Source: Candidatus Methylacidiphilales bacterium
GTDB taxonomy: Bacteria > Verrucomicrobiota > Verrucomicrobiia > Methylacidiphilales > Verrucolacustridaceae
Direction: 5' to 3'
Length of the DNA stretch: 64,000 bases
Assembly (NCBI GenBank): GCA_044358595.1
Contig: JBIKNP010000009.1
Span: forward strand, 8,433-72,432
Position numbers and translations under genes: made by a program. Each line of letters opens with the position of its first letter. Positions within the stretch are counted from its first letter, which is position 1. The notes beneath the pieces were generated by a model. It searched no databases and was not told the origin of the DNA. It saw only the letters and a list, made by a program, of their open reading frames with translations. Of this stretch, positions 1 to 64,000 are shown one piece after another.

Positions 1-863
1 TGCGAGAGTGAAAATTTAGGATACCAACCCGTGGCATTGATTCGCTGAATCGATGCGGAAGAGAATCGAACGTCGGCGGGGCGGGCAGAGGTGTGAGTGA
101 TGGTGGAGGAGGAACGGGTTAGAGATAGGATGGCTTGGGCAAGTTGGAGAATGGATGTGGATTGGCCTGATGCGACGTTGAAGACTCCCTGAAGTTCGGG
201 ATGAAAGGCAACGTGGGTGAGGGCTGAGGTGACATCGTCGACAAAAACGAAGTCCCGAGTTTGCAGGCCATCTCCGTGAAGGGTGAGTGGAGTTCCTGCG
301 AGGGCGGCCTCAAAAAATCGGGGAACGGCTGCGGCGTAGGGGCCCCGTGGGTCTTGGTTTGGACCGTAGACATTAAAGAAACGGAGAGAAACTGCTGAGA
401 TCAGGGCGGTCGAGCAGAGCTTTTCGCCTGCAAGTTTTGACTCGGCATAGGGGCTAGCTGGGGCAGGAGGCAGGGTTTCAACTTTCGGCATGGTGGGTTC
501 GTTCCCGTAGATGGCGCAGGAACTGGCTAGGACGAGACGTTGGGCCCCTGCGTGTGCGGCGGCTTCAAGAACTTGGCGAGTGCCGTCGATATTAATCCGC
601 TGGCATTCCAATGGGTTTTGCACGGATTCAGGAACGCTAACCATAGCTGCGAGGTGGAATACATGGGTCACGCCGACAAGGGATTGGGCGAGAAGATGTG
701 GATCTAAGATCGAACCTTCGATCCAGTCGTATTTTAGATCGGCCAGGTTTTTGCGGTTTCCTGAGCTAAGATTATCCAGAACAGTGACTGGCCCGTGGTG
801 CAGGAGGCGGCGGACAAGATGGCTTCCGATAAAGCCCGCTCCTCCTGTGACAAGGAATTTCAT
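1..863 (-). CDS. NAD-dependent epimerase/dehydratase (UDP-glucose 4-epimerase-like SDR), 3' end runs off window
   Basis: Not in ORF track; hand translation from ATG at 863: MKFLVTGGAGFIGSHL (GGxGxxG), HLAAMVSV, SSCAIYG, YAESK (YxxxK), LRFFNVYGPRQ, GDGLQTRDFVFVDD; frame stays open to base 1. Confidence 0.92.
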   Translation of the reverse strand, partial: MKFLVTGGAGFIGSHLVRRLLHHGPVTVLDNLSSGNRKNLADLKYDWIEGSILDPHLLAQSLVGVTHVFHLAAMVSVPESVQNPLECQRINIDGTRQVLEAAAHAGAQRLVLASSCAIYGNEPTMPKVETLPPAPASPYAESKLAGEKLCSTALISAVSLRFFNVYGPNQDPRGPYAAAVPRFFEAALAGTPLTLHGDGLQTRDFVFVDDVTSALTHVAFHPELQGVFNVASGQSTSILQLAQAILSLTRSSSTITHTSARPADVRFSSASIQRINATGWYPKFSLS

Positions 864-950
864 GGAAACCAACTTTGCCCGATGGGGTGCTTTTGAAAAG
901 ACCAGTAAAATTGGTTTGAGCCACCCTATTTGTTCTGGGAGATTAGAGCC

Positions 951-1754
951 ATGAGGTTTGTCCTTTTTGTCCTTGGTTTCGTATTTTCTTTGGGTTTGAG
1001 CGCGTGCGGAAAGAAGGAAAGTCGATCCGAGGAGGTTTCTGCGCCTAAACCTAAGGTCGAGGAGGCGTTACCAACAGATGGGGAGGAGCGGTACCGCGCG
1101 ACCTATGTGAAGGCTGCCCAAGCTTTTTCACGAAATGATTTGGATGGGGCCTTGGCAGCTTTGGAGCTGTCGGACCAAGCTAAACCGAATCAAGCCAGCA
1201 ATGCCAACCTTCGTGGGGCTATTTTCACAAGAAAGCGGGATTGGGCAAAGGCGGAGGAGGCGTTTCGGCTCGCCCTTAAATTGCAACCGGATCTTCCTAT
1301 GGCTCAGTTTAATTTGGGAGAGGTTCTGTTTCTCAATAATAAATATCCAGAGGCGCGTGAGAAGTTTCAGATTTTTATCAATAGCCAACCCAGTAATGAC
1401 CTTGGTCTTTACAAAATTTACCTTTGCGATCTTTTGGGAGGAAATACATCGAAGGCGAATAGTTTTCTTGATTCATTAAAACCCAGTCCCAATAGCCCGA
1501 TTTACTATTTCTCTAAAGCGGCTGAAGCTTTTCACAGGAATGATAAGGTCGTAGCAACTGAGTTTGTCACCTCTGCCTATCGCATTTATCCGCCGGACGC
1601 GAATTCAACTTTTGCTGATTCACTCGTAGAAAAAGGATACTTAACGGGGGAGCAGGTGACCGCTCCTCAGGCGGAGGACACGAAACCCAAGACGGACGAG
1701 TTGAAAACGCTTCTTCCTCCTGTTGAAAAGTCAGAGAAGAAACCCAAGTCCTAA
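951..1754 (+). CDS. TPR-repeat lipoprotein
   Basis: Hydrophobic leader with lipobox LSAC; TPR-like helices (ANLRGAIF..AEEAFRLALKLQPD..AQFNLGEVLF); start moved to ATG 951. Confidence 0.75.
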   Translation: MRFVLFVLGFVFSLGLSACGKKESRSEEVSAPKPKVEEALPTDGEERYRATYVKAAQAFSRNDLDGALAALELSDQAKPNQASNANLRGAIFTRKRDWAKAEEAFRLALKLQPDLPMAQFNLGEVLFLNNKYPEAREKFQIFINSQPSNDLGLYKIYLCDLLGGNTSKANSFLDSLKPSPNSPIYYFSKAAEAFHRNDKVVATEFVTSAYRIYPPDANSTFADSLVEKGYLTGEQVTAPQAEDTKPKTDELKTLLPPVEKSEKKPKS

Positions 1755-2770
1755 TTCTCGCCTGTTTCGATTCTCTTCATGATTTGAAGTTTGCCCCAAA
1801 GGGCGTGCTCGCGAACTAATGGATCTAAGTCCTGTGAGGCTTTTTCTAGGGCGGGAAGGTCCTCTGTCGTTCCAATGTTTCCAAGCACGACACAGATGTT
1901 TCTTAACCATCTACCTCGTTTGAGTCGAAAAATAGGTGTACCACGAAATTCTTTTCGAAAGCGGGTCTCATCCCAATCGAGCATTTCTGGGAGGTCAGAT
2001 CGGGGAATGGGAGAAAGGCGAAGTTCGCGTGATTGCTGGGCGTGACGGTTCCAAGGGCAGACATCCAGGCACTCGTCACACCCAAAAAGTCGATCTCCAA
2101 CTAGAGTTCTGAACTCCTCAGGAATCGAGCCAGGGTGTTCTATGGTCAGGTAAGCCAGACAGCGCCGGGCATCCAGCACATAGGGCTGAGGAAAGGCTTG
2201 GGTGGGACAGGCATCGAGGCAACGCGTGCAAGTCCCGCAGTGGTCACTTGAGGGTGAGTCAGGGGTAAAATTGAGGTTGGTGAGGATGCAGCCAAGCATT
2301 AACCAAGGGCCGTGTTGCGAGTGAATGAGCAGGGTGTTTTTTCCCTGCCAACCGAGCCCTGCCATAGCTGCGAGGGGTTTTTCCATGAGTGGAGAGGAGT
2401 CGACACAAATCCGGTAATGTGCGCCCCATACGGCTAAGGTGTTCTGCGCTAATCTCTCTAGCTTATCGCGAAGGATATCATGGTAATCGAGGCCTTGGGC
2501 GTAGGCGGCGATTCTGCCGCGCCGAGAAGGGGTAGAGGTTTGGTGGCTCGTGACACCAGCGACGATGATTGTTTTCGCGAGTGAATCGTATTGGCGGGGA
2601 TCACTTCGAATTTCGGGTCGCCGCGCCATCCAACCCATTTCGCCTTGATAGGAAAGCTTGAGCCAATCCTTGAGGTGGTCGGCGCCTTGCGGAGCTTGGG
2701 CCTCTACAATGCCGATCGCATCGAAACCAAGAGTTCGGGCTGCTTCTTTAAGTTCTTTAGATCTGTCCAT
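1751..2770 (-). CDS. queG: tRNA epoxyqueuosine(34) reductase
   Basis: IAAYAQGLDYH, CVDSSPLMEKPLA, AGLGWQGKNTLLI, two Fe-S motifs CGTCTRCLDACPT and FGCDECLDVCPWN. Confidence 0.95.
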   Translation of the reverse strand: MDRSKELKEAARTLGFDAIGIVEAQAPQGADHLKDWLKLSYQGEMGWMARRPEIRSDPRQYDSLAKTIIVAGVTSHQTSTPSRRGRIAAYAQGLDYHDILRDKLERLAQNTLAVWGAHYRICVDSSPLMEKPLAAMAGLGWQGKNTLLIHSQHGPWLMLGCILTNLNFTPDSPSSDHCGTCTRCLDACPTQAFPQPYVLDARRCLAYLTIEHPGSIPEEFRTLVGDRLFGCDECLDVCPWNRHAQQSRELRLSPIPRSDLPEMLDWDETRFRKEFRGTPIFRLKRGRWLRNICVVLGNIGTTEDLPALEKASQDLDPLVREHALWGKLQIMKRIETGEN

Positions 2771-2773
2771 GAA

Positions 2774-3289
2774 TTAGGACGAGGCAAGTGACAGGAGGAT
2801 TCTCTGGCAAATCTGCTCAGGTGTGTCCGATTCGATGGGGATTGCAACTTCACTTTCCTCGTACCATTTCTTTCTCTCTGAAAGCTGGCGCAGAAGATTA
2901 GGTTCCAGTTGATCTGCAGGCAGGAGGGGGCGGTCGGTGCATTTGGATAATCGCTGCACCAAAGTAGAGAGTTCTGCCTTCAGATAAATACGAAACCCTG
3001 TTTTGGATAAGATCTGGCGATTTTCGGGGGAAAGAATAACGCCTGCACCGCAGGAGATGACGGTGGGAGGCTTCTGGGCAAGCTGAGCCACAATTTGAGA
3101 TTCCAACTTTCGAAACTCTGTCTCTCCGCCCTCGGCGAAGATCTGAGAGATGGGGCGTTGGGCAGATTGGGTGATCTGCGCATCTGTGTCGACAAATGGA
3201 ATACCCAGCTTTTGGGCTACAAGTGGTCCGACGGTGCTTTTTCCCGAACCGCTCAAGCCGAGGAGCCATATATGGGAAGTCCTTTTCAC
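2774..3289 (-). CDS. aroK: shikimate kinase
   Basis: P-loop GLSGSGKSTVG, FVDTD, GETEFRKLE, CGAG, RPLL; start probably GTG 3289 (track extends the ORF to 3418, into aroC). Confidence 0.92.
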   Translation of the reverse strand: MKRTSHIWLLGLSGSGKSTVGPLVAQKLGIPFVDTDAQITQSAQRPISQIFAEGGETEFRKLESQIVAQLAQKPPTVISCGAGVILSPENRQILSKTGFRIYLKAELSTLVQRLSKCTDRPLLPADQLEPNLLRQLSERKKWYEESEVAIPIESDTPEQICQRILLSLASS

Positions 3290-3380
3290 AGGTCTAGGGT
3301 GGCAGGGAACAGGCTTTTGGGCGAGTGCGGGGTCAATTCCAAGGCTTGGGGAAAAGGCTTTTTTCGTGCATGATGGGTGA

Positions 3381-4475
3381 ATGGCAAACACGTTCGGCCA
3401 TTTATATCGAGTGACCACTTGGGGTGAGTCCCATGGGGGTGGGGTAGGTGCGGTGGTGGACGGTTGTCCGCCTCAGATCGCCCTATCGGAAAAAGATATC
3501 CAACCTGATTTGGATCGTAGGCGCCCTGGTCAAAGTAAGATCGTAACTCCACGGAAAGAGTCGGATCGGTGTGAGATTCTTTCCGGAGTCTTTGATGGGA
3601 AAACATTAGGGACACCGATTTCGGTTTGGGTTCGAAATGAGGATGCGCGCCCCGAGGCGTACAAAGAGATGGAAACGATGTTTCGGCCGAGTCATGCGGA
3701 CTATACCTACCAAGCCAAGTATGGGACACGAAATTGGCAAGGTGGGGGTCGGACATCGGCACGGGAGACGATTGGAAGAGTGATTGGGGGATCGATTGCG
3801 AAGAAGATGTTTGGCCAGTTGGCTCCTCGTCTTTCGGTTACTACCTTCGTTCGTCAAGTGGGCTCGGTCGTGGCACGGATTGACGCTGGTAGAGTGGACC
3901 AGAAAGAGGTCGAATCGAACCCTGTCCGTTGGCCAGATCGCAAGGAGGCAGACCAGATAGTGAAGTTAATTGAGCGGGTGCGTGCGGAGGGGGACTCGTT
4001 GGGTGGTGTGGTGGAGTGTGTGGTGCGGGGATGTCCCGTGGGCTTGGGGGAGCCGGTTTTTGATCGTCTGGAGGCGGATTTAGCCAAAGGAATGATGAGC
4101 CTGCCTGCGAGTAAGGGGTTTGAGATTGGCTCAGGTTTTCATGGGGTCACGATGCGGGGTTCGGAGCATAACGATGAATTTTTCCTTGAGGGAAGTAGGG
4201 TGCGAACTCGAACAAACCGAAGTGGCGGAGTGCAGGGTGGAATTAGCAACGGGGAGGAGATAGTTTTTCGAGTTGCGTTTAAACCTGTTGCTACGATTTC
4301 TCAGGCTCAAAAGACCGTGAACACAAAAGGAAAGGCGGTGGAGTTGAAGGCAAGGGGACGACACGATCCGTGCGTTTTGCCTCGGGCAGTTCCCATGGTG
4401 GAAGCGATGGCTTTACTGGTGTTGGCGGATCACTATTTGCGGGATCGCGCGCAGATGGGCCTATCCCGAAAGTAG
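3381..4475 (+). CDS. aroC: chorismate synthase
   Basis: [66 protein letters not shown]. Confidence 0.98.
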
Positions 4476-4482
4476 GGCAGAA

Positions 4483-5799
4483 TTAAAAGGAGAAGTTTCC
4501 GCCCAACTCAATGGAGTTGGTGACGGGAGACCCGAAAGTGACCTGCTGATTATCGCCCATATCAACGGTGGGTTGGCTGGTGCCATAAAACTTATAAGCG
4601 AGGGTGAGACCTAGCTGTTCCCAGATTCGCCATCTCACACCAGCCGCGATTTGATAAGCGTTGTTCATGTCGTTTCCAGCACCTGATAAAGTTGAGCCTT
4701 GGCCAGCGGGGGGATAAGAAATACTTCCAATGTTGAAATAGTTCCAGCCACCCCCGAAGCCAAAGTTAAGGTAGGGGATAAACCCCGTATCGTTTGGATA
4801 CTGGAAACAGAGCTGAGCCATAATGGGAACGCTCCAGTAGGTGCTACTGGACACGGTCATGCCCTCGGTATTTCCCCGTATGGCATTTAGTGCAAAGCCA
4901 GTTTCGACCGCGAGTCCGAACCAAGGAGTCAGCCAGACGCCGATATCAATGTCTTGGCGATAGCCTGTGCTGAATGCGATTTCTTTTTGGATCATTGGAT
5001 TTGTTGCTCCCACTGGTCCAACGATATTGACAATGTTCATCGAGCTTACGAATCGGGCACCACCCTCAGTTCGGACGTAGAAGTAGTCCTCTTCCATTTG
5101 GGGTTCGGTAAGCGGAGATTGAAGAAGTTTTCCGGGCCAGCCGATTTCTGTCGGGGGAGAGGACAGGGCATTTCCTTGTCCCGCCATTGGATCGGCGGGT
5201 GTGCTAGTCGGGGTTGGTTGGGTCAAATTTATGTTGTTTTCAATAGGCTCTAGGTTCTTACCAGTTGCCGGTTCGGAAGTCTGAGGATTTTGGGCGGGGA
5301 TTGGAGGAGGGGTAGGCTCTACGACTTGAGCAGGGATTGGAATCGGGGTTGGAGAAAGTTGGGTAGGGGGTTGTGGGCGGGAGGAGATGTTCTGAAACTG
5401 AACCGTGCCTGCAGGAGCGCCGTCCATTTTCTCGATCTTGTGAAACTCGTTTAGGGCAATTCTTAAACCAGATTTAGGTGGGATTGTTACTTGGGAATCA
5501 CCCAAAAGAAAAACAACCGGAGTTGTGGCGGAGGCAGGGAGACTTACGAGAACAGTCTGTTTTCCGGCTGAATTAAATCCGTAGCTGACGTTACAACTTT
5601 GGCCGTCCAGTTGAATTGCCTGTCGGGGCGTACCCTGTTTTACAAACTCGGCTACGCCTCCCTTCGCATCGAAAACAACGAGAGAACCATCTTCTTGAAG
5701 GGAGAGATTTGTTGGGGCATTTCCCGCACAACGACCATGTGACGAGAGAGTGGTCAGTAGAGCCAATATACAATATGTGGTGCCCTTCCAATTCCGCAT
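4483..5799 (-). CDS. secreted protein: unknown N-terminal beta-rich domain, Pro/Thr/Gln linker, C-terminal outer-membrane beta-barrel
   Basis: Signal-like leader; Pro-rich linker; alternating aromatic strands (IPYLNFGFGGGW, AYQIAAGVRWR, LAYKFYG); terminal Phe (GGNFSF). Confidence 0.7.
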   Translation of the reverse strand: MRNWKGTTYCILALLTTLSSHGRCAGNAPTNLSLQEDGSLVVFDAKGGVAEFVKQGTPRQAIQLDGQSCNVSYGFNSAGKQTVLVSLPASATTPVVFLLGDSQVTIPPKSGLRIALNEFHKIEKMDGAPAGTVQFQNISSRPQPPTQLSPTPIPIPAQVVEPTPPPIPAQNPQTSEPATGKNLEPIENNINLTQPTPTSTPADPMAGQGNALSSPPTEIGWPGKLLQSPLTEPQMEEDYFYVRTEGGARFVSSMNIVNIVGPVGATNPMIQKEIAFSTGYRQDIDIGVWLTPWFGLAVETGFALNAIRGNTEGMTVSSSTYWSVPIMAQLCFQYPNDTGFIPYLNFGFGGGWNYFNIGSISYPPAGQGSTLSGAGNDMNNAYQIAAGVRWRIWEQLGLTLAYKFYGTSQPTVDMGDNQQVTFGSPVTNSIELGGNFSF

Positions 5800-5915
5800 C
5801 CCTATATAAAGGGGTAAGGTTTGCCAAAAGTCTACTCAAGGAGCTGGCAGATGGTAGTAATTAGTGCTTATATTTATATTTTATAAAACGTTGATATTTA
5901 ATTATCTATGGGTTT

Positions 5916-6716
5916 TTAAGAAAAGTTATTCGGAAGATATTTTGCCACTACTTTGGCGCCTCCTAAGAGCCACAAGAGGGCTGCGAGGGCCAGATAGGGG
6001 CCAAAAGGAACTTTGACGCCAAGTTTCTGTTTTCTCTGTTTTAAAATTCCAATGCCGATGATAGTTCCGATGAGAGAGGAAACGGCTAAAATAAATGGTA
6101 AACTCTGCCATCCTAAAAAAGCACCTAAGGCTGCGAGAAGTTTTGCATCGCCGATTCCCATGGCCTCCTTCTGAAGAAGCCAAGAGGCAGTTTTGGCAAC
6201 GAGCCAGAGTGACCCTCCAGCGACACTTGCAGAGAGGGCGGATCGAATCATTGCATCCACGGCATCCTCTTTCCCTTGAAGAGAGGGAAAGAGATAGCTT
6301 AGTGAAATTCCAGCAACCACGCCTCCCACTGTTAAGGCATCGGGAATGACAAGGTAGTCGAGATCGATACCCGAGGCCACAATCAGGCCAGCAATAAGAA
6401 GGCCGTAAACTGCGAAAAGTTGTGGTGGGTACTGGCTCCAAAGAGCGGTAAAGACGCAAGCCGTGCCTGCTTCAACGAGGGGGTAGCGAGGATCCAGATG
6501 AGCTCCACAGCACCGAGCTCTTCCCCGAAGCAGGAAATAGCCGAAAATCGGTATATTGAGCCACCCTGGAAGTTGTAAACCACATGCTGCACAACGTGAG
6601 GGCGGACGAACGATGGATTGGCCCAAAGGGATGCGAAGAATGCAGACATTCAGAAAGGAGCCTAATAGTGCGCCTAACACAAAAACAAAAACTGCAACAA
6701 GGAAAGGCGGAATCAT
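5916..6716 (-). CDS. pilD: prepilin peptidase (A24)
   Basis: GSFLNVCILRIP, PPSRCAACG, RYPLVE, IDLDYLVIPD, AMGIGDAKL, VPFGPYL. Confidence 0.95.
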   Translation of the reverse strand: MIPPFLVAVFVFVLGALLGSFLNVCILRIPLGQSIVRPPSRCAACGLQLPGWLNIPIFGYFLLRGRARCCGAHLDPRYPLVEAGTACVFTALWSQYPPQLFAVYGLLIAGLIVASGIDLDYLVIPDALTVGGVVAGISLSYLFPSLQGKEDAVDAMIRSALSASVAGGSLWLVAKTASWLLQKEAMGIGDAKLLAALGAFLGWQSLPFILAVSSLIGTIIGIGILKQRKQKLGVKVPFGPYLALAALLWLLGGAKVVAKYLPNNFS

Positions 6717-7615
6717 AGATTTCGGCCGGCAAGTTGTTCCAGCGCTGCACGCATAGGTTGAAGCGGTGCAGGTTTTTTAGACCATAACTCAAAAGAGAGT
6801 GCCCCTTGATGGAGAAGCATCCCCAAACCGTCGATGGCTAAGCACCCTCGCTTACGCCCCGCTTGCACGAGGGGTGTTAAAACTTTTCGATAAAGAGTGT
6901 CGTAGATTCGCATAGGTGGATTGAGATGCTCTTCTGGTATGGGAGAAGGATCCGTTTCTTTAAGCCCGAGACTAGTGCCGTGGAGAAGGAGGTCGGTTTC
7001 TTTTAAAGCCTCACGAAGTGCAGAAAGATCCCAGTCCATTTGGCGGATGGAAAACCGTCCAGCAACAAGAGGGGTAAGCTCTCGCAAAAGTCTTTGGGCT
7101 CTCAGAGGATCTCGATTCACTAGGGTAAGAGAGTCGCACCCTGTGCGCGCAAGGAAGCGGGCGATGGATTGTCCCACGCCGCCACATCCTAATAGAAGGA
7201 CTCGGCCAGGAGGAAGGGAGTTTGGCCAGGTTTCAGTTATCGCTCGAGCCCAACCTGGCGCGTCGGTGCTTGATCCATGAATTTTTCCGTTGAGGATCTG
7301 GACGGTGTTCACGGATTCCGCCTCCAGTGCAGATGAGTCTTTGATTTGCGATAGTCGAAACATTTCCCCCTTATGGGGCAGAGTGCAGTTCCACCCTGCA
7401 AGGCCCGCTTGGATAAGTTGAGGAACGGCCCTCTCCAGATCTCCTGATGGAATTTCTATGCGGAAGTATTCGGCGGGGATACCTAGAGCCTGCCAACCTG
7501 CTAGTTGCATGGGAGGGGATAAGGAGTGGGATATTGGAGAACCGATTACCCCGTAACGCAACACCCCCTTCTTGAGCGGGGGAAGGGTTGTGGGGGTAAA
7601 AACCTCGGCTTGCAC
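6713..7615 (-). CDS. aroE: shikimate dehydrogenase
   Basis: GSPISHSLSP, WNCTLPHK, SVNTV, STD, GCGGVG, VNRD, GLGMLLHQGALSFELW; start probably GTG 7615. Confidence 0.93.
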   Translation of the reverse strand: MQAEVFTPTTLPPLKKGVLRYGVIGSPISHSLSPPMQLAGWQALGIPAEYFRIEIPSGDLERAVPQLIQAGLAGWNCTLPHKGEMFRLSQIKDSSALEAESVNTVQILNGKIHGSSTDAPGWARAITETWPNSLPPGRVLLLGCGGVGQSIARFLARTGCDSLTLVNRDPLRAQRLLRELTPLVAGRFSIRQMDWDLSALREALKETDLLLHGTSLGLKETDPSPIPEEHLNPPMRIYDTLYRKVLTPLVQAGRKRGCLAIDGLGMLLHQGALSFELWSKKPAPLQPMRAALEQLAGRNL

Positions 7616-7707
7616 ATCCCTATTGAGCCATCGGAAAGGACATCCGCCCAACAAAAACGCACTCCGCCCAAGTTGCTCCTTGAGAAAGTTTCGCATAGGA
7701 TTTCCTC

Positions 7708-8601
7708 TTGAACGCACATCACCCATTAACAGATCAGATGGTTCGCTCTTACGCCGAATTAGCTGCGATTAACCATTTAGGGGGAACTCAACTCCCTTCA
7801 AAGGCGGCTGTTGCGGCAATTACGGAGGATTTGCTCCACCTGCTTTTTCCTGGGTTTTATGATGGGGATAATCTGGAGGGGAAGGAACTTGGGCCCGCCA
7901 TTACGTCTCTTCTTCGATCTGTTGAAAAGGCCCTAACAAAAGAAATTGGTAAAAGTATGCCTGCCACTGGGGTCGCCGGGGAAACAGCAGCAGGTAAAGT
8001 GGAGGCGTTTCTCAAGCGACTTCCTGCAGTTCGAAAAATCTTAAAGACGGATGTAGAGGCCGTTATGGCAGGCGATCCTGCGGCACGAAATGTTGAGGAA
8101 ATTCTTTTGGCTTATCCCGGCATTGAAGCCATCGCTGTTCAGAGAATGGCTCATGAACTTCATCTTCTTGGAGTCCCTCTTTTTCCTAGAATGATGACCG
8201 AATGGGCTCACAGTCGCACAGGAATCGATATTCACCCTGGGGCAGTGATTGGCCACTCATTTTTCATCGATCATGGAACGGGAGTTGTGATTGGAGAGAC
8301 AACAGAGATCGGGCAAGAGGTTCGAATTTATCACGGGGTGACCCTAGGTGCGCGGTCGGTTACAGGGGCCCAGACCTTGCGAGGTCGTAAGCGACATCCG
8401 ACGATTGAGGATCGCGTGACTATTTATCCAGGGGCCACAATTCTTGGGGGTGAGACGGTCGTGGGCGAGGGAAGCACGATTGGAGGGGGGGTTTTTCTTG
8501 CGAAGAGTGTTCCTCCTCATCACCTCGTATTTGCTGAGCACGCGACATTAAAAATTATTCCCAAGTCGGAGAGGCCACAGGGCAGCGAATACACGATATG
8601 A
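7708..8601 (+). CDS. cysE: serine O-acetyltransferase (EpsC/CysE)
   Basis: GDPAA, AYPG, TGIDIHPGAVIG, FIDHGTGVVIGET, IYHGVTLG, KRHPTIED hexapeptide repeats. Confidence 0.93.
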   Translation: MNAHHPLTDQMVRSYAELAAINHLGGTQLPSKAAVAAITEDLLHLLFPGFYDGDNLEGKELGPAITSLLRSVEKALTKEIGKSMPATGVAGETAAGKVEAFLKRLPAVRKILKTDVEAVMAGDPAARNVEEILLAYPGIEAIAVQRMAHELHLLGVPLFPRMMTEWAHSRTGIDIHPGAVIGHSFFIDHGTGVVIGETTEIGQEVRIYHGVTLGARSVTGAQTLRGRKRHPTIEDRVTIYPGATILGGETVVGEGSTIGGGVFLAKSVPPHHLVFAEHATLKIIPKSERPQGSEYTI

Positions 8602-8638
8602 ATAACTTCATCTTTTCCGGTTGGCCTGCCACCCTTAA

Positions 8639-9742
8639 TTGTACGTATTGTACGTTGTGAACTCGTCCCCCCAAACTGTGGAACGGGAGCGGCTCCCCCT
8701 GCTTCTTGAGCAGGAGATGCAGGGGTTTTTCCATCGGCAGAAGGAGCGATATGACTTCGGGGATCTTTTTGAACCGATCTTTTTCGATATGTGCGAATTT
8801 GTTGGCAGAAAAGGAAAGCGAATCCGACCGCTTCTTTTTCTTCTCACTTATCGGGCCTTGGGAGGCGCCAAGGGCTGGGCGGATAAATCTTTAGTTCAGG
8901 CCGCACTCTCTCTTGAGCTTTTGCATGCATTCGTTCTTGTTCACGATGATTTGATTGATCACTCTGAAAAAAGGCGGGGTTTGCCTACGTTTCATAAACT
9001 GGTGGAGCAGCGGCAGGGTAGGATGAGCCATGCGGAGCGGACGGGGCAAGGCGTGGCCTTGGTGGTGGGAGATCTGCTGTTTGCACTTTCGGTTGAGACG
9101 CTCTTGCAGAGTTCTTTTGATGTGGGGCCTCGGCAACAGGCTTTGGGTAAACTTCTCTCGTATGTGACGGATACGGGGGTGGGTGAGATCTTTGATATTC
9201 TTTTAGGTTCTCGTGATATCGGGCGAGTGACTCGTGAGGAGATCGAGTTGACCTACCTCTTGAAAACCACAAGGTATACCTTTGAAGCACCTGGTGTGAT
9301 TGGGGCATTACTTGCAGGGGCCAGCCCCGAGAAAGCGGAGGATCTAGCCAAAGTGATGGAACCTCTCGGGTTGGCGTTTCAGATCCAAAATGACCTACTT
9401 GAAGTTTCCCATCTTGACGGGAAAGACCAACTCCTGCCCACGGATCTGATGGAAGGGAAAAAGACTCTTCTGATTCACGAGGCTTATCAGAGGTTGGGTG
9501 AGGTGGATCGATCTTTCTTGCAGATGTGTTTTCACTCCGCTGCACGAAGCGAGGCATCTATTTCGAAGGTACAGGATCTGTTGAGAAAGTCTGGGGCAAT
9601 CCAGGTCATGCAGGAGCGTTGCCGCGTTTTATTTGAGCAGTCGAACCGACTTCTGCTTGAGTCTCACTTGTCGCAGGAAGAGCAGGCCTCGATTTCCGAG
9701 GCGATTGCTTGGGTAAGGCAGACGGTTCGTTTGGGGAGTTAG
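8639..9742 (+). CDS. polyprenyl diphosphate synthase (GGPP synthase-like) with degenerate second Asp-rich motif
   Basis: GKRIRP, LELLHAFVLVHDDLIDHSEKRRG, GDLL, KTTRYT, LAFQIQNDLLE, DLMEGKKT. Confidence 0.85.
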   Translation: MYVLYVVNSSPQTVERERLPLLLEQEMQGFFHRQKERYDFGDLFEPIFFDMCEFVGRKGKRIRPLLFLLTYRALGGAKGWADKSLVQAALSLELLHAFVLVHDDLIDHSEKRRGLPTFHKLVEQRQGRMSHAERTGQGVALVVGDLLFALSVETLLQSSFDVGPRQQALGKLLSYVTDTGVGEIFDILLGSRDIGRVTREEIELTYLLKTTRYTFEAPGVIGALLAGASPEKAEDLAKVMEPLGLAFQIQNDLLEVSHLDGKDQLLPTDLMEGKKTLLIHEAYQRLGEVDRSFLQMCFHSAARSEASISKVQDLLRKSGAIQVMQERCRVLFEQSNRLLLESHLSQEEQASISEAIAWVRQTVRLGS

Positions 9743-9746
9743 TCGG

Positions 9747-10634
9747 TTGGGCTCTTTTTCGTCCCCAAGTTTGGCGGACTCATTTCGGTCGGCGAAGGCG
9801 ATCACGCGCACGCACGCACGCACCTTTTATTTCGCATCCCATGTTTTGGCGGAGTCCATCCGTCGGGATGCTTACGCTGTGTACGCATGCTGTCGTTCGA
9901 TTGATGATGCAGTGGATCAGGTTGCTGCGAGGGGAGAGGCTGTGCGACCTGAAGTAGCAGGGGAGATGTTAGTGAGGGCGTTTGAATCGGGAGGGGATCA
10001 GTCTGGTGAAGAGTGGATGCCTGCATTTCGAGATACAGTCAGCCGAAAGAAAATCCGAAGAATGTGGTTTGAGGATTTGGCGATCGGGGTCGCGGGGGAC
10101 GCGGGACCTGTCAATTTGCAGACTTGGGAAGAGTTGGATCGCTACTGTTATCGTGTTGCAGGAACAGTGGGATTGATGATGATGAGAGTCTTTGGATCTG
10201 AAGATCCTCAAGCAGAACCTAGGGCCTTGGACTTAGGAAGAGGAATGCAGTTGACGAATATTCTAAGAGACGTGGCGGAGGATGCTAGGGCGAGGAGAAT
10301 TTACCTTCCTGCACGCGAAAGAGAGAAGTATGGGGTACGTGCTGAAGACCTTCTTATGGGGAGGATGTCTGGGCATTGGGCTGAATTCATGCAGTTTCAA
10401 GTTTCACGAGCGAGGGAGCAGTATCGATTGGCTGAGCCTGGTATTGCTTTGTTGCCGAAAGGCGGACCTCAAATGTCAGTTTGGTTTATGAGAGAGTTAT
10501 ATGCTGGAATTTTGGATCCGATTGAGGCTTCTAGATACGACGTATTTCGGAAAAGGCACTCTCTTTCCATGGGGCAAAAACTGGTGCGGGCGTTGGGAAT
10601 CTGGTGGAAAAGAAGAAGCGGTTGTTGGTCGTAA
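9747..10634 (+). CDS. crtB: phytoene/squalene synthase family, probably phytoene synthase
   Basis: TFYFAS, YACCRSIDDAVD, YCYRVAGTVG, MQLTNILRDVAEDARARRIYLP; follows a GGPPS-like gene while HpnC/HpnD lie elsewhere in the window. Confidence 0.8.
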   Translation: MGSFSSPSLADSFRSAKAITRTHARTFYFASHVLAESIRRDAYAVYACCRSIDDAVDQVAARGEAVRPEVAGEMLVRAFESGGDQSGEEWMPAFRDTVSRKKIRRMWFEDLAIGVAGDAGPVNLQTWEELDRYCYRVAGTVGLMMMRVFGSEDPQAEPRALDLGRGMQLTNILRDVAEDARARRIYLPAREREKYGVRAEDLLMGRMSGHWAEFMQFQVSRAREQYRLAEPGIALLPKGGPQMSVWFMRELYAGILDPIEASRYDVFRKRHSLSMGQKLVRALGIWWKRRSGCWS

Positions 10635-10640
10635 TTCCTT

Positions 10641-11357
10641 TTAAATTCCGTGAGTAATTCGGGCGGCAATAAAGAGGCCGCTCATGAGTCCTAAAGTAAT
10701 GGCAGGGCGAGGGTCGGCTCGTTGAGCAGGCTTGGCATAGACTGGGGTGACCCAAGCCATCAAGGCGCTGAAAATGAACCATGAAAAAAAGTTTTGTGGA
10801 GGGACAATATTTCCAGCCCAGTGCCAGTAACCGCGAATGGCGTAGGCAAAAGGTTCCATAAGAAAATCGAAAATCATGGCAAATGCGCCGGTGGCGATCG
10901 CAATCGGTGCGCGGGAACCATCACGCCAGTACTGGCTTAAGCTAAGATTTGCACCTGCCACGACGGTGAACCATGCCAATGGGATTGCTAGAGGCAGAAC
11001 TCCGCCCATGCGGGGGCCGAAGGCATCGGTGTAGGAGTAGGATCCGAATGGAATCCCACTCATAGTTCCTACTGTTTCAAGTAGTGCAGAGGAAATGAGG
11101 ATAGCAGCCGCCGTGATGCGGGCACGTCGCAGGCCCAATCGATCGACAGCCGAGAAGTAGACGTGGCTTGCAGCAAGAAGCATGGAAATAAAGTCACCAT
11201 TCCGAAGGCAAAAAGTAGTGAAAAGAATTAACCAGGAGGGCAGAGGAAGAGTTGCGGCCCAAGCTGGAGTCAGGCGAAAGGTCACAGCCAGAAGACCGAT
11301 TCCGGCCCAAATGAGGAAGAATTTCCAGAGCCATTCGCGAAGGCGTGCTGAGATCAC
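10641..11357 (-). CDS. cruF: carotenoid biosynthesis membrane protein, CruF/DUF422 family (1,2-hydratase-like)
   Basis: ETVGTMSGIPFGSYSYTDAFGPRMGGVLPLAIPLAW, DFLMEP, YWHW, PPQNFFSW; start probably GTG 11357. Confidence 0.75.
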   Translation of the reverse strand: MISARLREWLWKFFLIWAGIGLLAVTFRLTPAWAATLPLPSWLILFTTFCLRNGDFISMLLAASHVYFSAVDRLGLRRARITAAAILISSALLETVGTMSGIPFGSYSYTDAFGPRMGGVLPLAIPLAWFTVVAGANLSLSQYWRDGSRAPIAIATGAFAMIFDFLMEPFAYAIRGYWHWAGNIVPPQNFFSWFIFSALMAWVTPVYAKPAQRADPRPAITLGLMSGLFIAARITHGI

Positions 11358-11439
11358 CCCTTGAGGTAAGAGCAGGAAAGCTTCCGCGACAAGCTTCGGT
11401 CGGCGTTGACTCGGGGGCGATAGGGGACGAAAAAAGAAC

Positions 11440-12993
11440 ATGTTTGGAATTCCGACGATCGGCTGGCTCTGTGCGGGGTGCACGGGTTTGGGACTAACCA
11501 TGGGTTTTGCGCCATTCAGTCAACCTTTGGCTGGGTGGTTAGGATTAATTCCACTGGCGTATTATGGAGTTCGAGAGAGGCCAAACCTGAAGCAAAGCTT
11601 CATATTGGGTTGGTTTGCGGGTGTGACCCACTTTCTAACGACCTTCAGTTGGTTAACGACTGTTACCGTCGCGGGGTGGGTCCTTCTGTGTCTGTACATG
11701 GCGATCTATCCGGCGCTTTGGTTTGTCCTCTGGGTTCGGTTTGCAGGTGCCGATGCGGAGCGGATGACGAGCGCCGGAAATATCCGGCATGTGTTTCTCG
11801 GGGCCTCGGCTTGGGTCCTAACCGAGTGGCTTCGGGGGATCGTTTTTAGCGGATTTGGTTGGAACGGATTGGGGGTATCCCAAGGAAACCTTCTCCTTTT
11901 GGCACAGGTTGCGGATTTGGGGGGAGTTCCGCTGATATCTTGGGTAGTTGCGTTTGGAGGGTTGACGTTGACGCTAACAGCAAGGCGTTTTGAACTGGAA
12001 ATTCGGGGGATGCAGAAGTGGAAACCGCGTTGGGACTTTACGGCTGGGTTTTTTGTTTTGGGGCTGACGATGGTTTATGGAGCGCGAGGAATCCTACGGA
12101 CGGATGAGAAGCCTTTTGTAACGTTGCGATACGCTGCGATTCAGCCTGCTGTTGCACAAGATCCGTGGCGATCTGCCAAGATGGTCAAAGTCGCGGAGGA
12201 GTTAACGCGTTGGTCGGAGATTGTGCTCGTTGGAGGAGGCCCAGTTGATCTTTTGGTTTGGCCAGAGAGTTTGGCAGGGACGGGATGGAGGGAGGAACCC
12301 GCATTTCAAACCGCTGTTCAAAAAGCTCGTCAGTGGGGAGCAAGAAGCTTGCTAGCAGGTTCGCTGGATATTCGTGGTACAGAAACATTTAACAGTGCGG
12401 TGCTTTTTACAGGCGAGGAGGGTCGACCGCCGCAAGTTTACGACAAATCTCACCTTGTGATCATGGGTGAGTATGTTCCCCTAGCGGATATTTTTCCTTG
12501 GCTAAGAAAGTTGGTTCCACCAGGTGGAGATTTAACAGCGGGGAAAACTCCAGGAGTTCTGGAATTGGCGGAACGAGGAGTGCGAGTTGCCCCTTTGATC
12601 TGCTTTGAAGATTCGGTAGCAAGGCTAGTTCGGCGTGCTGCCATTCAGCTTCCTCACCTTTTAGTGAATGTAACGAATGATGCGTGGTTTGGTAGTTCGG
12701 CGGGAGCAAGACAACATCTGGAAAACGCACGATTTCGTGCAATCGAGACTCGGTTGCCTCTTCTCAGGGCTACGAACGATGGTGTGACAGCTTTGATCCA
12801 TCCTCGGGGCATAATCCTAGCTGAAGTATGGGACAAAGAGAGAAAGTCATACCAACCTCCAGGGTTTATTTCTGGCGAATTGGAGTTAGGTGAGCCTAAG
12901 GCCACCTTTTATACTCGTTGGGGGGATTGGATGGTTTGGGTATCCATGGGGTTGGTTTTTGTGGGGCTGATCCGGTTCCGGGATGTCGCTTGA
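11440..12993 (+). CDS. lnt: apolipoprotein N-acyltransferase
   Basis: Multi-TM N-terminus, LVWPES, YDKSHLVIMGEYVP, PLICFED, NVTNDAWFG, RAIETR..LRATNDG. Confidence 0.95.
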   Translation: MFGIPTIGWLCAGCTGLGLTMGFAPFSQPLAGWLGLIPLAYYGVRERPNLKQSFILGWFAGVTHFLTTFSWLTTVTVAGWVLLCLYMAIYPALWFVLWVRFAGADAERMTSAGNIRHVFLGASAWVLTEWLRGIVFSGFGWNGLGVSQGNLLLLAQVADLGGVPLISWVVAFGGLTLTLTARRFELEIRGMQKWKPRWDFTAGFFVLGLTMVYGARGILRTDEKPFVTLRYAAIQPAVAQDPWRSAKMVKVAEELTRWSEIVLVGGGPVDLLVWPESLAGTGWREEPAFQTAVQKARQWGARSLLAGSLDIRGTETFNSAVLFTGEEGRPPQVYDKSHLVIMGEYVPLADIFPWLRKLVPPGGDLTAGKTPGVLELAERGVRVAPLICFEDSVARLVRRAAIQLPHLLVNVTNDAWFGSSAGARQHLENARFRAIETRLPLLRATNDGVTALIHPRGIILAEVWDKERKSYQPPGFISGELELGEPKATFYTRWGDWMVWVSMGLVFVGLIRFRDVA

Positions 12994-13027
12994 GCCATCG
13001 GGTATTTTCGGGCATTTTGAAGGAGTT

Positions 13028-14159
13028 ATGACTTTACCGACCGAAACAATCGATTTCACCTCCGTGAACTCCCGCTTGCGGGAGTTACGGAGGTTTCTTT
13101 GACCCGGCAAAACTCGATTCGCAACTGAAGGAGTTTGAGGGGCGGATGTCGGCCCCAGATTTTTGGAACGACTCGACGAAAGCCCAAAAGATCGCCGCTG
13201 AGGCTAACGCCTTGCGGAAAAAACTGGATCAGATGAAGGAGTTGGAGCGAAAGGTCGCTGATTTGCCGGTGCATCAAGAGTTAGCGGAGGAAGATGGAAG
13301 TCCGACTGCTCAGGCCGATTATGCGCGGGAACTGCGTGAGGGTATTGCGATGCTCGAGCAGACCGAGGTTCAATTCATTCTTTCGCAACCGGATGATCGT
13401 CGAAATGCGATTTTGAGTCTCAATGCTGGGGCAGGGGGAACTGAGGCGTGTGATTGGGCGAATATTCTGATGCGTATGTATCAGAGGTGGGCGGAGCGAC
13501 GCGGGTTTAAGGTCGAGGTGCTGGATATTCTTTCAGGGGAGGAGGCTGGTATTAAAAACGCCATGTTGAGAATTTCGGGTGAAAACGCATATGGATATTT
13601 AAAAGCTGACCGAGGTGTGCATCGTCTGGTTCGCATTTCCCCATTCAATTCGCAGGGAAAGAGACAAACCTCGTTCGCGTCGGCCGAGATTGTACCTGAA
13701 CCGGATGAAGAGGTGGAGGTAGAGATTCCCGATAAAGATTTGCGAGTGGATGTCTTTCGTGCGGGGGGTCACGGCGGGCAAGGGGTGAACACGACTGATT
13801 CGGCAGTCCGCATTACCCACTTTCCAACAGGCTTGGTGGTGACCTGTCAGAATGAGAGATCCCAGATTAAGAATCGGGCCACGGCAATGAAGGTTCTGGC
13901 CGCGAGGATCAAGCAGGCTGAGCTGGATAAGAAAATGGCCGAACAGGAGCAGAATTACGCGGCAAAAGGTCAGATTGGGTGGGGTCACCAGATCCGTTCC
14001 TATGTTCTGCAGCCGTATCAGATGGTGAAGGATCTGCGGACGGGGGAGCAAACGAGTGATGTGCAGGCGGTGTTAGACGGAGAGATTGACCCATTTCTGA
14101 ATGCCTTTCTGAAGGGTAAAAAAAGAACGGGTCCAGTTGAAGAGGAGGAGGACGAATGA
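13028..14159 (+). CDS. prfB: peptide chain release factor 2, translated via programmed +1 frameshift
   Basis: ATG 13028 gives MTLPTETIDFTSVNSRLRELRRFL then TGA; +1 frame continues DPAKLDSQLKEFEGRMSAPDFWND; SPF tripeptide and GGQ motif. Confidence 0.97.
13088..13103 (+). promoter_or_regulatory. RF2 autoregulatory +1 frameshift site
   Basis: CGGAGG TTT CTT TGA C: internal SD-like GGAGG, then CTT-TGA-C slippery stop at codon 25. Confidence 0.95.
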
Positions 14160-14938
14160 GCACGGGAAAAGACCGTTTGGCGGCAATTCTCAGCAACAAA
14201 CGAAAAGAGGCGGAAGCCATTGAGGGAAAAAAGTCTGAACTCCGAAAGCAGGCTCTTTTGCGAAACGATTTCCGTGGATTTCGTTCGAATTTATTCCAAC
14301 CGGGGATCGTCACGGTGATTGCCGAATGCAAGGCAGCCTCACCGACAGCGGGGACTATTGTGGGAAAGTATGATCCGGTGGCTCAAGCCAAGTTGTATGA
14401 GCAGGGAGGAGCCGGGGCGGTTTCAGTTCTGACTGATCAGGAGTATTTTAAGGGCTGTATGTCGGATATGAAAAAAGTGAGAGAGGAAATTTCCCTTCCT
14501 GTCTTGCGGAAGGACTTCATTCTTACTGAGGCTCAGGTTTATGAAAGTGTGGCTTCGGGGGCGGATGCCTTTCTTCTCATTGTGGCGGCGTTGACGGATG
14601 AGGAGTTGAAAAGGCTCTATCAACTAGGGAGAACCCTGCAGTCGGATGTTTTGGTCGAGGTGCATGACTTGGCAGAAATGGATCGAGCCCTGGAGATCGA
14701 TGCGGATATAATTGGGATCAATAACCGAAACTTGCATACTTTTGAGGTGGATTTGAAAACAACAGCGGAGTTGGCACAGGAAATCCCTTCGGATTGTCTT
14801 GGAATCAGTGAAAGTGGGATTCGAAGTAGGGAAGATGTGAAAGCGGTTGTGGCAGAAGGGATTCACTGTGTTCTTGTGGGAGAGACGCTGATGAGGGATG
14901 GGGATCCCGTAAACGCCCTAAGGAATCTGAGGGGGTAG
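14156..14938 (+). CDS. trpC: indole-3-glycerol phosphate synthase
   Basis: VIAECKAASP, SVLTDQEYF, PVLRKDFI, VLVEVHD, IGINNRNL, SESGI, LVGETLMR. Confidence 0.96.
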   Translation: MSTGKDRLAAILSNKRKEAEAIEGKKSELRKQALLRNDFRGFRSNLFQPGIVTVIAECKAASPTAGTIVGKYDPVAQAKLYEQGGAGAVSVLTDQEYFKGCMSDMKKVREEISLPVLRKDFILTEAQVYESVASGADAFLLIVAALTDEELKRLYQLGRTLQSDVLVEVHDLAEMDRALEIDADIIGINNRNLHTFEVDLKTTAELAQEIPSDCLGISESGIRSREDVKAVVAEGIHCVLVGETLMRDGDPVNALRNLRG

Positions 14939-15003
14939 CCTTACTACTTTCCTAGGAATGTAGGAAGGTTTCTCATCGGGGGATTTTGAGGTAGAGTCCA
15001 AGT

Positions 15004-16212
15004 ATGGGAACAGTCATCGATTCCAAGGCTATGCCGGACGCTTCAGGTCACTTTGGGGCCTATGGGGGGAGGTATGTTCCAGAGACGCTTGTTGCCCCGC
15101 TCGAGGAGTTGGCGGCCGAATTTGCTCGCGCTCAGAAAGACCCCGCCTTTTTGCATGAACTTAAGGAAATGAGGCGTGATTTTACGGGTCGACCCACGCC
15201 CCTCTACTTTGCGGAACGACTAACCGAGCAGTGTGGCGGGGCAAAAATTTATCTAAAAAGGGAAGACCTGCTTCATACGGGAGCGCACAAGATCAACAAT
15301 GCACTTGGCCAAGTGATTCTGGCCCGTCGGATGGGCAAAAAACGGATTATTGCCGAGACGGGGGCTGGGCAGCACGGAGTCGCGACGGCCACCATGGCGG
15401 CACGGTATGGGATGGAGTGTATTATTTACATGGGGGAAGAGGACATGCGGAGACAGGCGCTGAATGTGACTCGAATGAGGCTTTTGGGGGCCAAGGTGGT
15501 GGGGGTAACGGCTGGTCAGAAAACATTGAAGGAAGCGGTGAACGAGGCGATGCGGGATTGGGTTACCAATGTTCGGACAACTCACTACGTCCTAGGCACA
15601 GCATATGGTGCGCATCCTTATCCGTACATGGTGCGGGAGTTTCATCGTGTGATTGGGGAAGAGGCCCGCGCGCAATTGATGCAGAGAGAGGAGAAGCTTC
15701 CTGATGTGATTTGTGCATGTGTGGGTGGTGGCAGTAATGCGATTGGAATCTTTTATGCGTTCTTGAATGATTCGGGTGTCCGATTGGTAGGAGTTGAGGC
15801 GGGGGGTGAGGGAATTAAGCCTGGTAGACATGCAGCGCGCTTCCAAGGGGGGAAGCTTGGCGTATTACAAGGGTCTAAATCATTCCTGCTGCAAGATGCG
15901 GATGGCCAGATTGAGTCAACTCACTCGGTTTCAGCAGGTTTGGATTACGCGGCTGTGGGGCCCGAACATTGCCATTTAAGAGAGATTGGTCGTGCTGAGT
16001 ATACTTACGCGACAGATGATGAGGCGCTGAATGCTTTTTCTACCCTTGGAAAAATTGAGGGTATCTTGCCCGCGTTGGAGACGGCTCACGGCGTTGCCTT
16101 TGCCATGAAAGAGGCCCCACGCTTGAAGAGGGACCAGATTATTTTAGTGAATCTTTCAGGACGTGGGGACAAGGATGTGAACGAGGCAGCCCGATTTTTA
16201 CTGAAGGATTAA
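15004..16212 (+). CDS. trpB: tryptophan synthase beta chain
   Basis: [52 protein letters not shown]. Confidence 0.98.
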
Positions 16213-16229
16213 AAAACTAGATTTGGAAC

Positions 16230-17174
16230 TTACAAGATTCCTAATTGGTGTGAGGCAAAAATGAATCGGGTTGTGATGAGTTTTGCCATTTTATGACCTC
16301 GGGCAGAAAACTTTGCGAGGGTAGGTGCGTTGGTGACTGGGATGGTGAGAGTTAGAAGAACAGCATCGCGGTAATCTTGCCAAGCTTCGTGAGATGGATA
16401 GTTCCATGCTTTGTGTCGAAGAAGTTCACGGTGCCAGAGGTTAAATAGCTCCACATGTTGCCTTAAGGTAAGGGGGTTTCGTGAGCTGCCTCCGGCGAGC
16501 CGAGCGAGGTCAAAGGCTGGGCATCCGACAAACGAGAGGCCCCAATCGATAAAGCGAACTGTTTTTTTCTGAAAGAAAATGTTGTCGGATCGGAGATCCC
16601 CATGAACGAGAGTGAAAGGGCATTTCTTTAGACGTGCCAGAACGGAAGGGACGCGATCGGGTAGTGTGGAGAAGAGATCCTTATTTTCGTCTGAAAGATT
16701 GGCCCAGTGCAGGAATCGGGGAAGGTTCTGTTTCAACTCATGGGCGCGCATGTATTGATGCAGGGGCAAGCCCTTGGCTTTTTTTAGAGTGGGGGAGTTC
16801 CAGAAATGTGAATGGACTTGGGCTATGGCGAGTACGGCGGAGCGTAAATCTTTCCATTCAAGTCCACGGATCTGATCGATATTTCGTGCGTTTTTTATCT
16901 CCTCCATCAAAAGGAGACCATCCGATCCGTGATCCGCAGTGGTTCCGTAATACAAGCGGGGGGAGCGCTTTTCGCGGAGAGGGGTGAGCAGGTGGTATGC
17001 CGCAAGTTCTCGATCAAAAACATGAAGTTCTTTGGCCCACCGTTTCCGTTCTGCAATATTGGTTCCGACCTTTAGAATGTAACCTTTAGGATCACCCGTG
17101 CGGGTTGCATAAAAAGTCTGGCTTAGAAAACCAAGCGAACGTGTCGGCCGAAGAGCAAAGCGGGAACTTTTCAA
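16230..17174 (-). CDS. APH/choline-kinase-like phosphotransferase (EcKL/DUF227-like)
   Basis: YILK, RELAAY, LLMEE, TLVHGDLRSDNIFF, FIDWG, PAFDLA. Confidence 0.75.
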   Translation of the reverse strand: MKSSRFALRPTRSLGFLSQTFYATRTGDPKGYILKVGTNIAERKRWAKELHVFDRELAAYHLLTPLREKRSPRLYYGTTADHGSDGLLLMEEIKNARNIDQIRGLEWKDLRSAVLAIAQVHSHFWNSPTLKKAKGLPLHQYMRAHELKQNLPRFLHWANLSDENKDLFSTLPDRVPSVLARLKKCPFTLVHGDLRSDNIFFQKKTVRFIDWGLSFVGCPAFDLARLAGGSSRNPLTLRQHVELFNLWHRELLRHKAWNYPSHEAWQDYRDAVLLTLTIPVTNAPTLAKFSARGHKMAKLITTRFIFASHQLGIL

Positions 17175-18016
17175 GGATGGGACTGTGGGATTCGCAAGAC
17201 TTGGCCTGGGCGAATCACAGAGCTTTTCGGGATTTGGTTTAGTGTACGAATCTGCTCTGCTGTGGCAGAGACACCTTGTTTCTCCAGCTCACGGGAGATC
17301 TGAATCAGGGTATCGCCTTGCTTTACAGTGTACGTTGCTGGCGGATTCTTTTGAAGGGAGGGCGGTGGTGTTGTCTTGAGGGTTCTTTTACCAAGGAGTT
17401 TACGAAGCTGTTCGGAGGGGGAAGCAAAGTTTAATGCCTGTCCATCTTGCAGGAGAAAGGATGCAACACCAATCACGCGACCTTGGGAGTCCAGGACAGG
17501 GGACCCGCTTGAACCTTGAGATATTGGGGCGCTGATTTGAAGTACATCGCGCTTCTCCTTTGGTAGGCGCCGCCGGGCGGATACGATGCCTTCGGTCAGG
17601 GTTCCCTCTAGCCCTAAAGGGCTTCCGATAATTGCAATACGGGTTCCCGCCTCAGCCGATCCATCAGGTGCAAGGGTAAGAAAAGGTAAGTCTTTTGCAT
17701 CGAATTGAATGAGTGCGAGGTCGTTTCTAGGGTCAGTAGCAATAATTCGTGTAACGGGAAATAGGCCTCCATTTTCTGCTTTTGCAATGATGGTGTGAGC
17801 TTCAGCAACGACATGCTGATTGGTGACAAGAAGTCCGTCAGAGGAAACTAAAAAACCTGTTCCTGCGCCGATGGTTTTTCCGTCCTCATCTTGAAGTACA
17901 AGTAGGTAGACCGCAGGGCGAGTTTGCTTAGCCAATGCACGAAGGTCAGGTGCCTCATTGGCGGCGTTTAGGCCGAGGGAAGCCGAGAGGAGTAGGGCAA
18001 GCAGCAAGCGGTACAT
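17171..18016 (-). CDS. secreted trypsin-like (S1) serine protease with C-terminal LysM domain
   Basis: Signal peptide; GTGF, TNQHV (His), NDLALI (Asp), ISQGSSGSPV (Ser); YTVKQGDTLIQIS..LNQI..IRPGQVLRIP LysM. Confidence 0.9.
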   Translation of the reverse strand: MYRLLLALLLSASLGLNAANEAPDLRALAKQTRPAVYLLVLQDEDGKTIGAGTGFLVSSDGLLVTNQHVVAEAHTIIAKAENGGLFPVTRIIATDPRNDLALIQFDAKDLPFLTLAPDGSAEAGTRIAIIGSPLGLEGTLTEGIVSARRRLPKEKRDVLQISAPISQGSSGSPVLDSQGRVIGVASFLLQDGQALNFASPSEQLRKLLGKRTLKTTPPPSLQKNPPATYTVKQGDTLIQISRELEKQGVSATAEQIRTLNQIPKSSVIRPGQVLRIPQSHP

Positions 18017-18097
18017 ACATGTGAGTTAAGAGAATTTCTGTAAAGAGGCGAGTTCTTGTCGGTGGGGAGAGATTGCGGCAACGGGGGGTCATGAGGC

Positions 18098-21000
18098 ATG
18101 ATGGAGAAGATGAAGTTTGGAGGTTTTTTTAAATTTATTGGGACGGTAATTCTTGGGCTTTTTGGGGTAATCTTTACGCTACTTTTCGAGCCTAACGTAT
18201 TTCGGGGGGTGACCCTCCCTTTGGCAGCTCGTGCGGTGGGTTGGAAAGCAAGAGCGGAATCGGCTCGCCTCACCCCTTTGGGCAAACTCCAGATCGAGGG
18301 AATGGAGTTAGTGAACCCTGCGAAGTCTCGTGTTGATCTTGATTCGGCACTGGTTCTTCTGGATTTGGAGAGCTTGCTGACGGGAAAACCTGAAATTATT
18401 GAGGCGGATTTTAAGTTTGGGTTGATTGATCTTGAGTGGGATGAGAGTTCTGCAAGCCAATCTTTACCTGAAATTCCCTTCACTTTACGGGAAGCAAATC
18501 TTGAAATTATTGAGGGCAGAATACGAAAAGGACCAGGAGCTTGGATTCTTGGCAGGGTCAAAGTGCAGGCAAAGGGGTGGGATGGTCAATCACCCCGTGA
18601 TATTCAGGGAAAGATCGAAAAACTTTCTTGGAACGGGCGCGGCCAAGAGGAGTTGACTGGCTCGGCAGGGCTTCAGGCACAGAAAAGTGTCGGGGTAGGG
18701 AAGTTGGCCCTTTGGGAGGGGAAGCTAACCGTAGATTTAAACACCGTAGTGGATTTCCCTCCTGTGGAGATGGTGGCTCCGTGCCGGCTGGTCTTGCAGG
18801 GGCAAATCAGTAGTTCCCCAGAAGGTGATTGGAAAATGGAAAAGATGCACGGCGCTTGGGAGGGAGTGGGAGGGGTAAAGGTGGCGACCTCTGCGATCGG
18901 GCAATGGAATCGGGTCGGGGATTGGGGTGTGGATCTTTCACTGGATCCTGTGGATTTAGACGTGGTGGGGGTTCTATTCCAAAGTCGGGGGGTGAAATCG
19001 GTTGAGGGAAATCTTGGGGGTGTGATTCACCTAGAGGGAGGAGATCGTAAGCCCGTTCAAGGTAGGGCAAAATTGCAGGGACAAGGGGTGCAGATTGTGT
19101 CGGGCTTAGGTCTGTTATGGCCCGCGCGTCCTGCTGAATTTGCGGGAAGTGTTGAAGGTGCCTGGACATCAGAAGGTAAAAATCTTCGGATCAAAAACTT
19201 TCAGGTCGAACTCGGACAAAAAGGGGGTACTAGAGATTTACAGGCGAGCTTGGATCGTCCTGCAGAGTTTTGTTTTCAGGGTGCTCTTCCGAAGTCAACT
19301 GAGACTGCGACTTTGCAGTGGGCTTCTCAAGGAATGGAGTTAGCTGCGGTCGTCCCACTCTTTGTGTCGCCTAAAAATCTAAAAGTCCAAGGTGGGCAAC
19401 TTTCTGCGAAAGGAGAGGCAAAGATTCAGGGCGGAAGTATTCAAGTGGCCGGGAGTATTACGAGCCGTGCGATGCGTGCTAGTGGAGATTGGATTCAGGG
19501 GGATCTGCAGGGGGAGTCTCTTGGAGTGCAGTTTCGAGGTATTTTCGAGGAAGGAAAAAAAATTCGTTTAGAGGAAGCAGATTTTCAGGCGGCTTGGGCG
19601 GGGGGTGAGGCTCAGGATTTAAAAGGAAAAGTAACGGCCGAGTGGGATGTATCAAAGCGCGAGGGTTGGGTGATCGCCGATGGGGAGGGGGGATTGGCAG
19701 GCTTAGGCCAAGCGTGGTCGGGTGCAAAACTTTGGCCCGATTCAGGGCAAGTGAAGTTGCATTTGGAGTTCTCTGGGAATCTACAGGATCAGGGAAAGGG
19801 GTTGGTATCTCTGTCCTTAGACAATATGCATTGGGCTGGAGAGGTAGCGACCCCTTGGCGAGCGAGAGTGTCGTCTGAAGTGATCCATCAAGCTGGGCAG
19901 TGGAGGTTGCCTGAATTTCTTGGGCAGGCGGATCGAGGAGGCCAGGTTTTACTCAATAGCAAGGGGGTTGTGGAGTGGACACCGTCCAAGGGAGAGGGCA
20001 AGGGAGATTTGGAAATTATGAGGGTTGAGTCGTCGTGTCTCGTGCCGATTCTAGGTTTGGTAACTCCCAACTGGAAATGGCAGGCGGCGGCGGGTTCGGG
20101 ATTTTTTCATTTTGAGAGGCAGGGGAGTCAGGATCGAGTGAGGGCGAAAATGGATGGAGCGATTACGGTGGAGACAGGGACTCCGGAGCAGTCGAGGTTG
20201 GTTGATTTTTCCTCAATTCAGGGTGGAGTTCAGGCTACTTGGCCTTCGGGAAGTTCAGGAAAGCTGTCTGTAGAGGAGTTGTCACTCCAAGCACGCCATC
20301 GAGATGGGAGTGACGCTTTGAAGGCCTCTTTAGATCAAGTTATGACTCTGGAAAAAGTAGGAAAAGGCGAGTGGCGACCTGGGGGGCAGGAGGTCGCAAC
20401 GGGTTCGGTTGAATACACAGGTTGGCCGATCGGTTTATTCGGGCCTCTTATTTTCCCGAATGCAAAAGAGACGTCCCTTATGGGAACCTCATCGGGTTTT
20501 GTGAAAGTACGATGTGATCCGAAAAAAGGAAAATTTGAAGGTGACGTAGAATTGGATATCCCAGATTTTACAATCGATCTACCTCGAATTCAGCTTCAAG
20601 AGAATCAAGTAAGACTTAAGGCGGGCCTCACGTTGGGAGATAGGGGGGAGGTGAATGTTCCTCGTGCGAGTCTTGATGTTCAGAAAGGCGGGAAAAGTTG
20701 GTTGAACTGCAGCGTACAGAGGGAGAACCGACCTGCCCTTTTGGTGAAGGGAACCGTTGACTTGGGTATATTGAAAAATGTTTGGGTGGGGATATCTGAA
20801 AACATTTCCGGTGGTTTGATGACTCTTCAGGCTGAGGTAGGGGATTTAAAGGAAGGGGGGCGAACGATTGGATATAGTGCGGTGATTCCCGATTTCTCGG
20901 GTGGGCCAGCGGGGCGAGGTGGTGTGACTGGGGCTGAGGTGCGCAGCCAAGGCATTTTGAGTTGGAATCAAGGTTGCCAAGCGATCAAGGAGGTGGAGTT

Positions 21001-22417
21001 AACCGCAAAGAGCGCAAATGGGAATTTATCATTAAGTAAACTGACATGGACGCGTGATGGTGCATGGGCGTGGGAAGGTGCGCGGTTCTCTGAGGGTTGG
21101 GTAGCTTGGCTTGTTAATCCTTGGCTCGAGCCTAGTCGCTGGGTGGATGGAGATGTGATTCTTGGCCCTGGGTTCTGGCAACCTGCTGAGTATGGGGGAA
21201 GTGGTGAGTTGGATTTGAGTTTGGTGGGAGCGCGCTTGGTTGAGAATCTAAAGGAGGAGGATATTTCATTTGGACTCAGTGGTAGCTTTGATTACGACAC
21301 TCGAACAAAAAGTTTGGCTTTCAAAGATGGAACTCTGGTTTCGACCAAATATAAAGACGACCCCGTCATAATTCCTACCCTTCGGGCAGGGAAAAACTCG
21401 GTAACGGCTCAGTTCAGGGGAGGGACGCTCGACTTACGGGGTCTTCTGGCTCAGACAGAGAGAATTCGAAATGCCAAGCCCGTGGCTGGGACACCGCCCC
21501 CGGTTGCCGATCCTTGGAAGGTAGATCTCAGCTTGGATTTGGCGAAAATCATTGTGGAGGAGGCAGAGGTCGGTCCGATTCGCGTTCCTCGGTTCCGTTG
21601 GGGGCCTGAAGGAATTTATTTGGAGCCTTCGGTGGTGCAGGTCAAGGGGGGGGTGATTCGGGCTTCGCTCGTTCAGGCCACGGGATCGAATCAACCTTTC
21701 CAAGCGAATCTAGTCATGAACAAGTTCCCGCTGGGTGCGATTTTAGGGAATGTAATCACGGATGCGAATGGGCCGATCGGGGGTTGGATCGATTTGCAAA
21801 TGGCAGCTCAGGCGGCAAAACCGACTTTGGAGGAGTTGCGAAAGTCATTGAGCGGGCAGGGTAGCTTTCGTTTGTATCAAGCACACTTGGAGCGGCTGCC
21901 GTCCTTAAAGAAGGCGTTAGTGGCGGCGGGAACTTTTTTGGGATCCAGCTTTATCGCAGGAAGTGAGATTAATGATTTAGGCTCGAACTTCACTTTGCAG
22001 GGAGAACGGATCAACGTGCCCGACCTGAAAGTCAGTGGAACGGCGTTGTCGGCCAATCTGGACGGTTGGCTTAATTGGTGGAGCCAAACGTTGGATTTTA
22101 ATTTGAAGTTTGCTTTGACCAAGGAGGCGATGCAGAGCAGCGGGCAACTGCAGGGCGTGATGACCCAGCTGGTTGGATCAAGCAACGATTACTACACGAA
22201 AATTCCTGGTTCGGCCACGATCACGGGAACGATTCAGGATCCTAAGGTGAATATGGATGTTTCGAAGATGTTGGCAGAGGCTGGAATTAATCTACTGATC
22301 AATGCACCTGTAGGTATTTTACAAGGGGCTGGGGGTGCGGCTGGGAGTGCAGCTGGGGCCGCGACTCAGCCTGCGGGGGCCATCTTGCAGGGGGTGGGGA
22401 ATTTATTTAAGTGGTGA
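18098..22417 (+). CDS. large AsmA/TamB-like membrane-anchored beta-rich protein
   Basis: 1439 aa; single N-terminal TM; Gly/Trp-rich beta-strand pattern; C-terminal SLSGQGSF..NFTLQGERINVPDLKVSG..ATITGTIQDPKVNMD resembles the AsmA C-terminus. Confidence 0.65.
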   Translation: MMEKMKFGGFFKFIGTVILGLFGVIFTLLFEPNVFRGVTLPLAARAVGWKARAESARLTPLGKLQIEGMELVNPAKSRVDLDSALVLLDLESLLTGKPEIIEADFKFGLIDLEWDESSASQSLPEIPFTLREANLEIIEGRIRKGPGAWILGRVKVQAKGWDGQSPRDIQGKIEKLSWNGRGQEELTGSAGLQAQKSVGVGKLALWEGKLTVDLNTVVDFPPVEMVAPCRLVLQGQISSSPEGDWKMEKMHGAWEGVGGVKVATSAIGQWNRVGDWGVDLSLDPVDLDVVGVLFQSRGVKSVEGNLGGVIHLEGGDRKPVQGRAKLQGQGVQIVSGLGLLWPARPAEFAGSVEGAWTSEGKNLRIKNFQVELGQKGGTRDLQASLDRPAEFCFQGALPKSTETATLQWASQGMELAAVVPLFVSPKNLKVQGGQLSAKGEAKIQGGSIQVAGSITSRAMRASGDWIQGDLQGESLGVQFRGIFEEGKKIRLEEADFQAAWAGGEAQDLKGKVTAEWDVSKREGWVIADGEGGLAGLGQAWSGAKLWPDSGQVKLHLEFSGNLQDQGKGLVSLSLDNMHWAGEVATPWRARVSSEVIHQAGQWRLPEFLGQADRGGQVLLNSKGVVEWTPSKGEGKGDLEIMRVESSCLVPILGLVTPNWKWQAAAGSGFFHFERQGSQDRVRAKMDGAITVETGTPEQSRLVDFSSIQGGVQATWPSGSSGKLSVEELSLQARHRDGSDALKASLDQVMTLEKVGKGEWRPGGQEVATGSVEYTGWPIGLFGPLIFPNAKETSLMGTSSGFVKVRCDPKKGKFEGDVELDIPDFTIDLPRIQLQENQVRLKAGLTLGDRGEVNVPRASLDVQKGGKSWLNCSVQRENRPALLVKGTVDLGILKNVWVGISENISGGLMTLQAEVGDLKEGGRTIGYSAVIPDFSGGPAGRGGVTGAEVRSQGILSWNQGCQAIKEVELTAKSANGNLSLSKLTWTRDGAWAWEGARFSEGWVAWLVNPWLEPSRWVDGDVILGPGFWQPAEYGGSGELDLSLVGARLVENLKEEDISFGLSGSFDYDTRTKSLAFKDGTLVSTKYKDDPVIIPTLRAGKNSVTAQFRGGTLDLRGLLAQTERIRNAKPVAGTPPPVADPWKVDLSLDLAKIIVEEAEVGPIRVPRFRWGPEGIYLEPSVVQVKGGVIRASLVQATGSNQPFQANLVMNKFPLGAILGNVITDANGPIGGWIDLQMAAQAAKPTLEELRKSLSGQGSFRLYQAHLERLPSLKKALVAAGTFLGSSFIAGSEINDLGSNFTLQGERINVPDLKVSGTALSANLDGWLNWWSQTLDFNLKFALTKEAMQSSGQLQGVMTQLVGSSNDYYTKIPGSATITGTIQDPKVNMDVSKMLAEAGINLLINAPVGILQGAGGAAGSAAGAATQPAGAILQGVGNLFKW

Positions 22418-22467
22418 GGCGGTTGAAAAGGGTTTCAGTCGCGGGGCGTTCCCTTTAGGATTTCAAG

Positions 22468-23343
22468 ATGCGTAGCATGACCGGTTTTGGTTCTATCGAG
22501 GTGGCGACCCAACATGCCCGAATCCGAATTGAGGTCTCCTCGGTTAACAAAAGAGGACTTGAGGTTGTTGTTTTCACACCTGGAGATCTTGCGCGTTTAG
22601 AGCGACAGATTCGCGAAGATGTAGCGGATGCAGTGGCACGCGGAAAAGTAACAGTGGCCCTTCACCTTGAGGCTGGTGCGAATCGTCAGGCCCGAAGTTT
22701 AGATCTAAGCAAGGCTTCGGCCTATGCAGTGCAGTTGAAGAGTGCAGGAAAAAAACTAGGGGTGCAGGGTGGTCCCTCTTGGTCGGATCTTTTGGGTTTA
22801 CCTGGGGTTGTCGTGAGTTCGGGGCCTATGGTTGTTCCAGCAGATGACCGAAAGATTTTGGCAGGAATTCGAAGTGCGGTAAGGAAAATGGTGGAATCAC
22901 GAGAACGGGAAGGTGTGAGGATGGTTGCCGGGTTGCGCATCCACTTGCAAAAGATGGACGGGATTCGCAAAAAAATGGAAAAGGCGGCAGGTGAGATGAG
23001 AAAAAAGCAGGGACAACGGATTTGTGCTCGAATTCAGGAATTGGCGGGGGAGGCGGGAGTGATGTTGGAACCGGAACGGGTGGTTCGGGAGGTGACGACG
23101 GCGGCGGATCGGGGTGATGTAACGGAGGAATTGGGTCGGATTCGGGCTCATCTCATGGAGGCAGTTGGGTTGGCGAGCACGAGGGCGCCTGGGGGTCGGA
23201 CCTTGGAGTTTCTCATTCAGGAATTGCAGCGTGAGGTTAATACAGTGGGATCTAAATCCGGAGATTTAGGCTTAACCAGATTAGCCATTGGTTTTAAATC
23301 AGAACTGGAGAAGTTACGTGAACAGGCGGCCAATCTTGAATAA
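22468..23343 (+). CDS. yicC: YicC/YloC family endoribonuclease
   Basis: MRSMTGFG, SSVNKRGLE, RGKV, DVTEELGRI, GRTLEFLIQELQREVNTVGSK, LEKLREQAANLE. Confidence 0.95.
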   Translation: MRSMTGFGSIEVATQHARIRIEVSSVNKRGLEVVVFTPGDLARLERQIREDVADAVARGKVTVALHLEAGANRQARSLDLSKASAYAVQLKSAGKKLGVQGGPSWSDLLGLPGVVVSSGPMVVPADDRKILAGIRSAVRKMVESREREGVRMVAGLRIHLQKMDGIRKKMEKAAGEMRKKQGQRICARIQELAGEAGVMLEPERVVREVTTAADRGDVTEELGRIRAHLMEAVGLASTRAPGGRTLEFLIQELQREVNTVGSKSGDLGLTRLAIGFKSELEKLREQAANLE

Positions 23344-23950
23344 TTTTACGCGCTCCGGAATTCTCTTTGTTGTTTCAGCACCCTCGGGCACTGGGAAGAC
23401 GACTCTTTGTACGCATGTGCGTCAGACTCCGGATCTGGTGTATTCGATCAGTTGCACCACGCGTCCGATTCGGCCTGGTGAGAAGGACGGTATAGACTAT
23501 TTTTTCTTGAGCAAAGCAGAGTTTGAGAAGCGCATGAAAGCGGGGGATATGCTGGAGACGGCCGATGTTTACGGCGAATATTATGGGACACCCAAGACTC
23601 CTGTTTTAGAGCATTTGGCTCAGGGGCGAGATGTGTTGCTGGATATTGATGTACAAGGGGCACGGCAGATTCGGGCCAGCCAAGATGTGAAAATTAAAGC
23701 GGCTCTGGCGGATATATTTATTATGCCTCCTGATTTAGGGGAACTAAAGAGGAGGCTGGAAGGGAGGGGGACGGAGAATGCAAAACAGATAGCGACTCGG
23801 ATTGAGGCTGCGGATGGGGAGATGGCGGATTGGAAGAGCTATCGCTATACGATTTTAAGTAGTTCTATGGAGGAGGATCTGATCAAGTTTCGTGCAATTA
23901 TCCGTGCGGAAAGATATTTGAGTCGGAGGCTCGATTTACAACATGGCTGA
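23336..23950 (+). CDS. gmk: guanylate kinase
   Basis: VSAPSGTGKTT, SISCTTRPIRPGEKDGIDYFF, YYGTP, LDIDVQGA; start probably TTG 23336. Confidence 0.96.
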   Translation: MNNFTRSGILFVVSAPSGTGKTTLCTHVRQTPDLVYSISCTTRPIRPGEKDGIDYFFLSKAEFEKRMKAGDMLETADVYGEYYGTPKTPVLEHLAQGRDVLLDIDVQGARQIRASQDVKIKAALADIFIMPPDLGELKRRLEGRGTENAKQIATRIEAADGEMADWKSYRYTILSSSMEEDLIKFRAIIRAERYLSRRLDLQHG

Positions 23951-24509
23951 AAAAAATCGTCCTTGCGTGGTTTTGGGGGTGACGGGGTCTATCGCAGCGT
24001 TCCGAGCTGCAGATCTGGCGAGCGCTATGATTCAAATGGGTTGGGATGTACATGCGGTTTTGACAGCGGACGGCGAACGTTTTTTACCGGCTTTGACCTT
24101 GGCGGCACTGACCCATCGTTCGGTACACACTTCTCTGTGGGAGGAAGGAAAGGAGGGGCGGATGGGGCATTTAGATCTGGCACGGGAGGCGGATGTGGTG
24201 GTGGTGGCGCCTGCAAGTGCAGACTGCATCGCTAAGACAGCGCACGGTTTAGCTGGGGACGTTTTAGGGGCGGTTCTTCTGGCGACCGATGCACCTGTGA
24301 TCATGGTACCCGCTATGAATACGAATATGTGGAAGCATGCAGCGACACAGGCGAACGTGAAGTTGCTGGGGCAACGCGGGGTAGCGTGGGTTGGGCCAGC
24401 GGAGGGTCGGTTGGCTTGTGGAGCCGAGGGCCCTGGCAGGATGGCACCCGTGGTAGAAATTGTTGAGGCACTAGAGAAGATCATAGGAAAAAAATATGGA
24501 AAAAAGTAA
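23943..24509 (+). CDS. coaC: stand-alone phosphopantothenoylcysteine decarboxylase (CoaC half of CoaBC)
   Basis: [41 protein letters not shown]; ends at 188 aa with no CoaB domain. Confidence 0.88.
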
Positions 24510-26442
24510 GATGAGCCATCCACAGAAGTACAAACCTGCCGCCAGCTTTGTGAAGCATGCTTCCTTCCGCATTCCTTCTCGTTATAAATCGATGCATCAG
24601 GAGTCATTGAGGCAGCCTGAAAAATTCTGGGGTCGGATTGGGAAACAGGAGTTGGCTTGGTTTACTCAACCGAAAAAGACTTTGGATTGGAAATCTCCTT
24701 TTGCGAAGTGGTTCGTGGGTGGGAAACTCAATGTGAGCTTCAACTGCTTGGACCGTCATTTAGAGGGGCCGAGGCGGCATAAGGCGGCCATTGTTTTTGA
24801 GGGAGAGCCTGGGGATGTCCGGGTGTTGACGTATCAGCAGTTACACGATGAGGTTTGTCGTTTTGCGAATGCGTTAAAAGGCGAAGGGGTGAAAAAGGGT
24901 GATCGAGTGATGATTTATCTACCGATGGTGCCTGAGGCGGCGATCGCGATGCTCGCGTGTGCACGGATCGGGGCTGTTCATAGCGTGGTCTTTGGTGGTT
25001 TTAGTGCAGAGTCCTTAAAGGACAGGATTCAGGATTGTGGAGCTCGGTTGGTGATCACTGCGGATGGGGGATACCGAAGGGGGCAGGTCGGCCCCTTGAA
25101 ACCGAATGTGGATACTGCGGTTGCGGCTTGTCCGGAAGTTCGAAGGGTAATTGTCTTGAAGCGGACGGGACATATTTCCCAACTCAACGAGATCGATCGT
25201 TGGTGGCATGAGTTGGTGGCAAAGCAACCTGCCTCGTGTCCGCCTGAAAAGATGGATAGTGAGGATCCGCTTTTTATTCTCTACACAAGTGGAAGTACGG
25301 GGAAGCCGAAGGGGATTCTTCACACAACGGCCGGGTATCTGTTGGGAGCTCACTTAACGACGAAGTGGGTATTCGATCTAAAGGAGACGGATCTGTTTTG
25401 GTGTACAGCGGATGTTGGCTGGGTGACGGGGCACAGTTATACGGTTTACGGAGCCTTAAGCAACGGCACGACCACTCTGATGTATGAGGGGGTGCCGAAC
25501 CAACCTGAGCCCGATCGGTTTTGGGAAATCATCGAAAAGCACCGGGTAAACATTTTCTATACAGCACCGACTGCGATACGTTCATTCATCCGTTGGGGGG
25601 ATCACTGGATTCAGAAGCACGACCTTTCCTCTTTGCGACTGTTGGGGTCGGTGGGGGAGCCAATCAATCCAGAGGCTTGGCGTTGGTATCATAAGGTGAT
25701 TGGCGGGGAGCGGTGTCCGATTGTAGATACGTGGTGGCAGACGGAGACGGGAAGTCATCTGATAACCACACTGCCCGGGGTACACGCGACAAAGCCCGGG
25801 TCTGCTGGAGTGCCTTTCTTTGGTGTGGATATGGCTGTCGTGGATGAGAAGGGCAAAGAAGTGAAGGCGGGAGTTCAGGGCAAGTTGGTTGTGAGGAAAC
25901 CATGGCCTTCGATGTTGCGGACGATTCATGGAGATCCCGAGCGGTACGCAAAAACGTACTGGAGCGAAGTGTCTGGATGTTACTTTACCGGGGATGGAGC
26001 CAAAAAAGATTCGGACGGATACTTTTGGATCTCGGGCCGTATTGATGACGTGCTGAATGTTTCAGGGCACCGATTGGGCACGGCAGAGGTCGAGAGTGCT
26101 CTGGTGACCCATCCTGCAGTGGCGGAAGCTGCTGTGGTTGGAAGGCCAGATGATTTAAAGGGTCAGGCGGTGGTTGCTTTTGTGACCTTGAAGGCAGGGA
26201 ACAAGTCGGGACCAGAGTTAGTTGCCGCGCTGAGGGAGCGGGTGAGCAAGGAGATTGGCCCGATTGCGAAGCCGGATCAGATTCGGTTTGCTGAAGCTTT
26301 ACCCAAAACGCGAAGCGGAAAGATCATGAGGCGTTTATTGAAGGAAGTGGCGGCGGGTGGGGCCGTGAAGGGAGACGTAACGACGTTAGAGGATCTGAAC
26401 GTTATTGCGGCGCTCCAGTCGGGATCCGGAGAGGAGGGCTAA
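24496..26442 (+). CDS. acs: acetyl-CoA synthetase
   Basis: [51 protein letters not shown]; alternative start 24511. Confidence 0.98.
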
Positions 26443-26443
26443 T

Positions 26444-26977
26444 ATGTCATGGCGCTTATGTCCTTCGGAAACGGCTTTATTGGTCGTGGATGCGCAGGAG
26501 AAGTTAGTGGCTGCGGTGCAGCAACCCACTGACTGGCTCGAACGTCTTGAAATACTGGTCAAGGGAGCGAGTTTATTAGGGGTTCCGATTGCGATTACCG
26601 AGCAGGTGCCGACCAAATTAGGCAAGACGGTGCCGGCCATTGTCCAAGCGGCAGGCAAGGCGTGTAAGCCAATTTCGAAATCAGAATTTTCAGCAGCCGA
26701 ACAGGGGAAAATCTTTTCCAAGAAGCGGATTTTGGTGGCTGGATGTGAGGCGCATGTATGTATTCGGCAAACCGTTTATGATTTGCGGCTTAAAGAGTTG
26801 ACGCCGATCGTAGTAGCAGACGCGGTGGGTTCGAGAAGAGAGCGCGATCGAGAGGTCGCATTAGCAGAAATGAGAGCCGATCGTGTGGTTGTAACAACGG
26901 TGGAAGCAGTGCTCTTCGAGATGATGGAAAGCTCTGAACATAAGCAATTTAAAGATATTCAAGCACTCCTTAAGTAA
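26444..26977 (+). CDS. isochorismatase/YcaC-like cysteine hydrolase
   Basis: LLVVDAQEKL, TEQ, KSEFSA, GCEAHVCIRQT, VADAVGSR; GAGGAGG SD before ATG 26444. Confidence 0.9.
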   Translation: MSWRLCPSETALLVVDAQEKLVAAVQQPTDWLERLEILVKGASLLGVPIAITEQVPTKLGKTVPAIVQAAGKACKPISKSEFSAAEQGKIFSKKRILVAGCEAHVCIRQTVYDLRLKELTPIVVADAVGSRRERDREVALAEMRADRVVVTTVEAVLFEMMESSEHKQFKDIQALLK

Positions 26978-27048
26978 ACCGTTCAATTCTTGCCAAAATT
27001 TATTTTCCTAGCCTGAGTCACATCTCCAGCACAACCTCCCAACCTTTC

Positions 27049-29640
27049 ATGGAACCCTCGAATTATCAAGAACCTGCGTGGCCTTTTCAGGTCTCCGTGA
27101 TTCCTCGAGTCCCCGAGGGGTTGGAGAATTTAAGGAATTTAGCTTTTAACCTTTGGTGGAGTTGGAATTACGACGCTTTGGAGCTGTTCCGTGAGTTAGA
27201 CCCAGAACTTTGGGAGACCTGTGGTCACAGTCCTGTGAAAATGTTGAGGTTGGTGAAGCAAAATCGCCTAGAATCAGCGGCCAAGGACAAGGGTTATCGG
27301 GATCGAGTTGAAAAAGTGCATCAACGTCTTGAATCGTACCTGAATCGAAAAGAGACATGGTTTACGAGGAACCTACCCAAAGAAAAAAAAGACACCCCCC
27401 TTGTTGCTTATTTTTCAGCAGAATTTGGTTTTCACGAGTCATTGCCCAATTACTCGGGGGGGTTAGGAATATTAGCAGGGGATCACTGTAAATCTGCGAG
27501 TGATCTGGGTTTGCCGTTTGTCGCGGTGGGTCTGCTTTACCGCTTTGGGTATTTTTCGCAGCGAATCAATCGGGATGGATGGCAGGAGGCCTCAGCGATC
27601 GACAATGTGTTTCAGGACCTACCGGTCCGCCAAGCCTTGGCGACGGATGGGAAAACCCCCGTTGTGGTGGAGATCTCTTTGCCTGGCCGAAAGGTCTTTG
27701 CAAAAGCTTGGGAAGTGCGAATTGGGATAACGCGGCTCGTGCTGATGGACACGGATTTGACGGAAAATGCTGTTGAGGACAGGCGAATCACATATCAACT
27801 GTACGGTGGGGACCATGAGATGAGAATTCAGCAGGAGATTGTTTTAGGAATCGGTGGAGTGCGTGCTTTGGCCGCGATGGGTTTGGCTCCCAGCGTGTTT
27901 CACATGAATGAGGGGCATGCAGCCTTTCTCGGTCTGGAACGAATCCGGCGTTTGGTGAAGGATGCTAAACTTACCTTCATCGAGGCTCTTCAGTCGGTTG
28001 CTGCGAGCAGCGTATTCACGACCCACACACCGGTCCCAGCTGGGAACGATGCTTTCTCACCCAAATTGATGGAAAAATATTTCGATAACTACGTTCATGA
28101 TTGTCAGATCGGGTTTGTCGATCTTTTGAAGTTGGGTCGTCCGTGGGCTTACAATGAGGAGGAACCCTTTAGCATGACCATTCTTGCGTTACGCTTGTCT
28201 CGTCAAGCGAATGGGGTCAGTGCAATCCATGGCAAGGTTTCGCGTGGGATGTGGCAAAGCGTATGGCCTGGAGTTCCAAAAGCGGAGATTCCGATTCGTC
28301 ATGTCACCAATGGAATCCACACCTTCACCTGGATGGCTCCTGAAATCCGTGGGCTTCTCGAAAAGCAAGGAGGTCCGATGACGGAGGAGGATTTGGCCAA
28401 GGCAGAGGAGTGGAAAAAGAGAGTCAGTTTTAAAGACAAGGATTACTGGCTGACTCATCAAAGATTGAAGTTAAATCTCTTAAAATTTGTACGAACGAAT
28501 GTCCGAGCCCAGCGTTTGAGAAACGGCGCCAAGCCTGCGGAAATTCGGGAAACGGATCAGATGCTGGATCCTAAGGCTTTGACGATCGGGTTCGCGCGAC
28601 GGTTTGCGACTTACAAAAGGGCGGCCCTTTTATTCCGAGACCTGGATAAATTGGCTCAAATCGTCAACGATCCTAAGCGACCTGTTCAGTTCCTCTTTGC
28701 GGGCAAGGCTCACCCAGCGGACGAGGGTGGGAAAAAGCTCATCCAGCAAATCGTACAGATTTCGGCGTTGCCGCAGTTCAAAGATCGAATTGTTTTTGTC
28801 GAGAATTACGACTTCAACGTGGCTCGCCACCTGTACCATGGTTGCGATGTGTGGCTGAATAATCCTACGCGTCCGCTGGAGGCGAGCGGAACGAGCGGAG
28901 AAAAAGTGATCACCAACGGGTGCCTGAACTTCAGCGTGCGAGATGGTTGGTGGGATGAAGCATTCGATGGGACGAACGGATGGGCAATTGGAGATGACAC
29001 CTTCCGTTTGGAGCCTGAGGTGCAGGATGAGTTTGACTCATTCTCCATGTACGAAATCCTCAAGCATGAGATCGTTCCCCTTTATTATGATCAAGACGGT
29101 GAAGGTGTGCCCAAGCGATGGATCGACAGAGTTCGCCGAAGTCTAATCACGATTGGTCCGGTCTATAATACGTCCAGAATGGTTGCTGATTATGCGACCG
29201 ACTTTTACCGGCGTGCGGCTGAGAAAGGCCGTATGTTTGCGGATAGTGGTTGGAGCAAGTCACGGGAGTTAGCCTTGTGGAAGGATAAAGTACGGATTGC
29301 CTGGCCCAAGGTACGTGCGAATGGGGTCACATGGAATGGATCGACGCGGACAACGGTGAATGTAGGAGATACTATTCCGGTTTCGGCGCAGATTTTTCTT
29401 GGGGATTTAAAAAGTGAAGAGGTTGCTGTGGAGGCTTACTTAAAAGCGATTGAGCCAGGTGGGGTATCCAAGGTGGTTAGACTCGCGCCTGAGGGTGCTT
29501 CAAAGGATGGGTGGCAGGGTTATGTGGGCAGGGTATCAGTTGAGGATTCAGGAAATTTCGAATTCAATGTTCGAGTGCGACCGTCCCACCCATCCTTGAC
29601 TCAAGCCCATGAACTTAGGCTCATTACTTGGGCTGAGTAG
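27049..29640 (+). CDS. glgP: alpha-glucan (glycogen) phosphorylase
   Basis: AYFSAEFG, YSGGLGILAGDH, HMNEGHA, FTTHTPVPAG, TNGIH, ARRFATYKRA, EASGTSGEK, DGWWDE. Confidence 0.97.
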   Translation: MEPSNYQEPAWPFQVSVIPRVPEGLENLRNLAFNLWWSWNYDALELFRELDPELWETCGHSPVKMLRLVKQNRLESAAKDKGYRDRVEKVHQRLESYLNRKETWFTRNLPKEKKDTPLVAYFSAEFGFHESLPNYSGGLGILAGDHCKSASDLGLPFVAVGLLYRFGYFSQRINRDGWQEASAIDNVFQDLPVRQALATDGKTPVVVEISLPGRKVFAKAWEVRIGITRLVLMDTDLTENAVEDRRITYQLYGGDHEMRIQQEIVLGIGGVRALAAMGLAPSVFHMNEGHAAFLGLERIRRLVKDAKLTFIEALQSVAASSVFTTHTPVPAGNDAFSPKLMEKYFDNYVHDCQIGFVDLLKLGRPWAYNEEEPFSMTILALRLSRQANGVSAIHGKVSRGMWQSVWPGVPKAEIPIRHVTNGIHTFTWMAPEIRGLLEKQGGPMTEEDLAKAEEWKKRVSFKDKDYWLTHQRLKLNLLKFVRTNVRAQRLRNGAKPAEIRETDQMLDPKALTIGFARRFATYKRAALLFRDLDKLAQIVNDPKRPVQFLFAGKAHPADEGGKKLIQQIVQISALPQFKDRIVFVENYDFNVARHLYHGCDVWLNNPTRPLEASGTSGEKVITNGCLNFSVRDGWWDEAFDGTNGWAIGDDTFRLEPEVQDEFDSFSMYEILKHEIVPLYYDQDGEGVPKRWIDRVRRSLITIGPVYNTSRMVADYATDFYRRAAEKGRMFADSGWSKSRELALWKDKVRIAWPKVRANGVTWNGSTRTTVNVGDTIPVSAQIFLGDLKSEEVAVEAYLKAIEPGGVSKVVRLAPEGASKDGWQGYVGRVSVEDSGNFEFNVRVRPSHPSLTQAHELRLITWAE

Positions 29641-29671
29641 ATAAAGTCTTCTCTATTAGAAGATTAGGGTT

Positions 29672-29700
29672 TCAGGGTTTCCGTTTGAAACCCTGATTTC
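29672..29700 (+). terminator. putative intrinsic terminator between glgP and shc
   Basis: Perfect 10-bp inverted repeat TCAGGGTTTC-cgttt-GAAACCCTGA followed by TTTC; short U-tract. Confidence 0.5.
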
Positions 29701-29720
29701 TCACAGGTAGTGTTTTTCGG

Positions 29721-31709
29721 ATGTCGGCTCAATTCGAGACCCCTTCTGCAGTTCGATCTCCCAGCCCTGAACTGGTGGGGATGGACCCTGCGGATGTAAA
29801 TTTAGGAAGTTTGCGTAAAGGCATTGAGGCGTGTCGGGATTACTTGTTGGGATTGCAAAAGGAGGATGGTCACTGGGTTGGGGAACTCTTTGTCGATACG
29901 ACCGTGGCCTGTGATTATCACCTTTTGATGTATTTGCGGGGGAAGGTAGATCGAGCAAAAGAGGCCAAAATTGTTCGCCATATTCTACAGAGGCAACTTC
30001 CCGATGGGGGCTGGCCTATTTATCCCGGGGGGCCAAGTAACGTGACGGCAACTGTAAAATGCTACTTCAGCTTAAAGCTGGCAGGATTTACATCCGAGGA
30101 GCCCGAAATGAAAAGAGCGCGTTCGACGGCGCTTCGCTTGGGAGGAATTCCGAGGACGAACACCTACTGCAAACTTTATCTGGCGATGTTGGGGCAGTAC
30201 CCGTGGAAGTATTTACCCAATATTCCTCCCGAAATTCTACTCCTGCCGAACTGGGCCCCGTTCAATATGTTTGAGATGAGCTCGTGGACCCGGGCGATTG
30301 TGGTGACTCTCTCTGTCATTCGCAGTTTTCGTCCGACGACGCATCTCCCCCCAGAAAAACAGCTTCATGAGTTATACCCATATGGGGTAGAGGGCGGACC
30401 GTTTTTTCATCCTGTTGAAAGAAGATTCCTTTCGATGAAAAACTTCTTTGTTCGAGTGAATGAACTGCTGGGATTTCTTGAGGGGCTTTCGTGGAAGCCG
30501 TTCCGGAAACATGCGTTGAAGGTTGCGGAGAAGTGGATTCTAGATCGAACGGGCCCGGAGTCAGAGGGCTTGGCGGCAATTTTTCCTTCGATGATGAACA
30601 CCATTCTCGCGTTTCAGTGTCTGGGCTATTCGGACGACCATCCCAGAATGCGCAAAGCGGTTAAAGATCTCGAGGGATTGGAGGTAGATGACGTGGCGAA
30701 TGGGGATTTCCGCGTTCAGCCTTGTTTGAGCCCTGTCTGGGATACGGCAATTACGATGACCGCGTTAGGAGCGGCTGGAGTGAAGGCAGACGACCCGGTC
30801 ATGCGCAAGGGAGCGGATTGGCTGTTGGCTAAAGAGGTTAAGATGAGGGGGGATTGGGTTGTAAAAAATCCAATGCGGGTGACTGGGGGTTGGGCTTTTG
30901 AGTATTTCAACGACTGGTATCCGGATGTGGATGACACGGCAAAAGTTCTTTTGGGGCTACGAATGGCTAGGGCGAGCGATCCTGCGGCCCAAAAAGGGGC
31001 AACGGAGAGGGGATTGGCTTGGGCTAAAAGCTTCCAGTGCGACAACGGCGGTTATGGTGCATTTGATAAAAACGTAAATAAGAAGTGGTTGGAGGATGTG
31101 CCTTTTGCGGATCACAACGCGATTTTAGATCCCCCTTGTGCTGATATTACGGGGCGAATGTTGGAAACGATGGGGAAGTGCGGCGTCCCAAAAAAAGATC
31201 ACCAAGTGCAGCGTGCGATTCGGTTTCTAAAAGAGACTCAGGAGGAGGATGGCTCGTGGTATGGGCGTTGGGGGGTGAACTATATTTATGGAACATGGCA
31301 GGTTTTGCGGGGTTTGCATGGAATTGGATACGATATGAATGAGCACTGGGTCATTCGGGGGCGGGATTGGTTGGAGTGTACACAGAATCCAGATGGTGGG
31401 TGGGGCGAAAGCTGCGGTTCATACGATGATCCTCGTTTTAAGGGCAGAGGCATTAGCACTGCCTCTCAAACAGGTTGGGGTCTGATGGGTTTACTTGCTT
31501 GTGGGGACATTCAACGGCCGAGTGTAAGGCGTGCAGTCCGATACCTGATCGAGACACAGCAATCCGACGGCAGTTGGGAGGAGAAGTTGATTACAGGGAC
31601 AGGCTTTCCTTGTGTCTTTTATCTGAGGTATGACATGTATCGGATTAATTGGCCCCTTTTGGCTTTGGGTGAATATCAGCAGATCGTTCAGACGACTGGG
31701 GCTCACTAA
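29721..31709 (+). CDS. shc: squalene-hopene cyclase
   Basis: QW repeats (QKEDGHW, QLPDGGW, QEEDGSWYGRWG, QNPDGGWGE, QSDGSW), catalytic YPDVDDTA, GTGFPCVFYLRY. Confidence 0.97.
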   Translation: MSAQFETPSAVRSPSPELVGMDPADVNLGSLRKGIEACRDYLLGLQKEDGHWVGELFVDTTVACDYHLLMYLRGKVDRAKEAKIVRHILQRQLPDGGWPIYPGGPSNVTATVKCYFSLKLAGFTSEEPEMKRARSTALRLGGIPRTNTYCKLYLAMLGQYPWKYLPNIPPEILLLPNWAPFNMFEMSSWTRAIVVTLSVIRSFRPTTHLPPEKQLHELYPYGVEGGPFFHPVERRFLSMKNFFVRVNELLGFLEGLSWKPFRKHALKVAEKWILDRTGPESEGLAAIFPSMMNTILAFQCLGYSDDHPRMRKAVKDLEGLEVDDVANGDFRVQPCLSPVWDTAITMTALGAAGVKADDPVMRKGADWLLAKEVKMRGDWVVKNPMRVTGGWAFEYFNDWYPDVDDTAKVLLGLRMARASDPAAQKGATERGLAWAKSFQCDNGGYGAFDKNVNKKWLEDVPFADHNAILDPPCADITGRMLETMGKCGVPKKDHQVQRAIRFLKETQEEDGSWYGRWGVNYIYGTWQVLRGLHGIGYDMNEHWVIRGRDWLECTQNPDGGWGESCGSYDDPRFKGRGISTASQTGWGLMGLLACGDIQRPSVRRAVRYLIETQQSDGSWEEKLITGTGFPCVFYLRYDMYRINWPLLALGEYQQIVQTTGAH

Positions 31710-31739
31710 GTTTCTTCAGGAATTCGGGCGGATCGAAAT

Positions 31740-32474
31740 ATGGGGCAGATCAATCAGGGGGAAGCGATTGGTATTCTTTTTCCCATGGAATTTGAGGCGG
31801 AGCCTACTTGGAAAAAACTGGGCGGGACGAGTCACGTCGAGAGTGGATTTGAGACGATTCGAGGGACTTGGAATGGGGTGCCGATTCTATCGGCGAGAAT
31901 TGGGATGGGTCATTCAGGTCAAGAGAACAAAGTAGACAATTGGTTAAAGGATCATCCGTGCCGCGCGATCATTCTGGCAGGATTGGCTGGGGCCTTGGAT
32001 CCAGCTTGGGACGAGGGCGATCTGACCTCTTTCAAATCAGAGGACTGGGAGGAGTTTCATCGATGGACCAAAGGCAAATCCAAAGTGAGATCTGGAAAGT
32101 GGCATACTGCGCATGAGATTATTGCAACGGGAGAGGCGAAGATTGCTTTAGGAAAGCGGACGGGGTGTGGAATCGTTGAAATGGAGTGGGATTACGTGGC
32201 AAAAGCGTGTCATAAGCATGGAATTCCTTTGGTGGGGCTTCGAGCGGTGAGTGATCATGCGGACAAGCTGTTACCAGCGGATCTATTTCTTTTAGGTTGT
32301 GATGCAGTGACAGGGAAAAGCACTCCTATGAAGATCGCGATGCATTTACTGATTCGGCCATGGCGATTGTGGGAGCTTATTCCTGCGGTGGGTGGGTGCA
32401 TTCACGCACGCAACGTGATGTCGAAATCGTTGAGCGAGTTTCTAGATTGGATAGGCGGAGTTGCTGATTCATGA
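31740..32474 (+). CDS. hpnG: hopanoid-associated nucleoside phosphorylase (HpnG-like)
   Basis: PNP/MTAN motifs IGMG, AGLAGALD, VEME, LRAVSD; directly after shc. Confidence 0.7.
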   Translation: MGQINQGEAIGILFPMEFEAEPTWKKLGGTSHVESGFETIRGTWNGVPILSARIGMGHSGQENKVDNWLKDHPCRAIILAGLAGALDPAWDEGDLTSFKSEDWEEFHRWTKGKSKVRSGKWHTAHEIIATGEAKIALGKRTGCGIVEMEWDYVAKACHKHGIPLVGLRAVSDHADKLLPADLFLLGCDAVTGKSTPMKIAMHLLIRPWRLWELIPAVGGCIHARNVMSKSLSEFLDWIGGVADS

Positions 32475-32588
32475 GTTTGAGTTAGGCCCAGGCTCCCGAA
32501 GGATCATCGCAACTGCCGTTGATCGATGATTCAACAATTCAAATAACTTAGAGCTAAGGCCCCATGGAATTGGGGTTTATACTGGGCT

Positions 32589-34775
32589 TTAGCCAATGGC
32601 TTCGGCTGCTTGGAAGCCGGAAACGACAGCTCCCTCGATTGTTGCGGGCAGGCCTGTCTCAGTCCAATCGCCGGCTAGGAATAAATTCTCTGACGAAGTT
32701 ACAGGTCCAGGACGAGAGAGGGGTTTGCTTGGTTCCCCAGTAAATGTGGCGTCACGTGATTTATAAACGACATGATGGGTTACTTTCGCTTCGCGGCTCT
32801 CTGGAATGAGGCGTTGGATTTCGGACAGTATGAGGTCGACTAAGTGTTTGCCCGTCTGGTCAATCAGGTCTGTTACCGCACTGATGACAGCCGCGTAAAG
32901 GTGGCCGGAGGCTCCTTTGGGGAGAGTGCTTGTTCGGTCGAACACCCAGTGAAGAGGGGAGTCGAGAAATCCAGTTATGAGATCCTGTGTCAAAGGTCGA
33001 TCGGTCCAAAGATGAACTCCTAATATCGGGCCTGGCCGAAGCTCCCGAGCGAGCAGGGCAGAACGATCCCCCTCCGGTAAAAGCTTTGCAGCAGCCGTCC
33101 AGGGAACAGAGAGAACAAACTGATCGAAGGGTGCGGATTCACCCTGTTTGAGATTGAGAGAGACAACTCGGCGTCTGTTCTCGTCGTATTGCAAAGATTC
33201 TACAGGGCGGGCCAAGTGTAATTTTCCTTCCGTGCTGTCGAGAAAAAGACCAAGTTCTGGCTGAAGGAGATTCGAGAGTCCATCGCGGTCGAAATAAATA
33301 GCGGCGTCTGTGGGAGACCCAAAAAGTGCACGCTGTGTTACTTCCCAGAAAAGGCATGCATCGGCGGTTTGAATAGGGACATTTAGCGCGGCCAGACAAA
33401 AGGGTTCCCAAAGAGCGCGGATCGATCCTGGGGTTTGTCCCAATCTTTCCAGCCAAGGCTGGGTCGCCTCTCCTGGTTTGGGCGGTAAACCTTTTGCGCG
33501 TAGCGGAAATAAAATGATTGCCCATCGATCCAGCGTCCGCAATTCCTTGAACCCCATAAGGCCAACGAGAAGATGGAAAGGGGGTGGAAGTTTTGAGGAT
33601 CGAAGTATGGTGCGCCCGTGTTGGGGACTTGCAAAAGCCAGATTCAGCCGATCGTGCTTTTCTAGGCGGTCACTGTTTCCGAGGGCTTCAATGAATTCAA
33701 GGGCACGATGATAGCAGCCCATGAGAATGTGTTGTCCGTTGTCCACAGTGGTGCCTGTCTTCGCTTCTCTGTAACTGTGAGCTCGCCCACCCAGCTGAGG
33801 CTTTCCTTCGAACAGCTCCACACTGTGTCCTTCCCTTGTCAGAGCAAAAGCTGCTGCGCTGCCTGCAAAACCGCCTCCGATAACGGCGATCCGGTTTGGG
33901 CTTCTGCGCTTCTTATGTGAAATCTTTAATTGGGCTCGTCCTCGTCGAAGGGCTTTGAGCTTTTCCCAACGCGTGAGCTTGATGGGGCCAGATAGAACCT
34001 CGTAATTCCTGCGATGAATCTTTTCCAGAAGATCGCGATAGACTCCCGTCATGAGAAGGGCTGCCGATAGATGGGGCCGGTCAGTCTCAGGAATTAACCG
34101 ATCTGCTTTCTCGAAATAGTGGCGGGCACGAAAGTATTGCAGTCGAAGAAGACGCGCCATTCCGGGGGTAGGGTGGGGACGTCGAAAGTCCTCTTCCGTA
34201 ACTCCAAGCGCGCGGCACTCGTCTTGGGGAAGGTAGATACGACCGAACTTCTGGAGATCGTAGGAAACATCGCGCAAAATATTGGTTAATTGGAACGCAA
34301 GCCCGAGAGCAACGGCATAGTCCGCAGCAGCTCTTGTTTGGCAGTTGAAGATATTAATGGAAACGAGGCCGACGGCGGAGGCTACGCCGTAACAGTATTT
34401 GCGTAGATCTTCAAACGTTGCGTAGCGGTTTCGGGTTAAATCCATTTCGACTCCGCTCAGAATTTCAAAAAGGGGCTCGGGTGGAATCAGGTAGCGACGC
34501 ACCACGGGTGCGAGTTCTTTAGCTAGAGGTTGGGTGGGACTCCCTTTGTAGATGGCTTGGATATCTTCCCGCCAAGCTTCAAGTCTTGCTTGGCGTTCGG
34601 TCTGAGGAACTGTGGTTTCATCTACGATATCGTCCACCGTCCGACAAAACGCGTAGAAGGTGGACATGGCCTGCCTTTGTTCCTTGGGCAGGCAGATAAA
34701 AGATAGGGCAAGGTTGGATCCGCTCTTACGAGTAATCCGTTCTCCTGTTCCTCCAGATGCTGGGGTCGTACTCAT
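32589..34775 (-). CDS. hpnD-hpnE: fused presqualene diphosphate synthase HpnD + hydroxysqualene dehydroxylase HpnE
   Basis: N-terminal SGSNLALSF..YAFCRTVDDIVD..FQLTNILRDV..RIYLP; C-terminal VIGGGFAG..LGGRAHS..VDNGQHILMGCY..LFLAGDWTETGLPATIEGAVVSG; one uninterrupted 728-aa frame. Confidence 0.9.
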   Translation of the reverse strand: MSTTPASGGTGERITRKSGSNLALSFICLPKEQRQAMSTFYAFCRTVDDIVDETTVPQTERQARLEAWREDIQAIYKGSPTQPLAKELAPVVRRYLIPPEPLFEILSGVEMDLTRNRYATFEDLRKYCYGVASAVGLVSINIFNCQTRAAADYAVALGLAFQLTNILRDVSYDLQKFGRIYLPQDECRALGVTEEDFRRPHPTPGMARLLRLQYFRARHYFEKADRLIPETDRPHLSAALLMTGVYRDLLEKIHRRNYEVLSGPIKLTRWEKLKALRRGRAQLKISHKKRRSPNRIAVIGGGFAGSAAAFALTREGHSVELFEGKPQLGGRAHSYREAKTGTTVDNGQHILMGCYHRALEFIEALGNSDRLEKHDRLNLAFASPQHGRTILRSSKLPPPFHLLVGLMGFKELRTLDRWAIILFPLRAKGLPPKPGEATQPWLERLGQTPGSIRALWEPFCLAALNVPIQTADACLFWEVTQRALFGSPTDAAIYFDRDGLSNLLQPELGLFLDSTEGKLHLARPVESLQYDENRRRVVSLNLKQGESAPFDQFVLSVPWTAAAKLLPEGDRSALLARELRPGPILGVHLWTDRPLTQDLITGFLDSPLHWVFDRTSTLPKGASGHLYAAVISAVTDLIDQTGKHLVDLILSEIQRLIPESREAKVTHHVVYKSRDATFTGEPSKPLSRPGPVTSSENLFLAGDWTETGLPATIEGAVVSGFQAAEAIG

Positions 34776-35695
34776 CCTCCGAAGAAGGATTGGATGCCCA
34801 GGCGTAGGAAGTCCAGTTTTGAAACTTTCGGCCTCTTTGTGAGGGTATTGTAGGATTGAGCCTCAATCTTTTTTAGAATCTCTGTTCCTCCAAGCCATGT
34901 AAGGCGAATCTCCCAGGATAGGGGGCGAGGTAGGTGGCGTGAAAGGGATTCTCCCTCCCGAAAGAGTGCCCATGTTCTTTCGCACTGGTATCGCAAACAG
35001 TTACAAAAATTGGGAGTCGCGCGACCTTCGAAAAGTTCCTTTTCTGTAACACCTAATCTGCGGAGATCGAATAGAGGCAGATAGATGCGGTCTTTCCCAA
35101 GATCTACGGAGATATCTTGCCAAAAATTTGCAAGCTGAAGCCCCGTGCAGATATTATCGGAGAGTTGGGCAAGCTCAGCGCTTCGTTCTCCGTGGATAAG
35201 GAGGACGAGTCGTCCGATCGGGTTGGCACTACGGCGGCAGTAGTCGAGAACGGACGGGAAGTCTTCATAACGGCGTTGAATAATGTCCTGTTCAAAGGCG
35301 CTGAGCAGGTCGAGGAAAAGGGAATCGGGAAGGTCCAGTTCGGCCTTGGTTCTCTGGAGAGGTTCAAAGATCCACGCATAGGATCGGTCATACTCCTTGC
35401 CATCGATGGCGTTTTGCCAGGCTTGGCGGTAGTTGCGGAAAACGGCAAGGCGTTCGGCTTCAGAAGGGGCTTGCCCTTTTGAGTGGGCTCGGGGGTCGGC
35501 GTAGCCCTCATCGGCCAGATCGTCGGCCACACGCGCAAATGCGTAGACAGCATGGACGTGAGGGCGGAGTTTCTTGGGAACTAGCCTTCCCACGGGGAAA
35601 TTCTCGTAGTGCTCCCGGGCTAGTTTGGAGCAGGCCTCGTACGGGTTGCTCGCGACAGGGCCGGGTGAATCTAGGATTGAGGATGAGGACTGCAT
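34772..35695 (-). CDS. hpnC: squalene synthase HpnC (hydroxysqualene synthase)
   Basis: HYENFPVG, YAFARVADDLADEG, YCRRSANPIGRLVL, ICTGLQLANFWQD, RIYLP; start probably ATG 35695; ATGA overlap with hpnD-hpnE. Confidence 0.93.
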   Translation of the reverse strand: MQSSSSILDSPGPVASNPYEACSKLAREHYENFPVGRLVPKKLRPHVHAVYAFARVADDLADEGYADPRAHSKGQAPSEAERLAVFRNYRQAWQNAIDGKEYDRSYAWIFEPLQRTKAELDLPDSLFLDLLSAFEQDIIQRRYEDFPSVLDYCRRSANPIGRLVLLIHGERSAELAQLSDNICTGLQLANFWQDISVDLGKDRIYLPLFDLRRLGVTEKELFEGRATPNFCNCLRYQCERTWALFREGESLSRHLPRPLSWEIRLTWLGGTEILKKIEAQSYNTLTKRPKVSKLDFLRLGIQSFFGG

Positions 35696-35822
35696 TGGGT
35701 CAATTTTACAGATATTTAAGTGCGGTGCGAGCGGACAAGTAGAGCCAATTCTTTCGCATTTCTGCTGAACAACTTGTAGGAAAATTCTGGTCGACAAGGG
35801 CTTGGCAAGGCCACGATTGGTC

Positions 35823-36788
35823 ATGCGTTATCTCTCTGGAATTCAGCCCACCGGGCGGCTTCATCTGGGGAACTATTTCGGAATGATACGCCCTGCTGTT
35901 GAGCTACAGGCCAAAGGGGAGGCCTACTACTTCTTAGCTGACTATCATGCCTTAACAGGTGCTAGTGAGGTGGGTCAGTTGGAAGGGTTGGTGAAGGAAA
36001 CCTTTCTCGATCTCTTGGCTTGTGGTGTGGATCCAGAAAGAGCGGTCGTTTTTCGGCAAAGTGCAGTTCCCGAGGTGCACGAGTTGGCTTGGTATCTTTC
36101 CACCGTTACTCCGATGGGATTACTGGAGAGGTGTCACAGTTATAAGGATAAGGTCGCGAAGGGGATCTCTCCCTCCCACGGCCTCTTTGCTTATCCCGTC
36201 TTAATGGCAGCAGATATTCTTCTGTATGATGCCGATCGAGTGCCGGTCGGGCAGGATCAGAAACAGCATCTGGAGGTGGCACGGGATATTGCGGGAAAGT
36301 TTAATGACAAGTACGGGCAGGTTTTTAAGTTGCCGGAGTCGATCATTCGGGAAGATGCCGGAGTCGTTCCCGGGGTGGACGGGCAGAAGATGAGCAAATC
36401 CTACGGGAACACACTTGAGATTTTCGCGCCAGAAAAGGATTTACGGAAAAAAATTATGGCTATCAAAACAGATTCCACACCAGTGGAGGCCCCTAAGGCA
36501 GTTGAGGGTAGTACCTTGTGGGGTTTGGTGCGATTGATGGGGACGGATGCCGAGCGTTCGGAGTATCGCGCAAAGATGGAAAAAGGTGGCACGGGATACG
36601 GGGATTTAAAAAAGGGCCTAGCTGATCTGGTTTTGCGGGAGTTTGATGGAATGCGAAAAAAGAGGGAGGAATTAGCTTCCAATTCGCCTCGTGTGGAGCA
36701 GTGGATGAAGGAAGGTGCAGCCAAGGCTCGGAAAACCGCAGAGCAAGTTTTAGCTCGGGTTCGAGCTGCTGTGGGTACGCAAAAATGA
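35823..36788 (+). CDS. trpS: tryptophanyl-tRNA synthetase
   Basis: SGIQPTGRLHLGNY (HIGH), YPVLMAADIL, VPVGQDQKQH, KMSKS. Confidence 0.97.
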   Translation: MRYLSGIQPTGRLHLGNYFGMIRPAVELQAKGEAYYFLADYHALTGASEVGQLEGLVKETFLDLLACGVDPERAVVFRQSAVPEVHELAWYLSTVTPMGLLERCHSYKDKVAKGISPSHGLFAYPVLMAADILLYDADRVPVGQDQKQHLEVARDIAGKFNDKYGQVFKLPESIIREDAGVVPGVDGQKMSKSYGNTLEIFAPEKDLRKKIMAIKTDSTPVEAPKAVEGSTLWGLVRLMGTDAERSEYRAKMEKGGTGYGDLKKGLADLVLREFDGMRKKREELASNSPRVEQWMKEGAAKARKTAEQVLARVRAAVGTQK

Positions 36789-37606
36789 TTCCGATGCTGG
36801 AGACGCCGGGGAGTGAGGCCCTGCGTGTAGAGCTATCTGCTTTTACGGGACCGTTGGATCTGCTCCTTCACCTTATTAAAGAGCAGGAGATGGATATTTA
36901 TGAGATTCGTTTGGAGAAGCTGACTGAGCAGTATCTGGCGCGTCTGGATAAGATGCGGGAGGAAAATTTGGCGGTCGCAGGTGAGTTTCTAGTGATGGCG
37001 GCAACCCTGATTTATCTAAAAAGTCGGACACTGCTTCCTGTGCAGGATCGACCCCCTGAAGAGGTTGAGGATGAGGATCCGAAGTGGGAGTTGATTCGTC
37101 AGCTGATCGAGTACCGTAAGTTTAAGGAGGCTGCGGGGCAGTTGGGGGATCGGGAAGCATTACACTCCCGAATCTTTGGAAGAATTCCTGAGCGGGTGGT
37201 CGTGAATCAGGCGATGCAGGGACCGGGCCAAGTCTCGATGTTTGATTTGGTCTGGGCGTTTCAGAAAGTCCTTCGTTCTTTGGAGGATCGATCGAAGGTG
37301 GGTCGTTTTGAGGACGAGCAGTTCACCGTAGGGCAGAAGATCGAATTTATCTTGGATCGGGTTTTGCCTGGGGAGGAGGTTCTGTTTGAGGATCTGTTCC
37401 GGAACATGTCTTCCCGAGGAGAGGTGGTGGTTACCTTTTTGGCCATGTTAGAGTTGATTCGGCTTCGTCAGGTTGCGGCAGTACAAGAGGGGCCCTTGAA
37501 GCCGATCCGAATTCGAAGAACCCCAGAGGGTATTTTGGGGGTTCCAACGGCAAGCCTTCCCACAGAGGAAGGAACTGGTCAACCGAGTGGAGATTCCGCA
37601 GTTTAA
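36785..37606 (+). CDS. scpA: segregation and condensation protein A
   Basis: FTGPLDLLLHLI, GEFLVMAATLIYLKSRTLLP, VVTFLAMLEL; ATGA overlap with trpS. Confidence 0.95.
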   Translation: MIPMLETPGSEALRVELSAFTGPLDLLLHLIKEQEMDIYEIRLEKLTEQYLARLDKMREENLAVAGEFLVMAATLIYLKSRTLLPVQDRPPEEVEDEDPKWELIRQLIEYRKFKEAAGQLGDREALHSRIFGRIPERVVVNQAMQGPGQVSMFDLVWAFQKVLRSLEDRSKVGRFEDEQFTVGQKIEFILDRVLPGEEVLFEDLFRNMSSRGEVVVTFLAMLELIRLRQVAAVQEGPLKPIRIRRTPEGILGVPTASLPTEEGTGQPSGDSAV

Positions 37607-37618
37607 AGGATACGAACT

Positions 37619-38239
37619 ATGGAATGGGCACGAGTACTGGAAGCACTCTTATTTGCGGCAACGGAGCCGATGGAGCCTTCGCGTCTGGCCACGATTTTGC
37701 GAGATGGGCCGGAGGGGGGTCAAGGTTGGCCTGACGTGAAAGAGGAGGAGGTACGGGAAGAGCTAACCCACTTGGCGGAGAGATTGGCTCCCCGCGGGTT
37801 GATCTTACGGGAGGTGGCGGGTGGATTTCGAATTGGAACGGCTCCTGATCTCTCGGGCTGGGTCGCGAAGTTGAAAGGGGTCGTTCGTCCGCCCCGTTTG
37901 AGTCCTCCTGCACTTGAGACGATGGCGGTGATTGCTTATCGGCAACCGATTTCTCGGGCAGAGATTGAGGCGGTACGGGGGGTGGACTGCAGTGGAACTT
38001 TGGACACTCTCGTGGAGCGTGGGGTGATACGAATTTCAGGACGAAGCGACGCACCAGGAAGACCGATTCTTTACTCTACTACTCCACTCTTTTTAGAGCA
38101 TTTCGGCCTCAGGGATTTGGAGGAGTTGCCCAATTCGGAGGAGTTAAGAAGAGTCAAACTTCCCACACCCGTTGATCCTGCGAGTCCACAGCAAAAGGAG
38201 CTGATCCATGAAACTATCGAACCTACGAACCAAAGTTGA
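37619..38239 (+). CDS. scpB: SMC-Scp complex subunit ScpB
   Basis: LEALLFAA, LSPPALETMAVIAYRQPISRAEIEAVRGV, GRPILYSTTPLFLEHFGL. Confidence 0.96.
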   Translation: MEWARVLEALLFAATEPMEPSRLATILRDGPEGGQGWPDVKEEEVREELTHLAERLAPRGLILREVAGGFRIGTAPDLSGWVAKLKGVVRPPRLSPPALETMAVIAYRQPISRAEIEAVRGVDCSGTLDTLVERGVIRISGRSDAPGRPILYSTTPLFLEHFGLRDLEELPNSEELRRVKLPTPVDPASPQQKELIHETIEPTNQS

Positions 38240-39269
38240 CAGGTTGGACGATCAGCTGGTTCGTCTGCTGGAGCAGAGAGCTGGAATTGCTCGCCAGATT
38301 GGTCGCCAAAAACTTGAGAGTGGGCAGTCGGTTTTTGCCCCAGCGAGGGAAGCGGCACTTTTTCGAAGATTAAGCGCCCGACTCAAGGGGACGATGGATC
38401 AGGACAATTTGAAGGCTATTTACAGAGAAATCCTGGCCACGGGTCGGCACTGCCAAGGTGGAACGCGGGTGGCGTATCTAGGGCCTGCAGCCTCCTACTG
38501 TCATCAAGCGGCCCGGGAACGCTTTGGGGCGGCAACGGAACTTGTTCCGTGTCCTACCATTGCTGAGATCTTTTCCGCGGTGGAGAGAGGCGAGGTGGAA
38601 GCGGGAGTTGTCCCGATCGAGAATTCGAACGAGGGGGCTGTTGGGGCGACTCAAGAGGCTTTGCTGAACTCCCATGTCACAATTTGTGGAGAGGTTTATC
38701 TTCCAATTCGCCACGCCCTGCTGAGTAAAACAAAGAGCGGGTCGATCCGAGTTCTCTATAGCCATCCTCAGGCTTTGGCGCAGTGTCGGCACTGGCTGGC
38801 TATGAATTTGAGCAAGACGAAGTTGGTCGAGGTGGCTAGCACGGCGGAGGGGGCACGGCGTGCCTCAGTGGAAAGGGGCGCAGCGGCTTTGGCCAGTCCT
38901 TGGGCGGCACAGCTGTATCGGTTGGTGGTTCGGCAACGTGACGTTCAAGACCGATCAGGGAACAGTACTCGATTTTATATTTTGGGACAGGAACCTGCAG
39001 GGGCGACGGGCAAAGATAAAACGAGCCTTCTCTTTACCCTGCCTCATCGAGCGGGGGCTTTGCATCGGGCTTTAGGGGTTTTAGCTTCGAAAAAATTGAA
39101 TTTGCTGAGCGTGGAGTCTCGCCCTGCACCTGGGAAGCCTTGGGAATACGTTTTCTTTGTGGATGTTCGGGGTCATATCGACCGGCCTGAGTTTCGGAAG
39201 GCGTTGCTGAAACTTCAAAGCCATACGCAGGATTTGCGGATTCTGGGAAGCTACCCAGAAGAGCGTTAG
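38208..39269 (+). CDS. pheA: chorismate mutase/prephenate dehydratase (P-protein)
   Basis: N-terminal AroQ (LRTKVDRLDDQLVRLL), VAYLGP, VPIENS, SHPQALAQC, NSTRF, ACT domain ESRP. Confidence 0.96.
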   Translation: MKLSNLRTKVDRLDDQLVRLLEQRAGIARQIGRQKLESGQSVFAPAREAALFRRLSARLKGTMDQDNLKAIYREILATGRHCQGGTRVAYLGPAASYCHQAARERFGAATELVPCPTIAEIFSAVERGEVEAGVVPIENSNEGAVGATQEALLNSHVTICGEVYLPIRHALLSKTKSGSIRVLYSHPQALAQCRHWLAMNLSKTKLVEVASTAEGARRASVERGAAALASPWAAQLYRLVVRQRDVQDRSGNSTRFYILGQEPAGATGKDKTSLLFTLPHRAGALHRALGVLASKKLNLLSVESRPAPGKPWEYVFFVDVRGHIDRPEFRKALLKLQSHTQDLRILGSYPEER

Positions 39270-39270
39270 G

Positions 39271-40608
39271 ATGGCGGAGGAGAAAAACCCAACTTCGTCT
39301 GGGGAAGGGGGAAAAGCGCCTCAGCAAAAATTGAGGCTCAAAGTTCGGCCGATCGAAGAGAATCAGCCACGAGTACGTAAAAAAGTAGTTACAGCCGTGC
39401 CTGCGCCCAAGCCTGGGGTAGAGGCGGCAGCCGCAGTAGAAAAGCGGCGAGTGGGAGCGGGAAGAATAGTTCGAGATGTGGGATCGTCATTGCTTCAATC
39501 AATGCGGAATTGGGATCGAAAGGTATGGTTTGCGATCGGGGCGGTGGTTGCGGGGCTTGTCATCTATGGGGGCTGGGTGGAGTGGAGGAAAACAGTGGTT
39601 CGTGTTCGTGTGGATTTGGACGAGATCCGTTTAGGGGATCGGCCGGAGGTTTTGGTGTTGTACGATTTCTCAGAGCGTTTGGCGGGTCTGCGGCGGGACT
39701 ATGGAAGAAGGTTGGCTCCGATACGGCCACAAATCCGCGAGTTAGAAAGAACTTTGGCCTTAGCCAAGGCGGATGCGGCGGGAACCCAGGAAAAGGTGCG
39801 GATGGTGGAATCTGTTGTGCAGGAGGAAACGACAAAAGCCAAGGGTGTGTATGAGGATTATCGAACATCTGTCAGTCGTCTCTGGCTGGAGGAGGCGGGC
39901 ACTCTGGATTTGGAGTTCGATGCCGAGAGGAAAAAATTTCTGGGGGAGGTGGAGGTGCGGGCGCGTGAAGTGGGATTATTTTACCATCCAGAAGAGGACG
40001 AGGATCTGCAGCAACCTGAAATTGCTGCCAATGAGTATCGTTTGGCGCTGTATCGGGCTCCACCCAGCATTAAGATGCCCGATCAGTTCGGCTGGATTGA
40101 GAAAAAACTGAGTGAATGGCATAAGTTTGAGAAGGATTGGAATGCCCGGTACAAAGGATTGAGCACGAAAGCCAAACAGTTGCGAAGTCCTGCGAGCACC
40201 AGTTTAGAGGATAAATCGCAGCGGGTAGGGATTCAGGCTAAGGAACTGCAAAAGTTCCGTGGAGATGCTGCGGTGATTCAAAATGAGATCAATGGATATG
40301 AGGAGAGATTAAAGGAGTTGCGGGCAAAAGAGGCGGAAGCCAAAGGACCTTTTGAGGAGGATGTGGGAGCAATACCGGATGCTTTTCTTTGTCAGCGTGT
40401 GCCTTTAAGCGCAGATGTGGCAGAGATTTATGTCACTGGAAAAGTGGCTGAGGCTTCACCGAACACCTTGCGAGTTGTGATTCGCGGCAAGCGTGCGGGT
40501 AAGATTGCTTGGGTGATTTTACCGTTTGAGCCTGTGCCACACAAAAGGATCGAGAAGATTGTGAAAGATACGGATTTTCGACCCGTGGACGACTGGTTGG
40601 ACGAGTAG
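39271..40608 (+). CDS. hypothetical single-TM coiled-coil protein
   Basis: 445-aa ORF continuing the pheA operon; TM VWFAIGAVVAGLVIYGGW; long charged helical region. Confidence 0.6.
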   Translation: MAEEKNPTSSGEGGKAPQQKLRLKVRPIEENQPRVRKKVVTAVPAPKPGVEAAAAVEKRRVGAGRIVRDVGSSLLQSMRNWDRKVWFAIGAVVAGLVIYGGWVEWRKTVVRVRVDLDEIRLGDRPEVLVLYDFSERLAGLRRDYGRRLAPIRPQIRELERTLALAKADAAGTQEKVRMVESVVQEETTKAKGVYEDYRTSVSRLWLEEAGTLDLEFDAERKKFLGEVEVRAREVGLFYHPEEDEDLQQPEIAANEYRLALYRAPPSIKMPDQFGWIEKKLSEWHKFEKDWNARYKGLSTKAKQLRSPASTSLEDKSQRVGIQAKELQKFRGDAAVIQNEINGYEERLKELRAKEAEAKGPFEEDVGAIPDAFLCQRVPLSADVAEIYVTGKVAEASPNTLRVVIRGKRAGKIAWVILPFEPVPHKRIEKIVKDTDFRPVDDWLDE

Positions 40609-40615
40609 CAAGCGA

Positions 40616-40750
40616 TTAGCGGTAGAGACGGAGGATGCCGAAGAAGACTTTGACGGCACCTAAGGAAAGAACCATTCCGATCCCTGAGTAAAAGAGCCAG
40701 TTTGGAATACCCGAGTCAGGTTTTTTTGGAGATGGAGTTTGATTTTTCAT
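40616..40750 (-). CDS. small membrane protein
   Basis: MKNQTPSPKKPDSGIPNWLFYSGIGMVLSLGAVKVFFGILRLYR, one TM; follows the DUF1232 gene. Confidence 0.4.
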   Translation of the reverse strand: MKNQTPSPKKPDSGIPNWLFYSGIGMVLSLGAVKVFFGILRLYR

Positions 40751-41048
40751 GAGATGATTTCCAGAGAAGGTACTTTTTAACATCCCGGGAGAGTAAGGCG
40801 AGGAAAACCCCAAAAACCAAGGTGTCGTCGACGATCCCGATGATGGGAAGGGCTTCTGGGATAATATCGAGGGGATTGAGGAGATAGAGGATGGAGAAAA
40901 TGCCTCCCGTTAGCGTCCCCCAAGGTGTCTTGCGGTATTTCCTTTTGAAGGAATCTCGAAGCATTGAAGGGGTAGCTTGAAGAAGGGATGGGATTTCACC
41001 CATTTTGGGCATGAGGGAGAGGCGACTCATAGAGAGACTCTCCCACAA
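40716..41048 (-). CDS. YkvA/DUF1232 family membrane protein
   Basis: LYLLNPLDIIPEALPIIGIVDD signature. Confidence 0.85.
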   Translation of the reverse strand: MWESLSMSRLSLMPKMGEIPSLLQATPSMLRDSFKRKYRKTPWGTLTGGIFSILYLLNPLDIIPEALPIIGIVDDTLVFGVFLALLSRDVKKYLLWKSSHEKSNSISKKT

Positions 41049-41122
41049 CCTGTGGTACGTGGAAAGGGTGGGAGTGGAATGTTATAGATCGACGGGGAGG
41101 AATCGTAAGGTAGTATTGTCTT

Positions 41123-41509
41123 ATGAAAATCAAATCTAGTTTCACATTTGTTGCCGTTGTCCTGAGTTTCCTTACTTCCTTTTCTATGGCGCAGGCGCCT
41201 GCAGCGGATAAGGACGCACTTCTTGCTAAAGTGACGGCAGCGATCAACCCAGAGGCTGATGGGGACAGGAAGGAACTGATTCGGAAGGGTCTGGCTGCCT
41301 TGGCCGATCTGAATGCAGCGGGTACAACACCTGAGGCCTCGTTAAGTGAAGCTAAAGCGAAGGGGAATTTGAGCGGTGATAAGACGGAGAAGATGAGCAA
41401 AATGTTGATGGAGATGTGGAGCTTGAACACGCCTCGGATGACCGAACCGGCCACCTTGGATGCTCTTCGAAAGGGTGAGATGCCCGAGCCCGCGCTGAAA
41501 CGGCCTTAA
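41123..41509 (+). CDS. secreted hypothetical helical protein
   Basis: Clear signal peptide (..FLTSFSMA/Q); 128 aa. Confidence 0.65.
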   Translation: MKIKSSFTFVAVVLSFLTSFSMAQAPAADKDALLAKVTAAINPEADGDRKELIRKGLAALADLNAAGTTPEASLSEAKAKGNLSGDKTEKMSKMLMEMWSLNTPRMTEPATLDALRKGEMPEPALKRP

Positions 41510-41527
41510 TCGCCGTCTTGGTGGGGT

Positions 41528-41719
41528 CTATTTGCCGTGGCGCTGCGGGAGCCAACCCGGTTTTACTGGGTTAGCCATATTGGGAGGGCGCTCGGCCGTG
41601 GGGGTCAGATTGCTGGATGATTCGGAAGAATCGTTACTTCTATTCTTGTCTTCCCCATAAACCGGGGTGAGGGCCATGGCGCCGAGGAGGCAAAGGATTT
41701 TCTTCATAGGTTTATCCAA
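41528..41719 (-). CDS. small secreted low-complexity peptide
   Basis: MKKILCLLGAMALTPVYG signal-like leader, then Ser/Pro-rich tail. Confidence 0.4.
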   Translation of the reverse strand: MDKPMKKILCLLGAMALTPVYGEDKNRSNDSSESSSNLTPTAERPPNMANPVKPGWLPQRHGK

Positions 41720-41785
41720 GCCTAAGGATCGGCTTCGTCAAGGAACAGGCTTGCGAATCAATAGAAGGCCATCAGTTTTAGATAA

Positions 41786-42385
41786 ATGAAATGGATAGTA
41801 TTTCTCATGCTTGGACTCCTTTCCTATCTGTCTTGGGGAGAGACGGTCGATCCTACCCCCAAGTTCAGTCAGGAGTTGCAGGAAAAAGCCGCGGACGGAG
41901 ATGCGGATGCGCAGTATCAGCTCGGGGACTGCTACTTTTTCGGTTTAGGAGTCAAAAGAGACATGGTGGAGGGTGTAAGTTGGTATCGAAAGGCTGCAGA
42001 GGCGGGGCAGATGAAGGCGCAATTTAATTTAGGTGGCTGTTTTCACGAGGGGATGGGGATCGAGCCGGACTTAATGGCGGCGATTCGATGGTGGAGAAAG
42101 TCGGCCGGACAAGATTATGCGCCTGCCCAGATCAGCATTGGGGACTGTTATATATTTGGAAAAGGACTCTCCCAAGATGAGCAGGAAGGGGTGCGCTGGT
42201 TTCGAAAGGCGGCGGCGCAGAACTATCCTGCAGCTCAGCATCGCTTAGGAAACTGCTACTACCACGGTCAGGGGGTGAGAAAAGATTTGGCACAGGCGAT
42301 TCAGTGGTATCGCAAAGCCGCGGCGCAAGGGTATCAGGCCTCGCAGCGGGCGTTACGCGAGCTGGGGGATGAGGGGGGCGACTAA
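41786..42385 (+). CDS. Sel1-repeat secreted protein
   Basis: Four AQxxLGxxYxxGxG..D..A..W.RKAA repeats after a signal peptide. Confidence 0.92.
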   Translation: MKWIVFLMLGLLSYLSWGETVDPTPKFSQELQEKAADGDADAQYQLGDCYFFGLGVKRDMVEGVSWYRKAAEAGQMKAQFNLGGCFHEGMGIEPDLMAAIRWWRKSAGQDYAPAQISIGDCYIFGKGLSQDEQEGVRWFRKAAAQNYPAAQHRLGNCYYHGQGVRKDLAQAIQWYRKAAAQGYQASQRALRELGDEGGD

Positions 42386-42573
42386 GGGGCTCGGAGACGG
42401 AGATAGCTAAGAACAAAAACAATCAGGCTGACTCCGAGAACTCCTCCACCAACGAGTAGGGTAAAGATCCAACTACGCAAATCAGGACGTTTCAGCATAG
42501 GGTGATTTTAAAAGCAGGGAATCGTTGTGGGAAGTCTGGATTGTCTCGCTGGGTGAAAAAGGGAGAATTGGGG

Positions 42574-43428
42574 ATGCACCGTGTCCAAACAGGAAGAGGG
42601 GGGAAAGTGGTTGTAGGTTTCCATGGGTGGAGCGGGGATCACAGGACCTTTCAACCGTTACTGGAGAAGCTTCCTGAGGCTATATCGTTCTACAGCTATG
42701 ATCTGCCAGGGTGTGGTCGATCCCCTAAACCCGCCCGCTGGGAGATTCGGGAGGTGGCGAGGAGCGTGGCAATGGATTTGCTGGGTCTGGAAAAAGAGAA
42801 TCTGACTTTGGTGGGAAGTTGTACGGGGGGATTGATGGCGGTTTTCGTGGCGAGAGAGCTAGTGAAGATGGGGCGGGGGAGTGTGGTGGGACGAATTGTG
42901 ATGATCGATCCCTTTGCGGAGTGTCCTTGGTATTTTCGCCTCTTTCTCATTCCTGTATTGGGGCAAATCATGTATGCAACGGCATTTGCCAATCCGCTGG
43001 GTCGATGGATTACAAATCTGTTCCTTAGTGAGAAGAGGTCAGGAAAAGTGGATCTGACTGAATCATTTGCTCAAGTGAGCCATCGGGTGACATTGGCTTA
43101 TTTGAGGATGTTTGAAAGTGCTGGAGCGCCCGAGCAGTTTCAGGGCTTAAAGATTCCGACCGACATTATATATGGGCAGAAGACCTTTGGGGCGGTCAAG
43201 CTGGCGGTCGAGCGGTGGCGGCGGGTCTTCCCTGAGGCCAGAGTGCATGTACTCCCTGGGGTTGGGCACCTACCGATTGATGAGGGAACGGAGATGGTAG
43301 AGAGGATTCTTTTTGCGGGTGTCGGGGAGAGAAAGACGCCGAAAACAAAGAAGCTATCCGCGCAGAAAGCGAGGGAGTTACGGGAGTGGAGGAATGAGCT
43401 GACCCGGGGTGATTCGGTGGGACCTTAA
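42574..43428 (+). CDS. alpha/beta hydrolase with Cys at the nucleophile elbow
   Basis: FHGWSG, YDLPGCGRS, LVGSCTGG, MIDP, GVGHLP; start probably ATG 42574. Confidence 0.85.
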   Translation: MHRVQTGRGGKVVVGFHGWSGDHRTFQPLLEKLPEAISFYSYDLPGCGRSPKPARWEIREVARSVAMDLLGLEKENLTLVGSCTGGLMAVFVARELVKMGRGSVVGRIVMIDPFAECPWYFRLFLIPVLGQIMYATAFANPLGRWITNLFLSEKRSGKVDLTESFAQVSHRVTLAYLRMFESAGAPEQFQGLKIPTDIIYGQKTFGAVKLAVERWRRVFPEARVHVLPGVGHLPIDEGTEMVERILFAGVGERKTPKTKKLSAQKARELREWRNELTRGDSVGP

Positions 43429-43444
43429 ATTGGCTTGGTAGGGC

Positions 43445-43927
43445 GTGTTGAGATTGCAGAATTACGGGATGAGGTTGTTTGCTAGTCGCGGGGTTCTACT
43501 TCTGGTGGCGATTTGCCCGTTGTCTGGGATGGGAGAAGATGAGGTTTCGACTGTGTGGAATGAGTTTAATCAAAATGGAGTAGTTATGGTGGAGCCATCG
43601 CCTGGGTTAGAGACACCCGAATCCAAGGAGGCTCGTTTGGAGCGGGAGAAAGAGGAGGCGAAGGATGCAAAGTTGAATCGATCCTTGGTGAGGCAGGAGA
43701 TCTACTGGCTTGAGGGTCGATGGGTGAAAAAGGGGGAGGCACTGGAGGCGCCTCGATCGCTGGGTGAACTGATTGATTCCGACCGTGATGGATTTGATGA
43801 CTTTACGGAGATCAAATTTCACTGCGATCCAACGAATCCGGATTCGAATCCCTCCCACTACTTCGAGGTGAAGGGAAGCAACCGAGTGATCTTTTATTCA
43901 ACGAATACGTCTGCACACCAGAAATAG
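43445..43927 (+). CDS. secreted hypothetical protein with one bacterial TSP3-like Ca-binding motif
   Basis: IDSDRDGFDDFTE..DPTNPDSNP. Confidence 0.55.
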   Translation: MLRLQNYGMRLFASRGVLLLVAICPLSGMGEDEVSTVWNEFNQNGVVMVEPSPGLETPESKEARLEREKEEAKDAKLNRSLVRQEIYWLEGRWVKKGEALEAPRSLGELIDSDRDGFDDFTEIKFHCDPTNPDSNPSHYFEVKGSNRVIFYSTNTSAHQK

Positions 43928-44051
43928 GATAGAGGGTCTTGGCTATTTCCAGTAATTTACGGATGACGTCCAGCCCAATCGGGGCATATGCAGAGATCTA
44001 ATAGATTAGCTGGCTATTGAGAATTATCCTGGGAGGTGCTTAATTACCTTA

Positions 44052-45416
44052 ATGCGAAAACTCGTCCTTTCCGCTCTCCTCCTATCCGCATTTCCGCTGG
44101 TGAGTATGGGGCAGGTAACCGAAGGTCAATGGACTTACATTGTCGAAAACGGCGGGGCGACTATCACAGGTTCAATCGCAACTGGTGCGGTGACCATACC
44201 GAGCGTGTTGGGTGGGGTTGCGGTGAAGAAGGTGGGGAATGGCTCAACGCCTATTTTTGGTACCGGCAACACCTCCGTGACCAGCGTGGTCATCCCCAAC
44301 AGCGTGACCAGTATTTTGAATAATGCGTTCCAAGAATGCACCAACCTAGCGAGCATCACCATCGGTAATGGCGTAACCAGTATTGGTAGTTCTGCGTTTA
44401 GGGCTTGCAGTCAGCTAACCAGTGCCACCATCGGTAACAGCGTAACCAGTATTGGTAGTTCTGCGTTCAATCTTTGCACCAGCCTAACCAGCATCACCAT
44501 TCCCGATGGCGTGACCAGTATCGGGGATAATGCGTTCAATAATTGCACCAGCCTAATCAGCATCACTATCCCCAACAGCGTGACCAGTATCGGGGATAGT
44601 GTGTTCAATAATTGCAGAGCCCTAATCATCATCACTATCCCCAACAGCGTGACCAGTATTGGGAATAATGTGTTCCAAGGTTGCACCAAGCTAGTGACTG
44701 TTTATCTGCCCGCCCGCTTCGCAAATACCTACATAAACTTTGGTCTGACAGCGTCACAAGCTAACTTTGGTATTACGCTAACAGCATCCTACAATTCATC
44801 CGAAGGCACTTTATTAGCAAATCCTAACAAACTGCCATATGAAGCTGGAGAATCCGTTGTAGTAACCGCCACCCCGAATGCAGGGTATTTGTTTAGTAAC
44901 TGGAGTGGAGACTCCACCGCTACGACAAGTTCGATTACATTAACGATGGATGCCAGTAAGACAGTAAACGCCAACTTCGTTCAAGATGGCGGGGATAACG
45001 ATGGGGATGGTTTAACCAACTACCAAGAGAGCGTCACTTATGGAACGAATCCTAATATTGCCGAAACCGCCTCTCCTGTTGCGGGGCTTTATCTAGCCAA
45101 CCAAATGCAAGCTATGGCGATAGGCGATCTGGTGCTTACTAAAAATACAAATGGTTCTTTCACCCTCAACTACGACATCGAAAAGAGCGATAACTTACAG
45201 ACTTGGACTACTTACCAAGCATTGTCCCTGCCTTTGACTGGTTTGCCCACGGATAAGGCTTTCGTTCGGATTAAGGCGAAGCAGGAGGGGGTGAGTAGTT
45301 CTAGCAGCTCTCAAGCAACGCCAACCACTGACTTGAGTAATCCGTCCTCAGGTGGTGGGAATGGTAGCAGCAGTGGACAGCAGGGGCCTGGAGGAGTATT
45401 CGACCCAAATTTATAA
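44052..45416 (+). CDS. BspA-type leucine-rich-repeat surface protein with B-repeat-like domain, TSP3-like motif and C-terminal domain
   Basis: Signal peptide; six 23-aa [23 protein letters not shown] repeats; [19 protein letters not shown]; [12 protein letters not shown]. Confidence 0.85.
44302..44715 (+). repeat. six tandem 69-bp coding repeats (LRR units)
   Basis: Units begin GCGT(G/A)ACCAGTAT at 69-bp spacing. Confidence 0.9.
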
Positions 45417-45419
45417 AAA

Positions 45420-45665
45420 ATGAAGATATTCTTATATTTACTAATCTTTTTCGTCTCAAAAGCATACCCCCAGCTTGAGCTTAGCAACTCTTATAATGAC
45501 GCTATTGTGTACCAAGCAAATGAAATTGATAAAGCTTCTTTAAATTGCGAATTCGGTTTCTGTAAAACAAAGATTGTTGAGAAAAAGGATGATGTTGTTT
45601 GGCTGGTTCTGCCGGAGTGCGATAAAGGAGAAGCGGAACTATCAGAAGAAAAACTCAAAAAATAA
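45420..45665 (+). CDS. small secreted hypothetical protein, AT-rich
   Basis: MKIFLYLLIFFVSKAYP leader; stop abuts the tRNA fragment. Confidence 0.5.
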   Translation: MKIFLYLLIFFVSKAYPQLELSNSYNDAIVYQANEIDKASLNCEFGFCKTKIVEKKDDVVWLVLPECDKGEAELSEEKLKK

Positions 45666-45667
45666 TG

Positions 45668-45709
45668 CGCGCCCGGGTGGATTCGAACCACCGACCCGCG
45701 GATTAGAAA
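45668..45709 (-). pseudogene. 3' half of tRNA-Arg(TCT), probable att junction
   Basis: Minus strand TTTCTAA (anticodon loop) TCCGC GGGTC GGTGG TTCGAAT CCACC CGGGCGC G; no D-arm or 5' acceptor strand (GCGCCCG) visible in the following ~430 bp. Confidence 0.85.
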
Positions 45710-45761
45710 GATTGGGGTCTAATCTAAAAATACACTAGTAAACCGAGGGTATACCTTTGTC

Positions 45762-45781
45762 TGCCCTTACGTTGCCCTTAC
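45762..45781. repeat. direct repeat TGCCCTTAC x2, possible integrase arm-type sites
   Basis: tgcccttac-gt-tgcccttac about 50 bp inside the tRNA fragment. Confidence 0.45.
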
Positions 45782-46141
45782 GGATACATGGCTCGATTAG
45801 AAGGGAAAGCCGACCCTGCCTAAGCCCCACCACACCCACTCCCCATCCCCCCAGCGGGTGATCACATACACATACCCCACCCAGAAAAATCGGACTTAGT
45901 TTTGGAATCGATCACTGACAGCAGCTGACAGGAGTGGGAAGGGAAAGGAGGAAGTTTGATAAGGGAAGTGACATCAGTCGGACAAGTATCAGTAGATGTT
46001 ACATCCTGGTGAGGTACCACATTGTCGTTCTGCAACATCTCCTTTGTTTTGATTTAAAAGAAAGCAAGTTGTTCGGCGATTGGATCGAGTGATATGCCGT
46101 CTTAATTGGGATTCTTGAATATAAAGAAAGCCCCCCAAAAG

Positions 46142-47074
46142 TTATTTACCCGATTCACCAAGCGTCTTGAGCTGACGATCCGTCACGAGCCAAACGAGGC
46201 CGTTCTTTTTGGCTAATTCCTTAGACAGTGCCTGCCGCTCCGGCGTCTTTGGATATTCGATGAGCAGCACGGGCTTCTTTGCCCAAGCCAATGTCTTTAA
46301 ATGGCCGAGGATTTCATCCGTGTGCGAGGCGGGCTGGAGTTTCTTTCCATTGGTGAAAAGATCCTCGATACCTTGGGCGCTGATGACCTCAACGAAGTCC
46401 TTGTGGGCAACCAGTTGGGAGCCGTTTTGCGGGATGACGAGTGCCGCGGGATCTTTTGCGCGGGCGCGGGCGGTGATCGCTTTCACCCAGTCCACCATGT
46501 CGCGGCGATAGGTCTGCTTGGTCTCCGGGTTCATGCGGTCGTCCAGGTAATCGTCGGCTCCCTGCTCATATGTCTGGAAGCCATCCACAATATCCAGATA
46601 CACGCCGTCAAAACCTCGGGCCATCGCATCGTCGATCGCGGGTAGTACCAGCTTTTGCCAATCGTCGCTCCAATATTTGACCTGATAATTCCCTTTCCAC
46701 TCCGGATTCTCGATCCCGAGCCATGCTGGTGCGGCGGCGGTCCGCTTGCCATTGCTGACCCACTCGGACTGCCAATAGGAACGGTAATCCTCTGCTTCGC
46801 CGATGGAGAGATATGCGACCACTTTTCGCCCCGCTTTGCCACTGCGGATTGCGTCGAGGTCCGCTTGCTCCCACGGCGTGTCGCCAGCGAAGGTCGCGTC
46901 GAGCACGATCCAATCGCGTCCGCTTTCCTTGAGTTTTGCAACCACCGCAGGTTTTGTTTTAGCGAAAGAATCGGCCTGCAGGATGTAGGCAAACGAGACA
47001 GGGTTTGATTCCGCGCACGCAAAGTGTGACAGCATGAAACTCAGAACGGCGGCACGGAAGGGGAGAAAATTCAT
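46142..47074 (-). CDS. secreted GH114-like (TM1410/MJ1477-type) endo-alpha-1,4-polygalactosaminidase
   Basis: Signal peptide; AYLSIGEAEDYRSYW, NPEWKGNYQVKYW, GFDGVYLDIVD, LIPQNG-like VIPQNG, EDLF. Confidence 0.78.
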   Translation of the reverse strand: MNFLPFRAAVLSFMLSHFACAESNPVSFAYILQADSFAKTKPAVVAKLKESGRDWIVLDATFAGDTPWEQADLDAIRSGKAGRKVVAYLSIGEAEDYRSYWQSEWVSNGKRTAAAPAWLGIENPEWKGNYQVKYWSDDWQKLVLPAIDDAMARGFDGVYLDIVDGFQTYEQGADDYLDDRMNPETKQTYRRDMVDWVKAITARARAKDPAALVIPQNGSQLVAHKDFVEVISAQGIEDLFTNGKKLQPASHTDEILGHLKTLAWAKKPVLLIEYPKTPERQALSKELAKKNGLVWLVTDRQLKTLGESGK

Positions 47075-47130
47075 TGGAGGCCTTCAATGAACGGCTGGCT
47101 CAGCAGCGCAGGGAGCGTGAGCACTATGGA

Positions 47131-48279
47131 TCATTCCCCGATGGAATGGCTTACGCTGAATTGGTAGATCGTCCGGGTCTGGTAGGTTTCACCGGGCCGG
47201 AGGATGGTGTTGGGAAATTTCGGTTGATTCGGACTGTCGGGAAAATGCTGTGTTTCTAGGCAAAGTGAACTGCGCTTCATATAGGGTTTTCCGGATTTCC
47301 CGTTGAGCGATCCATCTAGGAAATTTGCGGTGTAGAGCTGAAGTCCCGGCTGATCGGTGAAAACCTGCAGTTTTCGACCACTGGTTTTTTCATAGAGGGT
47401 CGCGGCAGGCTTCTTAACCCCTTTTTTCGGGTTCAGAACAAAAGTGTGGTCATACCCATTCCCATTGGCCAGTTGCTCGTTCGTCTGATTAATATCCCGC
47501 CCGACCGGCTTGGGGTGACGAAAGTCGAACGGTGTGCCCGCGACAGATGCAATCTTCCCGGTGGGGACAGAAGTTTTGCCAATCGGAAGTATCTCCTCAG
47601 CATCAATCATGAGTTCGTGATTAAGCACGGTGTCCGAACCTTCTCCCGCAAGATTAAAATAACTGTGATTGGATAAGTTGATCGGCGTTGGTCGGTCGGT
47701 CGTGGCTCGGTAGTCGATGATGAGCTCGTTGCCATCGGTGAGCGTATAGGTCACCCGAGCCTTGAGCGTTCCGGGGTAGCCCTCTTCTCCATCTGGAGAG
47801 GTGTAATTGAATTGAACGCCGTTCCGGAGTTGCTTTGCGTCCCACACGACCTTGTCAAAACCGGTGACCCCACCATGGTTGTGATTCGGACCGCTGTTCT
47901 TCGCGAGCACATGCTCAACACCGTCCAGGGTGAAGCGTCCATTGGCGATCCGCCCAGCGTATCGGCCGAGGGTCGCCCCGAGGTAGGGCTTCTTGACGGA
48001 TGACCGATAGGGTTCGACGGTGTTGAAGCCGAGCACGACGTCTGCCATGGCGCCGCTACGGTCTGGCACTTTGATCGAGGTGATGCGCGCGCCGTAGGAG
48101 GCCAGTCGCACCTCCATTCCGTGGGCGTTCTTTAGGTTAAATTGGGCATCTGGGTCATGGACCACCTGGGACCCCGAATGGCCTGGCATCAGGGCCGTCG
48201 AGAAGACCAGGCAGGCGAGTAAACATACTTGGCGTCCCGTGGGACGATGCGGAAGTTTCGGGCAGAGAAGATGGTTCAT
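47131..48279 (-). CDS. galM: aldose 1-epimerase (galactose mutarotase), probably exported
   Basis: GRYAGRIANGRF, HNHGG, GEEGYPG, NLSNHSYFNL, QLYTANFL, CLETQHFPDSPN; hydrophobic N-terminal extension. Confidence 0.95.
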   Translation of the reverse strand: MNHLLCPKLPHRPTGRQVCLLACLVFSTALMPGHSGSQVVHDPDAQFNLKNAHGMEVRLASYGARITSIKVPDRSGAMADVVLGFNTVEPYRSSVKKPYLGATLGRYAGRIANGRFTLDGVEHVLAKNSGPNHNHGGVTGFDKVVWDAKQLRNGVQFNYTSPDGEEGYPGTLKARVTYTLTDGNELIIDYRATTDRPTPINLSNHSYFNLAGEGSDTVLNHELMIDAEEILPIGKTSVPTGKIASVAGTPFDFRHPKPVGRDINQTNEQLANGNGYDHTFVLNPKKGVKKPAATLYEKTSGRKLQVFTDQPGLQLYTANFLDGSLNGKSGKPYMKRSSLCLETQHFPDSPNQPKFPNTILRPGETYQTRTIYQFSVSHSIGE

Positions 48280-48313
48280 GGGGGCAGGGGAGGCGACTGA
48301 TTGCCCCTAGATA

Positions 48314-48340
48314 TTCGCCACTTCAACCGGTTTTATGACG
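48314..48340 (-). promoter_or_regulatory. candidate ECF promoter for galM/GH114
   Basis: CGTCATAA-N13-GGCGAA on the minus strand; exact first box, 4/6 match in second box. Confidence 0.45.
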
Positions 48341-48457
48341 GATCGTTTCAAAGGCGTCGAAGTGCTCCTGACTTGAAAGGAAAAGAGTGCAGGAGTAAGG
48401 CTGACACTTCTTGTCGATGAATGATTTACACGTATGTTGAGTAGGTCTCTGGTGCTC

Positions 48458-48484
48458 CGTCATAACTTGTGAGGTTCAGCTGAA
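48458..48484 (+). promoter_or_regulatory. candidate autoregulatory ECF promoter
   Basis: CGTCATAA-N13-GCTGAA ending 6 nt before the sigma ATG (48491), no SD; consistent with a leaderless mRNA. Confidence 0.65.
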
Positions 48485-48490
48485 GACTCT

Positions 48491-49033
48491 ATGGAGAATA
48501 ATATAACCGATGCAAGTGGCCCGACGCCCGAGTTCGTCCAGCTCTTGACGGCATCGCAAAGCGCTTTGTACGCCTTCATCGTGTCGCTTTTGGGTGGAGT
48601 GAACGACGCCCACGACGTGCTTCAAGAAGCAAACATGAAACTATGTCGGAAATGTGCCGAGTATGATCCGAACCAGCCTTTCCTGCGCTGGGCCTACGCA
48701 TTTGCCCGTTTTGAGGTCATGGCGTGCCGGAAGCGCAACCAGCGGTCGCGCTTGGTTCTGGACGATGCCTTGTTGGCTACCTTTGCCGACGAACTCGAGG
48801 GAACCTCCGAAGACGCGGATCAGCGGTTGAAAGTGCTGGAAACCTGCATGGAGCGCATGACCCCTCGGCAGCGCGAACTCATCGCTGCGCGTTACGGTCG
48901 GGGTGAGGCGGTGCAGGATATCGCGAGCCGTCTTTCCTCATCGGAGAATGCGATGGCTGCCCTCTTTTACCGGTTGCGCAAAATGCTGGCCGACTGCGTG
49001 CAGTCAGTGATCGGTAACAAGGTGAGGGCATGA
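48491..49033 (+). CDS. ECF RNA polymerase sigma-70 factor (Planctomycete/Verrucomicrobia type)
   Basis: FVQLLTASQSALYAFIVSLL, DAHDVLQEANM, FLRWAYAFARFEV, region 4 LIAARY..LFYRLRKMLADCV. Confidence 0.93.
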   Translation: MENNITDASGPTPEFVQLLTASQSALYAFIVSLLGGVNDAHDVLQEANMKLCRKCAEYDPNQPFLRWAYAFARFEVMACRKRNQRSRLVLDDALLATFADELEGTSEDADQRLKVLETCMERMTPRQRELIAARYGRGEAVQDIASRLSSSENAMAALFYRLRKMLADCVQSVIGNKVRA

Positions 49034-50424
49034 GTAAGGAGTCATTCGAGCACCTGTGCCAGGCAGTCCTGGAGGGCACGGCCGACGAGGTGCAACTCGA
49101 ACAGTTCCGCGCGCACTTGCGCGCCGATGCGGTGCAGCGCAAGGCTTACCTCGACCAGACACAGATGCATGCCCTGCTTACTTGGCAACAGGGGCGCGCG
49201 GCCATCCCTGAGCTTGCCCTTCTCTCTCCGACGAATGTAGCTCCCCAACCGAAGATTCGCACCTTCCGCTCCCGCAGGACATCCCCCCTCCTTCAGGCGG
49301 CACTCGCAGCAGCAGTCCTTCTGATGGTGGGATTCGCCTTTTGGCAATTTGGCGATCACGGACGCAAACCCGACTCCGTGTCCGTGGCGAAAGGGGTATC
49401 GGTTGATATCCTTGCCTCGGAGGGCTCGCCGTATCAGGTGGGTGAGCGGGTGGTGCTGGAGAAATTGCGGATGGATAGGGGTTCTTTACGGTTCCGAATC
49501 TCCTCCGGGGCGGTGGTGGACCTAGAAGGTCCCGTGATCTTGGAATTTGTGAATCCGATGCGCTTGCGGCTGTTGCTGGGCAACGTCACCATCGATGTGG
49601 GTTCGGAAGCCAAGGGGTTTGTGCTCGATACAGCGAGCGCCCTCTTGATGGATATTGGTACGCGCTTCGGGGCTTCCGTGGGGAATGACGGCAGCACCGA
49701 TGTTCTGGTGCTTGAAGGTGAGGTTGAAGTTTACCGGGCTGGGGAACTACCTACACAGAAAAGCCGACTCGCGAGTCTTTATGAGGGGGAGGCGGCGCGG
49801 ATGGCGAATCGGGAAGCTAAAATCCAGCGCTTGCAAGCGTTGGCTTTACAGGGTGATCGCTTGGCGATTCGGGGCTTGAACGCCCCTGATTCGGAGGTGA
49901 TCACGGGTGTCACGGACAATATCAAGAAAGCAAACTTTTACCGGTGCTATACGATCACACCGGGTGGTATGGGGGAGGGTGCGCTGGCTTCCCTCGTTCA
50001 TCGCGGGCACCGCAACCTCACTTGGCGCGCCATGCCCGACCAGCTTTTCCCGGCAGAATTGGAAGGAGCCGATGTGATCGGGACCTTTCAACGTCAATCG
50101 ATCCACCAACCACTGCCCGACATTAATCTCGAACTGTCCCGTCCCTGTGCGGTTTACGTTTTATTCGATAGTCGGGCGGAGCCGCCCGAGTGGTTGCGGC
50201 AGGGCTTTCGGGACACTGGGTTACGCTTGCGTAGTGGTCCGTGGTGGCCGGACCTGTTTGAAACGAAAAAGCTTATGCCGGATGCGAATGGTGAGCTCTA
50301 TGTCGTGCATTCTGTCTGGCGCAAGGACGTGCCGGGCTCTGCCACGGTGACACTCGGTGCGCCTACAATTGTAAGCGAGAAATATCGCTACGCCATGTAT
50401 GGCATTGCCGTGAAGCCGCTCTAA
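49030..50424 (+). CDS. FecR-like transmembrane anti-sigma factor with extracytoplasmic sensor domain
   Basis: ATGA overlap with sigma; N-terminal helical anti-sigma domain, TM LLQAALAAAVLLMVGFAFW, FecR core SGAVVDLEGP..DIGTRFG..VLEGEVEV, extra C-terminal domain. Confidence 0.88.
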   Translation: MSKESFEHLCQAVLEGTADEVQLEQFRAHLRADAVQRKAYLDQTQMHALLTWQQGRAAIPELALLSPTNVAPQPKIRTFRSRRTSPLLQAALAAAVLLMVGFAFWQFGDHGRKPDSVSVAKGVSVDILASEGSPYQVGERVVLEKLRMDRGSLRFRISSGAVVDLEGPVILEFVNPMRLRLLLGNVTIDVGSEAKGFVLDTASALLMDIGTRFGASVGNDGSTDVLVLEGEVEVYRAGELPTQKSRLASLYEGEAARMANREAKIQRLQALALQGDRLAIRGLNAPDSEVITGVTDNIKKANFYRCYTITPGGMGEGALASLVHRGHRNLTWRAMPDQLFPAELEGADVIGTFQRQSIHQPLPDINLELSRPCAVYVLFDSRAEPPEWLRQGFRDTGLRLRSGPWWPDLFETKKLMPDANGELYVVHSVWRKDVPGSATVTLGAPTIVSEKYRYAMYGIAVKPL

Positions 50425-50511
50425 TCATCAGTGGGTTTTTTTGGGGTTAGCCCCTTGGGGCTAGGTGGCTGAGGGGTCGCCCTAGGGGGCAGGGGATGGA
50501 GGCACTTTTTT

Positions 50512-50537
50512 CGTCATAAACCGCTCCTGTGGCTGAA
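50512..50537 (+). promoter_or_regulatory. candidate ECF promoter for the PEP-CTERM gene
   Basis: CGTCATAA-N12-GCTGAA. Confidence 0.65.
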
Positions 50538-50598
50538 AATAGTAACCTCTACGTACATTCCCCAATAAACCAAAGTAACATAAATAACAAAACTAATT

Positions 50599-52641
50599 AT
50601 GAATTTAAAAAATTATAGCCAAGTTCATCGCCTCACAGCGATCGCATTCATCCTCGCGCTTGCTCTAGTCCCGACCGCTTCTGCCGCTGACGGCACATGG
50701 ACCGGTGGCACTTCGGTTACATGGGCGACTGCACAAAACTGGTCTGGCTCTATCGTTCCCGGAGGCGCCGCCGCGAATTCTGACTTAGCAACCTTCAATT
50801 CCGGTGCTTACTCGTTCGCACCGACTGCAGTGGACAATTATTTTATCGGTGGCTTGATTTTCGGCAGCTCCAGCGGCGCCATTACGATCACGACGGGGGC
50901 CGGAAACAATCGCCTGAACGTAGGGTCCGGCGGGATTCAGGTGGATGATAGTTCGGGCGCGGTGTCCATCGGGGCTTCAGGTGTCACTACGCAGGGGGCA
51001 AGCATCATCGCCAATCAGAACTGGGCCAACAATTCGAGCAGTCTGCTGACAGTCAATCGTGTGTCGGTCGATAATAGCTCGTCAGCAGGCACCTACACAC
51101 TGACGATTAATGGATCAGGGTCCGGCGGGGTGAATTTGAATACCATCGGTGACGTAAACGGTGGGGCCGACCCCACGCGCTTGTTCGCCTTGCAAATCAA
51201 CTCGACTGGTGGAAATACCACGATCTCCACGGGCAACAATTTTACCGGTGGCACCACGCTGACCCAAGGCAACCTGCTGCTCGGTGCCAACACCGCACTA
51301 GGAACAGGCATCCTCGCCCTCAACGGCGGCAAGATTTCCTCCAGTACAACTGGTGCTCAGGGCCCTGCCAACAACACCACCATCGGCGGTAACGTCGCCC
51401 TTGGCGACGCGGTAAATAACGGCAAGCTGACTTTTAGCGGAACCATGGGCCTCGGCGGAGACAGCCGCACACTCACCACGGATTCCTCGGTGGAATTTAG
51501 CGGCGTGGTCAGCAACGGTGGAATCACCAAGCAAGGCGCAAGCACGCTGACTTTCCTCGGTGCCAGCGCCAACACCTACACCGGCACCACCACCGTCAAC
51601 CACGGAACCTTGGTTCTAGCAAAGACAGCCGGCGTGAACGCCATCGCGGGTGGCCTCACGATCGGGGATGGGACGAATAGCGACACGGTCAATCTCGGAG
51701 CCAGTGATCAGATTGCCGATACCGTTGTCGTCAACATGATTGGCACCGCAAGCGGGCAACGAGGAAACTTCCAACTCCTTGGATTCAACGAGACGATTGG
51801 CGGCTTGAGTGGTGGCGGCCAAGTTCAAAACGCGAGTTCAACCGCCGACAGCGTTCTCACGCTCAATGTTGCCAACGCCACGACGCAGACTTCCAGCGCT
51901 GTGCTTCGCAATACCGGCGGAAGCACGACCGGCAGCCTTTCCATCGTCAAAACGGGCGGCGGCACCCAGATCCTCGGCGGTAACATGACCTACACCGGCG
52001 TCACTAGCATCAACCAAGGTACATTGGCGGTGACCGGATCCCTCTTGAATACTGGAACCGTGTTGGTGAACAACGGAGGTAGCTTAAGTGGATCGGGATC
52101 GGTGGGTGCGGTCACGCTCGCCAGCGGTTCAGTCCTAAGGCCTGGGAACAGTCCTGGGACCTTGACGGCCGCTTCCTCTATTTGGCAGGCGGGGTCGACC
52201 TACAGTTGGGAGATCGACAATGCGACTGGATTGGCCGGAACGAACTGGGATGTGTTCTCAGTGACTGGGGCGTTGGATATGAGTGCTCTTAGTAGTTCCA
52301 GTGCCAGTACGAAAATGAACTTGGTTTTGAATAGTCTTTCGCTGGCCAGCTTCGATACTTCCCCAACATACACTTGGGTTATCGCCAAGGCGGCTTCCTT
52401 GGGTGGAATCAGTGACGGGGTCCAAGACTTAACAGGTTTGTTTAATATAGATACGGCCAACTTTAATGGTGGCTTACCAGCCAATCTGCCGACGGGTGGA
52501 TTTCAGGTTGTCACAGGGACAGAGGGCAGCCTGCGTACTCTCAACCTGATGGCCATTCCTGAGCCCTCTACCGGCACCTTACTAGGCTTTGGCTTGGGTG
52601 GGTTGGTGTTGACTCGGTTACTGCGTCGGAAGCAGAGCTGA
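50599..52641 (+). CDS. PEP-CTERM surface protein with autotransporter-associated beta-strand repeats
   Basis: Signal peptide; NNFTGGTTLTQGNL, ITKQGASTLTF..NTYTGTTTVNHGTL, IVKTGGGTQILGGNMTYTG; C-terminal AIPEPSTGTLLGFGLGGLVLTRLLRRK. Confidence 0.92.
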   Translation: MNLKNYSQVHRLTAIAFILALALVPTASAADGTWTGGTSVTWATAQNWSGSIVPGGAAANSDLATFNSGAYSFAPTAVDNYFIGGLIFGSSSGAITITTGAGNNRLNVGSGGIQVDDSSGAVSIGASGVTTQGASIIANQNWANNSSSLLTVNRVSVDNSSSAGTYTLTINGSGSGGVNLNTIGDVNGGADPTRLFALQINSTGGNTTISTGNNFTGGTTLTQGNLLLGANTALGTGILALNGGKISSSTTGAQGPANNTTIGGNVALGDAVNNGKLTFSGTMGLGGDSRTLTTDSSVEFSGVVSNGGITKQGASTLTFLGASANTYTGTTTVNHGTLVLAKTAGVNAIAGGLTIGDGTNSDTVNLGASDQIADTVVVNMIGTASGQRGNFQLLGFNETIGGLSGGGQVQNASSTADSVLTLNVANATTQTSSAVLRNTGGSTTGSLSIVKTGGGTQILGGNMTYTGVTSINQGTLAVTGSLLNTGTVLVNNGGSLSGSGSVGAVTLASGSVLRPGNSPGTLTAASSIWQAGSTYSWEIDNATGLAGTNWDVFSVTGALDMSALSSSSASTKMNLVLNSLSLASFDTSPTYTWVIAKAASLGGISDGVQDLTGLFNIDTANFNGGLPANLPTGGFQVVTGTEGSLRTLNLMAIPEPSTGTLLGFGLGGLVLTRLLRRKQS

Positions 52642-52790
52642 ACCGACCGCACGTAAAAGATATCTGGAAGGGACTACGCTTCGGTGTGGTTTGGAGAGCC
52701 ACTTACGCGCGAATCCTAACCTCGGCGGAGACATTTTCACACTGACAAGGACGGGGAAGGGGGTTGTATGGCGAGGGTGTGAACTTTTCC

Positions 52791-52816
52791 CGTCATAATC
52801 TGCACTTTCGGCTGAA
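52791..52816 (+). promoter_or_regulatory. candidate ECF promoter for the pilin-like/glycosidase unit
   Basis: CGTCATAA-N12-GCTGAA. Confidence 0.65.
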
Positions 52817-52916
52817 AGTTAGCTTAGAGTTTTTGCTACCTGCTGATGCTAGGTGACTCACTCTAGATCCCATCAAAAGACCCAAACAGTATATTATCGA
52901 AAAAACAGATTTCTCT

Positions 52917-53183
52917 ATGCCAAGCAAAAGACGACTTTCAGATGCTTTCACTCTCGTCGAATTGCCCGTTGTTATAGCGATTATTGGTCTGCTAGCTGGC
53001 CTCGTCGTTCCTGTCATGGGTAAGGCCCGTGAATCGTCAGGCGACTGGGCCAAATGCATGTCTAACATGCGTCAAATTAGCTCCGTCTATCAAAAAGACG
53101 TGGAAATTTACAAAAAGCTGAGCTGTTCAAAAGCATTGGTCGCCCTAGGTGACAGTAAGGGGTCGGATCAGAATGCGGAATGA
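52917..53183 (+). pseudogene. truncated prepilin-type N-terminal cleavage/methylation protein (DUF1559/H-X9-DG-like), probably decayed
   Basis: DAFTLVELPVVIAIIGLLAGLVVPVMGKARES..CMSNMRQI; Pro in the pilin helix; only 88 aa; triple stop TGATGATAA. Confidence 0.6.
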
Positions 53184-53370
53184 TGATAACCCGCACAATG
53201 GGTCAGTATCAGGGATTTAGGCTCATCCGACATTCTTTGGATCATAAGAAATAAAACCGAACCCTTTTCCAAATTCCTCAGTTTAATCCTATATGAATAC
53301 ACAACCCACCTACCGTGGCACTCTGTTCCTAGTGGGCAAGGGACATTTGCATCAGAAAAAGTTTTAATTT

Positions 53371-55212
53371 ATGAAACAAACCGCTTTGAGTCTAATGTCG
53401 GCGAGCCTGTTGTATGCCGGGTCGTTGTCGTTTGCTGTCCAGCCGACCTGGCCGGATATTACGATTCAGGTTCAAGCCGGCCAGCCGGTCGAGACGGCAC
53501 AAACCGTGACGGATGAGGCGGACGGTTTTCAGCGTGTGGCCATCACCCTCTCCAACAAAGGCTCTCAGCCGCTGGCAATCGAGAGGATTAATATCCGCAT
53601 CCCTCTGGCCGAAAAACTGACTAGTGATCTTGAGATTCTTTACGGTGGAAGTTGTATGGGGCGCACGCCCATCTTACGCCAGAACGTGGGCGCGGCGACC
53701 GCGAAAAGCTCCAGCCACATGTTTGAAATGGTGCGACTGGCGGACGGTAAGTATCTCTTCGCTGGGGCGCTCTCTTGGCGCATCTTCCTACCAAACTTCA
53801 CGATCAAGGACGGCGCGATCGTGATCTGGTCTGACGGCGAGGGGCGGCAACTCAAACCGGGTGAGACGATTTCGTATGAGCAAATTGTCCTCAAGCGTGG
53901 CGACGATTGGCTGATGACTCTCGACCAATTCGGCACCGCCATCGCAGGGGAGAACGGCATCAAGAAACTGAAGCCTGCCGATTTCAAAGGTTGGGCCACA
54001 TGGGATTACTATGGCCGAGTTTTTACCGCCAAGGATATCTACGGCAACATGGATGTGCTTAAAAAAATCGCCCCCGAGGCGAACATAGTCCAGATCGACG
54101 GTGGCTGGTGGACCGAGCGCGGCGATTACCAGAGCGTACGCCCCAATCTTCTGCCCGGCGGCATCAAGGAGATCATCTCCCGTGTCACTTCTGAGGGGAA
54201 AATCCCCGGCATCCACTTCGACGGCTTTCGGGGCGATGAGAATTCTGAGATCTACAAAGCCCACCCCGAATATTTCCTGCACGATCTGGACGGCAAGTTG
54301 ATCGTTGAGGTGAATAACAAGGGGGACAAGGTGATGAGGTATATTTACTTCGATTACTCACATCCCGGCGCGCGGGCGCATATCGCCGATTGCATCAAGA
54401 ACATGAAGGACAATTGGGGCATTCGTTATTTCAAGGTGGACTTCATGCGGTACGGCTTGAAGAACGACACTCTGGCTAAGAATAAAAAGGCCAAAGGGAT
54501 CAAAGCCTTCGACCCGACGATCACCAGTGTGGAGCGTTTCCGTCTCGCGATGAAAACCATGCGCGATGCCATGGGGCCGGACACCTATTTTCTGGGTTGC
54601 TCAGCGGTCTTCGGACCCTGCATCGGATTCGTGGACGGGATGCGCACTGGCGGCGACATCCACCCAAGATACGGGGCCTTTCCCGAACGCTCGCTGGCCA
54701 ATCTCGGTAACTTCTATTTGAACGGCAAGGTGTGGAATGGCGATGCCGACTATCTCGTTTTCCGCGAGGCGGCCGATGAAGATGCGACGGTTTCCCAGGA
54801 GGACGTCAAACACGGCGGCAGTATGACGCTCAACGAGGCGCAAATGTGGGCGGACTTCAACAAGCTTTACGGCACAGCTCGACTAAGCAGTGATAACCTG
54901 ATGACGCTCAGGCCAGAACGGCAGGCATTGGTGAAAGAAGTGTTGCAGTATCCAGCGATGGACGAGACCGTGCCGCTGGATCTCTGGCAGCATAGCAAGA
55001 ACAAGGGCGACGGCTTCGATCTGGTGCTCGCTCGTAAAGGTGAGGGGGTCTACCTCGGAGTCTTCAACTGGGGCGAAAAGCCCAAGGAGTATGCACTGCA
55101 AGCCTTCGGCAAGGCTGAGCCTGTCAAATTGGACGGACGTCATTCGATCATCTTGAAATACGACGGTAAGGACTCTTTCGCGCAACTTTGTGCGAAGATG
55201 AAATCCAAATGA
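53371..55212 (+). CDS. secreted clan GH-D (GH36/GH27-like) alpha-galactosidase-type glycosidase
   Basis: Signal peptide; GWATWDYY, QIDGGW, YFDYSHP, YFKVDF (nucleophile), MRTGGDI (acid/base). Confidence 0.8.
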   Translation: MKQTALSLMSASLLYAGSLSFAVQPTWPDITIQVQAGQPVETAQTVTDEADGFQRVAITLSNKGSQPLAIERINIRIPLAEKLTSDLEILYGGSCMGRTPILRQNVGAATAKSSSHMFEMVRLADGKYLFAGALSWRIFLPNFTIKDGAIVIWSDGEGRQLKPGETISYEQIVLKRGDDWLMTLDQFGTAIAGENGIKKLKPADFKGWATWDYYGRVFTAKDIYGNMDVLKKIAPEANIVQIDGGWWTERGDYQSVRPNLLPGGIKEIISRVTSEGKIPGIHFDGFRGDENSEIYKAHPEYFLHDLDGKLIVEVNNKGDKVMRYIYFDYSHPGARAHIADCIKNMKDNWGIRYFKVDFMRYGLKNDTLAKNKKAKGIKAFDPTITSVERFRLAMKTMRDAMGPDTYFLGCSAVFGPCIGFVDGMRTGGDIHPRYGAFPERSLANLGNFYLNGKVWNGDADYLVFREAADEDATVSQEDVKHGGSMTLNEAQMWADFNKLYGTARLSSDNLMTLRPERQALVKEVLQYPAMDETVPLDLWQHSKNKGDGFDLVLARKGEGVYLGVFNWGEKPKEYALQAFGKAEPVKLDGRHSIILKYDGKDSFAQLCAKMKSK

Positions 55213-56786
55213 GTAGCGCCTCTGACAAAACCCTCCTCTTAAGAAAAAGGGCCCTACTTGGTCCATTGGCTGCGATGTCCTGCGTTTGGCTGTTCATGGG
55301 GATCGGGCTTTTATCTGGCGAACCAGTTTCGGTTGGTGGTAACGAAGCGAAGACTCGGTTCCTTTTCGAACAGGGTTCGCTGGTGATGACGGCTGAAGCG
55401 TTACGCGACGCGAACGGAAGCTTTTCCTTTTCTCAATTACCGAACCCCAAGCCCAAGTGTAATATGGAGCTGAAGGGGGATGTGACCCCGTTGACTGCGC
55501 GCATGTTGAAAATCGCCCTCGATGACGTGGAGCATAACATGGTTACCAGTGAGTCGGGCGCGGTTTACTTTGGTGCCGGTAATAAGTACGGCTTGCGCAT
55601 CTACGAGCGTGATATCGCAGTTTCCGGGGTTCTGGGCCTTAACCATCTTTATCCGGAAGTGATGCTTTCGTCGCTCAAGGTGGCTCGTGAAATACGCAAG
55701 GAGCTGGGCTACAAAGTCTCCGCACCACACGTGGTTCAGGAGATTGATGTCCCTTGGGAAGTGATTGCCCAGGCGGACAAGGCGATCATGGAGAAATACC
55801 GGACCAACTCTTACACCCGCCGCACCGATGATGTGGCCTGGCTCTGGGCGGTGGACGATCTCTTCATGCTTCATCCGGAGAACGCTGAGTGGAAATGGAT
55901 GGTTGAAAATGGCGATTATTTTTTCAATGTCTTCTATGATCCTTGGTTCGATAAGACCGACGGCCTTTTTCGCGGTCAGCCGCTTTTTCACGACATCCAA
56001 AGCTCCGCTTATCCGAAAGGGATGAGTATTGCCGATTGCGTACTACTCAAAGCTCTCTCAACAAACTGCCTCTACTATCGCGGTATGCAGGCCATGGCTA
56101 AGGCCTGCGAAAAAAGCGGCCGGCCAGCCGGGGAAAAACAGCACTGGATGGATCGTGCCTCCGCCCTCAAGGTCGCCATCCAAAAGGAATTCACCCAGCC
56201 CGACGGCACACTTGCCTATTACAAAGATCGCCATGGCAAAAGCATGCTGAACCGCGAGATTCTAGGAACTGCTTTCGCGGCCATCTTCGGAATTGTGGAG
56301 GGCGACGCCGCGAAAGCGGCCTTGGCGGATTATCCTATGACCGACAAGGGCATCCCGCTCTTTTCGCCGTTCATTCCCGGTAACTCCGGGCCACACAACA
56401 TGGCAAGCTGGCCGTTCTGTGACACCTTCTTCCTGCGGGGAAAATCCATCGCCGATGGGAAAGACTACACCGACTATAACGCCGCGCTGCTGGCCCGATC
56501 GATTGGCACCACCATCAAGTCCAAAAAGGGGAGGGAGGGCAAGGCGGAGGTGGATGGCTTTGGATCCTTCCATGAATACATCACCCTCCCGGACGGGCTG
56601 ATTACTGGGTCAGGACGTCAACTTTGGTCCGCCGCCGCCTTTCTCAACGTCTGCATTCGATCCGGACTCCCTCCCGAAAAACGGGTAGGGCAGGCAAACA
56701 CAACCAAAAACAAAAGGGAAAGTAGTATTCAGAGAGAGCTGAACGTGAAGAGTAAATCGCTCACCGGAAGCCTCCTTAACTCCTAA
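55209..56786 (+). CDS. secreted six-hairpin (alpha/alpha)6 glycosidase-like protein (GH63/amylo-alpha-1,6-glucosidase-like)
   Basis: FGAG..IYERD, TDDVAWLWAV, KALSTNCLYY, WPF, FHEY, SGRQLWSAA; ATGA overlap with the GH36-like gene. Confidence 0.65.
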   Translation: MSSASDKTLLLRKRALLGPLAAMSCVWLFMGIGLLSGEPVSVGGNEAKTRFLFEQGSLVMTAEALRDANGSFSFSQLPNPKPKCNMELKGDVTPLTARMLKIALDDVEHNMVTSESGAVYFGAGNKYGLRIYERDIAVSGVLGLNHLYPEVMLSSLKVAREIRKELGYKVSAPHVVQEIDVPWEVIAQADKAIMEKYRTNSYTRRTDDVAWLWAVDDLFMLHPENAEWKWMVENGDYFFNVFYDPWFDKTDGLFRGQPLFHDIQSSAYPKGMSIADCVLLKALSTNCLYYRGMQAMAKACEKSGRPAGEKQHWMDRASALKVAIQKEFTQPDGTLAYYKDRHGKSMLNREILGTAFAAIFGIVEGDAAKAALADYPMTDKGIPLFSPFIPGNSGPHNMASWPFCDTFFLRGKSIADGKDYTDYNAALLARSIGTTIKSKKGREGKAEVDGFGSFHEYITLPDGLITGSGRQLWSAAAFLNVCIRSGLPPEKRVGQANTTKNKRESSIQRELNVKSKSLTGSLLNS

Positions 56787-56814
56787 CAACAGTAACAAAA
56801 ACTACATACAAAAT

Positions 56815-58794
56815 ATGAAAATCAATCCTATGAAAAATACCCAATTTAACTCCTCCACCATGATGAAAATGTTGAGTCTCATCGCGCTGGTGGTTGCATG
56901 CTCGTGTTCATCCGTTCAAGCCGTGCCGCCATCGATAGCCTTTGGGGTTTGGGATCGCACCTCTACCTTCGATCCAAAGGACTACCCCTTCCTGAAGGGA
57001 TTGGCGTTTAACCAAGCATGGGCGGATCTTGAAAAACAGCCGGGTGTTTTTGATTGGAGTGCTTTGGATCAGGCCATGGATTCTGCGGTTAAAAGGAACC
57101 AGTTTATTTATCTTTCCGTTAATGTGGGACCGGACTCGCCGGAGTGGATCTATACAAAGGGTGTCCCGCGTGTGGAGACACGTAACCAGACGCACGACAG
57201 CTGGCCATCTTATCCCTTCTATCCTTCGCCCGAATACAAATCGTTTTTACAAAAAATGATCACCGAATTTGCGAAACATATTCGCACTTATCCAAAAGAG
57301 AAGCAGGAGCGCATCGCTTTCATTCAGGTCAAGACTGGGTGCACCGGTGATGAGTGCGCTTACAAGGGTACTGTTGTGGAGAATAAGTATGACTTGCCCA
57401 CCAAGTCCCCCGCCTGGCGGGAGTTCCGGCTGTGGCAGTTTGATTTGTTTGTGAAGACCTTCCAGGGCGGTTCTGACCAGCCTCAGATTGCCCTCATGTT
57501 TAACAATGTGGAGCCGGATGGCGAAGAGACGGCCGAGGGTAAGAATGGTGGAAAGGGGGAGGGGAAGGGCGAGGGTGGATTTATCGAAGAGTGGAAATGG
57601 GTCACAGCCAACGCCAAGGGCGGAGTTGGTGTCAAAATTGCTGGCAGCGGACGTGGTCACCACCTGAGCGGGGAGCGAACCAAGATCGAGACATGGGAAC
57701 CCCTTCTCATCGCTTCGCAGGGCACTCCCTTGTTTGCCCGGTCTGAAATGGACCAAACTTGGCAAAAGGCCATGTATTTTGTGAATCGGCCACTCAACTT
57801 CTACTGGGGTGCCCTCACAGGTCTGCAAAACGGGCAAAGCATCTGGGATGTCAGCGCTGGCGCCATGGAAGCCTGCAAGGAACAGGGTTTTGACTACTCC
57901 TTCTATTTCTTTGATCGCTATGCAGGACAAATTGACCCGAAGACAGCTACCGATGTCTTCTGCGCTTTACACAAAGGGCTGGATGCTGCCGATACCAAGG
58001 CCTATCCCGAGGCCGAGTTCGGGGCTGCCCAGCGCAAGAACGTGGACCGTATGCTGAAAATTTGCGCTGCCTACGCCAAGTATGGGGCGGCGGTGGACGA
58101 CCAGAATGGTCTACTGCTCGGGCAAGTCCGGCAACGAGACACGCAAACGGGATTGAACGATGTGGGTTGGGATATCTGGCCAGACAACTATGGTCGCTTT
58201 CTTTATCAGATCGATTCCGACGCCACGTCGGTTCCGCTCTGGCGCGTGGGGGGGCCGATCACGCAGATGTCCTCCATCTACTCCCGCTTTGCCCGCGGCT
58301 TCGAGCACGCCTCAGGCAAAGACACTATGTTTTTCAAGCTGCACGAGGGCTTCTCCGAGGGTAATGAACCGAAGGTCATGACGATGACCGTCGTCTGGTA
58401 TGACGGGACGGCAGGCTCGACTTGGAAGTTGGATTACGACGCTGGCAAGGGGGGCATGAAGACGGCGCTGAACGTCACTGGGAAAGGTGACAAGCAGTGG
58501 CATCATGAAACGGTTACAGTCGAGGATGCCGTGCTGCGTCAGGGTGGAACCAAGGGCGCGGACTTCGCCCTAGTGAACACCGATGACAAGGACGACATCT
58601 TCAGCCTGATCGAAGTTCATCGCGGCAAACTAGAAACACCCATCCTATTGCCTCCGACGAGTTACAAGGTGCCCGACAAAGCACCGAAGGGGCCTAAAGC
58701 CGATAAGGGCGATAAGGGCGATAAGGCTGGCAAGTCTGGCAAAGAGAAAAAGGGAAAAGGGAAGAAGTCTGACGAAGACGCAACGCAGGAATAA
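56815..58794 (+). CDS. secreted putative TIM-barrel glycan-active enzyme, paralog 1, with C-terminal beta-sandwich and Lys-rich tail
   Basis: Signal peptide; WADLEKQPGVFDWSALD (GH35/42-like start), TGCTGDE, RGHHLS, SEMDQTW. Confidence 0.65.
   Translation: MKINPMKNTQFNSSTMMKMLSLIALVVACSCSSVQAVPPSIAFGVWDRTSTFDPKDYPFLKGLAFNQAWADLEKQPGVFDWSALDQAMDSAVKRNQFIYLSVNVGPDSPEWIYTKGVPRVETRNQTHDSWPSYPFYPSPEYKSFLQKMITEFAKHIRTYPKEKQERIAFIQVKTGCTGDECAYKGTVVENKYDLPTKSPAWREFRLWQFDLFVKTFQGGSDQPQIALMFNNVEPDGEETAEGKNGGKGEGKGEGGFIEEWKWVTANAKGGVGVKIAGSGRGHHLSGERTKIETWEPLLIASQGTPLFARSEMDQTWQKAMYFVNRPLNFYWGALTGLQNGQSIWDVSAGAMEACKEQGFDYSFYFFDRYAGQIDPKTATDVFCALHKGLDAADTKAYPEAEFGAAQRKNVDRMLKICAAYAKYGAAVDDQNGLLLGQVRQRDTQTGLNDVGWDIWPDNYGRFLYQIDSDATSVPLWRVGGPITQMSSIYSRFARGFEHASGKDTMFFKLHEGFSEGNEPKVMTMTVVWYDGTAGSTWKLDYDAGKGGMKTALNVTGKGDKQWHHETVTVEDAVLRQGGTKGADFALVNTDDKDDIFSLIEVHRGKLETPILLPPTSYKVPDKAPKGPKADKGDKGDKAGKSGKEKKGKGKKSDEDATQE
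58276..58631 (+). repeat. near-identical copy of 60283-60638 (3' domain of paralogs 1 and 2)
   Basis: By-eye alignment shows long identical runs with mostly third-position differences. Confidence 0.85.
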
Positions 58795-58848
58795 GCCGAT
58801 CCTGCTAGATTTGCGGTCGCAACAGATAACGACATCGCAAAAAGTTTA

Positions 58849-60753
58849 ATGAAGCCAATTGAATTCAAGACCTATACCTTCATAAGCACTCTCAGTCTTA
58901 TAGGTCTGTTGGTCGTCTGCTCGTTTGCCTTGCTTCAATCAGCGCCGCCGCCAAGCGCCTTTGGGGTGTGGGATCGGGCGGATAAATTTGACCCCAAAGA
59001 GTATCCCTTCCTCAAAGGGTTTAGTTTCGATCAGAAATGGGCCGATTTGGAAAAGCAGCCGGGAGTTTTTGATTGGAGCGGCTTGGATGAGGTTATGGAA
59101 AGAGCCACTCAGAATAAGCAGTTCGTTTATTTATCCTTGGGTGTGGGGCCCGTTGCTCCGGAATGGATTTACCAACATGGTGTGCCGAAAGTTGAGACCG
59201 ACGGTGAGAAGGATAAACACATGGATAAATGGGATGGCTATCCTTACTACTTGGCTCCCGAATACAAAACGTATTTTTTCCGCCTGATTCAGGAATTCGG
59301 AAAACATATTCGCAGTTATCCCCGCGAAAAACAGGAGCGTATTGCATTTATCCAAATCAAGACCGGATGTACCGGTGATGAAACCGCCTATAAAGGCAAG
59401 GCCATCGAGAGCAAATATGATCTGCCTCGCAGCTCTCCCGCGTGGCGAGAGTTCCGCTTGGAGACCTTCGACTTGTTTGTGAAAATCTTCGCTGGAAGTG
59501 CTGATCAGCCTAAGATTGACCTGCTATTCAACGCCATCGGACCGGTCATCGGATCGGAAGAGGACCCAGTCGAAGCCCAAGAGGGATTCGTCAAAGAGTG
59601 GGATTGGGTGATCCATCACGTCCAAGGCAGCTTTGGTATCAAGAATGGAGCTCTTTCTCGCGGGCATCATCTCTCCGGAGAACGCTCCTTGTATAACCAG
59701 TGGACACCCTACCTCCTTGATCCCAAGGGGCTGACGCTGTTCCGCCGGTCGGAGATGGATCAGACCTGGCAGAAGCCGTGGTATCAGTTGAACGTCCCAC
59801 TCAATTTTTACTGGGGCGCGATCAACGCCCTTAATGGCGGTCAGAGTGTCTGGGATGTCACCAAGAGCGCCATAGACGCGTGCAAGGAACAGGGCTTCGA
59901 CTACTCCTTCTACTTCTTTAACCGCTACGCCGGACAGATCTATCCCAAGACAGCCACCGATGCCTTCTGCGCTCTACACAAAGGATTAGATGCTGCCGAT
60001 ACCAAGGCTTATCCCGAGGCAGAGTTTGGACCTGCCCAGCGCAAGAACGAGGGTCGCATGCTGAAAATCTGCGCCGCGTACGCTAAGTATGGTGCGGCGG
60101 TCGATGACGAGGATGCACTGTTGCTGGGGCAAGTCCGCCAAAGAGACACGCAAACCGGATTCAACGACGTAGGCTGGGATATCTGGCCGGACAACTATGG
60201 CCGCTTCCTCTATCAGATCGATGCTGATGACACATCGGTTCCGCTCTGGCGTGTGGGCGGTCCGATTACTCCGACCTCTTCTATCTACTCCCGCTTTGCC
60301 CGCGGCTTCGAGCACGCCTCCGGCAAAGACACGATGTTTTTCAAACTGCACGAGGGCTTTTCCGAGGGTAACGAGCCGAAGGTCATGACGATGACCGTCG
60401 TCTGGTATGACAGGACGGCAGGCTCAACATGGAAGCTGGATTACGACGCTGGCAAGGGGGGCATGAAGACGGCGCTGAACGTTACTGGGAAAGGTGACAA
60501 GCAGTGGCATCATGAAAGGGTCACGGTGGAGGATGCGGTGCTTCGTCAGGGTGGAACCAAGGGCGCGGACTTTGCCCTCGTGAACACCGATGACAAGGAT
60601 GACATCTTCAGCCTGATTGAAGTCCATCGCGGCAAACTGGAGGCCCCGGAGGTGTCTGACATAGCGCCGGTGACACCCGAGGCGGGAAAGGCAACCAAAG
60701 CTGGCAAAGAGAAAAAGGGGAAACGAAAGAAGGCGGATGAAGAAGCAGATTAG
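58849..60753 (+). CDS. secreted putative TIM-barrel glycan-active enzyme, paralog 2
   Basis: Same motifs as paralog 1 (GVWDR, TGCTGDE, RGHHLSGE, SEMDQTW, GWDIWPDNYGRF); Lys-rich tail. Confidence 0.65.
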   Translation: MKPIEFKTYTFISTLSLIGLLVVCSFALLQSAPPPSAFGVWDRADKFDPKEYPFLKGFSFDQKWADLEKQPGVFDWSGLDEVMERATQNKQFVYLSLGVGPVAPEWIYQHGVPKVETDGEKDKHMDKWDGYPYYLAPEYKTYFFRLIQEFGKHIRSYPREKQERIAFIQIKTGCTGDETAYKGKAIESKYDLPRSSPAWREFRLETFDLFVKIFAGSADQPKIDLLFNAIGPVIGSEEDPVEAQEGFVKEWDWVIHHVQGSFGIKNGALSRGHHLSGERSLYNQWTPYLLDPKGLTLFRRSEMDQTWQKPWYQLNVPLNFYWGAINALNGGQSVWDVTKSAIDACKEQGFDYSFYFFNRYAGQIYPKTATDAFCALHKGLDAADTKAYPEAEFGPAQRKNEGRMLKICAAYAKYGAAVDDEDALLLGQVRQRDTQTGFNDVGWDIWPDNYGRFLYQIDADDTSVPLWRVGGPITPTSSIYSRFARGFEHASGKDTMFFKLHEGFSEGNEPKVMTMTVVWYDRTAGSTWKLDYDAGKGGMKTALNVTGKGDKQWHHERVTVEDAVLRQGGTKGADFALVNTDDKDDIFSLIEVHRGKLEAPEVSDIAPVTPEAGKATKAGKEKKGKRKKADEEAD

Positions 60754-60845
60754 GAAAAAGCAGTCCGATTTGAGGCTGGGTTAGCATCTTTAAAGGGCGG
60801 ACCGGGCTATGACGAGGGGGGTTGGGCTCATGTTCCTTTCGATTT

Positions 60846-60872
60846 TGTCACACAGCACATAAATTTGCTAAA
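60846..60872 (+). promoter_or_regulatory. weaker candidate ECF promoter for paralog 3
   Basis: TGTCACAC-N13-GCTAAA; same spacing, 5/8 and 5/6 matches. Confidence 0.35.
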
Positions 60873-60899
60873 TAGCGAATTGGTAGTATGTTAGACTTT

Positions 60900-63800
60900 A
60901 TGAGAAGCGCTTTTCTCCTCCTCAGCGCTTTGATGCTGGCTCCGCTATACCCGCTTCGCGCCGAGCTCGGACTGCAACGTGATGCCTATGGCGTATGGGA
61001 CCGGGCGGGAGGGCATCCTGTCGATCAATATCCCTATGTCCGGGGTCAGGAATATGCGGCGGAGTGGACGGCAATCAATCCAGCTCGGAACACCTTTGAC
61101 TGGACTGCGCTAGATAGCCTATTGCAGGTGGCCTACGATCAAAACCAGAGATTTTTCGTCAAGATCCAGCCTGTCTCTGGGACGACTATGCCGCCTTGGA
61201 TATTTGATGCGGGCGTTCCAAAAATCACCTGCCCTACGTACACCTATGGATACTATCTGGATCCTGAATTCAAAATCTACTTTGAAGAAATGGTGCAGGC
61301 GCTGGGCAAACATCTGCGCGAGGACGTTCCGGCTCATCTGGCGAATATCGTCTCTTTCGTTCGCGTAGATACCGGCGCCACGGGGGACGAAGAGCCGTAT
61401 GAAGGCTCGGACGTTCCCTTCGTTCCGCCTGAGTATCAAATTAGCGCCAACGATTGGAAGGGTTATAGGCTGTGGGCCTTCAATGTTTATGACCAGGCCT
61501 TCCAGCACGGCACGGGACCTCAAATTCCACTGCTCTTTCAAAATATCGAGGTGCCTGCCTATCAGACCGAGCAGGACTGGGTGACGGCCAATGTAACGTC
61601 CGGATTCGGTGGCAAGTATGGCGGACAAGTTCGCGGGCACCATTTGTCGGAATCCAGAAACGTGTCGGACTCGTTCAAGGCGCTTTCCATGGATACACCG
61701 TCCAAGTTTTTCTCCGTAAATGAGATGGATCAGACTTGGGAAAAACCCTATTTCCAGCTCAATCTCAAATTGGGCATGTACTGGTGCGCGGTGGAACAAC
61801 TCAACGCCGGCATGACAATATGGGATTGGAGCAGTTCGGTCATGGAGGGCGCGGCGGCCAATGACATCGTCTCTATTGCCGAGTTTTTCAACACCTGGGC
61901 GGCGGAACTCGACCCGCCAACGGCCCGAGGCGGATTCTGTATCTTTCACGAAGGACTTGCTTCCGAAGATATAGATAAGTTTCCAGAAGCAACCTATGGA
62001 TCGCCGGCAAACAGGGGCAATACCAACCGGTATACCAACATCTGCGCGGCCTATGCCAGCCAGGGGGCCAAGATGGACGATCTGAACGCGGTCACCTTGG
62101 GACAGGTGGCGCAGCGCAGGGTACAGGCTGGATTCAACGATTCCGGTTGGGGGATTTGGCCTGGGAACTATGAACGATTTATAATTCAGATGAACCCGGA
62201 CTCCACTAGTAAGGGACTCTGGCGCGTCAACGGAACTTTGACGACCAGCTCGCATCCGTATGACCGCTTCGCACGCCGTTTCGACAACGCCTCCAGCAGA
62301 AATACGATGTATTTTGACATCAATGACAAACTGCTGCCTTCAGCGGGCCAGCGGGTTAGGCTTTCCGTGGACTATCTGGACCGAGGCACCGGTCAGTTTG
62401 CCCTTCAATACGATGCCGTAGGGAATAACCAGAAAAACGCGTTCACGGTCACGAAGACTGGTAGTAATACTTGGAAGACAGCCTCGGCGATAGTCACGGA
62501 CTGGGCCTTCAGAAACGGCAGCCTAAACGGTGCTGACCTGACATTGGTTAATCTGGATACAGATGATGATATTTTTCACAAATTGGAAGTGACCAAGCTG
62601 GCCAATGTCCAAATCGGCACCGTTGGCATGGGCACGGTCAGCGCTCGCACGGACGCCGCGACCTACTCGCCGGTCGTAGGTAGCGACTTCGCCGAGAGCC
62701 AGCGCTTGGAATTGACGGTGACTCCTGCTTCGGGATGGAAATTCACCGGATGGAGCGGCGATTTGACCGGGACCAGTGCCCGCCCGTTTCTTTTCCCAAC
62801 CAAAGACTCGCGGGTCACGGCCACCTTTGCTCGGACTTCGGCTACCCCTCCGAGCAGCATACCTCTCTTCAGCAGCGATCCGATCGGCAAGACCGCCGCA
62901 CCGGTCAATGGGGTCTACTCGGGAACCCTTTCGGGAAATGCCAGCGATCCGAACGGGCAACCGTTGACTTTCTCCAAAACCTCCGGCCCCTCTTGGCTCA
63001 GCATCGCTGCCAACGGGACCCTCTCTGGAACACCGCAGCTCGCCGACCTGGGCCTAAATAGCTGGACGGTGCGGGTAAGTAGCTCCGGCGGCAGTGACAC
63101 GGCGATTCTCCTGATCGATGTCACTGCACCTGGTCCTAATCCACCCTCGGGCCTAAGCTACTCCAGCCCTCCCGTTTACACCAAGGGTACGGCGATCGCG
63201 AATCTCTCCCCTTCGAACAGTGGCGGGGGCGTGGTGAGATATGCGGTCACGCCCAAATTACCAAGCGGCTTCAGCATGAACAGCATCACCGGCATTATTA
63301 GTGGCACACCTTTGGCACCAACACCGGCGACCCCCTACAGCATCACGGCGATTAATCCCGACGGTTCGAGCACCACCTCACTCAACATCACGGTCATCGA
63401 TATAGCCCCTTCCGCACTGACCTATTCCAGCAATCCCGCAACCTATCGAATAGATCAGGCGATCACTTCGAATGTTCCCACCAACAGTGGTGGAGCCGTG
63501 GTTTCCTACGCGGTCTCGCCCGCACTACCAGCCGGGCTGGCTTTAAGCACCACCACCGGCATCATTAGCGGCACGCCGACGGCACTTTCTACCAGCGCCA
63601 ACTACACTATCACCGCCACCAACACAGGCGGCTCGACAACTGCCAAGCTGAACATTGCAGTCGAAGAAGGCGGCTACCGCAATTCCGACCTCATCACGAT
63701 CAATGACAATGCAGCGGCCTCGCCCTACCCATCCGCGATCGCGGTGCCAACAACAGCCGGAACAATCACTAAGGTCACGGTCACGATTTATGGCCTCACA

Positions 63801-64000
63801 CACGAAAGGCAAAACGATTTGGACATTCTGCTAGTCGGGCCACTGGGGCAGAAAGTGCTGTTGATGTCGGATGTTGGCGGAGGTGTGTCTGTAGCCAATG
63901 TGAATCTAACGTTCGATGATGCAGCCACAGTTTTCCTGCCGACTAGTGCGGTGTCCATTACCACCGGAACCTACAAACCCACTGATAGCGGGGCAACTTC
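60900..64000 (+). CDS. multidomain secreted paralog 3: catalytic module + B-repeat-like + three putative Ig (He_PIG-like) + proprotein convertase P-like domain; runs off window
   Basis: Not in ORF track; hand translation MRSAFLLLSALMLAPLYPLRAELGLQRDAYGVWDR..TGATGDE..RGHHLS..NEMDQTW; LTVTPASGWKFTGWSGD; GTLSGTP, GIISGTP x2; ITINDNAAASPYPS..THERQNDLDILLVGP; over 1030 codons with no stop. Confidence 0.85.
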   Translation, partial: MRSAFLLLSALMLAPLYPLRAELGLQRDAYGVWDRAGGHPVDQYPYVRGQEYAAEWTAINPARNTFDWTALDSLLQVAYDQNQRFFVKIQPVSGTTMPPWIFDAGVPKITCPTYTYGYYLDPEFKIYFEEMVQALGKHLREDVPAHLANIVSFVRVDTGATGDEEPYEGSDVPFVPPEYQISANDWKGYRLWAFNVYDQAFQHGTGPQIPLLFQNIEVPAYQTEQDWVTANVTSGFGGKYGGQVRGHHLSESRNVSDSFKALSMDTPSKFFSVNEMDQTWEKPYFQLNLKLGMYWCAVEQLNAGMTIWDWSSSVMEGAAANDIVSIAEFFNTWAAELDPPTARGGFCIFHEGLASEDIDKFPEATYGSPANRGNTNRYTNICAAYASQGAKMDDLNAVTLGQVAQRRVQAGFNDSGWGIWPGNYERFIIQMNPDSTSKGLWRVNGTLTTSSHPYDRFARRFDNASSRNTMYFDINDKLLPSAGQRVRLSVDYLDRGTGQFALQYDAVGNNQKNAFTVTKTGSNTWKTASAIVTDWAFRNGSLNGADLTLVNLDTDDDIFHKLEVTKLANVQIGTVGMGTVSARTDAATYSPVVGSDFAESQRLELTVTPASGWKFTGWSGDLTGTSARPFLFPTKDSRVTATFARTSATPPSSIPLFSSDPIGKTAAPVNGVYSGTLSGNASDPNGQPLTFSKTSGPSWLSIAANGTLSGTPQLADLGLNSWTVRVSSSGGSDTAILLIDVTAPGPNPPSGLSYSSPPVYTKGTAIANLSPSNSGGGVVRYAVTPKLPSGFSMNSITGIISGTPLAPTPATPYSITAINPDGSSTTSLNITVIDIAPSALTYSSNPATYRIDQAITSNVPTNSGGAVVSYAVSPALPAGLALSTTTGIISGTPTALSTSANYTITATNTGGSTTAKLNIAVEEGGYRNSDLITINDNAAASPYPSAIAVPTTAGTITKVTVTIYGLTHERQNDLDILLVGPLGQKVLLMSDVGGGVSVANVNLTFDDAATVFLPTSAVSITTGTYKPTDSGAT

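Follow-up and report, generated by a model that had tools for sequence, protein, structure and literature searches.

Sigma/anti-sigma pairs of the FecI/FecR kind normally require an outer-membrane receptor. The locus described here encodes such a pair among exported glycan-degrading enzymes, and the window, which is the whole stretch of 64,000 nucleotides that was analyzed, holds no TonB receptor and no sugar transporter, as the sequence-only reading had stated. How would a glycan signal be received at such a locus, and do its PEP-CTERM and pilin-like proteins take the place of SusC/D? The locus comes from a small freshwater verrucomicrobium whose nearest public relatives are labeled subdivision 6 or Methylacidiphilales, and its genome is a MAG of 2.17 Mb that is 93% complete. 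We consider it reasonably probable that one joint explanation covers the locus, namely a self-contained sulfated-galactan module under its own sigma/anti-sigma pair, with facultative surface accessories. ORF calls, Pfam/NCBIfam HMMs, and structure searches confirmed that the genes listed earlier are real, each at its position:

45668..45719, no strand: left boundary repeat, 3' half of tRNA-Arg(TCT) plus 10 nt, identical to C17:5759-5810
45827..45931, no strand: second repeat segment of ~105 nt, 90% identity to C17:5915-6018 at the right boundary
46142..47074, minus strand: exported TM1410-family glycosidase, CAZy GH191 (GH114 Pfam 5.7e-24; TIGR01370, MJ1477/TM1410 family, 186 bits, exceeding the cut-off)
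47131..48279, minus strand: aldose 1-epimerase (galactose mutarotase) with signal-like N-terminus (2.6e-99)
48458..48484, plus strand: motif site 1, CGTCATAA-N13-GCTGAA, ending 6 nt before the sigma ATG
48491..49033, plus strand: ECF sigma factor of the Rhodopirellula/Verrucomicrobium family (TIGR02989, 6e-46)
49030..50424, plus strand: FecR-type anti-sigma factor, 464 aa (FecR domain match)
50512..50537, plus strand: motif site 2, with the PEP-CTERM gene 61 nt downstream
50599..52641, plus strand: PATR autotransporter-repeat beta-helix protein with PEP-CTERM sorting signal (Pfam/NCBIfam)
52791..52816, plus strand: motif site 3, with the pilin remnant 100 nt and GH36 554 nt downstream
52917..53183, plus strand: truncated prepilin-type gene, 88 aa, with prepilin N-methylation motif
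53371..55212, plus strand: exported GH36 enzyme (match to Thermotoga TmGalA, 6e-26)
55188..56786, plus strand: uncharacterized enzyme with weak six-hairpin (alpha/alpha)6 matches only
56815..58794, plus strand: paralog A of an uncharacterized TIM-barrel family, predicted fold nearest GH35/GH42 beta-galactosidases
58849..60753, plus strand: paralog B, same TIM-barrel family as paralog A
60888..64000, plus strand: paralog C, 1393 aa, which stops 1069 bases past the window end

Several assignments were refined. The gene called GH114-like does match Pfam GH114, but its proper family is TM1410; the Pfam name is still GH114, and CAZy now uses GH191. The six-hairpin glycosidase stands on weak matches, and the enzyme is kept across loci at 67-89% identity, with multiple copies in G024. 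The paralogous secreted enzymes lie in tandem as described, but they number four rather than three: paralog C carries, behind its catalytic module, an InlB B-repeat, He_PIG Ig-like repeats, and a P-domain, and paralog D (581 aa) lies directly after it, outside the window. The structural model of the TIM-barrel paralogs was mediocre (pLDDT 61, TM ~0.3 to GH35/42). By its match to TmGalA, the GH36 enzyme is probably an alpha-galactosidase. Signal peptides were found in the GH191, GH36, and six-hairpin enzymes, the four GH35/42-like paralogs, and three sulfatases.

Beyond paralog D, the gene order continues with these three sulfatases, an SGLT-type Na+/sugar symporter, a second mutarotase, and a galactokinase, the last three on contig C17. 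Annotation past the window thus yielded the inner-membrane symporter as transporter, and no TonB receptor or SusC/D pair was found just past the window end. Contig C17 shares 127 identical bases with the end of contig C31, and this overlap is the basis of their join in this genome; a single contig of one relative matches the C31/C17 gene order. One of the two mutarotases of the module is periplasmic and the other cytoplasmic, and GalT is encoded elsewhere in the genome, outside the island. Because the symporter, the cytoplasmic mutarotase, and the galactokinase close the island, galactose would be the end product; together with the three sulfatases, they point to a sulfated, galactose-yielding glycan, a substrate that we infer from distant family resemblances. 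The earlier proposal of an alpha-galactose/galactosamine-rich polymer therefore keeps its galactose and gains sulfate, while for galactosamine the one hint is the GH191 gene, which has no motif in front.

The module, which spans from the GH191 gene to the galactokinase, is apparently a horizontally mobile island of ~31 kb for galactose-rich sulfated glycan catabolism, and the window covers its larger part. In this genome it is flanked by direct repeats of the tRNA-Arg 3' half, and 42 nt of the left repeat are identical to an intact tRNA gene at C17:c(8214-8287). Relatives carry the module between PHP and EPSP synthase; the same site in this genome (on C14) is empty, with a 20-nt gap, although a second strain in the bin could be an alternative source of the empty site. 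About 6 of 32 genomes within the genus carry the module, which comes and goes as one unit. The gene order is repeated in relatives at 74-95% anti-sigma identity; the clustering is therefore not due to chance. Enzymes were 78-92% identical in cases in which the anti-sigma factor was down to 47-74%, and G003 is a natural variant with the enzymes but without the sigma/anti-sigma pair, which indicates from gene content that the enzyme set can persist without it.

A bipartite motif, CGTCATAA-N12/13-GCTGAA (also written GTCAyAA-N12/13-GCTGAA), connects the pair with its neighbors. The 2.17 Mb of the genome contained just three strict matches, all at this locus, intergenic, and on the plus strand: one ahead of the sigma gene, one ahead of the PEP-CTERM gene, and one ahead of the pilin remnant/GH36 operon; ~0.07 matches were expected by chance (our own arithmetic, 14 fixed bases), and none of 100 window shuffles contained any. 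In G004, G005, G008, G024, the JGI contig, and Terrimicrobiaceae MAGs, the motif was found 6-19 nt before the sigma start codon and again after the anti-sigma gene, and the counterpart of site 3 in relatives lies ~43 nt upstream of GH36. No motif was found in 40 kb of G003, where the enzymes are present and the pair is missing, nor in front of the GH191/mutarotase pair, of which the aldose 1-epimerase gene is a conserved divergent neighbor of the sigma gene across many relatives. A search of the intergenic regions revealed no sigma-70-like consensus promoter. Since the motif is kept in relatives and missing where the pair is missing, the earlier claim of ECF control is supported, and site 1 is a candidate promoter for autoregulation, from which the transcript would be leaderless or nearly so.

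The predicted anti-sigma factor comprises a helical anti-sigma domain (residues 1-53), one membrane helix (86-106), a FecR beta domain (123-268), and, at about 290-464 of the model, a PVC-specific beta-sandwich. Foldseek matched the FecR domain to BDI_1681 and PupR (6ovk), and its residues G210-T211 were invariant among 31 homologues. The beta-sandwich had a sole profile match, the C-terminal module of a GH2 enzyme (PDB 6hpd; about 60 residues, E 1.5e-4), which was also its best Foldseek match. No FecR_C/STN-binding subdomain was found in the anti-sigma factor, and this unrelated domain occupies its place. Direct sensing of oligosaccharide through the C-terminal domain, as proposed earlier, is plausible on this model.

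Transmission of the signal through an outer-membrane partner encoded elsewhere appears very unlikely. The partner would be the only TonB-dependent receptor of the 93%-complete genome (on C35; its domains are CarboxypepD_reg, Plug, and barrel) or would be encoded in the unrecovered 7%, where, given this completeness, a transducer could sit. The likeness of the FecR domain to PupR and BDI_1681 fits such a partner, as do TonB-dependent carbohydrate loci in some freshwater Verrucomicrobia (PMC5615132). However, the C35 receptor lacks an STN domain, no STN match above the cut-off was found in the genome (one 824-aa ORF away from the locus gave a sub-threshold match), and the anti-sigma factor lacks the subdomain that would bind it. 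SusD was not found in the genome either, in agreement with the claim that no SusC/D-type or transducer-type TonB receptor serves this locus. Among 71 co-directional downstream neighbors at 43 loci of the anti-sigma family in PVC phyla, TonB-dependent receptors were not among the 25 most frequent families listed, a list topped by sulfatases. It is likewise highly improbable, and the least probable of the alternatives, that the motif is an unrelated regulator's operator or a repeated structural element and the pair controls something else. AAC and CGT are the common consensus of many ECF promoters; the halves of the motif are unlike these, and 12-13 nt between conserved blocks is short; the motif could be another regulator's site. 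Against this, in at least 13 loci the motif stands immediately before the sigma gene itself, a hallmark of ECF autoregulation; it strictly accompanies the pair, having been lost along with it in G003, and every copy points along its downstream genes.

The proposal that PEP-CTERM and pilin proteins substitute for SusC/D in surface capture and outer-membrane passage, with the anti-sigma factor sensing imported oligosaccharide, is not supported in that form and is unlikely. It draws on the motif before PEP-CTERM genes (G000, G005, L017, L026, L029) and before a full-length prepilin-like gene (L015/L027), on an enrichment of PEP-CTERM genes at most two genes from the pair (28 of 235 near versus 13 of 342 farther genes; odds ratio 3.4, without phylogenetic correction), on an exosortase encoded in the genome, and on the pilin 'fishing rod' role proposed for Planctomycetes (PMC12078418). 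Yet at least four relatives with an otherwise identical locus (G008, G024, the JGI contig, L024) lack both genes, as does G003, and the two are therefore facultative; the PEP-CTERM gene is a strain-variable insert, replaced in G005 by a different protein with a near-identical signal peptide. The pilin-like gene does carry the N-methylation/transmembrane segment, but at 88 aa it lacks the C-terminal part of the full-length paralogs (12 in the genome, ~190-330 aa, with a C-terminal DGH motif) and is therefore a truncated remnant. Prepilin-like genes were no more frequent beside the pair than farther off in the same loci, neither family showed signs of an outer-membrane channel or transport role, and the imported sugar is a monosaccharide, which makes a SusC-like importer unnecessary. 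PEP-CTERM/exosortase proteins are typically tied to exopolysaccharide production, and FecR-type pairs beside PEP-CTERM genes recur in Planctomycetes. These points, and the cleavage of Pel by one member of GH191, a Pel-type endo-galactosaminidase family (PMC12054363), would fit a module that recycles or remodels the exopolysaccharide matrix of the cell or a neighbor, with the pair answering to envelope or matrix state. We give this little credence: genes for glycosyltransferases or polymer export are absent from the island, whose last genes encode the sugar symporter, mutarotase, and galactokinase; at least six exported glycosidase-like enzymes are encoded along with three sulfatases; no motif precedes GH191; and only a minority of strains have the module, as an accessory island.

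In the sulfated-galactan module that we favor, the motif would be the promoter of the sigma factor, so that the pair would autoregulate and drive the operon from GH36 towards galK. The anti-sigma factor would keep sigma at the membrane until its periplasmic part senses a ligand derived from the glycan, which may be galactose or an oligosaccharide, the PVC-specific beta-sandwich substituting for the subdomain that contacts the TonB-dependent transducer in classical systems. Release of sigma would follow the usual proteolysis, for which the G-T self-cleavage motif is conserved. Exported enzymes would remove sulfate and break down the glycan outside the cytoplasm, and the symporter would bring in galactose, which after mutarotation and phosphorylation would go to GalT; the PEP-CTERM beta-helix protein and prepilin-like genes would be facultative sigma-controlled surface accessories.

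The closest signaling relative is FecI/FecR/FecA (e.g., Pseudomonas PupI/PupR/PupB), which shares an ECF sigma factor co-transcribed with a single-pass anti-sigma factor, a periplasmic FecR domain with a conserved Gly-Thr motif, and an autoregulated promoter, here predicted. Unlike that system, the locus has no TonB-dependent transducer and the genome no STN-bearing receptor, a PVC-specific beta-sandwich stands where the receptor-contacting C-terminal subdomain would be, and glycan-degrading enzymes rather than an iron importer are regulated. PULs for host glycans in Bacteroides thetaiotaomicron are under ECF sigma/anti-sigma regulation (PMC2709373); as in such Bacteroidota loci, the pair is a modular add-on beside co-regulated exported glycosidases and sulfatases for one glycan, but there is no SusC/SusD pair here, which makes signaling via a SusC-like transducer impossible, and the monosaccharide is imported by an SGLT-type inner-membrane symporter. 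The 'fishing rod' hypothesis of polysaccharide uptake in Planctomycetes, reviewed in PMC12078418, shares prepilin-type genes tied to glycan-degrading loci, with a full-length copy, the motif in front of it, directly behind the anti-sigma gene in some relatives, whereas here the pilin gene is a remnant, it is absent in close relatives, and the module has no pilus assembly genes. The CAZyme-sulfatase clusters of Verrucomicrobiota/Planctomycetota come from the same phyla and habitat and likewise combine exported glycoside hydrolases and sulfatases with inner-membrane sugar transporters; the freshwater 'CUT loci' were defined around TonB receptors in a paper that names no sigma factors (PMC5615132). 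In contrast to these published freshwater clusters, the regulator of the present island is defined, its promoter is predicted, and its boundaries are clear, and, if our reading is true, the island would represent a glycan-utilization sigma/anti-sigma pair working without the usual outer-membrane receptor.

The gene inventory of the sequence-only reading was borne out by ORF listing and HMM scans, with four corrections. The genes of the locus, and the repeats that bracket it, are listed below.

Genes and bracketing repeats of the locus. Coordinates are window positions unless a contig is named; the supporting evidence is given in brackets.
46142-47074, minus strand: exported TM1410-family glycosidase, GH191 (ORF listing and HMM scans)
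47131-48279, minus strand: aldose 1-epimerase (mutarotase) with a signal-like N-terminus (ORF listing and HMM scans)
48491-49033, plus strand: ECF sigma factor of the Rhodopirellula/Verrucomicrobium family (Sigma70_r2/r4 and TIGR02989 matches)
49030-50424, plus strand: FecR-domain anti-sigma factor, 464 aa (FecR Pfam match of 29.9 bits; cut-off 24)
50599-52641, plus strand: autotransporter-repeat protein, 680 aa, with a PEP-CTERM signal at its end (HMM scans)
52917-53183, plus strand: ORF with a prepilin N-methylation motif, 88 aa (HMM scans)
53371-55212, plus strand: GH36 enzyme (HMM scans)
55188-56786, plus strand: protein with six-hairpin matches, all weak (HMM scans)
56815-58794, 58849-60753, and 60888 onward, plus strand: paralogs A, B, and C, in tandem, with a marginal GH42 match (HMM scans)
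45668-45931 (left) and contig C17:5759-6018 (right): bracketing repeats

The sigma and anti-sigma genes shared the same orientation and overlapped by 4 nt. The gene previously called GH114-like does encode a glycosidase, but not one of GH114: its product passed the TIGR01370 cut-off (186.3 bits versus 181.25), which places it in the MJ1477/TM1410 family, and in comparisons with structures it matched TM1410 at 1.5e-29 and the Env-type GH191 structure 9ep5 at 4e-16, but Ega3 (GH114) at just 4e-3. The TM1410 family, formerly counted with GH114, was made CAZy family GH191 in 2025; activity is known for a single member, which acts on Pel, and TM1410 itself showed none with the substrates tested (PMC12054363). 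The secreted enzymes reported as three paralogs were indeed paralogous but numbered four, with paralog D lying beyond the window. The pilin-like gene retained its N-methylation motif but was not full-length. It shared only its first ~55 residues with the 12 full-length pilin paralogs of the source genome (about 190-330 aa, with a C-terminal DGH motif), and it was classed as a remnant because the C-terminal part carrying that motif is missing. A continuation of the gene in another frame was considered and dropped, the read-through similarity being weak.

Past the window (C31:8433-72432 of a 2.17-Mb, 93%-complete assembly in 43 contigs), contig C31 carried the remainder of paralog C, followed by the 581-aa paralog D and by three sulfatases, the third of which was interrupted by the contig end and continued on C17; the two contigs share 127 identical bases, at the end of C31 and the start of C17. 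After the sulfatase, C17 encoded a 642-aa sodium:solute symporter, whose best solved relatives were SGLT1/2 and the Vibrio Na+/galactose transporter, a second mutarotase without a signal peptide, and a galactokinase (galK). A GalT gene was located elsewhere in the genome. The absence of a TonB receptor or SusC/SusD pair, previously noted for the window, extended to the annotated module and its adjoining DNA; a sugar transporter, not seen in the window, was present downstream in the form of the SGLT-like symporter. Conserved synteny was found among the relatives compared: the gene order recurred, for example, uninterrupted on a relative's 567-kb metagenome contig (JGI contig; 88% anti-sigma identity).

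At both ends of the module lay an exact direct repeat of 52 nt, whose initial 42 nt correspond to the 3' half of tRNA-Arg(TCT), and, beside it, a second repeat of 105 nt with 90% identity. Because these repeats enclose exactly the genes from GH191 to galK, they define the functional unit independently. An intact tRNA-Arg(TCT) gene (C17:c(8214-8287)) was found 2.4 kb past the right repeat; no Phage_integrase match was present on C31, and the nearest on C17 was ~15 kb past the tRNA. Among 31 other genomes of the genus, the anti-sigma gene was detected in four and the GH36 gene in four, five different genomes in all. In the relatives G003, G004, and G024 and on the JGI contig, the module adjoined a PHP-domain gene, and in G003 and on the JGI contig, the only cases with the far end covered, that end abutted EPSP synthase. 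In the source genome, the PHP and EPSP synthase genes were adjacent on C14 (30354-32473), separated by a 20-nt gap, so that the site is empty here; this empty site could derive from a strain co-binned in the MAG. The DNA of the module was 87-90% identical to that of the JGI contig, except for the PEP-CTERM/pilin insert. The module is mobile, and by its tRNA 3' repeats and its alternative site in relatives it resembles a tRNA-associated integrative island, although no integrase gene lies at either end. The same locus, with 74% anti-sigma identity and the flanking genes of G024, was also present in a record labeled Aliarcobacter sp. (JBGSBI010000011.1), whose label or bin is probably wrong.

The enzyme content of the module was then considered with regard to substrate. 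The 53371-55212 product met the Melibiase Pfam cut-off (35.1 bits versus 27) and its residues 131-478 matched TmGalA (1zy9) at 6.3e-26, by which profile and structure-sequence matches it qualifies as a member of CAZy GH36. The four paralogs scored 21.7-22.2 bits with the GH42 Pfam model, at the cut-off (21) and over ~90 residues, and their best match among PDB sequences had an E value of 0.008. Foldseek, run with a pLDDT-61 model of paralog A, ranked GH35 and GH42 beta-galactosidases highest, at low TM (~0.3); the four paralogs resemble the beta-galactosidases of clan GH-A families GH35 and GH42. Paralog C (1393 aa) additionally contained He_PIG Ig-like repeats and a P-domain. The second sulfatase matched Bacteroides sulfatases best (E-89 and E-85), followed by kappa- and iota-carrageenan galactose-4-sulfatases (E-68 down to E-50). 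Taken together, these features indicate that the module frees and consumes galactose from a sulfated glycan. In place of the polymer rich in alpha-galactose and galactosamine proposed earlier, a sulfated glycan that yields galactose is the better description of the substrate, given the symporter, mutarotase, and galactokinase; the GH191 gene is the sole hint suggesting galactosamine.

A search with the paralog family (window 56815-64000; L001:1321-7386) detected 583 homologues. The best 120 of these showed 60-96% identity, belonged to Verrucomicrobiota, Planctomycetota, and Bacteroidia where an organism was named, and were annotated just as hypothetical, "beta-galactosidase", or "T9SS C-terminal target domain" proteins. 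Invariant residues included T177-G178-D179 and E311 (in an EMDQTW block), with E180 nearly invariant; the family is possibly an undescribed one of clan GH-A.

A bipartite motif, GTCAyAA-N12/13-GCTGAA, preceded the sigma gene (CGTCATAA-N13-GCTGAA, ending 6 nt from the ATG), the PEP-CTERM gene (CGTCATAA-N12-GCTGAA, 61 nt upstream), and the pilin remnant (CGTCATAA-N12-GCTGAA, 100 nt upstream). A strict search of the whole genome returned these three copies and no others, each on the coding strand, and 100 shuffles of the window yielded 0 matches. In G004, G005, G008, and G024 and on the JGI contig, the motif flanked the pair, lying ahead of the sigma gene and immediately behind the anti-sigma gene. 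When one mismatch per half was allowed, it was observed 6-19 nt from the sigma start codon in 13 loci, Terrimicrobiaceae MAGs included, as well as before GH36 genes in relatives, PEP-CTERM genes in four loci (L017, L022, L026, and L029), a full-length prepilin-like gene in L015/L027, and a gene of the paralog family in L028. Flanked by the same genes, the enzymes are also present in G003, which lacks the sigma/anti-sigma pair and paralog C, and 40 kb of this genome (C1:140000-179999; L103/L104) contained zero motif copies, even under relaxed matching. In G003, the mutarotase and GH36 genes were parted by an unrelated 339-nt AT-rich spacer.

We infer from this distribution that the motif is the promoter recognized by the ECF sigma factor. 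With such a promoter, the sigma factor would activate its own gene (positive autoregulation), whose transcript would be leaderless or nearly so, and would in addition control the operon beginning at GH36 and the PEP-CTERM gene. Classical sigma-70 promoters were considered as drivers and dropped, since no sigma-70-type consensus was found in the intergenic regions of the locus. Further motif copies within the operon were also dropped (0 strict matches; relaxed matches at background level, 82 in the genome), and relaxed matches in the distant planctomycetal loci L044, L055, L064, L090, and L100 are probably due to chance and were not used. ECF control of the locus, as originally proposed, is supported by the conservation of the motif upstream of the sigma and downstream genes and by its absence from the pair-less G003.

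The interval between the anti-sigma and GH36 genes varied among strains. In the source genome it measured ~2.9 kb and comprised the PEP-CTERM gene and the pilin remnant with a duplicated motif; in G008, G024, the JGI contig, and L024 it was a spacer of just 150-330 nt with one motif. Among more distant loci, the anti-sigma gene was followed by a 266-aa prepilin-like gene and a 1282-aa cadherin/Ig protein (L015), a 313-aa PEP-CTERM protein (L017), or a PEP-CTERM gene plus a prepilin-like gene (L029). In a tally of 72 loci, uncorrected for relatedness, positions up to two genes from the pair were enriched in PEP-CTERM genes (odds ratio 3.4, p 2e-4) but not in prepilin-like genes. The PEP-CTERM and pilin-like proteins had been proposed to stand in for SusC/SusD. 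This proposal is not supported: the genes are missing in relatives that possess the locus, the pilin is a remnant, and, because the module imports a monosaccharide, it would need no oligosaccharide importer. Being recurrent in distant loci yet missing from close relatives, the PEP-CTERM/prepilin genes are dispensable and probably sigma-controlled companions. Their products may help to capture the substrate, which would echo the pilin "fishing rod" idea of polysaccharide uptake in Planctomycetes (PMC12078418).

In G005, the gene after the anti-sigma gene (L003:2225-3547) encoded a different PATR protein with a signal peptide near-identical to that of the 50599-52641 product, the first 16 residues being the same; it looks as if one coding cassette had been exchanged for another while promoter and leader stayed in place. 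The source genome contained an exosortase, 24 PEP-CTERM genes, and 15 prepilin-type genes, 8 of the 15 lying within 7 kb of a PEP-CTERM gene. Eight pairs of a PEP-CTERM gene and a DGH-motif prepilin gene at this distance (C9, C12, C13, C17, C18, C36, C37, and C43) suggest a repeated two-part surface-protein cassette.

The AlphaFold model of the anti-sigma factor (pLDDT 73) showed an N-terminal helical domain (helices 6-53), a single long hydrophobic membrane helix (86-106), and beta structure in the remainder, divided into a FecR beta domain and a separate C-terminal beta-sandwich (290-464). A single-pass membrane protein with a cytoplasmic N-terminal anti-sigma domain is predicted from this layout. 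The FecR domain superposed on those of the Parabacteroides anti-sigma BDI_1681 and PupR, and D208, G210, T211, and F213 were invariant in 31 anti-sigma homologues, down to 28% identity. A Gly-Thr motif at which the periplasmic FecR domain cleaves itself is known from work on FoxR/FecR, and we take G210-T211 to be its putative counterpart. Residues 286-464, when compared with Pfam, matched zero families even at E <= 10. In a profile search, the sole PDB match of the C-terminal domain was 6hpd residues 883-945, the C-terminal module of a Formosa GH2 enzyme; the structure search, performed with the full-length anti-sigma model, returned the same module as the best Foldseek match. The family possessing this domain occurred in several Verrucomicrobiota orders, Pirellulales, and one Victivallales MAG. 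Literature searches returned nothing specific on 6hpd/P17_GH2, on ECF groups of planctomycetal/verrucomicrobial sigma factors, or on ECF/FecR together with verrucomicrobial glycan loci.

A TonB partner was sought at three levels. In the 93%-complete source genome, a single TonB-dependent receptor was present, on another contig, with CarboxypepD_reg, Plug, and barrel domains and without an STN domain; elsewhere in this genome the STN search gave a sub-threshold match alone, in an unrelated non-receptor ORF of 824 aa, and SusD_RagB gave zero matches. This agrees with the earlier expectation that a SusC/D- or transducer-type partner is lacking. No TonB-dependent receptor lay in or adjoining the ~31-kb module. 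Among 71 co-directional genes downstream of the anti-sigma family in 43 loci, tallied by Pfam family, sulfatases were the commonest, followed by planctomycete PSCyt/DUF1553 (beside DUF1501), GH31, GH2, GDSL esterases, and prepilin/DUF1559, and no TonB receptor family was among the 25 most frequent families listed. A phmmer search with the single receptor as query, a weak test, found none in 100 loci. Given that no TonB partner was found and that the anti-sigma C-terminal domain is distinct, transducer-independent sensing is the most economical reading. Direct sensing by the anti-sigma factor is plausible on these sequence grounds, and the sensor is probably its modeled C-terminal domain.

In several Pirellulales loci (L050, L053, L054, L078, and others), PSCyt/DUF1549/DUF1553 (~1030 aa) and DUF1501 genes were among the first two after the same anti-sigma family, in some cases with prepilin/DUF1559 a few genes on. 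A genome-wide FecR Pfam scan recovered four other ORFs (1316, 597, 579, and 1310 aa on C42, C40, C36, and C11, respectively). It overlooked the copy in the window, so such scans undercount this divergent family, and it was left out of the counting. The signal-peptide-bearing mutarotase (47131-48279) was a conserved divergent neighbor of the sigma gene in Methylacidiphilales-like and Terrimicrobiaceae loci (the window, L026, and L029-L035). It is uncommon for a periplasmic mutarotase to lie beside a sensor, and the arrangement may be relevant to the sugar anomer that is detected or taken up.

A broader reading, which we consider doubtful as a joint proposition, is that a PVC-specific beta-sandwich would serve as a periplasmic sugar sensor, the PEP-CTERM/prepilin proteins as an inducible capture layer, and the mutarotase to shape the anomeric form of the signal, with signaling free of a TonB transducer across Verrucomicrobiota, Planctomycetota, and Lentisphaerota. 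If true, this would mean that an entire ECF family links the sensing of glycans to transcription with no TonB-dependent transducer involved.

Verrucomicrobiota and Planctomycetota play an important part in the consumption of sulfated glycans from algae and microbes, and the locus bears on how polysaccharides are sensed and taken up in these phyla without SusC/D machinery. It offers a compact test case, with one sigma factor, one anti-sigma factor with a distinct putative sensor domain, a predicted promoter of 26-27 nt present three times, and a defined enzyme set with galactose as end product. Natural variants with and without the regulators, with and without the PEP-CTERM/prepilin genes, and at two insertion sites provide controls. 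The module also represents a complete glycan-utilization unit that travels as such among closely related freshwater strains, and it holds four copies of a widespread, highly conserved, uncharacterized glycosidase-like family.

Compared with known systems, the locus shares with FecR-type cell-surface signaling the adjacent ECF sigma and FecR-domain anti-sigma genes, the predicted single-pass layout, and the Gly-Thr pair, but lacks the receptor-binding subdomain (FecR_C/STN-like) and, as far as the 93%-complete genome shows, the STN-bearing TonB transducer. Bacteroidota-type PULs are characterized by adjacent SusC/SusD genes, whereas none occur in or beside the module. Minus the receptor-binding subdomain and the transducer, two defining features, the pair would work here much like the regulatory pair of cell-surface signaling systems and PULs.

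What the first reader, a model, noticed from the sequence alone, without database searches (positions are those of the whole stretch)
48314..60872. Shared bipartite motif CGTCATAA-N12/13-GCTGAA suggests the ECF sigma's regulon, including a leaderless autoregulated sigma gene
Seen: CGTCATAA at 48458 (before sigma), 50512 (before PEP-CTERM), 52791 (before pilin/GH unit) and on the minus strand at 48333-48340 (before galM). In the three plus-strand cases it is followed by GCTGAA after 13, 12 and 12 nt. A weaker TGTCACAC-N13-GCTAAA precedes paralog 3. Before the sigma gene, GCTGAA ends 6 nt upstream of the ATG with no SD. All copies I found are intergenic and point toward a downstream gene. Established: ECF sigmas commonly autoregulate through bipartite -35/-10 elements, and the TSS lies about 6-7 nt after -10. 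Inference: this is the cognate promoter of this ECF group.
Basis: partly seen in the sequence, partly recalled or inferred. Interest (0 to 1): 0.72.

Follow-up and report, generated by a model that had tools for sequence, protein, structure and literature searches.

The report
ECF sigma promoter of glycan locus
A short two-part DNA signal, found in this genome only in front of one alternative sigma factor gene and its neighbouring sugar-degrading genes, is very probably that sigma factor's own promoter; this is a well-supported but ordinary kind of bacterial gene switch.

Summary
CGTCATAA-N12/13-GCTGAA occurs three times in the 2.17-Mb genome, and all three copies lie within 4.4 kb at the reported coordinates. 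A further good copy (CGTCATAA-N13-GCTAAA) lies just past the window end, and TGTCACAC-N13-GCTAAA at 60846 is a weak copy. The motif sits upstream of every orthologous TIGR02989-type ECF sigma/FecR-like anti-sigma operon that I read. These come from about 25 loci in Verrucomicrobia, Bremerella (Planctomycetes) and unassigned metagenome contigs, at 57-98% sigma identity. In most Verrucomicrobia loci it also precedes the downstream glycan genes. The boxes are conserved while the spacers diverge. Across 61 related genomes, 13 of 14 exact matches are in the six genomes that carry the sigma gene. A monophyletic sigma sub-clade with changes in sigma region 2 (F74N, K81T) keeps the -35 box, but its -10 box is GTGGAA instead of GCTGAA. 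This points to direct recognition by the sigma factor. In 14 of 22 lineages the -10 box ends 6-10 nt before the start codon (6 nt here, with no Shine-Dalgarno sequence), so a leaderless or nearly leaderless sigma mRNA is plausible. It is unproven, because no transcript data could be reached. Verdict: a new member of a known kind, the autoregulated ECF promoter, here with a regulon limited to one locus.

The parts
48314..48340 (-). Candidate weak divergent promoter for the galM-GH114 unit: CGTCATAA-N13-GGCGAA
   Evidence: The -35-like box is exact and the -10 is degenerate (G..GAA). The PWM score is below 9 bits. The box and a G..GAA-type -10 half (GCTATA and GGCTAA in two loci) are kept before the galM orthologue in 7 loci (75-98% sigma identity), even where the distance to the sigma gene differs.
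47131..48279 (-). Aldose 1-epimerase (galM), followed by GH114 at 46142-47074; part of the conserved core of the locus
   Evidence: Pfam Aldose_epim 332.8 bits and GH114 85 bits. Syntenic in L011, L014, L016, L018 and L020.
48458..48484 (+). Sigma-gene promoter P1: CGTCATAA-N13-GCTGAA; the -10 box ends 6 nt before the ATG
   Evidence: PWM 23.9 bits. Conserved upstream of all orthologues.
48491..49033 (+). ECF sigma factor, 180 aa, TIGR02989 subfamily
   Evidence: TIGR02989 156.2 bits against a cut-off of 124.55; Sigma70_r2 and r4_2. It is the only such sigma in the genome. The start Met aligns in all orthologues.
49030..50424 (+). FecR-like single-pass anti-sigma factor, 464 aa; its start overlaps the sigma stop codon
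   Evidence: Pfam FecR 29.9 bits. The AF2 model shows an N-terminal helical domain, a TM helix at 87-103, and a beta domain matching PupR 6ovk_R and BDI_1681 4m0n at E=1e-5. A conserved C-terminal beta-sandwich (290-464) remains unassigned.
50512..50537 (+). Promoter P2: CGTCATAA-N12-GCTGAA, 61 nt before the PATR/PEP-CTERM gene
   Evidence: PWM 37.3 bits, the second-best hit in the genome.
50599..52641 (+). PATR-repeat protein with a PEP-CTERM anchor
   Evidence: Pfam PATR 51.2 bits; PEP-CTERM 20.6 bits, just below its cut-off.
52791..52816 (+). Promoter P3: CGTCATAA-N12-GCTGAA, before the pilin-like ORF and the glycoside-hydrolase operon
   Evidence: PWM 38.8 bits, the best hit in the genome. 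The orthologous site is kept in G005, G008, G024 and L014.
52917..60753 (+). Transcription unit after P3: an 88-aa prepilin-like ORF, a melibiase-like GH, a six-hairpin GH and two GH42-like paralogues
   Evidence: Pfam hits. Four of the five genes are tightly spaced (overlap to 55 nt); a 188-nt gap separates the pilin-like ORF from the melibiase-like gene. No motif copy of 9 bits or more lies inside the unit.
60846..60872 (+). Weak candidate promoter P4: TGTCACAC-N13-GCTAAA, before the 1393-aa paralogue 3
   Evidence: PWM 14.4 bits, significant only in its local context. Kept in G024. Each deviation from consensus is also seen at other accepted sites.
60888..64000 (+). Paralogue 3, which runs past the window end to window-equivalent 65069. 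Beyond it lie promoter P5 (CGTCATAA-N13-GCTAAA at 65125, 26.4 bits), paralogue 4 and two sulfatases.

Best explanation
The motif, consensus TTTTYCGTCATAA-N12/13-GCTGAA, is the -35/-10 promoter recognised by the single TIGR02989-type ECF sigma factor encoded at 48491-49033. At rest, the co-transcribed FecR-like membrane anti-sigma factor holds the sigma factor. On an unknown periplasmic signal, probably glycan-related, the sigma factor is released. It then directs RNA polymerase to its own operon (positive autoregulation) and to four to six further promoters, all within about 20 kb. These lie before the PATR/PEP-CTERM gene, before the pilin-like/glycoside-hydrolase operon, before paralogues 3 and 4, and probably, more weakly, before the divergent galM-GH114 unit and the sulfatases. 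In this lineage the sigma promoter's -10 box ends 6 nt before the ATG. The transcript should therefore start at or within about 1 nt of the start codon, giving a leaderless mRNA. Shown here: motif statistics, conservation, co-occurrence with the sigma gene, and covariation between sigma region 2 and the -10 box. Inferred: binding, start sites, the inducing signal and leaderless translation.
For: Only 3 exact copies exist in the genome, all in the locus, against about 0.06 expected. The top 4 PWM hits in the genome are in the locus. An unbiased k-mer count over 23 intergenic regions chosen by position alone ranks GCTGAA (16/23) and CGTCAT (15/23) first; the shuffle maximum is 8. The boxes are invariant while the spacers diverge upstream of orthologous sigma genes at 57-98% identity, including Bremerella. 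In most Verrucomicrobia loci the motif recurs before each downstream unit, in the direction of the genes. In 61 related genomes, 13 of 14 exact matches are in the 6 sigma-positive genomes, 1 is in the 55 others, and the reversed-pattern control gives 1. Sigma and anti-sigma are the only genes common to all loci. The monophyletic 'WRT' clade (100/100 support; F74N, K81T in sigma region 2) has -10 GTGGA(A/T/C) in 6 of 6 loci with the -35 box unchanged, and its nearest RK-type relative that could be read (P0083) keeps GCTGAA. No sigma-70-like promoter is found in these intergenic regions, and there are no Rfam matches. The sigma region 4 helix-turn-helix is nearly invariant among the closer orthologues, as is the -35 box. 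For the leaderless claim: ATG 48491 is the only possible start. An in-frame TGA lies 18 nt upstream, the HMM match begins at residue 14, and the Met aligns in all orthologues. The gap from the -10 box to the start codon is 6-10 nt in 14 of 22 lineages.
Against: The -35 box lacks the AAC core and the -10 box lacks the CGT core typical of many ECF promoters. The covariation between sigma region 2 and the -10 box rests on a single evolutionary event. Site 4 and the galM-side site are weak on score alone. One orthologue (L022) has lost the -35 box. Eight of 22 lineages have gaps of 15-55 nt, several with an AGGA upstream of the start, so leaderless initiation is not a fixed property of the family.
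Confidence: 0.85

Rival explanations
1. The sigma promoter is real, but the sigma mRNA is not strictly leaderless. Transcription might start 1-3 nt before the ATG, or an additional upstream promoter might supply a leadered transcript, with translation by a non-SD mechanism.
For: Relatives have gaps of 8-10 nt, implying leaders of 1-4 nt, or gaps of 15-18 nt with AGGA. The 210-nt intergenic region is fairly conserved upstream of the motif as well.
Against: No sigma-70-like promoter is found in the intergenic region. A 6-nt gap puts the usual ECF start, the seventh nt after the -10 hexamer (from general knowledge of ECF promoters), exactly on the A of the ATG.
Confidence: 0.35
2. The motif is the operator of a different locus-specific transcription factor, a repressor or activator, rather than a sigma recognition site.
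For: No binding data exist. The motif sits where an operator could sit.
Against: The two halves are neither palindromic nor direct repeats. No other regulator gene is shared among the loci. The -10 half changes together with sigma region 2 residues. The fixed short distance to the sigma start codon fits a promoter.
Confidence: 0.05
3. The motif is a promoter variant used by the housekeeping sigma factor, or a sequence remnant copied along with duplicated intergenic DNA, and has no link to the ECF sigma factor.
For: The T-rich tract before the -35 box resembles an UP-like element. Sites 2 and 3 share some flanking similarity.
Against: The motif is absent from the rest of the genome and from 55 relatives that lack the sigma gene. 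Similarity between sites does not extend beyond about 45 nt. It does not resemble TTGACA/TATAAT.
Confidence: 0.04

Closest known systems
Autoregulated ECF sigma/anti-sigma modules with group-specific bipartite promoters (for example E. coli sigma-E, B. subtilis SigW; ECF classification of Casas-Pastor et al. 2021, PMC7826278)
   Same: A two-domain sigma factor, a co-transcribed membrane anti-sigma factor, a motif upstream of its own operon and of neighbouring target genes, and a geometry that places the -35 box at about -33 and the -10 box at about -12 to -7.
   Different: The box sequences are CGTCATAA and GCTGAA, not GGAAC/CGT-type. The regulon appears confined to a single locus of about 20 kb. 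I could not check whether the ECF Hub already lists this subgroup's motif, because the paper's supplements are not held.
FecI-FecR-FecA / PupI-PupR cell-surface signalling
   Same: The anti-sigma factor has a FecR domain, and its fold matches the PupR C-terminal signalling domain.
   Different: There is no TonB-dependent transducer in the locus. The genome has one TonB-dependent receptor on another contig and no STN signalling domain at all. The anti-sigma factor carries an extra conserved C-terminal beta-sandwich. The sigma factor scores as TIGR02989, not as a FecI-type family.
Bacteroidetes PUL-linked ECF sigma/anti-sigma pairs (SusC/D-coupled)
   Same: An ECF sigma/FecR-like pair next to glycoside hydrolases and sulfatases that it presumably controls.
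   Different: There are no SusC/SusD genes. PEP-CTERM and prepilin-like proteins are present instead.
ECF41-type promoters (TGTCACA-N16-CGTC; recalled from memory, not tested)
   Same: The GTCA-containing -35 box is similar.
   Different: The -10 box differs, the sigma family differs, and an anti-sigma factor is present here.

Membership tests
ECF (group 4) sigma-70 family | Only regions 2 and 4, about 180 aa | tested here: met
   Sigma70_r2 at residues 20-83 and Sigma70_r4_2 at 115-166; TIGR02937 66 bits against a cut-off of 42.9.
TIGR02989 (Rhodopirellula/Verrucomicrobium sigma subfamily) | Score above the curated cut-off over the full model | tested here: met
   156.2 bits against 124.55, model positions 2-158 of 158.
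Autoregulated ECF module | Co-transcribed anti-sigma factor directly downstream | tested here: met
   Start and stop codons overlap at 49030-49033. The anti-sigma factor has an N-terminal helical domain, a single TM helix and a FecR domain.
Autoregulated ECF module | The same bipartite motif upstream of the sigma gene itself and of its target genes, conserved in orthologues | tested here: met
Autoregulated ECF module | Sigma-dependent transcription starting about 6-8 nt after the -10 box | not testable with these tools
Typical ECF promoter consensus | An AAC core in the -35 box and a CGT core in the -10 box | tested here: not met
   The boxes are CGTCATAA and GCTGAA (PWM). The overall spacing is still compatible with ECF geometry.
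FecIRA-type cell-surface signalling | FecR-type anti-sigma factor | tested here: met
   Pfam FecR 29.9 bits; Foldseek matches to 6ovk_R and 4m0n at E=1e-5.
FecIRA-type cell-surface signalling | TonB-dependent transducer with an N-terminal STN signalling domain | tested here: not met
   No STN domain in the genome. The single TonB-dependent receptor lies on contig C35, away from the locus. The genome is 93% complete.
Leaderless mRNA | Transcript 5' end at the start codon | not testable with these tools
   Geometry only: a 6-nt gap, no SD, and an unambiguous ATG.

The most novel reading that the evidence does not exclude
Within one orthologous ECF subgroup, a natural switch in -10 specificity (GCTGAA to GTGGAA) arose together with changes in sigma region 2 (F74N, K81T), while the -35 box and region 4 stayed fixed. 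This would give a naturally evolved pair of partly orthogonal sigma/promoter sets and a direct read-out of which region 2 residues read positions 2-3 of an ECF -10 element. In addition, leaderless or nearly leaderless sigma operons would be the prevailing arrangement in this family.
Probability: 0.45. Interest if true: 0.55.

Novelty: new member of a known kind. Interest (0 to 1): 0.4.

Why it matters
The result gives a concrete, testable sigma/promoter pair and a compact predicted regulon for uncultivated freshwater Verrucomicrobia. These bacteria degrade glycans without SusC/D systems, and almost nothing is known about how they regulate this. The promoter marks which neighbouring genes belong to one response: PEP-CTERM, pilin-like, hydrolase and sulfatase genes. 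The sigma factor is paired with a FecR-like sensor, yet the genome has no TonB-dependent transducer with a signalling domain, so the signal must enter by another route. The clade-level covariation between sigma region 2 and the -10 box could be useful for engineering orthogonal ECF switches. Conceptually, it remains a standard autoregulated ECF circuit.

Tried and rejected
2. The literature gave no entry for this subgroup's motif. TIGR02989 returned no papers. The supplements of the ECF reclassification paper are not held. Jogler 2012 and Wiegand 2020 are not held. Other searches returned nothing specific.
3. My first pattern used the wrong gap and found nothing; this was corrected.
4. Loci fetched from other whole genomes were not available in the Python box, so I used the DNA search on them instead.
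5. The PWM hit at C39:67562 (23.1 bits) appears, by eye, to lie in coding sequence on the opposite strand (not checked with an ORF call), and it is within the shuffle range. I treated it as chance.
6. I considered a reading on the reverse strand (TTCAGC...TTATGACG) and rejected it. All copies point toward downstream genes and sit 6-100 nt before start codons.
7. I considered a repeat or mobile-element origin and rejected it. Similarity between sites is limited to the motif and a short T-tract.
8. Foldseek did not assign the anti-sigma factor's C-terminal domain.
Full report
**Observation**

The window is C31:8433-72432 of a 2.17-Mb, 43-contig genome with 53% GC.

| Copy | Position | Sequence |
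|---|---|---|
| Sigma gene | 48458 (+) | CGTCATAA-N13-GCTGAA |
| PEP-CTERM gene | 50512 (+) | CGTCATAA-N12-GCTGAA |
| Pilin/GH unit | 52791 (+) | CGTCATAA-N12-GCTGAA |
| galM side | 48333-48340 (-) | CGTCATAA, degenerate -10 |
| Paralogue 3 | 60846-60872 (+) | TGTCACAC-N13-GCTAAA |

- Before the sigma gene, GCTGAA ends at 48484. Six nt ('gactct') follow, then the ATG at 48491, with no SD.
It lies inside a 1439-aa ORF and has no -10 half.

**Statistics**

- The bare 8-mer is not enriched in the genome (43 copies).
- The bipartite pattern CGTCATAA-N11-14-GCTGAA occurs exactly three times in 2.17 Mb, all in this locus. About 0.06 copies are expected from the frequencies of the two halves.
- A loosened pattern finds eight genome matches, five of them in the locus. 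One is a new site outside the window: CGTCATAA-N13-GCTAAA at window-equivalent 65125, before a fourth GH-like paralogue.
- A 23-site PWM gives the consensus TTTTYCGTCATAA-N9/10-TYGGCTGAA(A).
  - It places its four best genome hits in the locus: 38.8, 37.3, 26.4 and 23.9 bits. Shuffled genomes reach 18-24 bits.
  - The PWM included the window's own sites, so the exact-pattern count is the independent evidence.
- Site 4 scores 14.4 bits. That is noise genome-wide, but about p=0.001 for its 135-nt intergenic region. A further weak site of 10.8 bits precedes the sulfatases. The galM-side site scores below 9 bits.

**Genes**

- 48491-49033 encodes a 180-aa ECF sigma factor. It belongs to TIGR02989 (156 bits against a cut-off of 124.55) and is the only one of its kind in the genome.
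- Its stop codon overlaps the start of a 464-aa FecR-domain anti-sigma factor.
- Downstream lie:
  - a PATR/PEP-CTERM protein;
  - an 88-aa prepilin-like ORF;
  - a melibiase-like hydrolase and a six-hairpin hydrolase;
  - four paralogues of a GH42-like enzyme;
  - two sulfatases.
- Upstream and divergent lie galM and a GH114 gene.

**Comparative evidence**

- Orthologues of the sigma gene are patchy. Four other species of the 31 sampled in the genus carry it. A fifth has the gene cut off by a contig end.
- More orthologues occur in other freshwater Verrucomicrobia MAGs (72-90% identity) and in Bremerella, a planctomycete (62-65%). Metagenome contigs extend the range down to 57%.
- Upstream of every orthologue read, the -35 box (CGTCA + T/G/C + A/G + A/T/C) and a -10 hexamer are present at N12/13 while the spacer diverges.
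  - Example: CTTGTGAGGTTCA, CTAGTGCGCTTCG and TCGGTGTGCCTCC at 90% protein identity.
  - One orthologue (L022) has lost the -35 box.
- In most Verrucomicrobia loci the motif recurs after the anti-sigma gene and before further units, always in the direction of the genes.
- A k-mer count over 23 intergenic regions chosen by position only ranks GCTGAA (16/23) and CGTCAT (15/23) first. No 6-mer exceeds 8 in shuffles.
- In the 61 genomes, the exact pattern CGTCATAW-N12/13-GCTGAA occurs 14 times:

| Set | Matches |
|---|---|
| 6 genomes carrying the sigma gene | 13 |
| 55 genomes without it | 1 |
| Reversed-pattern control | 1 |

- Sigma and anti-sigma are the only genes shared by all loci. galM and GH114 are shared within Verrucomicrobia, and the downstream enzymes vary.

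**Covariation**

- Twelve of 113 sigma homologues carry FAR(N/H)EV..WRT in region 2 instead of FARFEV..(x)RK, that is F74N and K81T in window numbering.
- These twelve form one clade with 100/100 support.
- In all six loci read from this clade the -35 box is unchanged (CGTCATAT, or CGTCACAT in L031), but the -10 hexamer is GTGGA(A/T/C). A second site in L031 shows the same.
- The nearest RK-type relative that could be read (P0083) keeps GCTGAA.
- This is a single evolutionary event, so it is not statistical proof. It is, however, what direct reading of the upstream part of the -10 element by region 2.4 predicts (established knowledge of sigma-70-family factors).
- The region 4 helix-turn-helix is nearly invariant among the closer orthologues, matching the constant -35 box.

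**Leaderless question**

- ATG 48491 is the only possible start codon:
  - an in-frame stop lies 18 nt upstream;
  - the family model aligns from residue 14;
  - the Met aligns in all orthologues.
- The gap between the -10 hexamer and the start codon across non-redundant lineages:

| Gap (nt) | Lineages |
|---|---|
| 6 | 1 (this lineage) |
| 8 | 6 |
| 9 | 4 |
| 10 | 3 (two of them the Bremerella loci) |
| 15 | 1 |
| 17-18 | 6 (often with AGGA) |
| 55 | 1 |

- With the usual ECF start at about the seventh nt after the hexamer (general knowledge), this lineage would start exactly on the A of the ATG. The lineages with 8-10 nt gaps would have leaders of 1-3 nt.
- This makes leaderless initiation plausible and fairly widespread in the family, but it is inference only.

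**Sensor**

- The AF2 model of the anti-sigma factor has mean pLDDT 65. It shows:
  - an N-terminal helical domain;
  - a TM helix at 87-103;
  - a beta domain matching the PupR signalling domain (6ovk_R) and BDI_1681 (4m0n) at E about 1e-5;
  - a conserved but unassigned C-terminal beta-sandwich.
- The genome has one TonB-dependent receptor, on another contig, and no STN domain. The classical FecA-type signalling input is therefore not met, and how the signal enters is unknown.

**Alternatives**

- No sigma-70-like promoters and no Rfam families occupy these intergenic regions.
- An operator for another regulator is unlikely. The halves have no symmetry, no other shared regulator gene exists, and the -10 half tracks sigma residues.
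- The motif is specific to this subgroup. Sigmas at 30-38% identity and the second sigma pair in the Bremerella loci show no such box in the upstream sequence read; the latter share a different conserved stretch.

**Verdict**

- The cognate-promoter interpretation is supported at about 0.85. The leaderless sub-claim stands at about 0.6.
- This is a new member of a well-known kind, the autoregulated ECF promoter, with a one-locus regulon. It adds a natural -10 specificity variant. I could not check whether the ECF Hub already lists this subgroup's motif.

Noticed in passing
L031, L033-L037 (metagenome contigs); sigma residues 74 and 81 in window numbering: A monophyletic sigma sub-clade with F74N and K81T in region 2 has -10 GTGGA(A/T/C) instead of GCTGAA, while its -35 box is unchanged. 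The nearest RK-type relative that could be read (L039) keeps GCTGAA.
   Followed up: yes
C31, window-equivalent 65125-65151 and 67253-67284 (past the window end): A further strong motif copy (CGTCATAA-N13-GCTAAA, 26.4 bits) lies before a fourth GH-like paralogue. A weak copy (CATCACAT-N12-GCTGAA, 10.8 bits) lies before two sulfatase genes.
   Followed up: partly
L022:5880-6000: In this 72%-identical orthologue the sigma gene keeps GCTGAA and the 18-nt leader, but the -35 box is replaced by unrelated sequence. A full motif copy lies about 3 kb upstream, before another gene, so the sigma gene may be read through from there.
   Followed up: no
L016, L022, L014 (record titles): Contigs carrying this Verrucomicrobia-type locus at 72-90% identity sit in MAGs labelled Aliarcobacter sp., uncultured Acidobacteria and Akkermansiaceae. 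These are probably binning or labelling errors.
   Followed up: no
L023, L024 (Bremerella) 5940-6530 and 9557-10150: Planctomycete Bremerella species carry a 62-65% identical sigma/anti-sigma pair with the same promoter type, next to sulfatases. A second, unrelated sigma pair 3.5 kb downstream has a different conserved upstream stretch (GGGGAATTT...GGTAGAATAC).
   Followed up: partly
window 52917-53183: The prepilin-like ORF is only 88 aa. Its counterparts in L017 and L020 are 222-266 aa and match only over the N-terminal 52-56 residues, so it may be a truncated remnant. L013, L014 and L016 have no such gene between the motif and the melibiase-like gene.
   Followed up: partly
window 49900-50424 (anti-sigma residues 290-464): A conserved C-terminal beta-sandwich domain has no Pfam match and no clear PDB fold match. 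It is a candidate sensor domain in a genome that lacks STN-type transducers.
   Followed up: partly
window 45000-46300: The sigma locus is present in only about 6 of 31 species of the genus, which fits an accessory island.
   Followed up: partly
window 44052-45416: A BspA-type leucine-rich-repeat surface protein (LRR_5, 205 bits) with an InlB B-repeat lies just upstream of the locus.
   Followed up: no

Follow-up and report, generated by a model that had tools for sequence, protein, structure and literature searches.

What do the tandem genes at the end of the window, i.e. the whole stretch of 64,000 nucleotides that we analysed, encode, and on what would their products act? The original prediction took them for three tandem paralogs of a possibly new glycoside hydrolase family. 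With a probability of about 0.6, we read these three proteins (P1 to P3) and a fourth paralog beyond the window (P4) as secreted hydrolases of the clan GH-A type, distant kin of GH35 and GH42, which are predicted to depolymerise a sulfated, galactose-rich polysaccharide of algae or cyanobacteria.

Tandem paralogs and their relatives

The array comprises three adjacent genes on the plus strand (Table 1), and the open reading frames together with pairwise identities of 38–73% bear out the proposed tandem arrangement. P1 and P2 are 73% identical, while P3 shares 38% identity with P1 and P2 over ~600 amino acids. With P2 as the query within the genome, the E-values of P1 (0) and P3 (7e-117) were far past chance. 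Signal peptides on the paralog proteins point to secretion. In P1, the signal peptide contains a lipobox-like VVAC, the TIM barrel, alpha/beta region and beta-sandwich come next, and a Lys-rich tail closes the protein; in P3, the catalytic module is followed by a stalk of an InlB B-repeat, Big_9, five He_PIG Ig domains and a P-domain. Three sulfatase genes come next after P4, beyond the window. Long antisense ORFs lie on the minus strand inside the coding regions, at 57247-57930 and 61119-62255.

Are these copies of recent origin? P1 has an orthologue group of its own (P0103, 79% identity; clade support 100/99), as has P3 (P0129, 56% identity; support 100/100). The orthologues of P2 are 64–96% identical and come from several phyla, and P4 falls into a clade with P0180, P0181 and P0220. 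Because each paralog has its own orthologue clade and the gene set recurs in other lineages, the duplications are old, and P1 to P4 are, as judged from these sequences, anciently diverged copies. The close subfamily is 59–96% identical across MAGs that were assigned to several phyla and come mostly from lakes and groundwater.

Table 1. Positions of the paralogs, their motifs and the neighbouring features
Feature	Position	Strand	Description
P1 paralog	56815..58794	+	ORF, 659 aa
P2 paralog	58849..60753	+	ORF, 634 aa; protein used for AlphaFold2 modelling
P3 paralog	60888..64000	+	ORF open at window end; 1393 aa in full contig
P3 catalytic module	about 60888-62690	+	within P3 gene
P4 paralog	L005:4641-6386		581 aa, 35% identical; directly downstream of P3, beyond window
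P1 motifs	TGCTGDE 57334-57354; RGHHLS 57652-57669; EMDQTW 57745-57762	+	motif search
P2 motifs	TGCTGDE 59362-59382; RGHHLS 59659-59676; EMDQTW 59752-59769	+	motif search
P2 residue codons	Asp177 59377-59379; Lys265 59641-59643; Glu302 59752-59754	+	motif/alignment positions
P3 motifs	TGATGDE 61371-61391; RGHHLS 61632-61649; EMDQTW 61722-61739	+	motif search
FecR-like gene	49030-50424		
Candidate ECF-sigma promoter	52791..52816	+	CGTCATAA-N12-GCTGAA; upstream of gene run starting 53371, to which the paralogs belong
Melibiase-like gene	53371..55212	+	GH36/GH27-type, 613 aa; PF02065 35 bits; first gene of co-directional run
Divergent (alpha/alpha)6-type glycosidase-like gene	55188..56786	+	532 aa; sub-threshold Bac_rhamnosid6H and MGH1-like matches

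Sequence relationships of the family

At 50% identity, the family forms at least 2342 clusters, of which 347 fall at E ≤ 1e-30, and it has neither a Pfam or NCBIfam model of its own nor a solved structure. Names in a collection of 5.8 billion proteins did not go beyond 'hypothetical', 'beta-galactosidase' and 'T9SS', and a Kiritimatiellia synteny preprint contains nothing relevant to the family. Among 65 diverse members, T9SS tails were found in eight and dockerins in two.

Sequence matches to GH42, GH35 or GH10 are restricted to residues ~55–160, about a sixth of the protein. A profile compared with PDB sequences matched the GH42 entry 5xb7 (E 1.3e-7), along with GH35 and GH10, over residues 55–155, and hhalign to GH42 gave a probability of 95% over residues 61–159. 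The relationship to GH42 (PF02449; 5xb7, 4ucf, 4uni, 3tts) across residues ~55–160 is the sole significant one at the sequence level, and the family plausibly shares the GH42 division into barrel, alpha/beta region and beta-sandwich. The earlier statement that the proteins cannot be matched to a named family stands, as we found only a borderline, partial GH42 match of 22 bits (cut-off 21) that spans 90 of the 376 profile positions. In place of a full-length match, PF02449 scored 22.2 and 21.7 bits over profile positions 33–125, and its scores for P3 (14.6 bits) and P4 (18 bits) lie under the cut-off. Weak PF02449 matches occur in 41 of the 65 members, in which no other catalytic family was matched, and a search of this genome with PF02449 returned nothing at 1e-30. 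The GH42 motifs WH(I/V)SNE(Y/F) and (L/I)ME are absent from P1 to P4 and present in GH42 proteins of the same phylum. For GH35, neither the paralogs nor the 65 members matched PF01301, the hhalign probability was 12%, and the signature G-G-P-x-x-x-x-Q-x-E-N-E-[FY] is broken, the E-N-E segment being K-T or a gap. Global hhalign runs against the GH35 and GH42 alignments gave no meaningful alignment; only local ones were usable.

GH185, the DUF4838 family of a 6-sulfo-GlcNAcase (PMC10570127), was considered because of the Asp-Glu pair in the TGDE motif, and was rejected since the 65 members have no DUF4838 match and the pair is not conserved. The sulfatase context led us to consider GH167, whose members are 'GH42-like' exo-beta-carrageenases of clan GH-A that act with sulfatases on sulfated galactan and have four domains including an N-terminal helical one (~775–808 aa; BovGH167 has been crystallised) (PMC6923384). 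GH167 resembles the present family in being a remote relation of GH42 within clan GH-A, with enzymes that cooperate with sulfatases on such a galactan. We rejected this family too, as an N-terminal helical domain is lacking from the predicted model, signal peptide aside, and nothing labelled GH167 occurs among the listed PDB sequence matches or the top 50 fold matches.

Could the family already bear a CAZy number, as one of those with neither a structure nor a Pfam model, e.g. GH147 or a post-2023 family? GH147 (Bacteroides beta-galactosidase, endo-beta-1,4-galactanase) is counted among the recent beta-galactosidase families and has no entry among the matches listed in any PDB search, and some NCBI records call members of the present family 'beta-galactosidase'. 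Against this, none of the sources gives a name more specific than those quoted above, and no structurally solved family is close to the paralogs. The GH147 members cited, moreover, stem from gut Bacteroides and serve for pectic galactan, whereas the close subfamily is linked to sulfatases and found mostly in lake and groundwater MAGs. We thus regard an existing number as unlikely. Measured against Pfam, NCBIfam and the PDB, P1 to P4 probably represent a new glycoside hydrolase family of the clan GH-A type with a predicted activity.

Predicted structure

An AlphaFold2 run on P2 with 65 diverse sequences reached a pLDDT of 91 and a pTM of 0.89. An earlier run with 36 close homologues (≥64% identical; P3 38%) reached a pLDDT of 65, and its fold matches serve as a lead only; GH42 structures appeared among the fold matches of this poorer model exclusively. 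The better model consists of a (beta/alpha)8 barrel with strands at residues 39–42, 55–63, 92–98, 165–169, 224–228, 262–265, 297–303 and 334–337 and helices between them, an alpha/beta region, and a C-terminal beta-sandwich, which had been claimed before and is now predicted at residues 495–594. TIM-barrel glycosidases are its top fold matches, consistent with clan GH-A. The N-terminal signature, the model and the fold searches hence agree on the GH35/GH42-like TIM barrel that had been proposed from the sequence.

The nearest PDB folds belong to GH35 (8pej, 7kmn, 8fa4 and 8z48, E ~1e-9) and then to GH14, with best TM-scores of just 0.37–0.44 at ~11% identity. The GH35 beta-galactosidases, among them Bgl35A of Cellvibrio japonicus (4d1i/8pej), GanA of Xanthomonas (8fa4) and XAC1772 (7kmn), likewise place a beta-sandwich after a (beta/alpha)8 barrel and give the best fold matches (E 1e-9), yet at about 11% identity and TM-scores of 0.37–0.43. 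On strand 4, the Gln of their Q-x-E-N-E-Y aligns with Gln169 of the family, and their nucleophile motif MEFWNGW resembles SEMDQTW with the same Glu+5 Trp spacing. Unlike GH35, the family lacks the Asn-Glu acid/base dipeptide, carries a Lys on strand 6 in place of the usual aromatic residue, and has an extra, highly conserved alpha/beta region (residues ~371–490). The best-superposed structure is the GH14 beta-amylase 1veo, a barrel with long loops (rmsd 7.8 Å over 476 columns, TM 0.44); GH14 enzymes, however, are inverting and without a beta-sandwich, the identity is 10%, and there is no sequence-level signal to GH14.

Candidate catalytic residues

The motifs GVWDR, TG(C/A)TGDE, RGHHLS, EMDQTW, ICAAYA, GWxIWPxNYxRF and RFARxF are all present in P1 to P3 at equivalent positions, as had been reported. 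Their claimed invariance holds among P1 to P3 and their clade and breaks down across the wider family. What is conserved throughout? Asp177, Lys265 and Arg403 (P2 numbering) are kept in all 65 diverse members and Glu302 in 64, and in the AlphaFold2 model each of these residues occupies either the C-terminal end of a barrel strand or the loop that follows. The arginines R300, R403, R482 and R485 are invariant or near-invariant family-wide.

Glu302 of EMDQTW lies within strand 297–303, at the strand-7 end where clan GH-A enzymes carry their nucleophile, and its conservation agrees with the putative nucleophile role that had been assigned to it. The proposal that the Glu of TGDE is the acid/base fares worse: this residue, Glu178, occurs in only 26 of the 65 members, 24 have no Glu anywhere in the loop, and it is the preceding Asp that is invariant. 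The 'invariant His pair' likewise dissolves into a clade-specific RGHH, as 37 of the 65 members have Tyr and 20 His at position 273, and 31 have His and 22 Gln at position 274. The Asn-Glu dipeptide by which clan GH-A provides its acid/base at the strand-4 end is absent from all four paralogs, in which this segment reads Q-x-K/D/A-T/F-G-x-T-G-D-E/R. The equivalent position 172 is Thr in P1 to P3 and Phe in P4. Because this dipeptide is missing from the paralogs and position 172 is Glu in just 18 of the 65 members, the acid/base assignment is uncertain. At the sequence level, the catalytic reading of the original prediction is half right.

The most likely chemistry would be a retaining cleavage of a beta-glycosidic bond, probably a galactosidic one. 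Glu302 would act as the nucleophile, and the loop after strand 4 would supply the general acid/base; in this loop Asp177 is the invariant residue and Glu178 a feature of the P1–P3 clade only. Invariant Lys265 at the strand-6 end, together with R300, R403, R482 and R485, suggests recognition of an anionic group of the substrate, to which R271, H273 and H274 may contribute in the P1–P3 clade, as far as alignment and model indicate.

Alternatively, the P1–P3 clade could work by substrate assistance as in GH20, GH84 or GH123. The substrate would be a sulfated N-acetylhexosaminide, for which Asp177-Glu178 would provide polariser and acid/base, and Glu302 would do no more than bind it. TGDE resembles what we take to be the G-G-D-E at the strand-4 end of GH20, and the GH84 structure 2v5d was among the fold matches of the poorer first model. 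The basic residues could accommodate a 6-sulfate, and enzymes of the 6-sulfo-GlcNAcase type are known (PMC10570127). This mechanism is nonetheless improbable, given that the Asp-Glu pair is present in 26 of the 65 members only and Glu302 in 64, that neither the paralogs nor these members have a Pfam match to GH20, GH84 or DUF4838, and that the top folds of the pLDDT 91 model are GH35 and GH14 rather than GH20 or GH84.

Slightly less probable still is that anionic glycans undergo a different reaction in this fold, such as inverting hydrolysis, transglycosylation or phosphorolysis, with Lys/Arg taking part in the chemistry. The invariant strand-6 Lys is foreign to clan GH-A, and the best-superposed structure is that of an inverting enzyme, but retaining GH-A families typically show both the strand-7 Glu and the W-x-x-x-E-P-x-x-G-x-F-D-W block.

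P4 reads TGDR, IGYQ and GEFSKF at the TGDE, RGHH and EMDQTW sites. Enzyme-like binding proteins in tandem arrays are known from glycan loci, and the least probable of these readings, that some or all copies and P4 above all use an enzyme-derived fold to bind glycans without cleaving them, could draw on its lack of Glu178 and the His pair, but P4 retains Asp177, Lys265 and Glu302, and its conserved clade with the same substitutions (P0180, P0181, P0220) argues for a selected, distinct activity and not for decay.

Gene neighbourhood and substrate

On which substrate would retaining hydrolases of this kind act? The motif CGTCATAA-N12-GCTGAA has three matches in the window (48458, 50512 and 52791), compared to 0 expected in 100 shuffles, and the FecR-like gene of Table 1 is further evidence for an ECF-sigma promoter. 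The co-directional run with this ECF-type motif, the alpha-galactosidase-like gene, the (alpha/alpha)6-type gene and the three sulfatases points to a sulfated, galactose-rich polysaccharide as the target.

Is this context shared by other members of the family? The 78 related loci were found with a close alignment, so that this set is biased toward the P1/P2 clade; the diverse 65-member alignment is without any conserved 7-10-mer. In at least 40 of these loci, the family gene has a sulfatase no more than 8 kb away; a homologue of the melibiase-like gene (also ≤8 kb) occurs in 18 and one of the (alpha/alpha)6-type gene in 16. In the isolate Verrucomicrobia bacterium IMCC26134, a tandem pair is flanked by five sulfatases. 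Other family loci hold genes for an SSF transporter, AraC, galactokinase, mutarotase, GH29 (fucosidases), GH127 and GH2 as well as melibiase-like genes, and certain loci are without glycan context. The recurring sulfatases, alpha-galactosidase-like genes, galactokinase, mutarotase and fucosidases point to sulfated, galactose-rich glycans. Judged by gene neighbourhood, the substrate is most likely a sulfated polysaccharide that is rich in galactose and of algal or cyanobacterial origin. The long, Ig-stalked P3 would then attack the polymer itself at the cell surface, leaving the released oligosaccharides to P1, P2 and P4.

Implications

A more far-reaching version, which we put forward tentatively and at somewhat less than even odds, is a new GH-A family that lost the Asn-Glu dipeptide, uses the Asp of G-x-T-G-D as acid/base and binds an anionic sugar through a Lys/Arg site. 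Its paralogs and S1 sulfatases would act in sequence to break down a sulfated galactan of phototrophs in fresh water, and its genes would have been transferred horizontally among lake Verrucomicrobiota, Planctomycetota, Bacteroidota and Sumerlaeota.

Algal and cyanobacterial sulfated polysaccharides contain a large amount of carbon that is degraded slowly, and the set of enzymes known to cleave their backbones is incomplete. The present family is large, secreted and repeatedly found beside sulfatases, and no activity is assigned to its close subfamily in the sources searched. As IMCC26134 (CP011265.1) is a cultured and fully sequenced carrier, the question can be tested at the bench. Once found, the activity would define a new CAZy family and provide a marker gene for freshwater glycan turnover, and the family might illustrate how a clan GH-A enzyme can shift its acid/base to a new place and carry an integral site for an anionic group.

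Genes and neighbours of the paralog array

The original prediction described three tandem paralogs with shared motifs (P1, P2 and P3), and indeed we found every motif at equivalent positions in all three. This observation is extended by a fourth paralog, P4, just past the window end, and by three sulfatase genes that lie directly downstream of P4, at the contig end. P1 shares 73% identity with P2, and P3 shares 38% with both over ~600 residues; for P4 the identity is 35%. Upstream of the array lie a melibiase-like gene and an (alpha/alpha)6 glycosidase-like gene, the products of which are both poorly classified themselves. Farther upstream in the window are genes for a FecR-like protein, a PEP-CTERM/PATR surface protein, a mutarotase and a GH114 protein. 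The pair of GH114 and aldose 1-epimerase genes was also found in a closely related locus (L010).

Features of the array and its surroundings (G000:C31, the contig, on which the window spans 8433-72432; L005, locus reaching past the window end; P0xxx, family members from the database search, given as closest orthologue with identity)
Feature	Position	Strand	Remarks
GH114-family protein	46142-47074	-	just upstream of ECF/FecR module
Aldose 1-epimerase	47131-48279	-	just upstream of ECF/FecR module
Bipartite motif, copy 1	48458-48484	+	upstream of region ahead of FecR-like gene
FecR-like gene	49030
Bipartite motif, copy 2	50512-50537	+	upstream of PEP-CTERM/PATR gene
PEP-CTERM/PATR gene	50599
Bipartite motif, copy 3	52791-52816	+	precedes gene run starting 53371
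Melibiase-like gene	53371-55212	+	PF02065, 35 bits
(alpha/alpha)6 glycosidase-like gene	55188-56786	+	sub-threshold Pfam matches only
P1	56815-58794	+	ORF, 659 aa; P0103, 79%
P1 Lys-rich tail	~58640-58791
P2	58849-60753	+	ORF, 634 aa; P0002, 87%
P2 Lys-rich tail	~60640-60750
P3	60888 to window end	+	ORF, 1393 aa in full contig; P0129, 56%
P3 C-terminal stalk	62690-64000 and L005:2120-4502
P4	L005:4641-6386 (G000:C31:73640-75385)		after P3, 581 aa; P0220, 60%
S1 sulfatase genes (three, consecutive)	L005:6804-8378, 8399-9838, 9847-10515		PF00884, C-x-P-S-R signature in each

Three copies of the bipartite motif CGTCATAA-N12/13-GCTGAA lie in the window, whereas shuffled sequences gave an expectation of 0. 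The gene run behind the third copy includes the paralogs, and the three copies define a candidate ECF-sigma regulon, the pattern being compatible with ECF-sigma control.

The C-terminal tails of P1 and P2 are disordered and very rich in Lys (e.g. KGDKGDKAGKSGKEKKGKGKKSDE), a feature that is kept in the alignment consensus of close homologues and may serve in polyanion or cell-surface binding. The stalk of P3 contains an InlB B-repeat, Big_9, five He_PIG Ig domains, a proprotein-convertase P-domain and a terminal beta-rich module, together with a DDDGDG repeat that appears TSP3-like by eye and has no Pfam match. Long P3-like forms are present in other lineages too (1477 aa in the related locus L113).

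Relation to named families and predicted structure

Do the paralogs belong to a named family? As anticipated, none matched: Pfam returned a borderline GH42 hit only (22 bits, cut-off 21; residues 64-158 on profile positions 33-125 of 376), and the NCBIfam search found nothing. Among 65 diverse members, catalytic-domain Pfam matches were limited to a weak GH42 in 41 and GH10 in one. The profile of these members, searched against all PDB sequences, matched GH42 (5xb7, E 1.3e-7), GH35 and GH10, with the matches confined to residues 55-155 (numbering of P2, the protein modelled) except for GH10 xylanases, which reached ~residue 224. Against alignments of GH42 and GH35 built from genomes of the same phylum, hhalign gave 95% probability for GH42, restricted to residues 61-159, whereas GH35 aligned weakly, with the aligned segment continuing into strand 4.

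A first model, from an alignment of close homologues only, was poor (pLDDT 65); once representatives at 27-44% identity were included, the prediction reached pLDDT 91 and pTM 0.89. This second model comprises a (beta/alpha)8 barrel (strands 39-42, 55-63, 92-98, 165-169, 224-228, 262-265, 297-303 and 334-337), which together with the sequence matches bears out the proposed GH35/GH42-like TIM barrel; an alpha/beta region at ~371-490 that contains the ICAAYA, GWxIWPxNYxRF and RFARxF blocks; and, at 495-594, the C-terminal beta-sandwich that had been claimed, followed by the disordered tail. Top Foldseek matches in the PDB were GH35 beta-galactosidases, namely 8pej, 7kmn, 8fa4 and, from B. xylanisolvens, the beta-1,2-galactosidase 8z47/8z48, at E~1e-9, TM 0.37-0.43 and 9-12% identity, followed by beta-amylase 1veo (TM 0.44). 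The paralogs look like a clan GH-A glycosidase nearest to GH35 and GH42 in structure and function, yet they have neither a full-domain profile match to these families nor their Asn-Glu motif.

We consider that P1-P4 probably represent a new GH family whose catalytic loop at strand 4 is atypical, new relative to Pfam, NCBIfam and solved structures. It is unlikely, in our estimate, that the family is already numbered in CAZy under one that has no structure or Pfam model (e.g. GH147). Since the Foldseek search found no close relative among solved structures, membership of any family having one is excluded. This applies to GH167, known from carrageenan loci as a 'GH42-like' enzyme (PMC6923384), for which no labelled entry was among the PDB sequence matches listed or the top 50 fold matches; the comparisons with GH167 and GH185 placed the paralogs in neither.

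Putative catalytic residues

Five residues (G39, P104, D177, K265 and R403) are invariant in 65/65 members; E302 occurs in 64/65, R300 in 58/65 and D304 in 51/65. In the model Glu302 sits at the end of strand 7, where clan GH-A enzymes have their nucleophile. In S-E-M-D-Q-T-W a Trp follows this Glu at +5, a spacing shared, as judged by eye, with M-E-F-W-N-G-W, the nucleophile motif of GH35. Glu302 would thus be the putative nucleophile.

The strand-4 side differs from what was predicted. The supposedly invariant Glu of TGDE is present as E178 in only 26/65 members, and 24 lack Glu altogether at 169-181. In the hhalign alignment the Gln of GH35 Q-x-E-N-E-Y pairs with Gln169, with a gap opposite Asn-Glu. 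The canonical acid/base probably corresponds to position 172, where 18/65 members have Glu; P1-P3 carry Thr there, and P4 carries Phe. The putative acid/base may lie on the G-x-T-G-D loop, where Asp177 would be the part that stays constant and Glu178 a residue added or relocated in a clade-specific way.

Nor is the His pair invariant: among the 65 members Tyr (37) is commoner than His (20) at position 273, position 274 has His 31 times and Gln 22 times, and Arg (24) and His (23) share position 271, so that RGHH is clade-specific. At the TGDE, RGHH and EMDQTW sites P4 reads TGDR, IGYQ and GEFSKF, substitutions shared by its clade (P0180, P0181, P0220), but P4 keeps D177, K265 and E302. In our reading the invariant Lys and Arg residues would bind an anionic substituent.

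Distribution and age of the duplications

When 1.84 billion representatives were searched exhaustively with HMMER, 2342 clusters passed E<=1e-3, of which 917 reached E<=1e-10 and 347 reached E<=1e-30, with members named only 'hypothetical protein', 'beta-galactosidase' or 'T9SS ... protein' at source. T9SS sorting tails in 8/65 members and dockerins in 2/65 indicate that the family is secreted. P1/P2-type proteins are highly conserved (59-96% identity), and their carriers are nearly all MAGs, mainly from lakes and groundwater, plus the isolate IMCC26134; labels include Opitutae, Akkermansiaceae, Methylacidiphilales, Chthoniobacter, Planctomycetota, Sumerlaeota, Paludibacter and Flavobacterium. 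In 100 genomes sampled evenly across the same phylum, no member was found at E<=1e-20; the distribution is therefore patchy and the family looks horizontally mobile. Copies 59-75% identical from MAGs assigned to Flavobacterium, Paludibacter, Planctomycetota, Sumerlaeota and Acidobacteria suggest transfer among freshwater bacteria, although errors in MAG binning may contribute.

Is the array a recent amplification? A maximum-likelihood tree of 66 members resolved two superclades, with P1, P2 and P3 in one and P4 in the other, and bootstrap support was 100% for the P1, P3 and P4 groupings and 99% for P2-P0002. Arrays of 2-6 copies occur in 24/78 related loci, and a single run in another lineage combines P1-like, P2-like, melibiase-like and 1477-aa P3-like genes with a sulfatase. 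Because each paralog has its own orthologue and arrays recur elsewhere, the array consists of diverged enzymes and not of recent duplicates.

Likely substrate

The 78 related loci (+/-8 kb, many incomplete, and biased towards the P1/P2 clade) contain a sulfatase in at least 40, a melibiase-like gene in 18 and an (alpha/alpha)6-like gene in 16. According to precomputed annotations, genes at other loci encode an SSF transporter, AraC, an anaerobic sulfatase-maturating enzyme, galactokinase, mutarotase and SASA, as well as two GH29 fucosidases, GH27, GH2 and two GH127; one locus lacks any glycan context. In the complete genome of the cultured Verrucomicrobia bacterium IMCC26134 (L032, CP011265.1:1393507-1411333), five sulfatases flank a tandem family pair, accompanied by a homologue of the (alpha/alpha)6-like protein. 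These gene neighbourhoods point to a sulfated, galactose-rich and possibly also fucose-rich glycan as the likely substrate.

IMCC26134 thus offers a ready experimental system, and the array stands as a solid, testable lead for enzyme discovery rather than as a surprising new biological principle.
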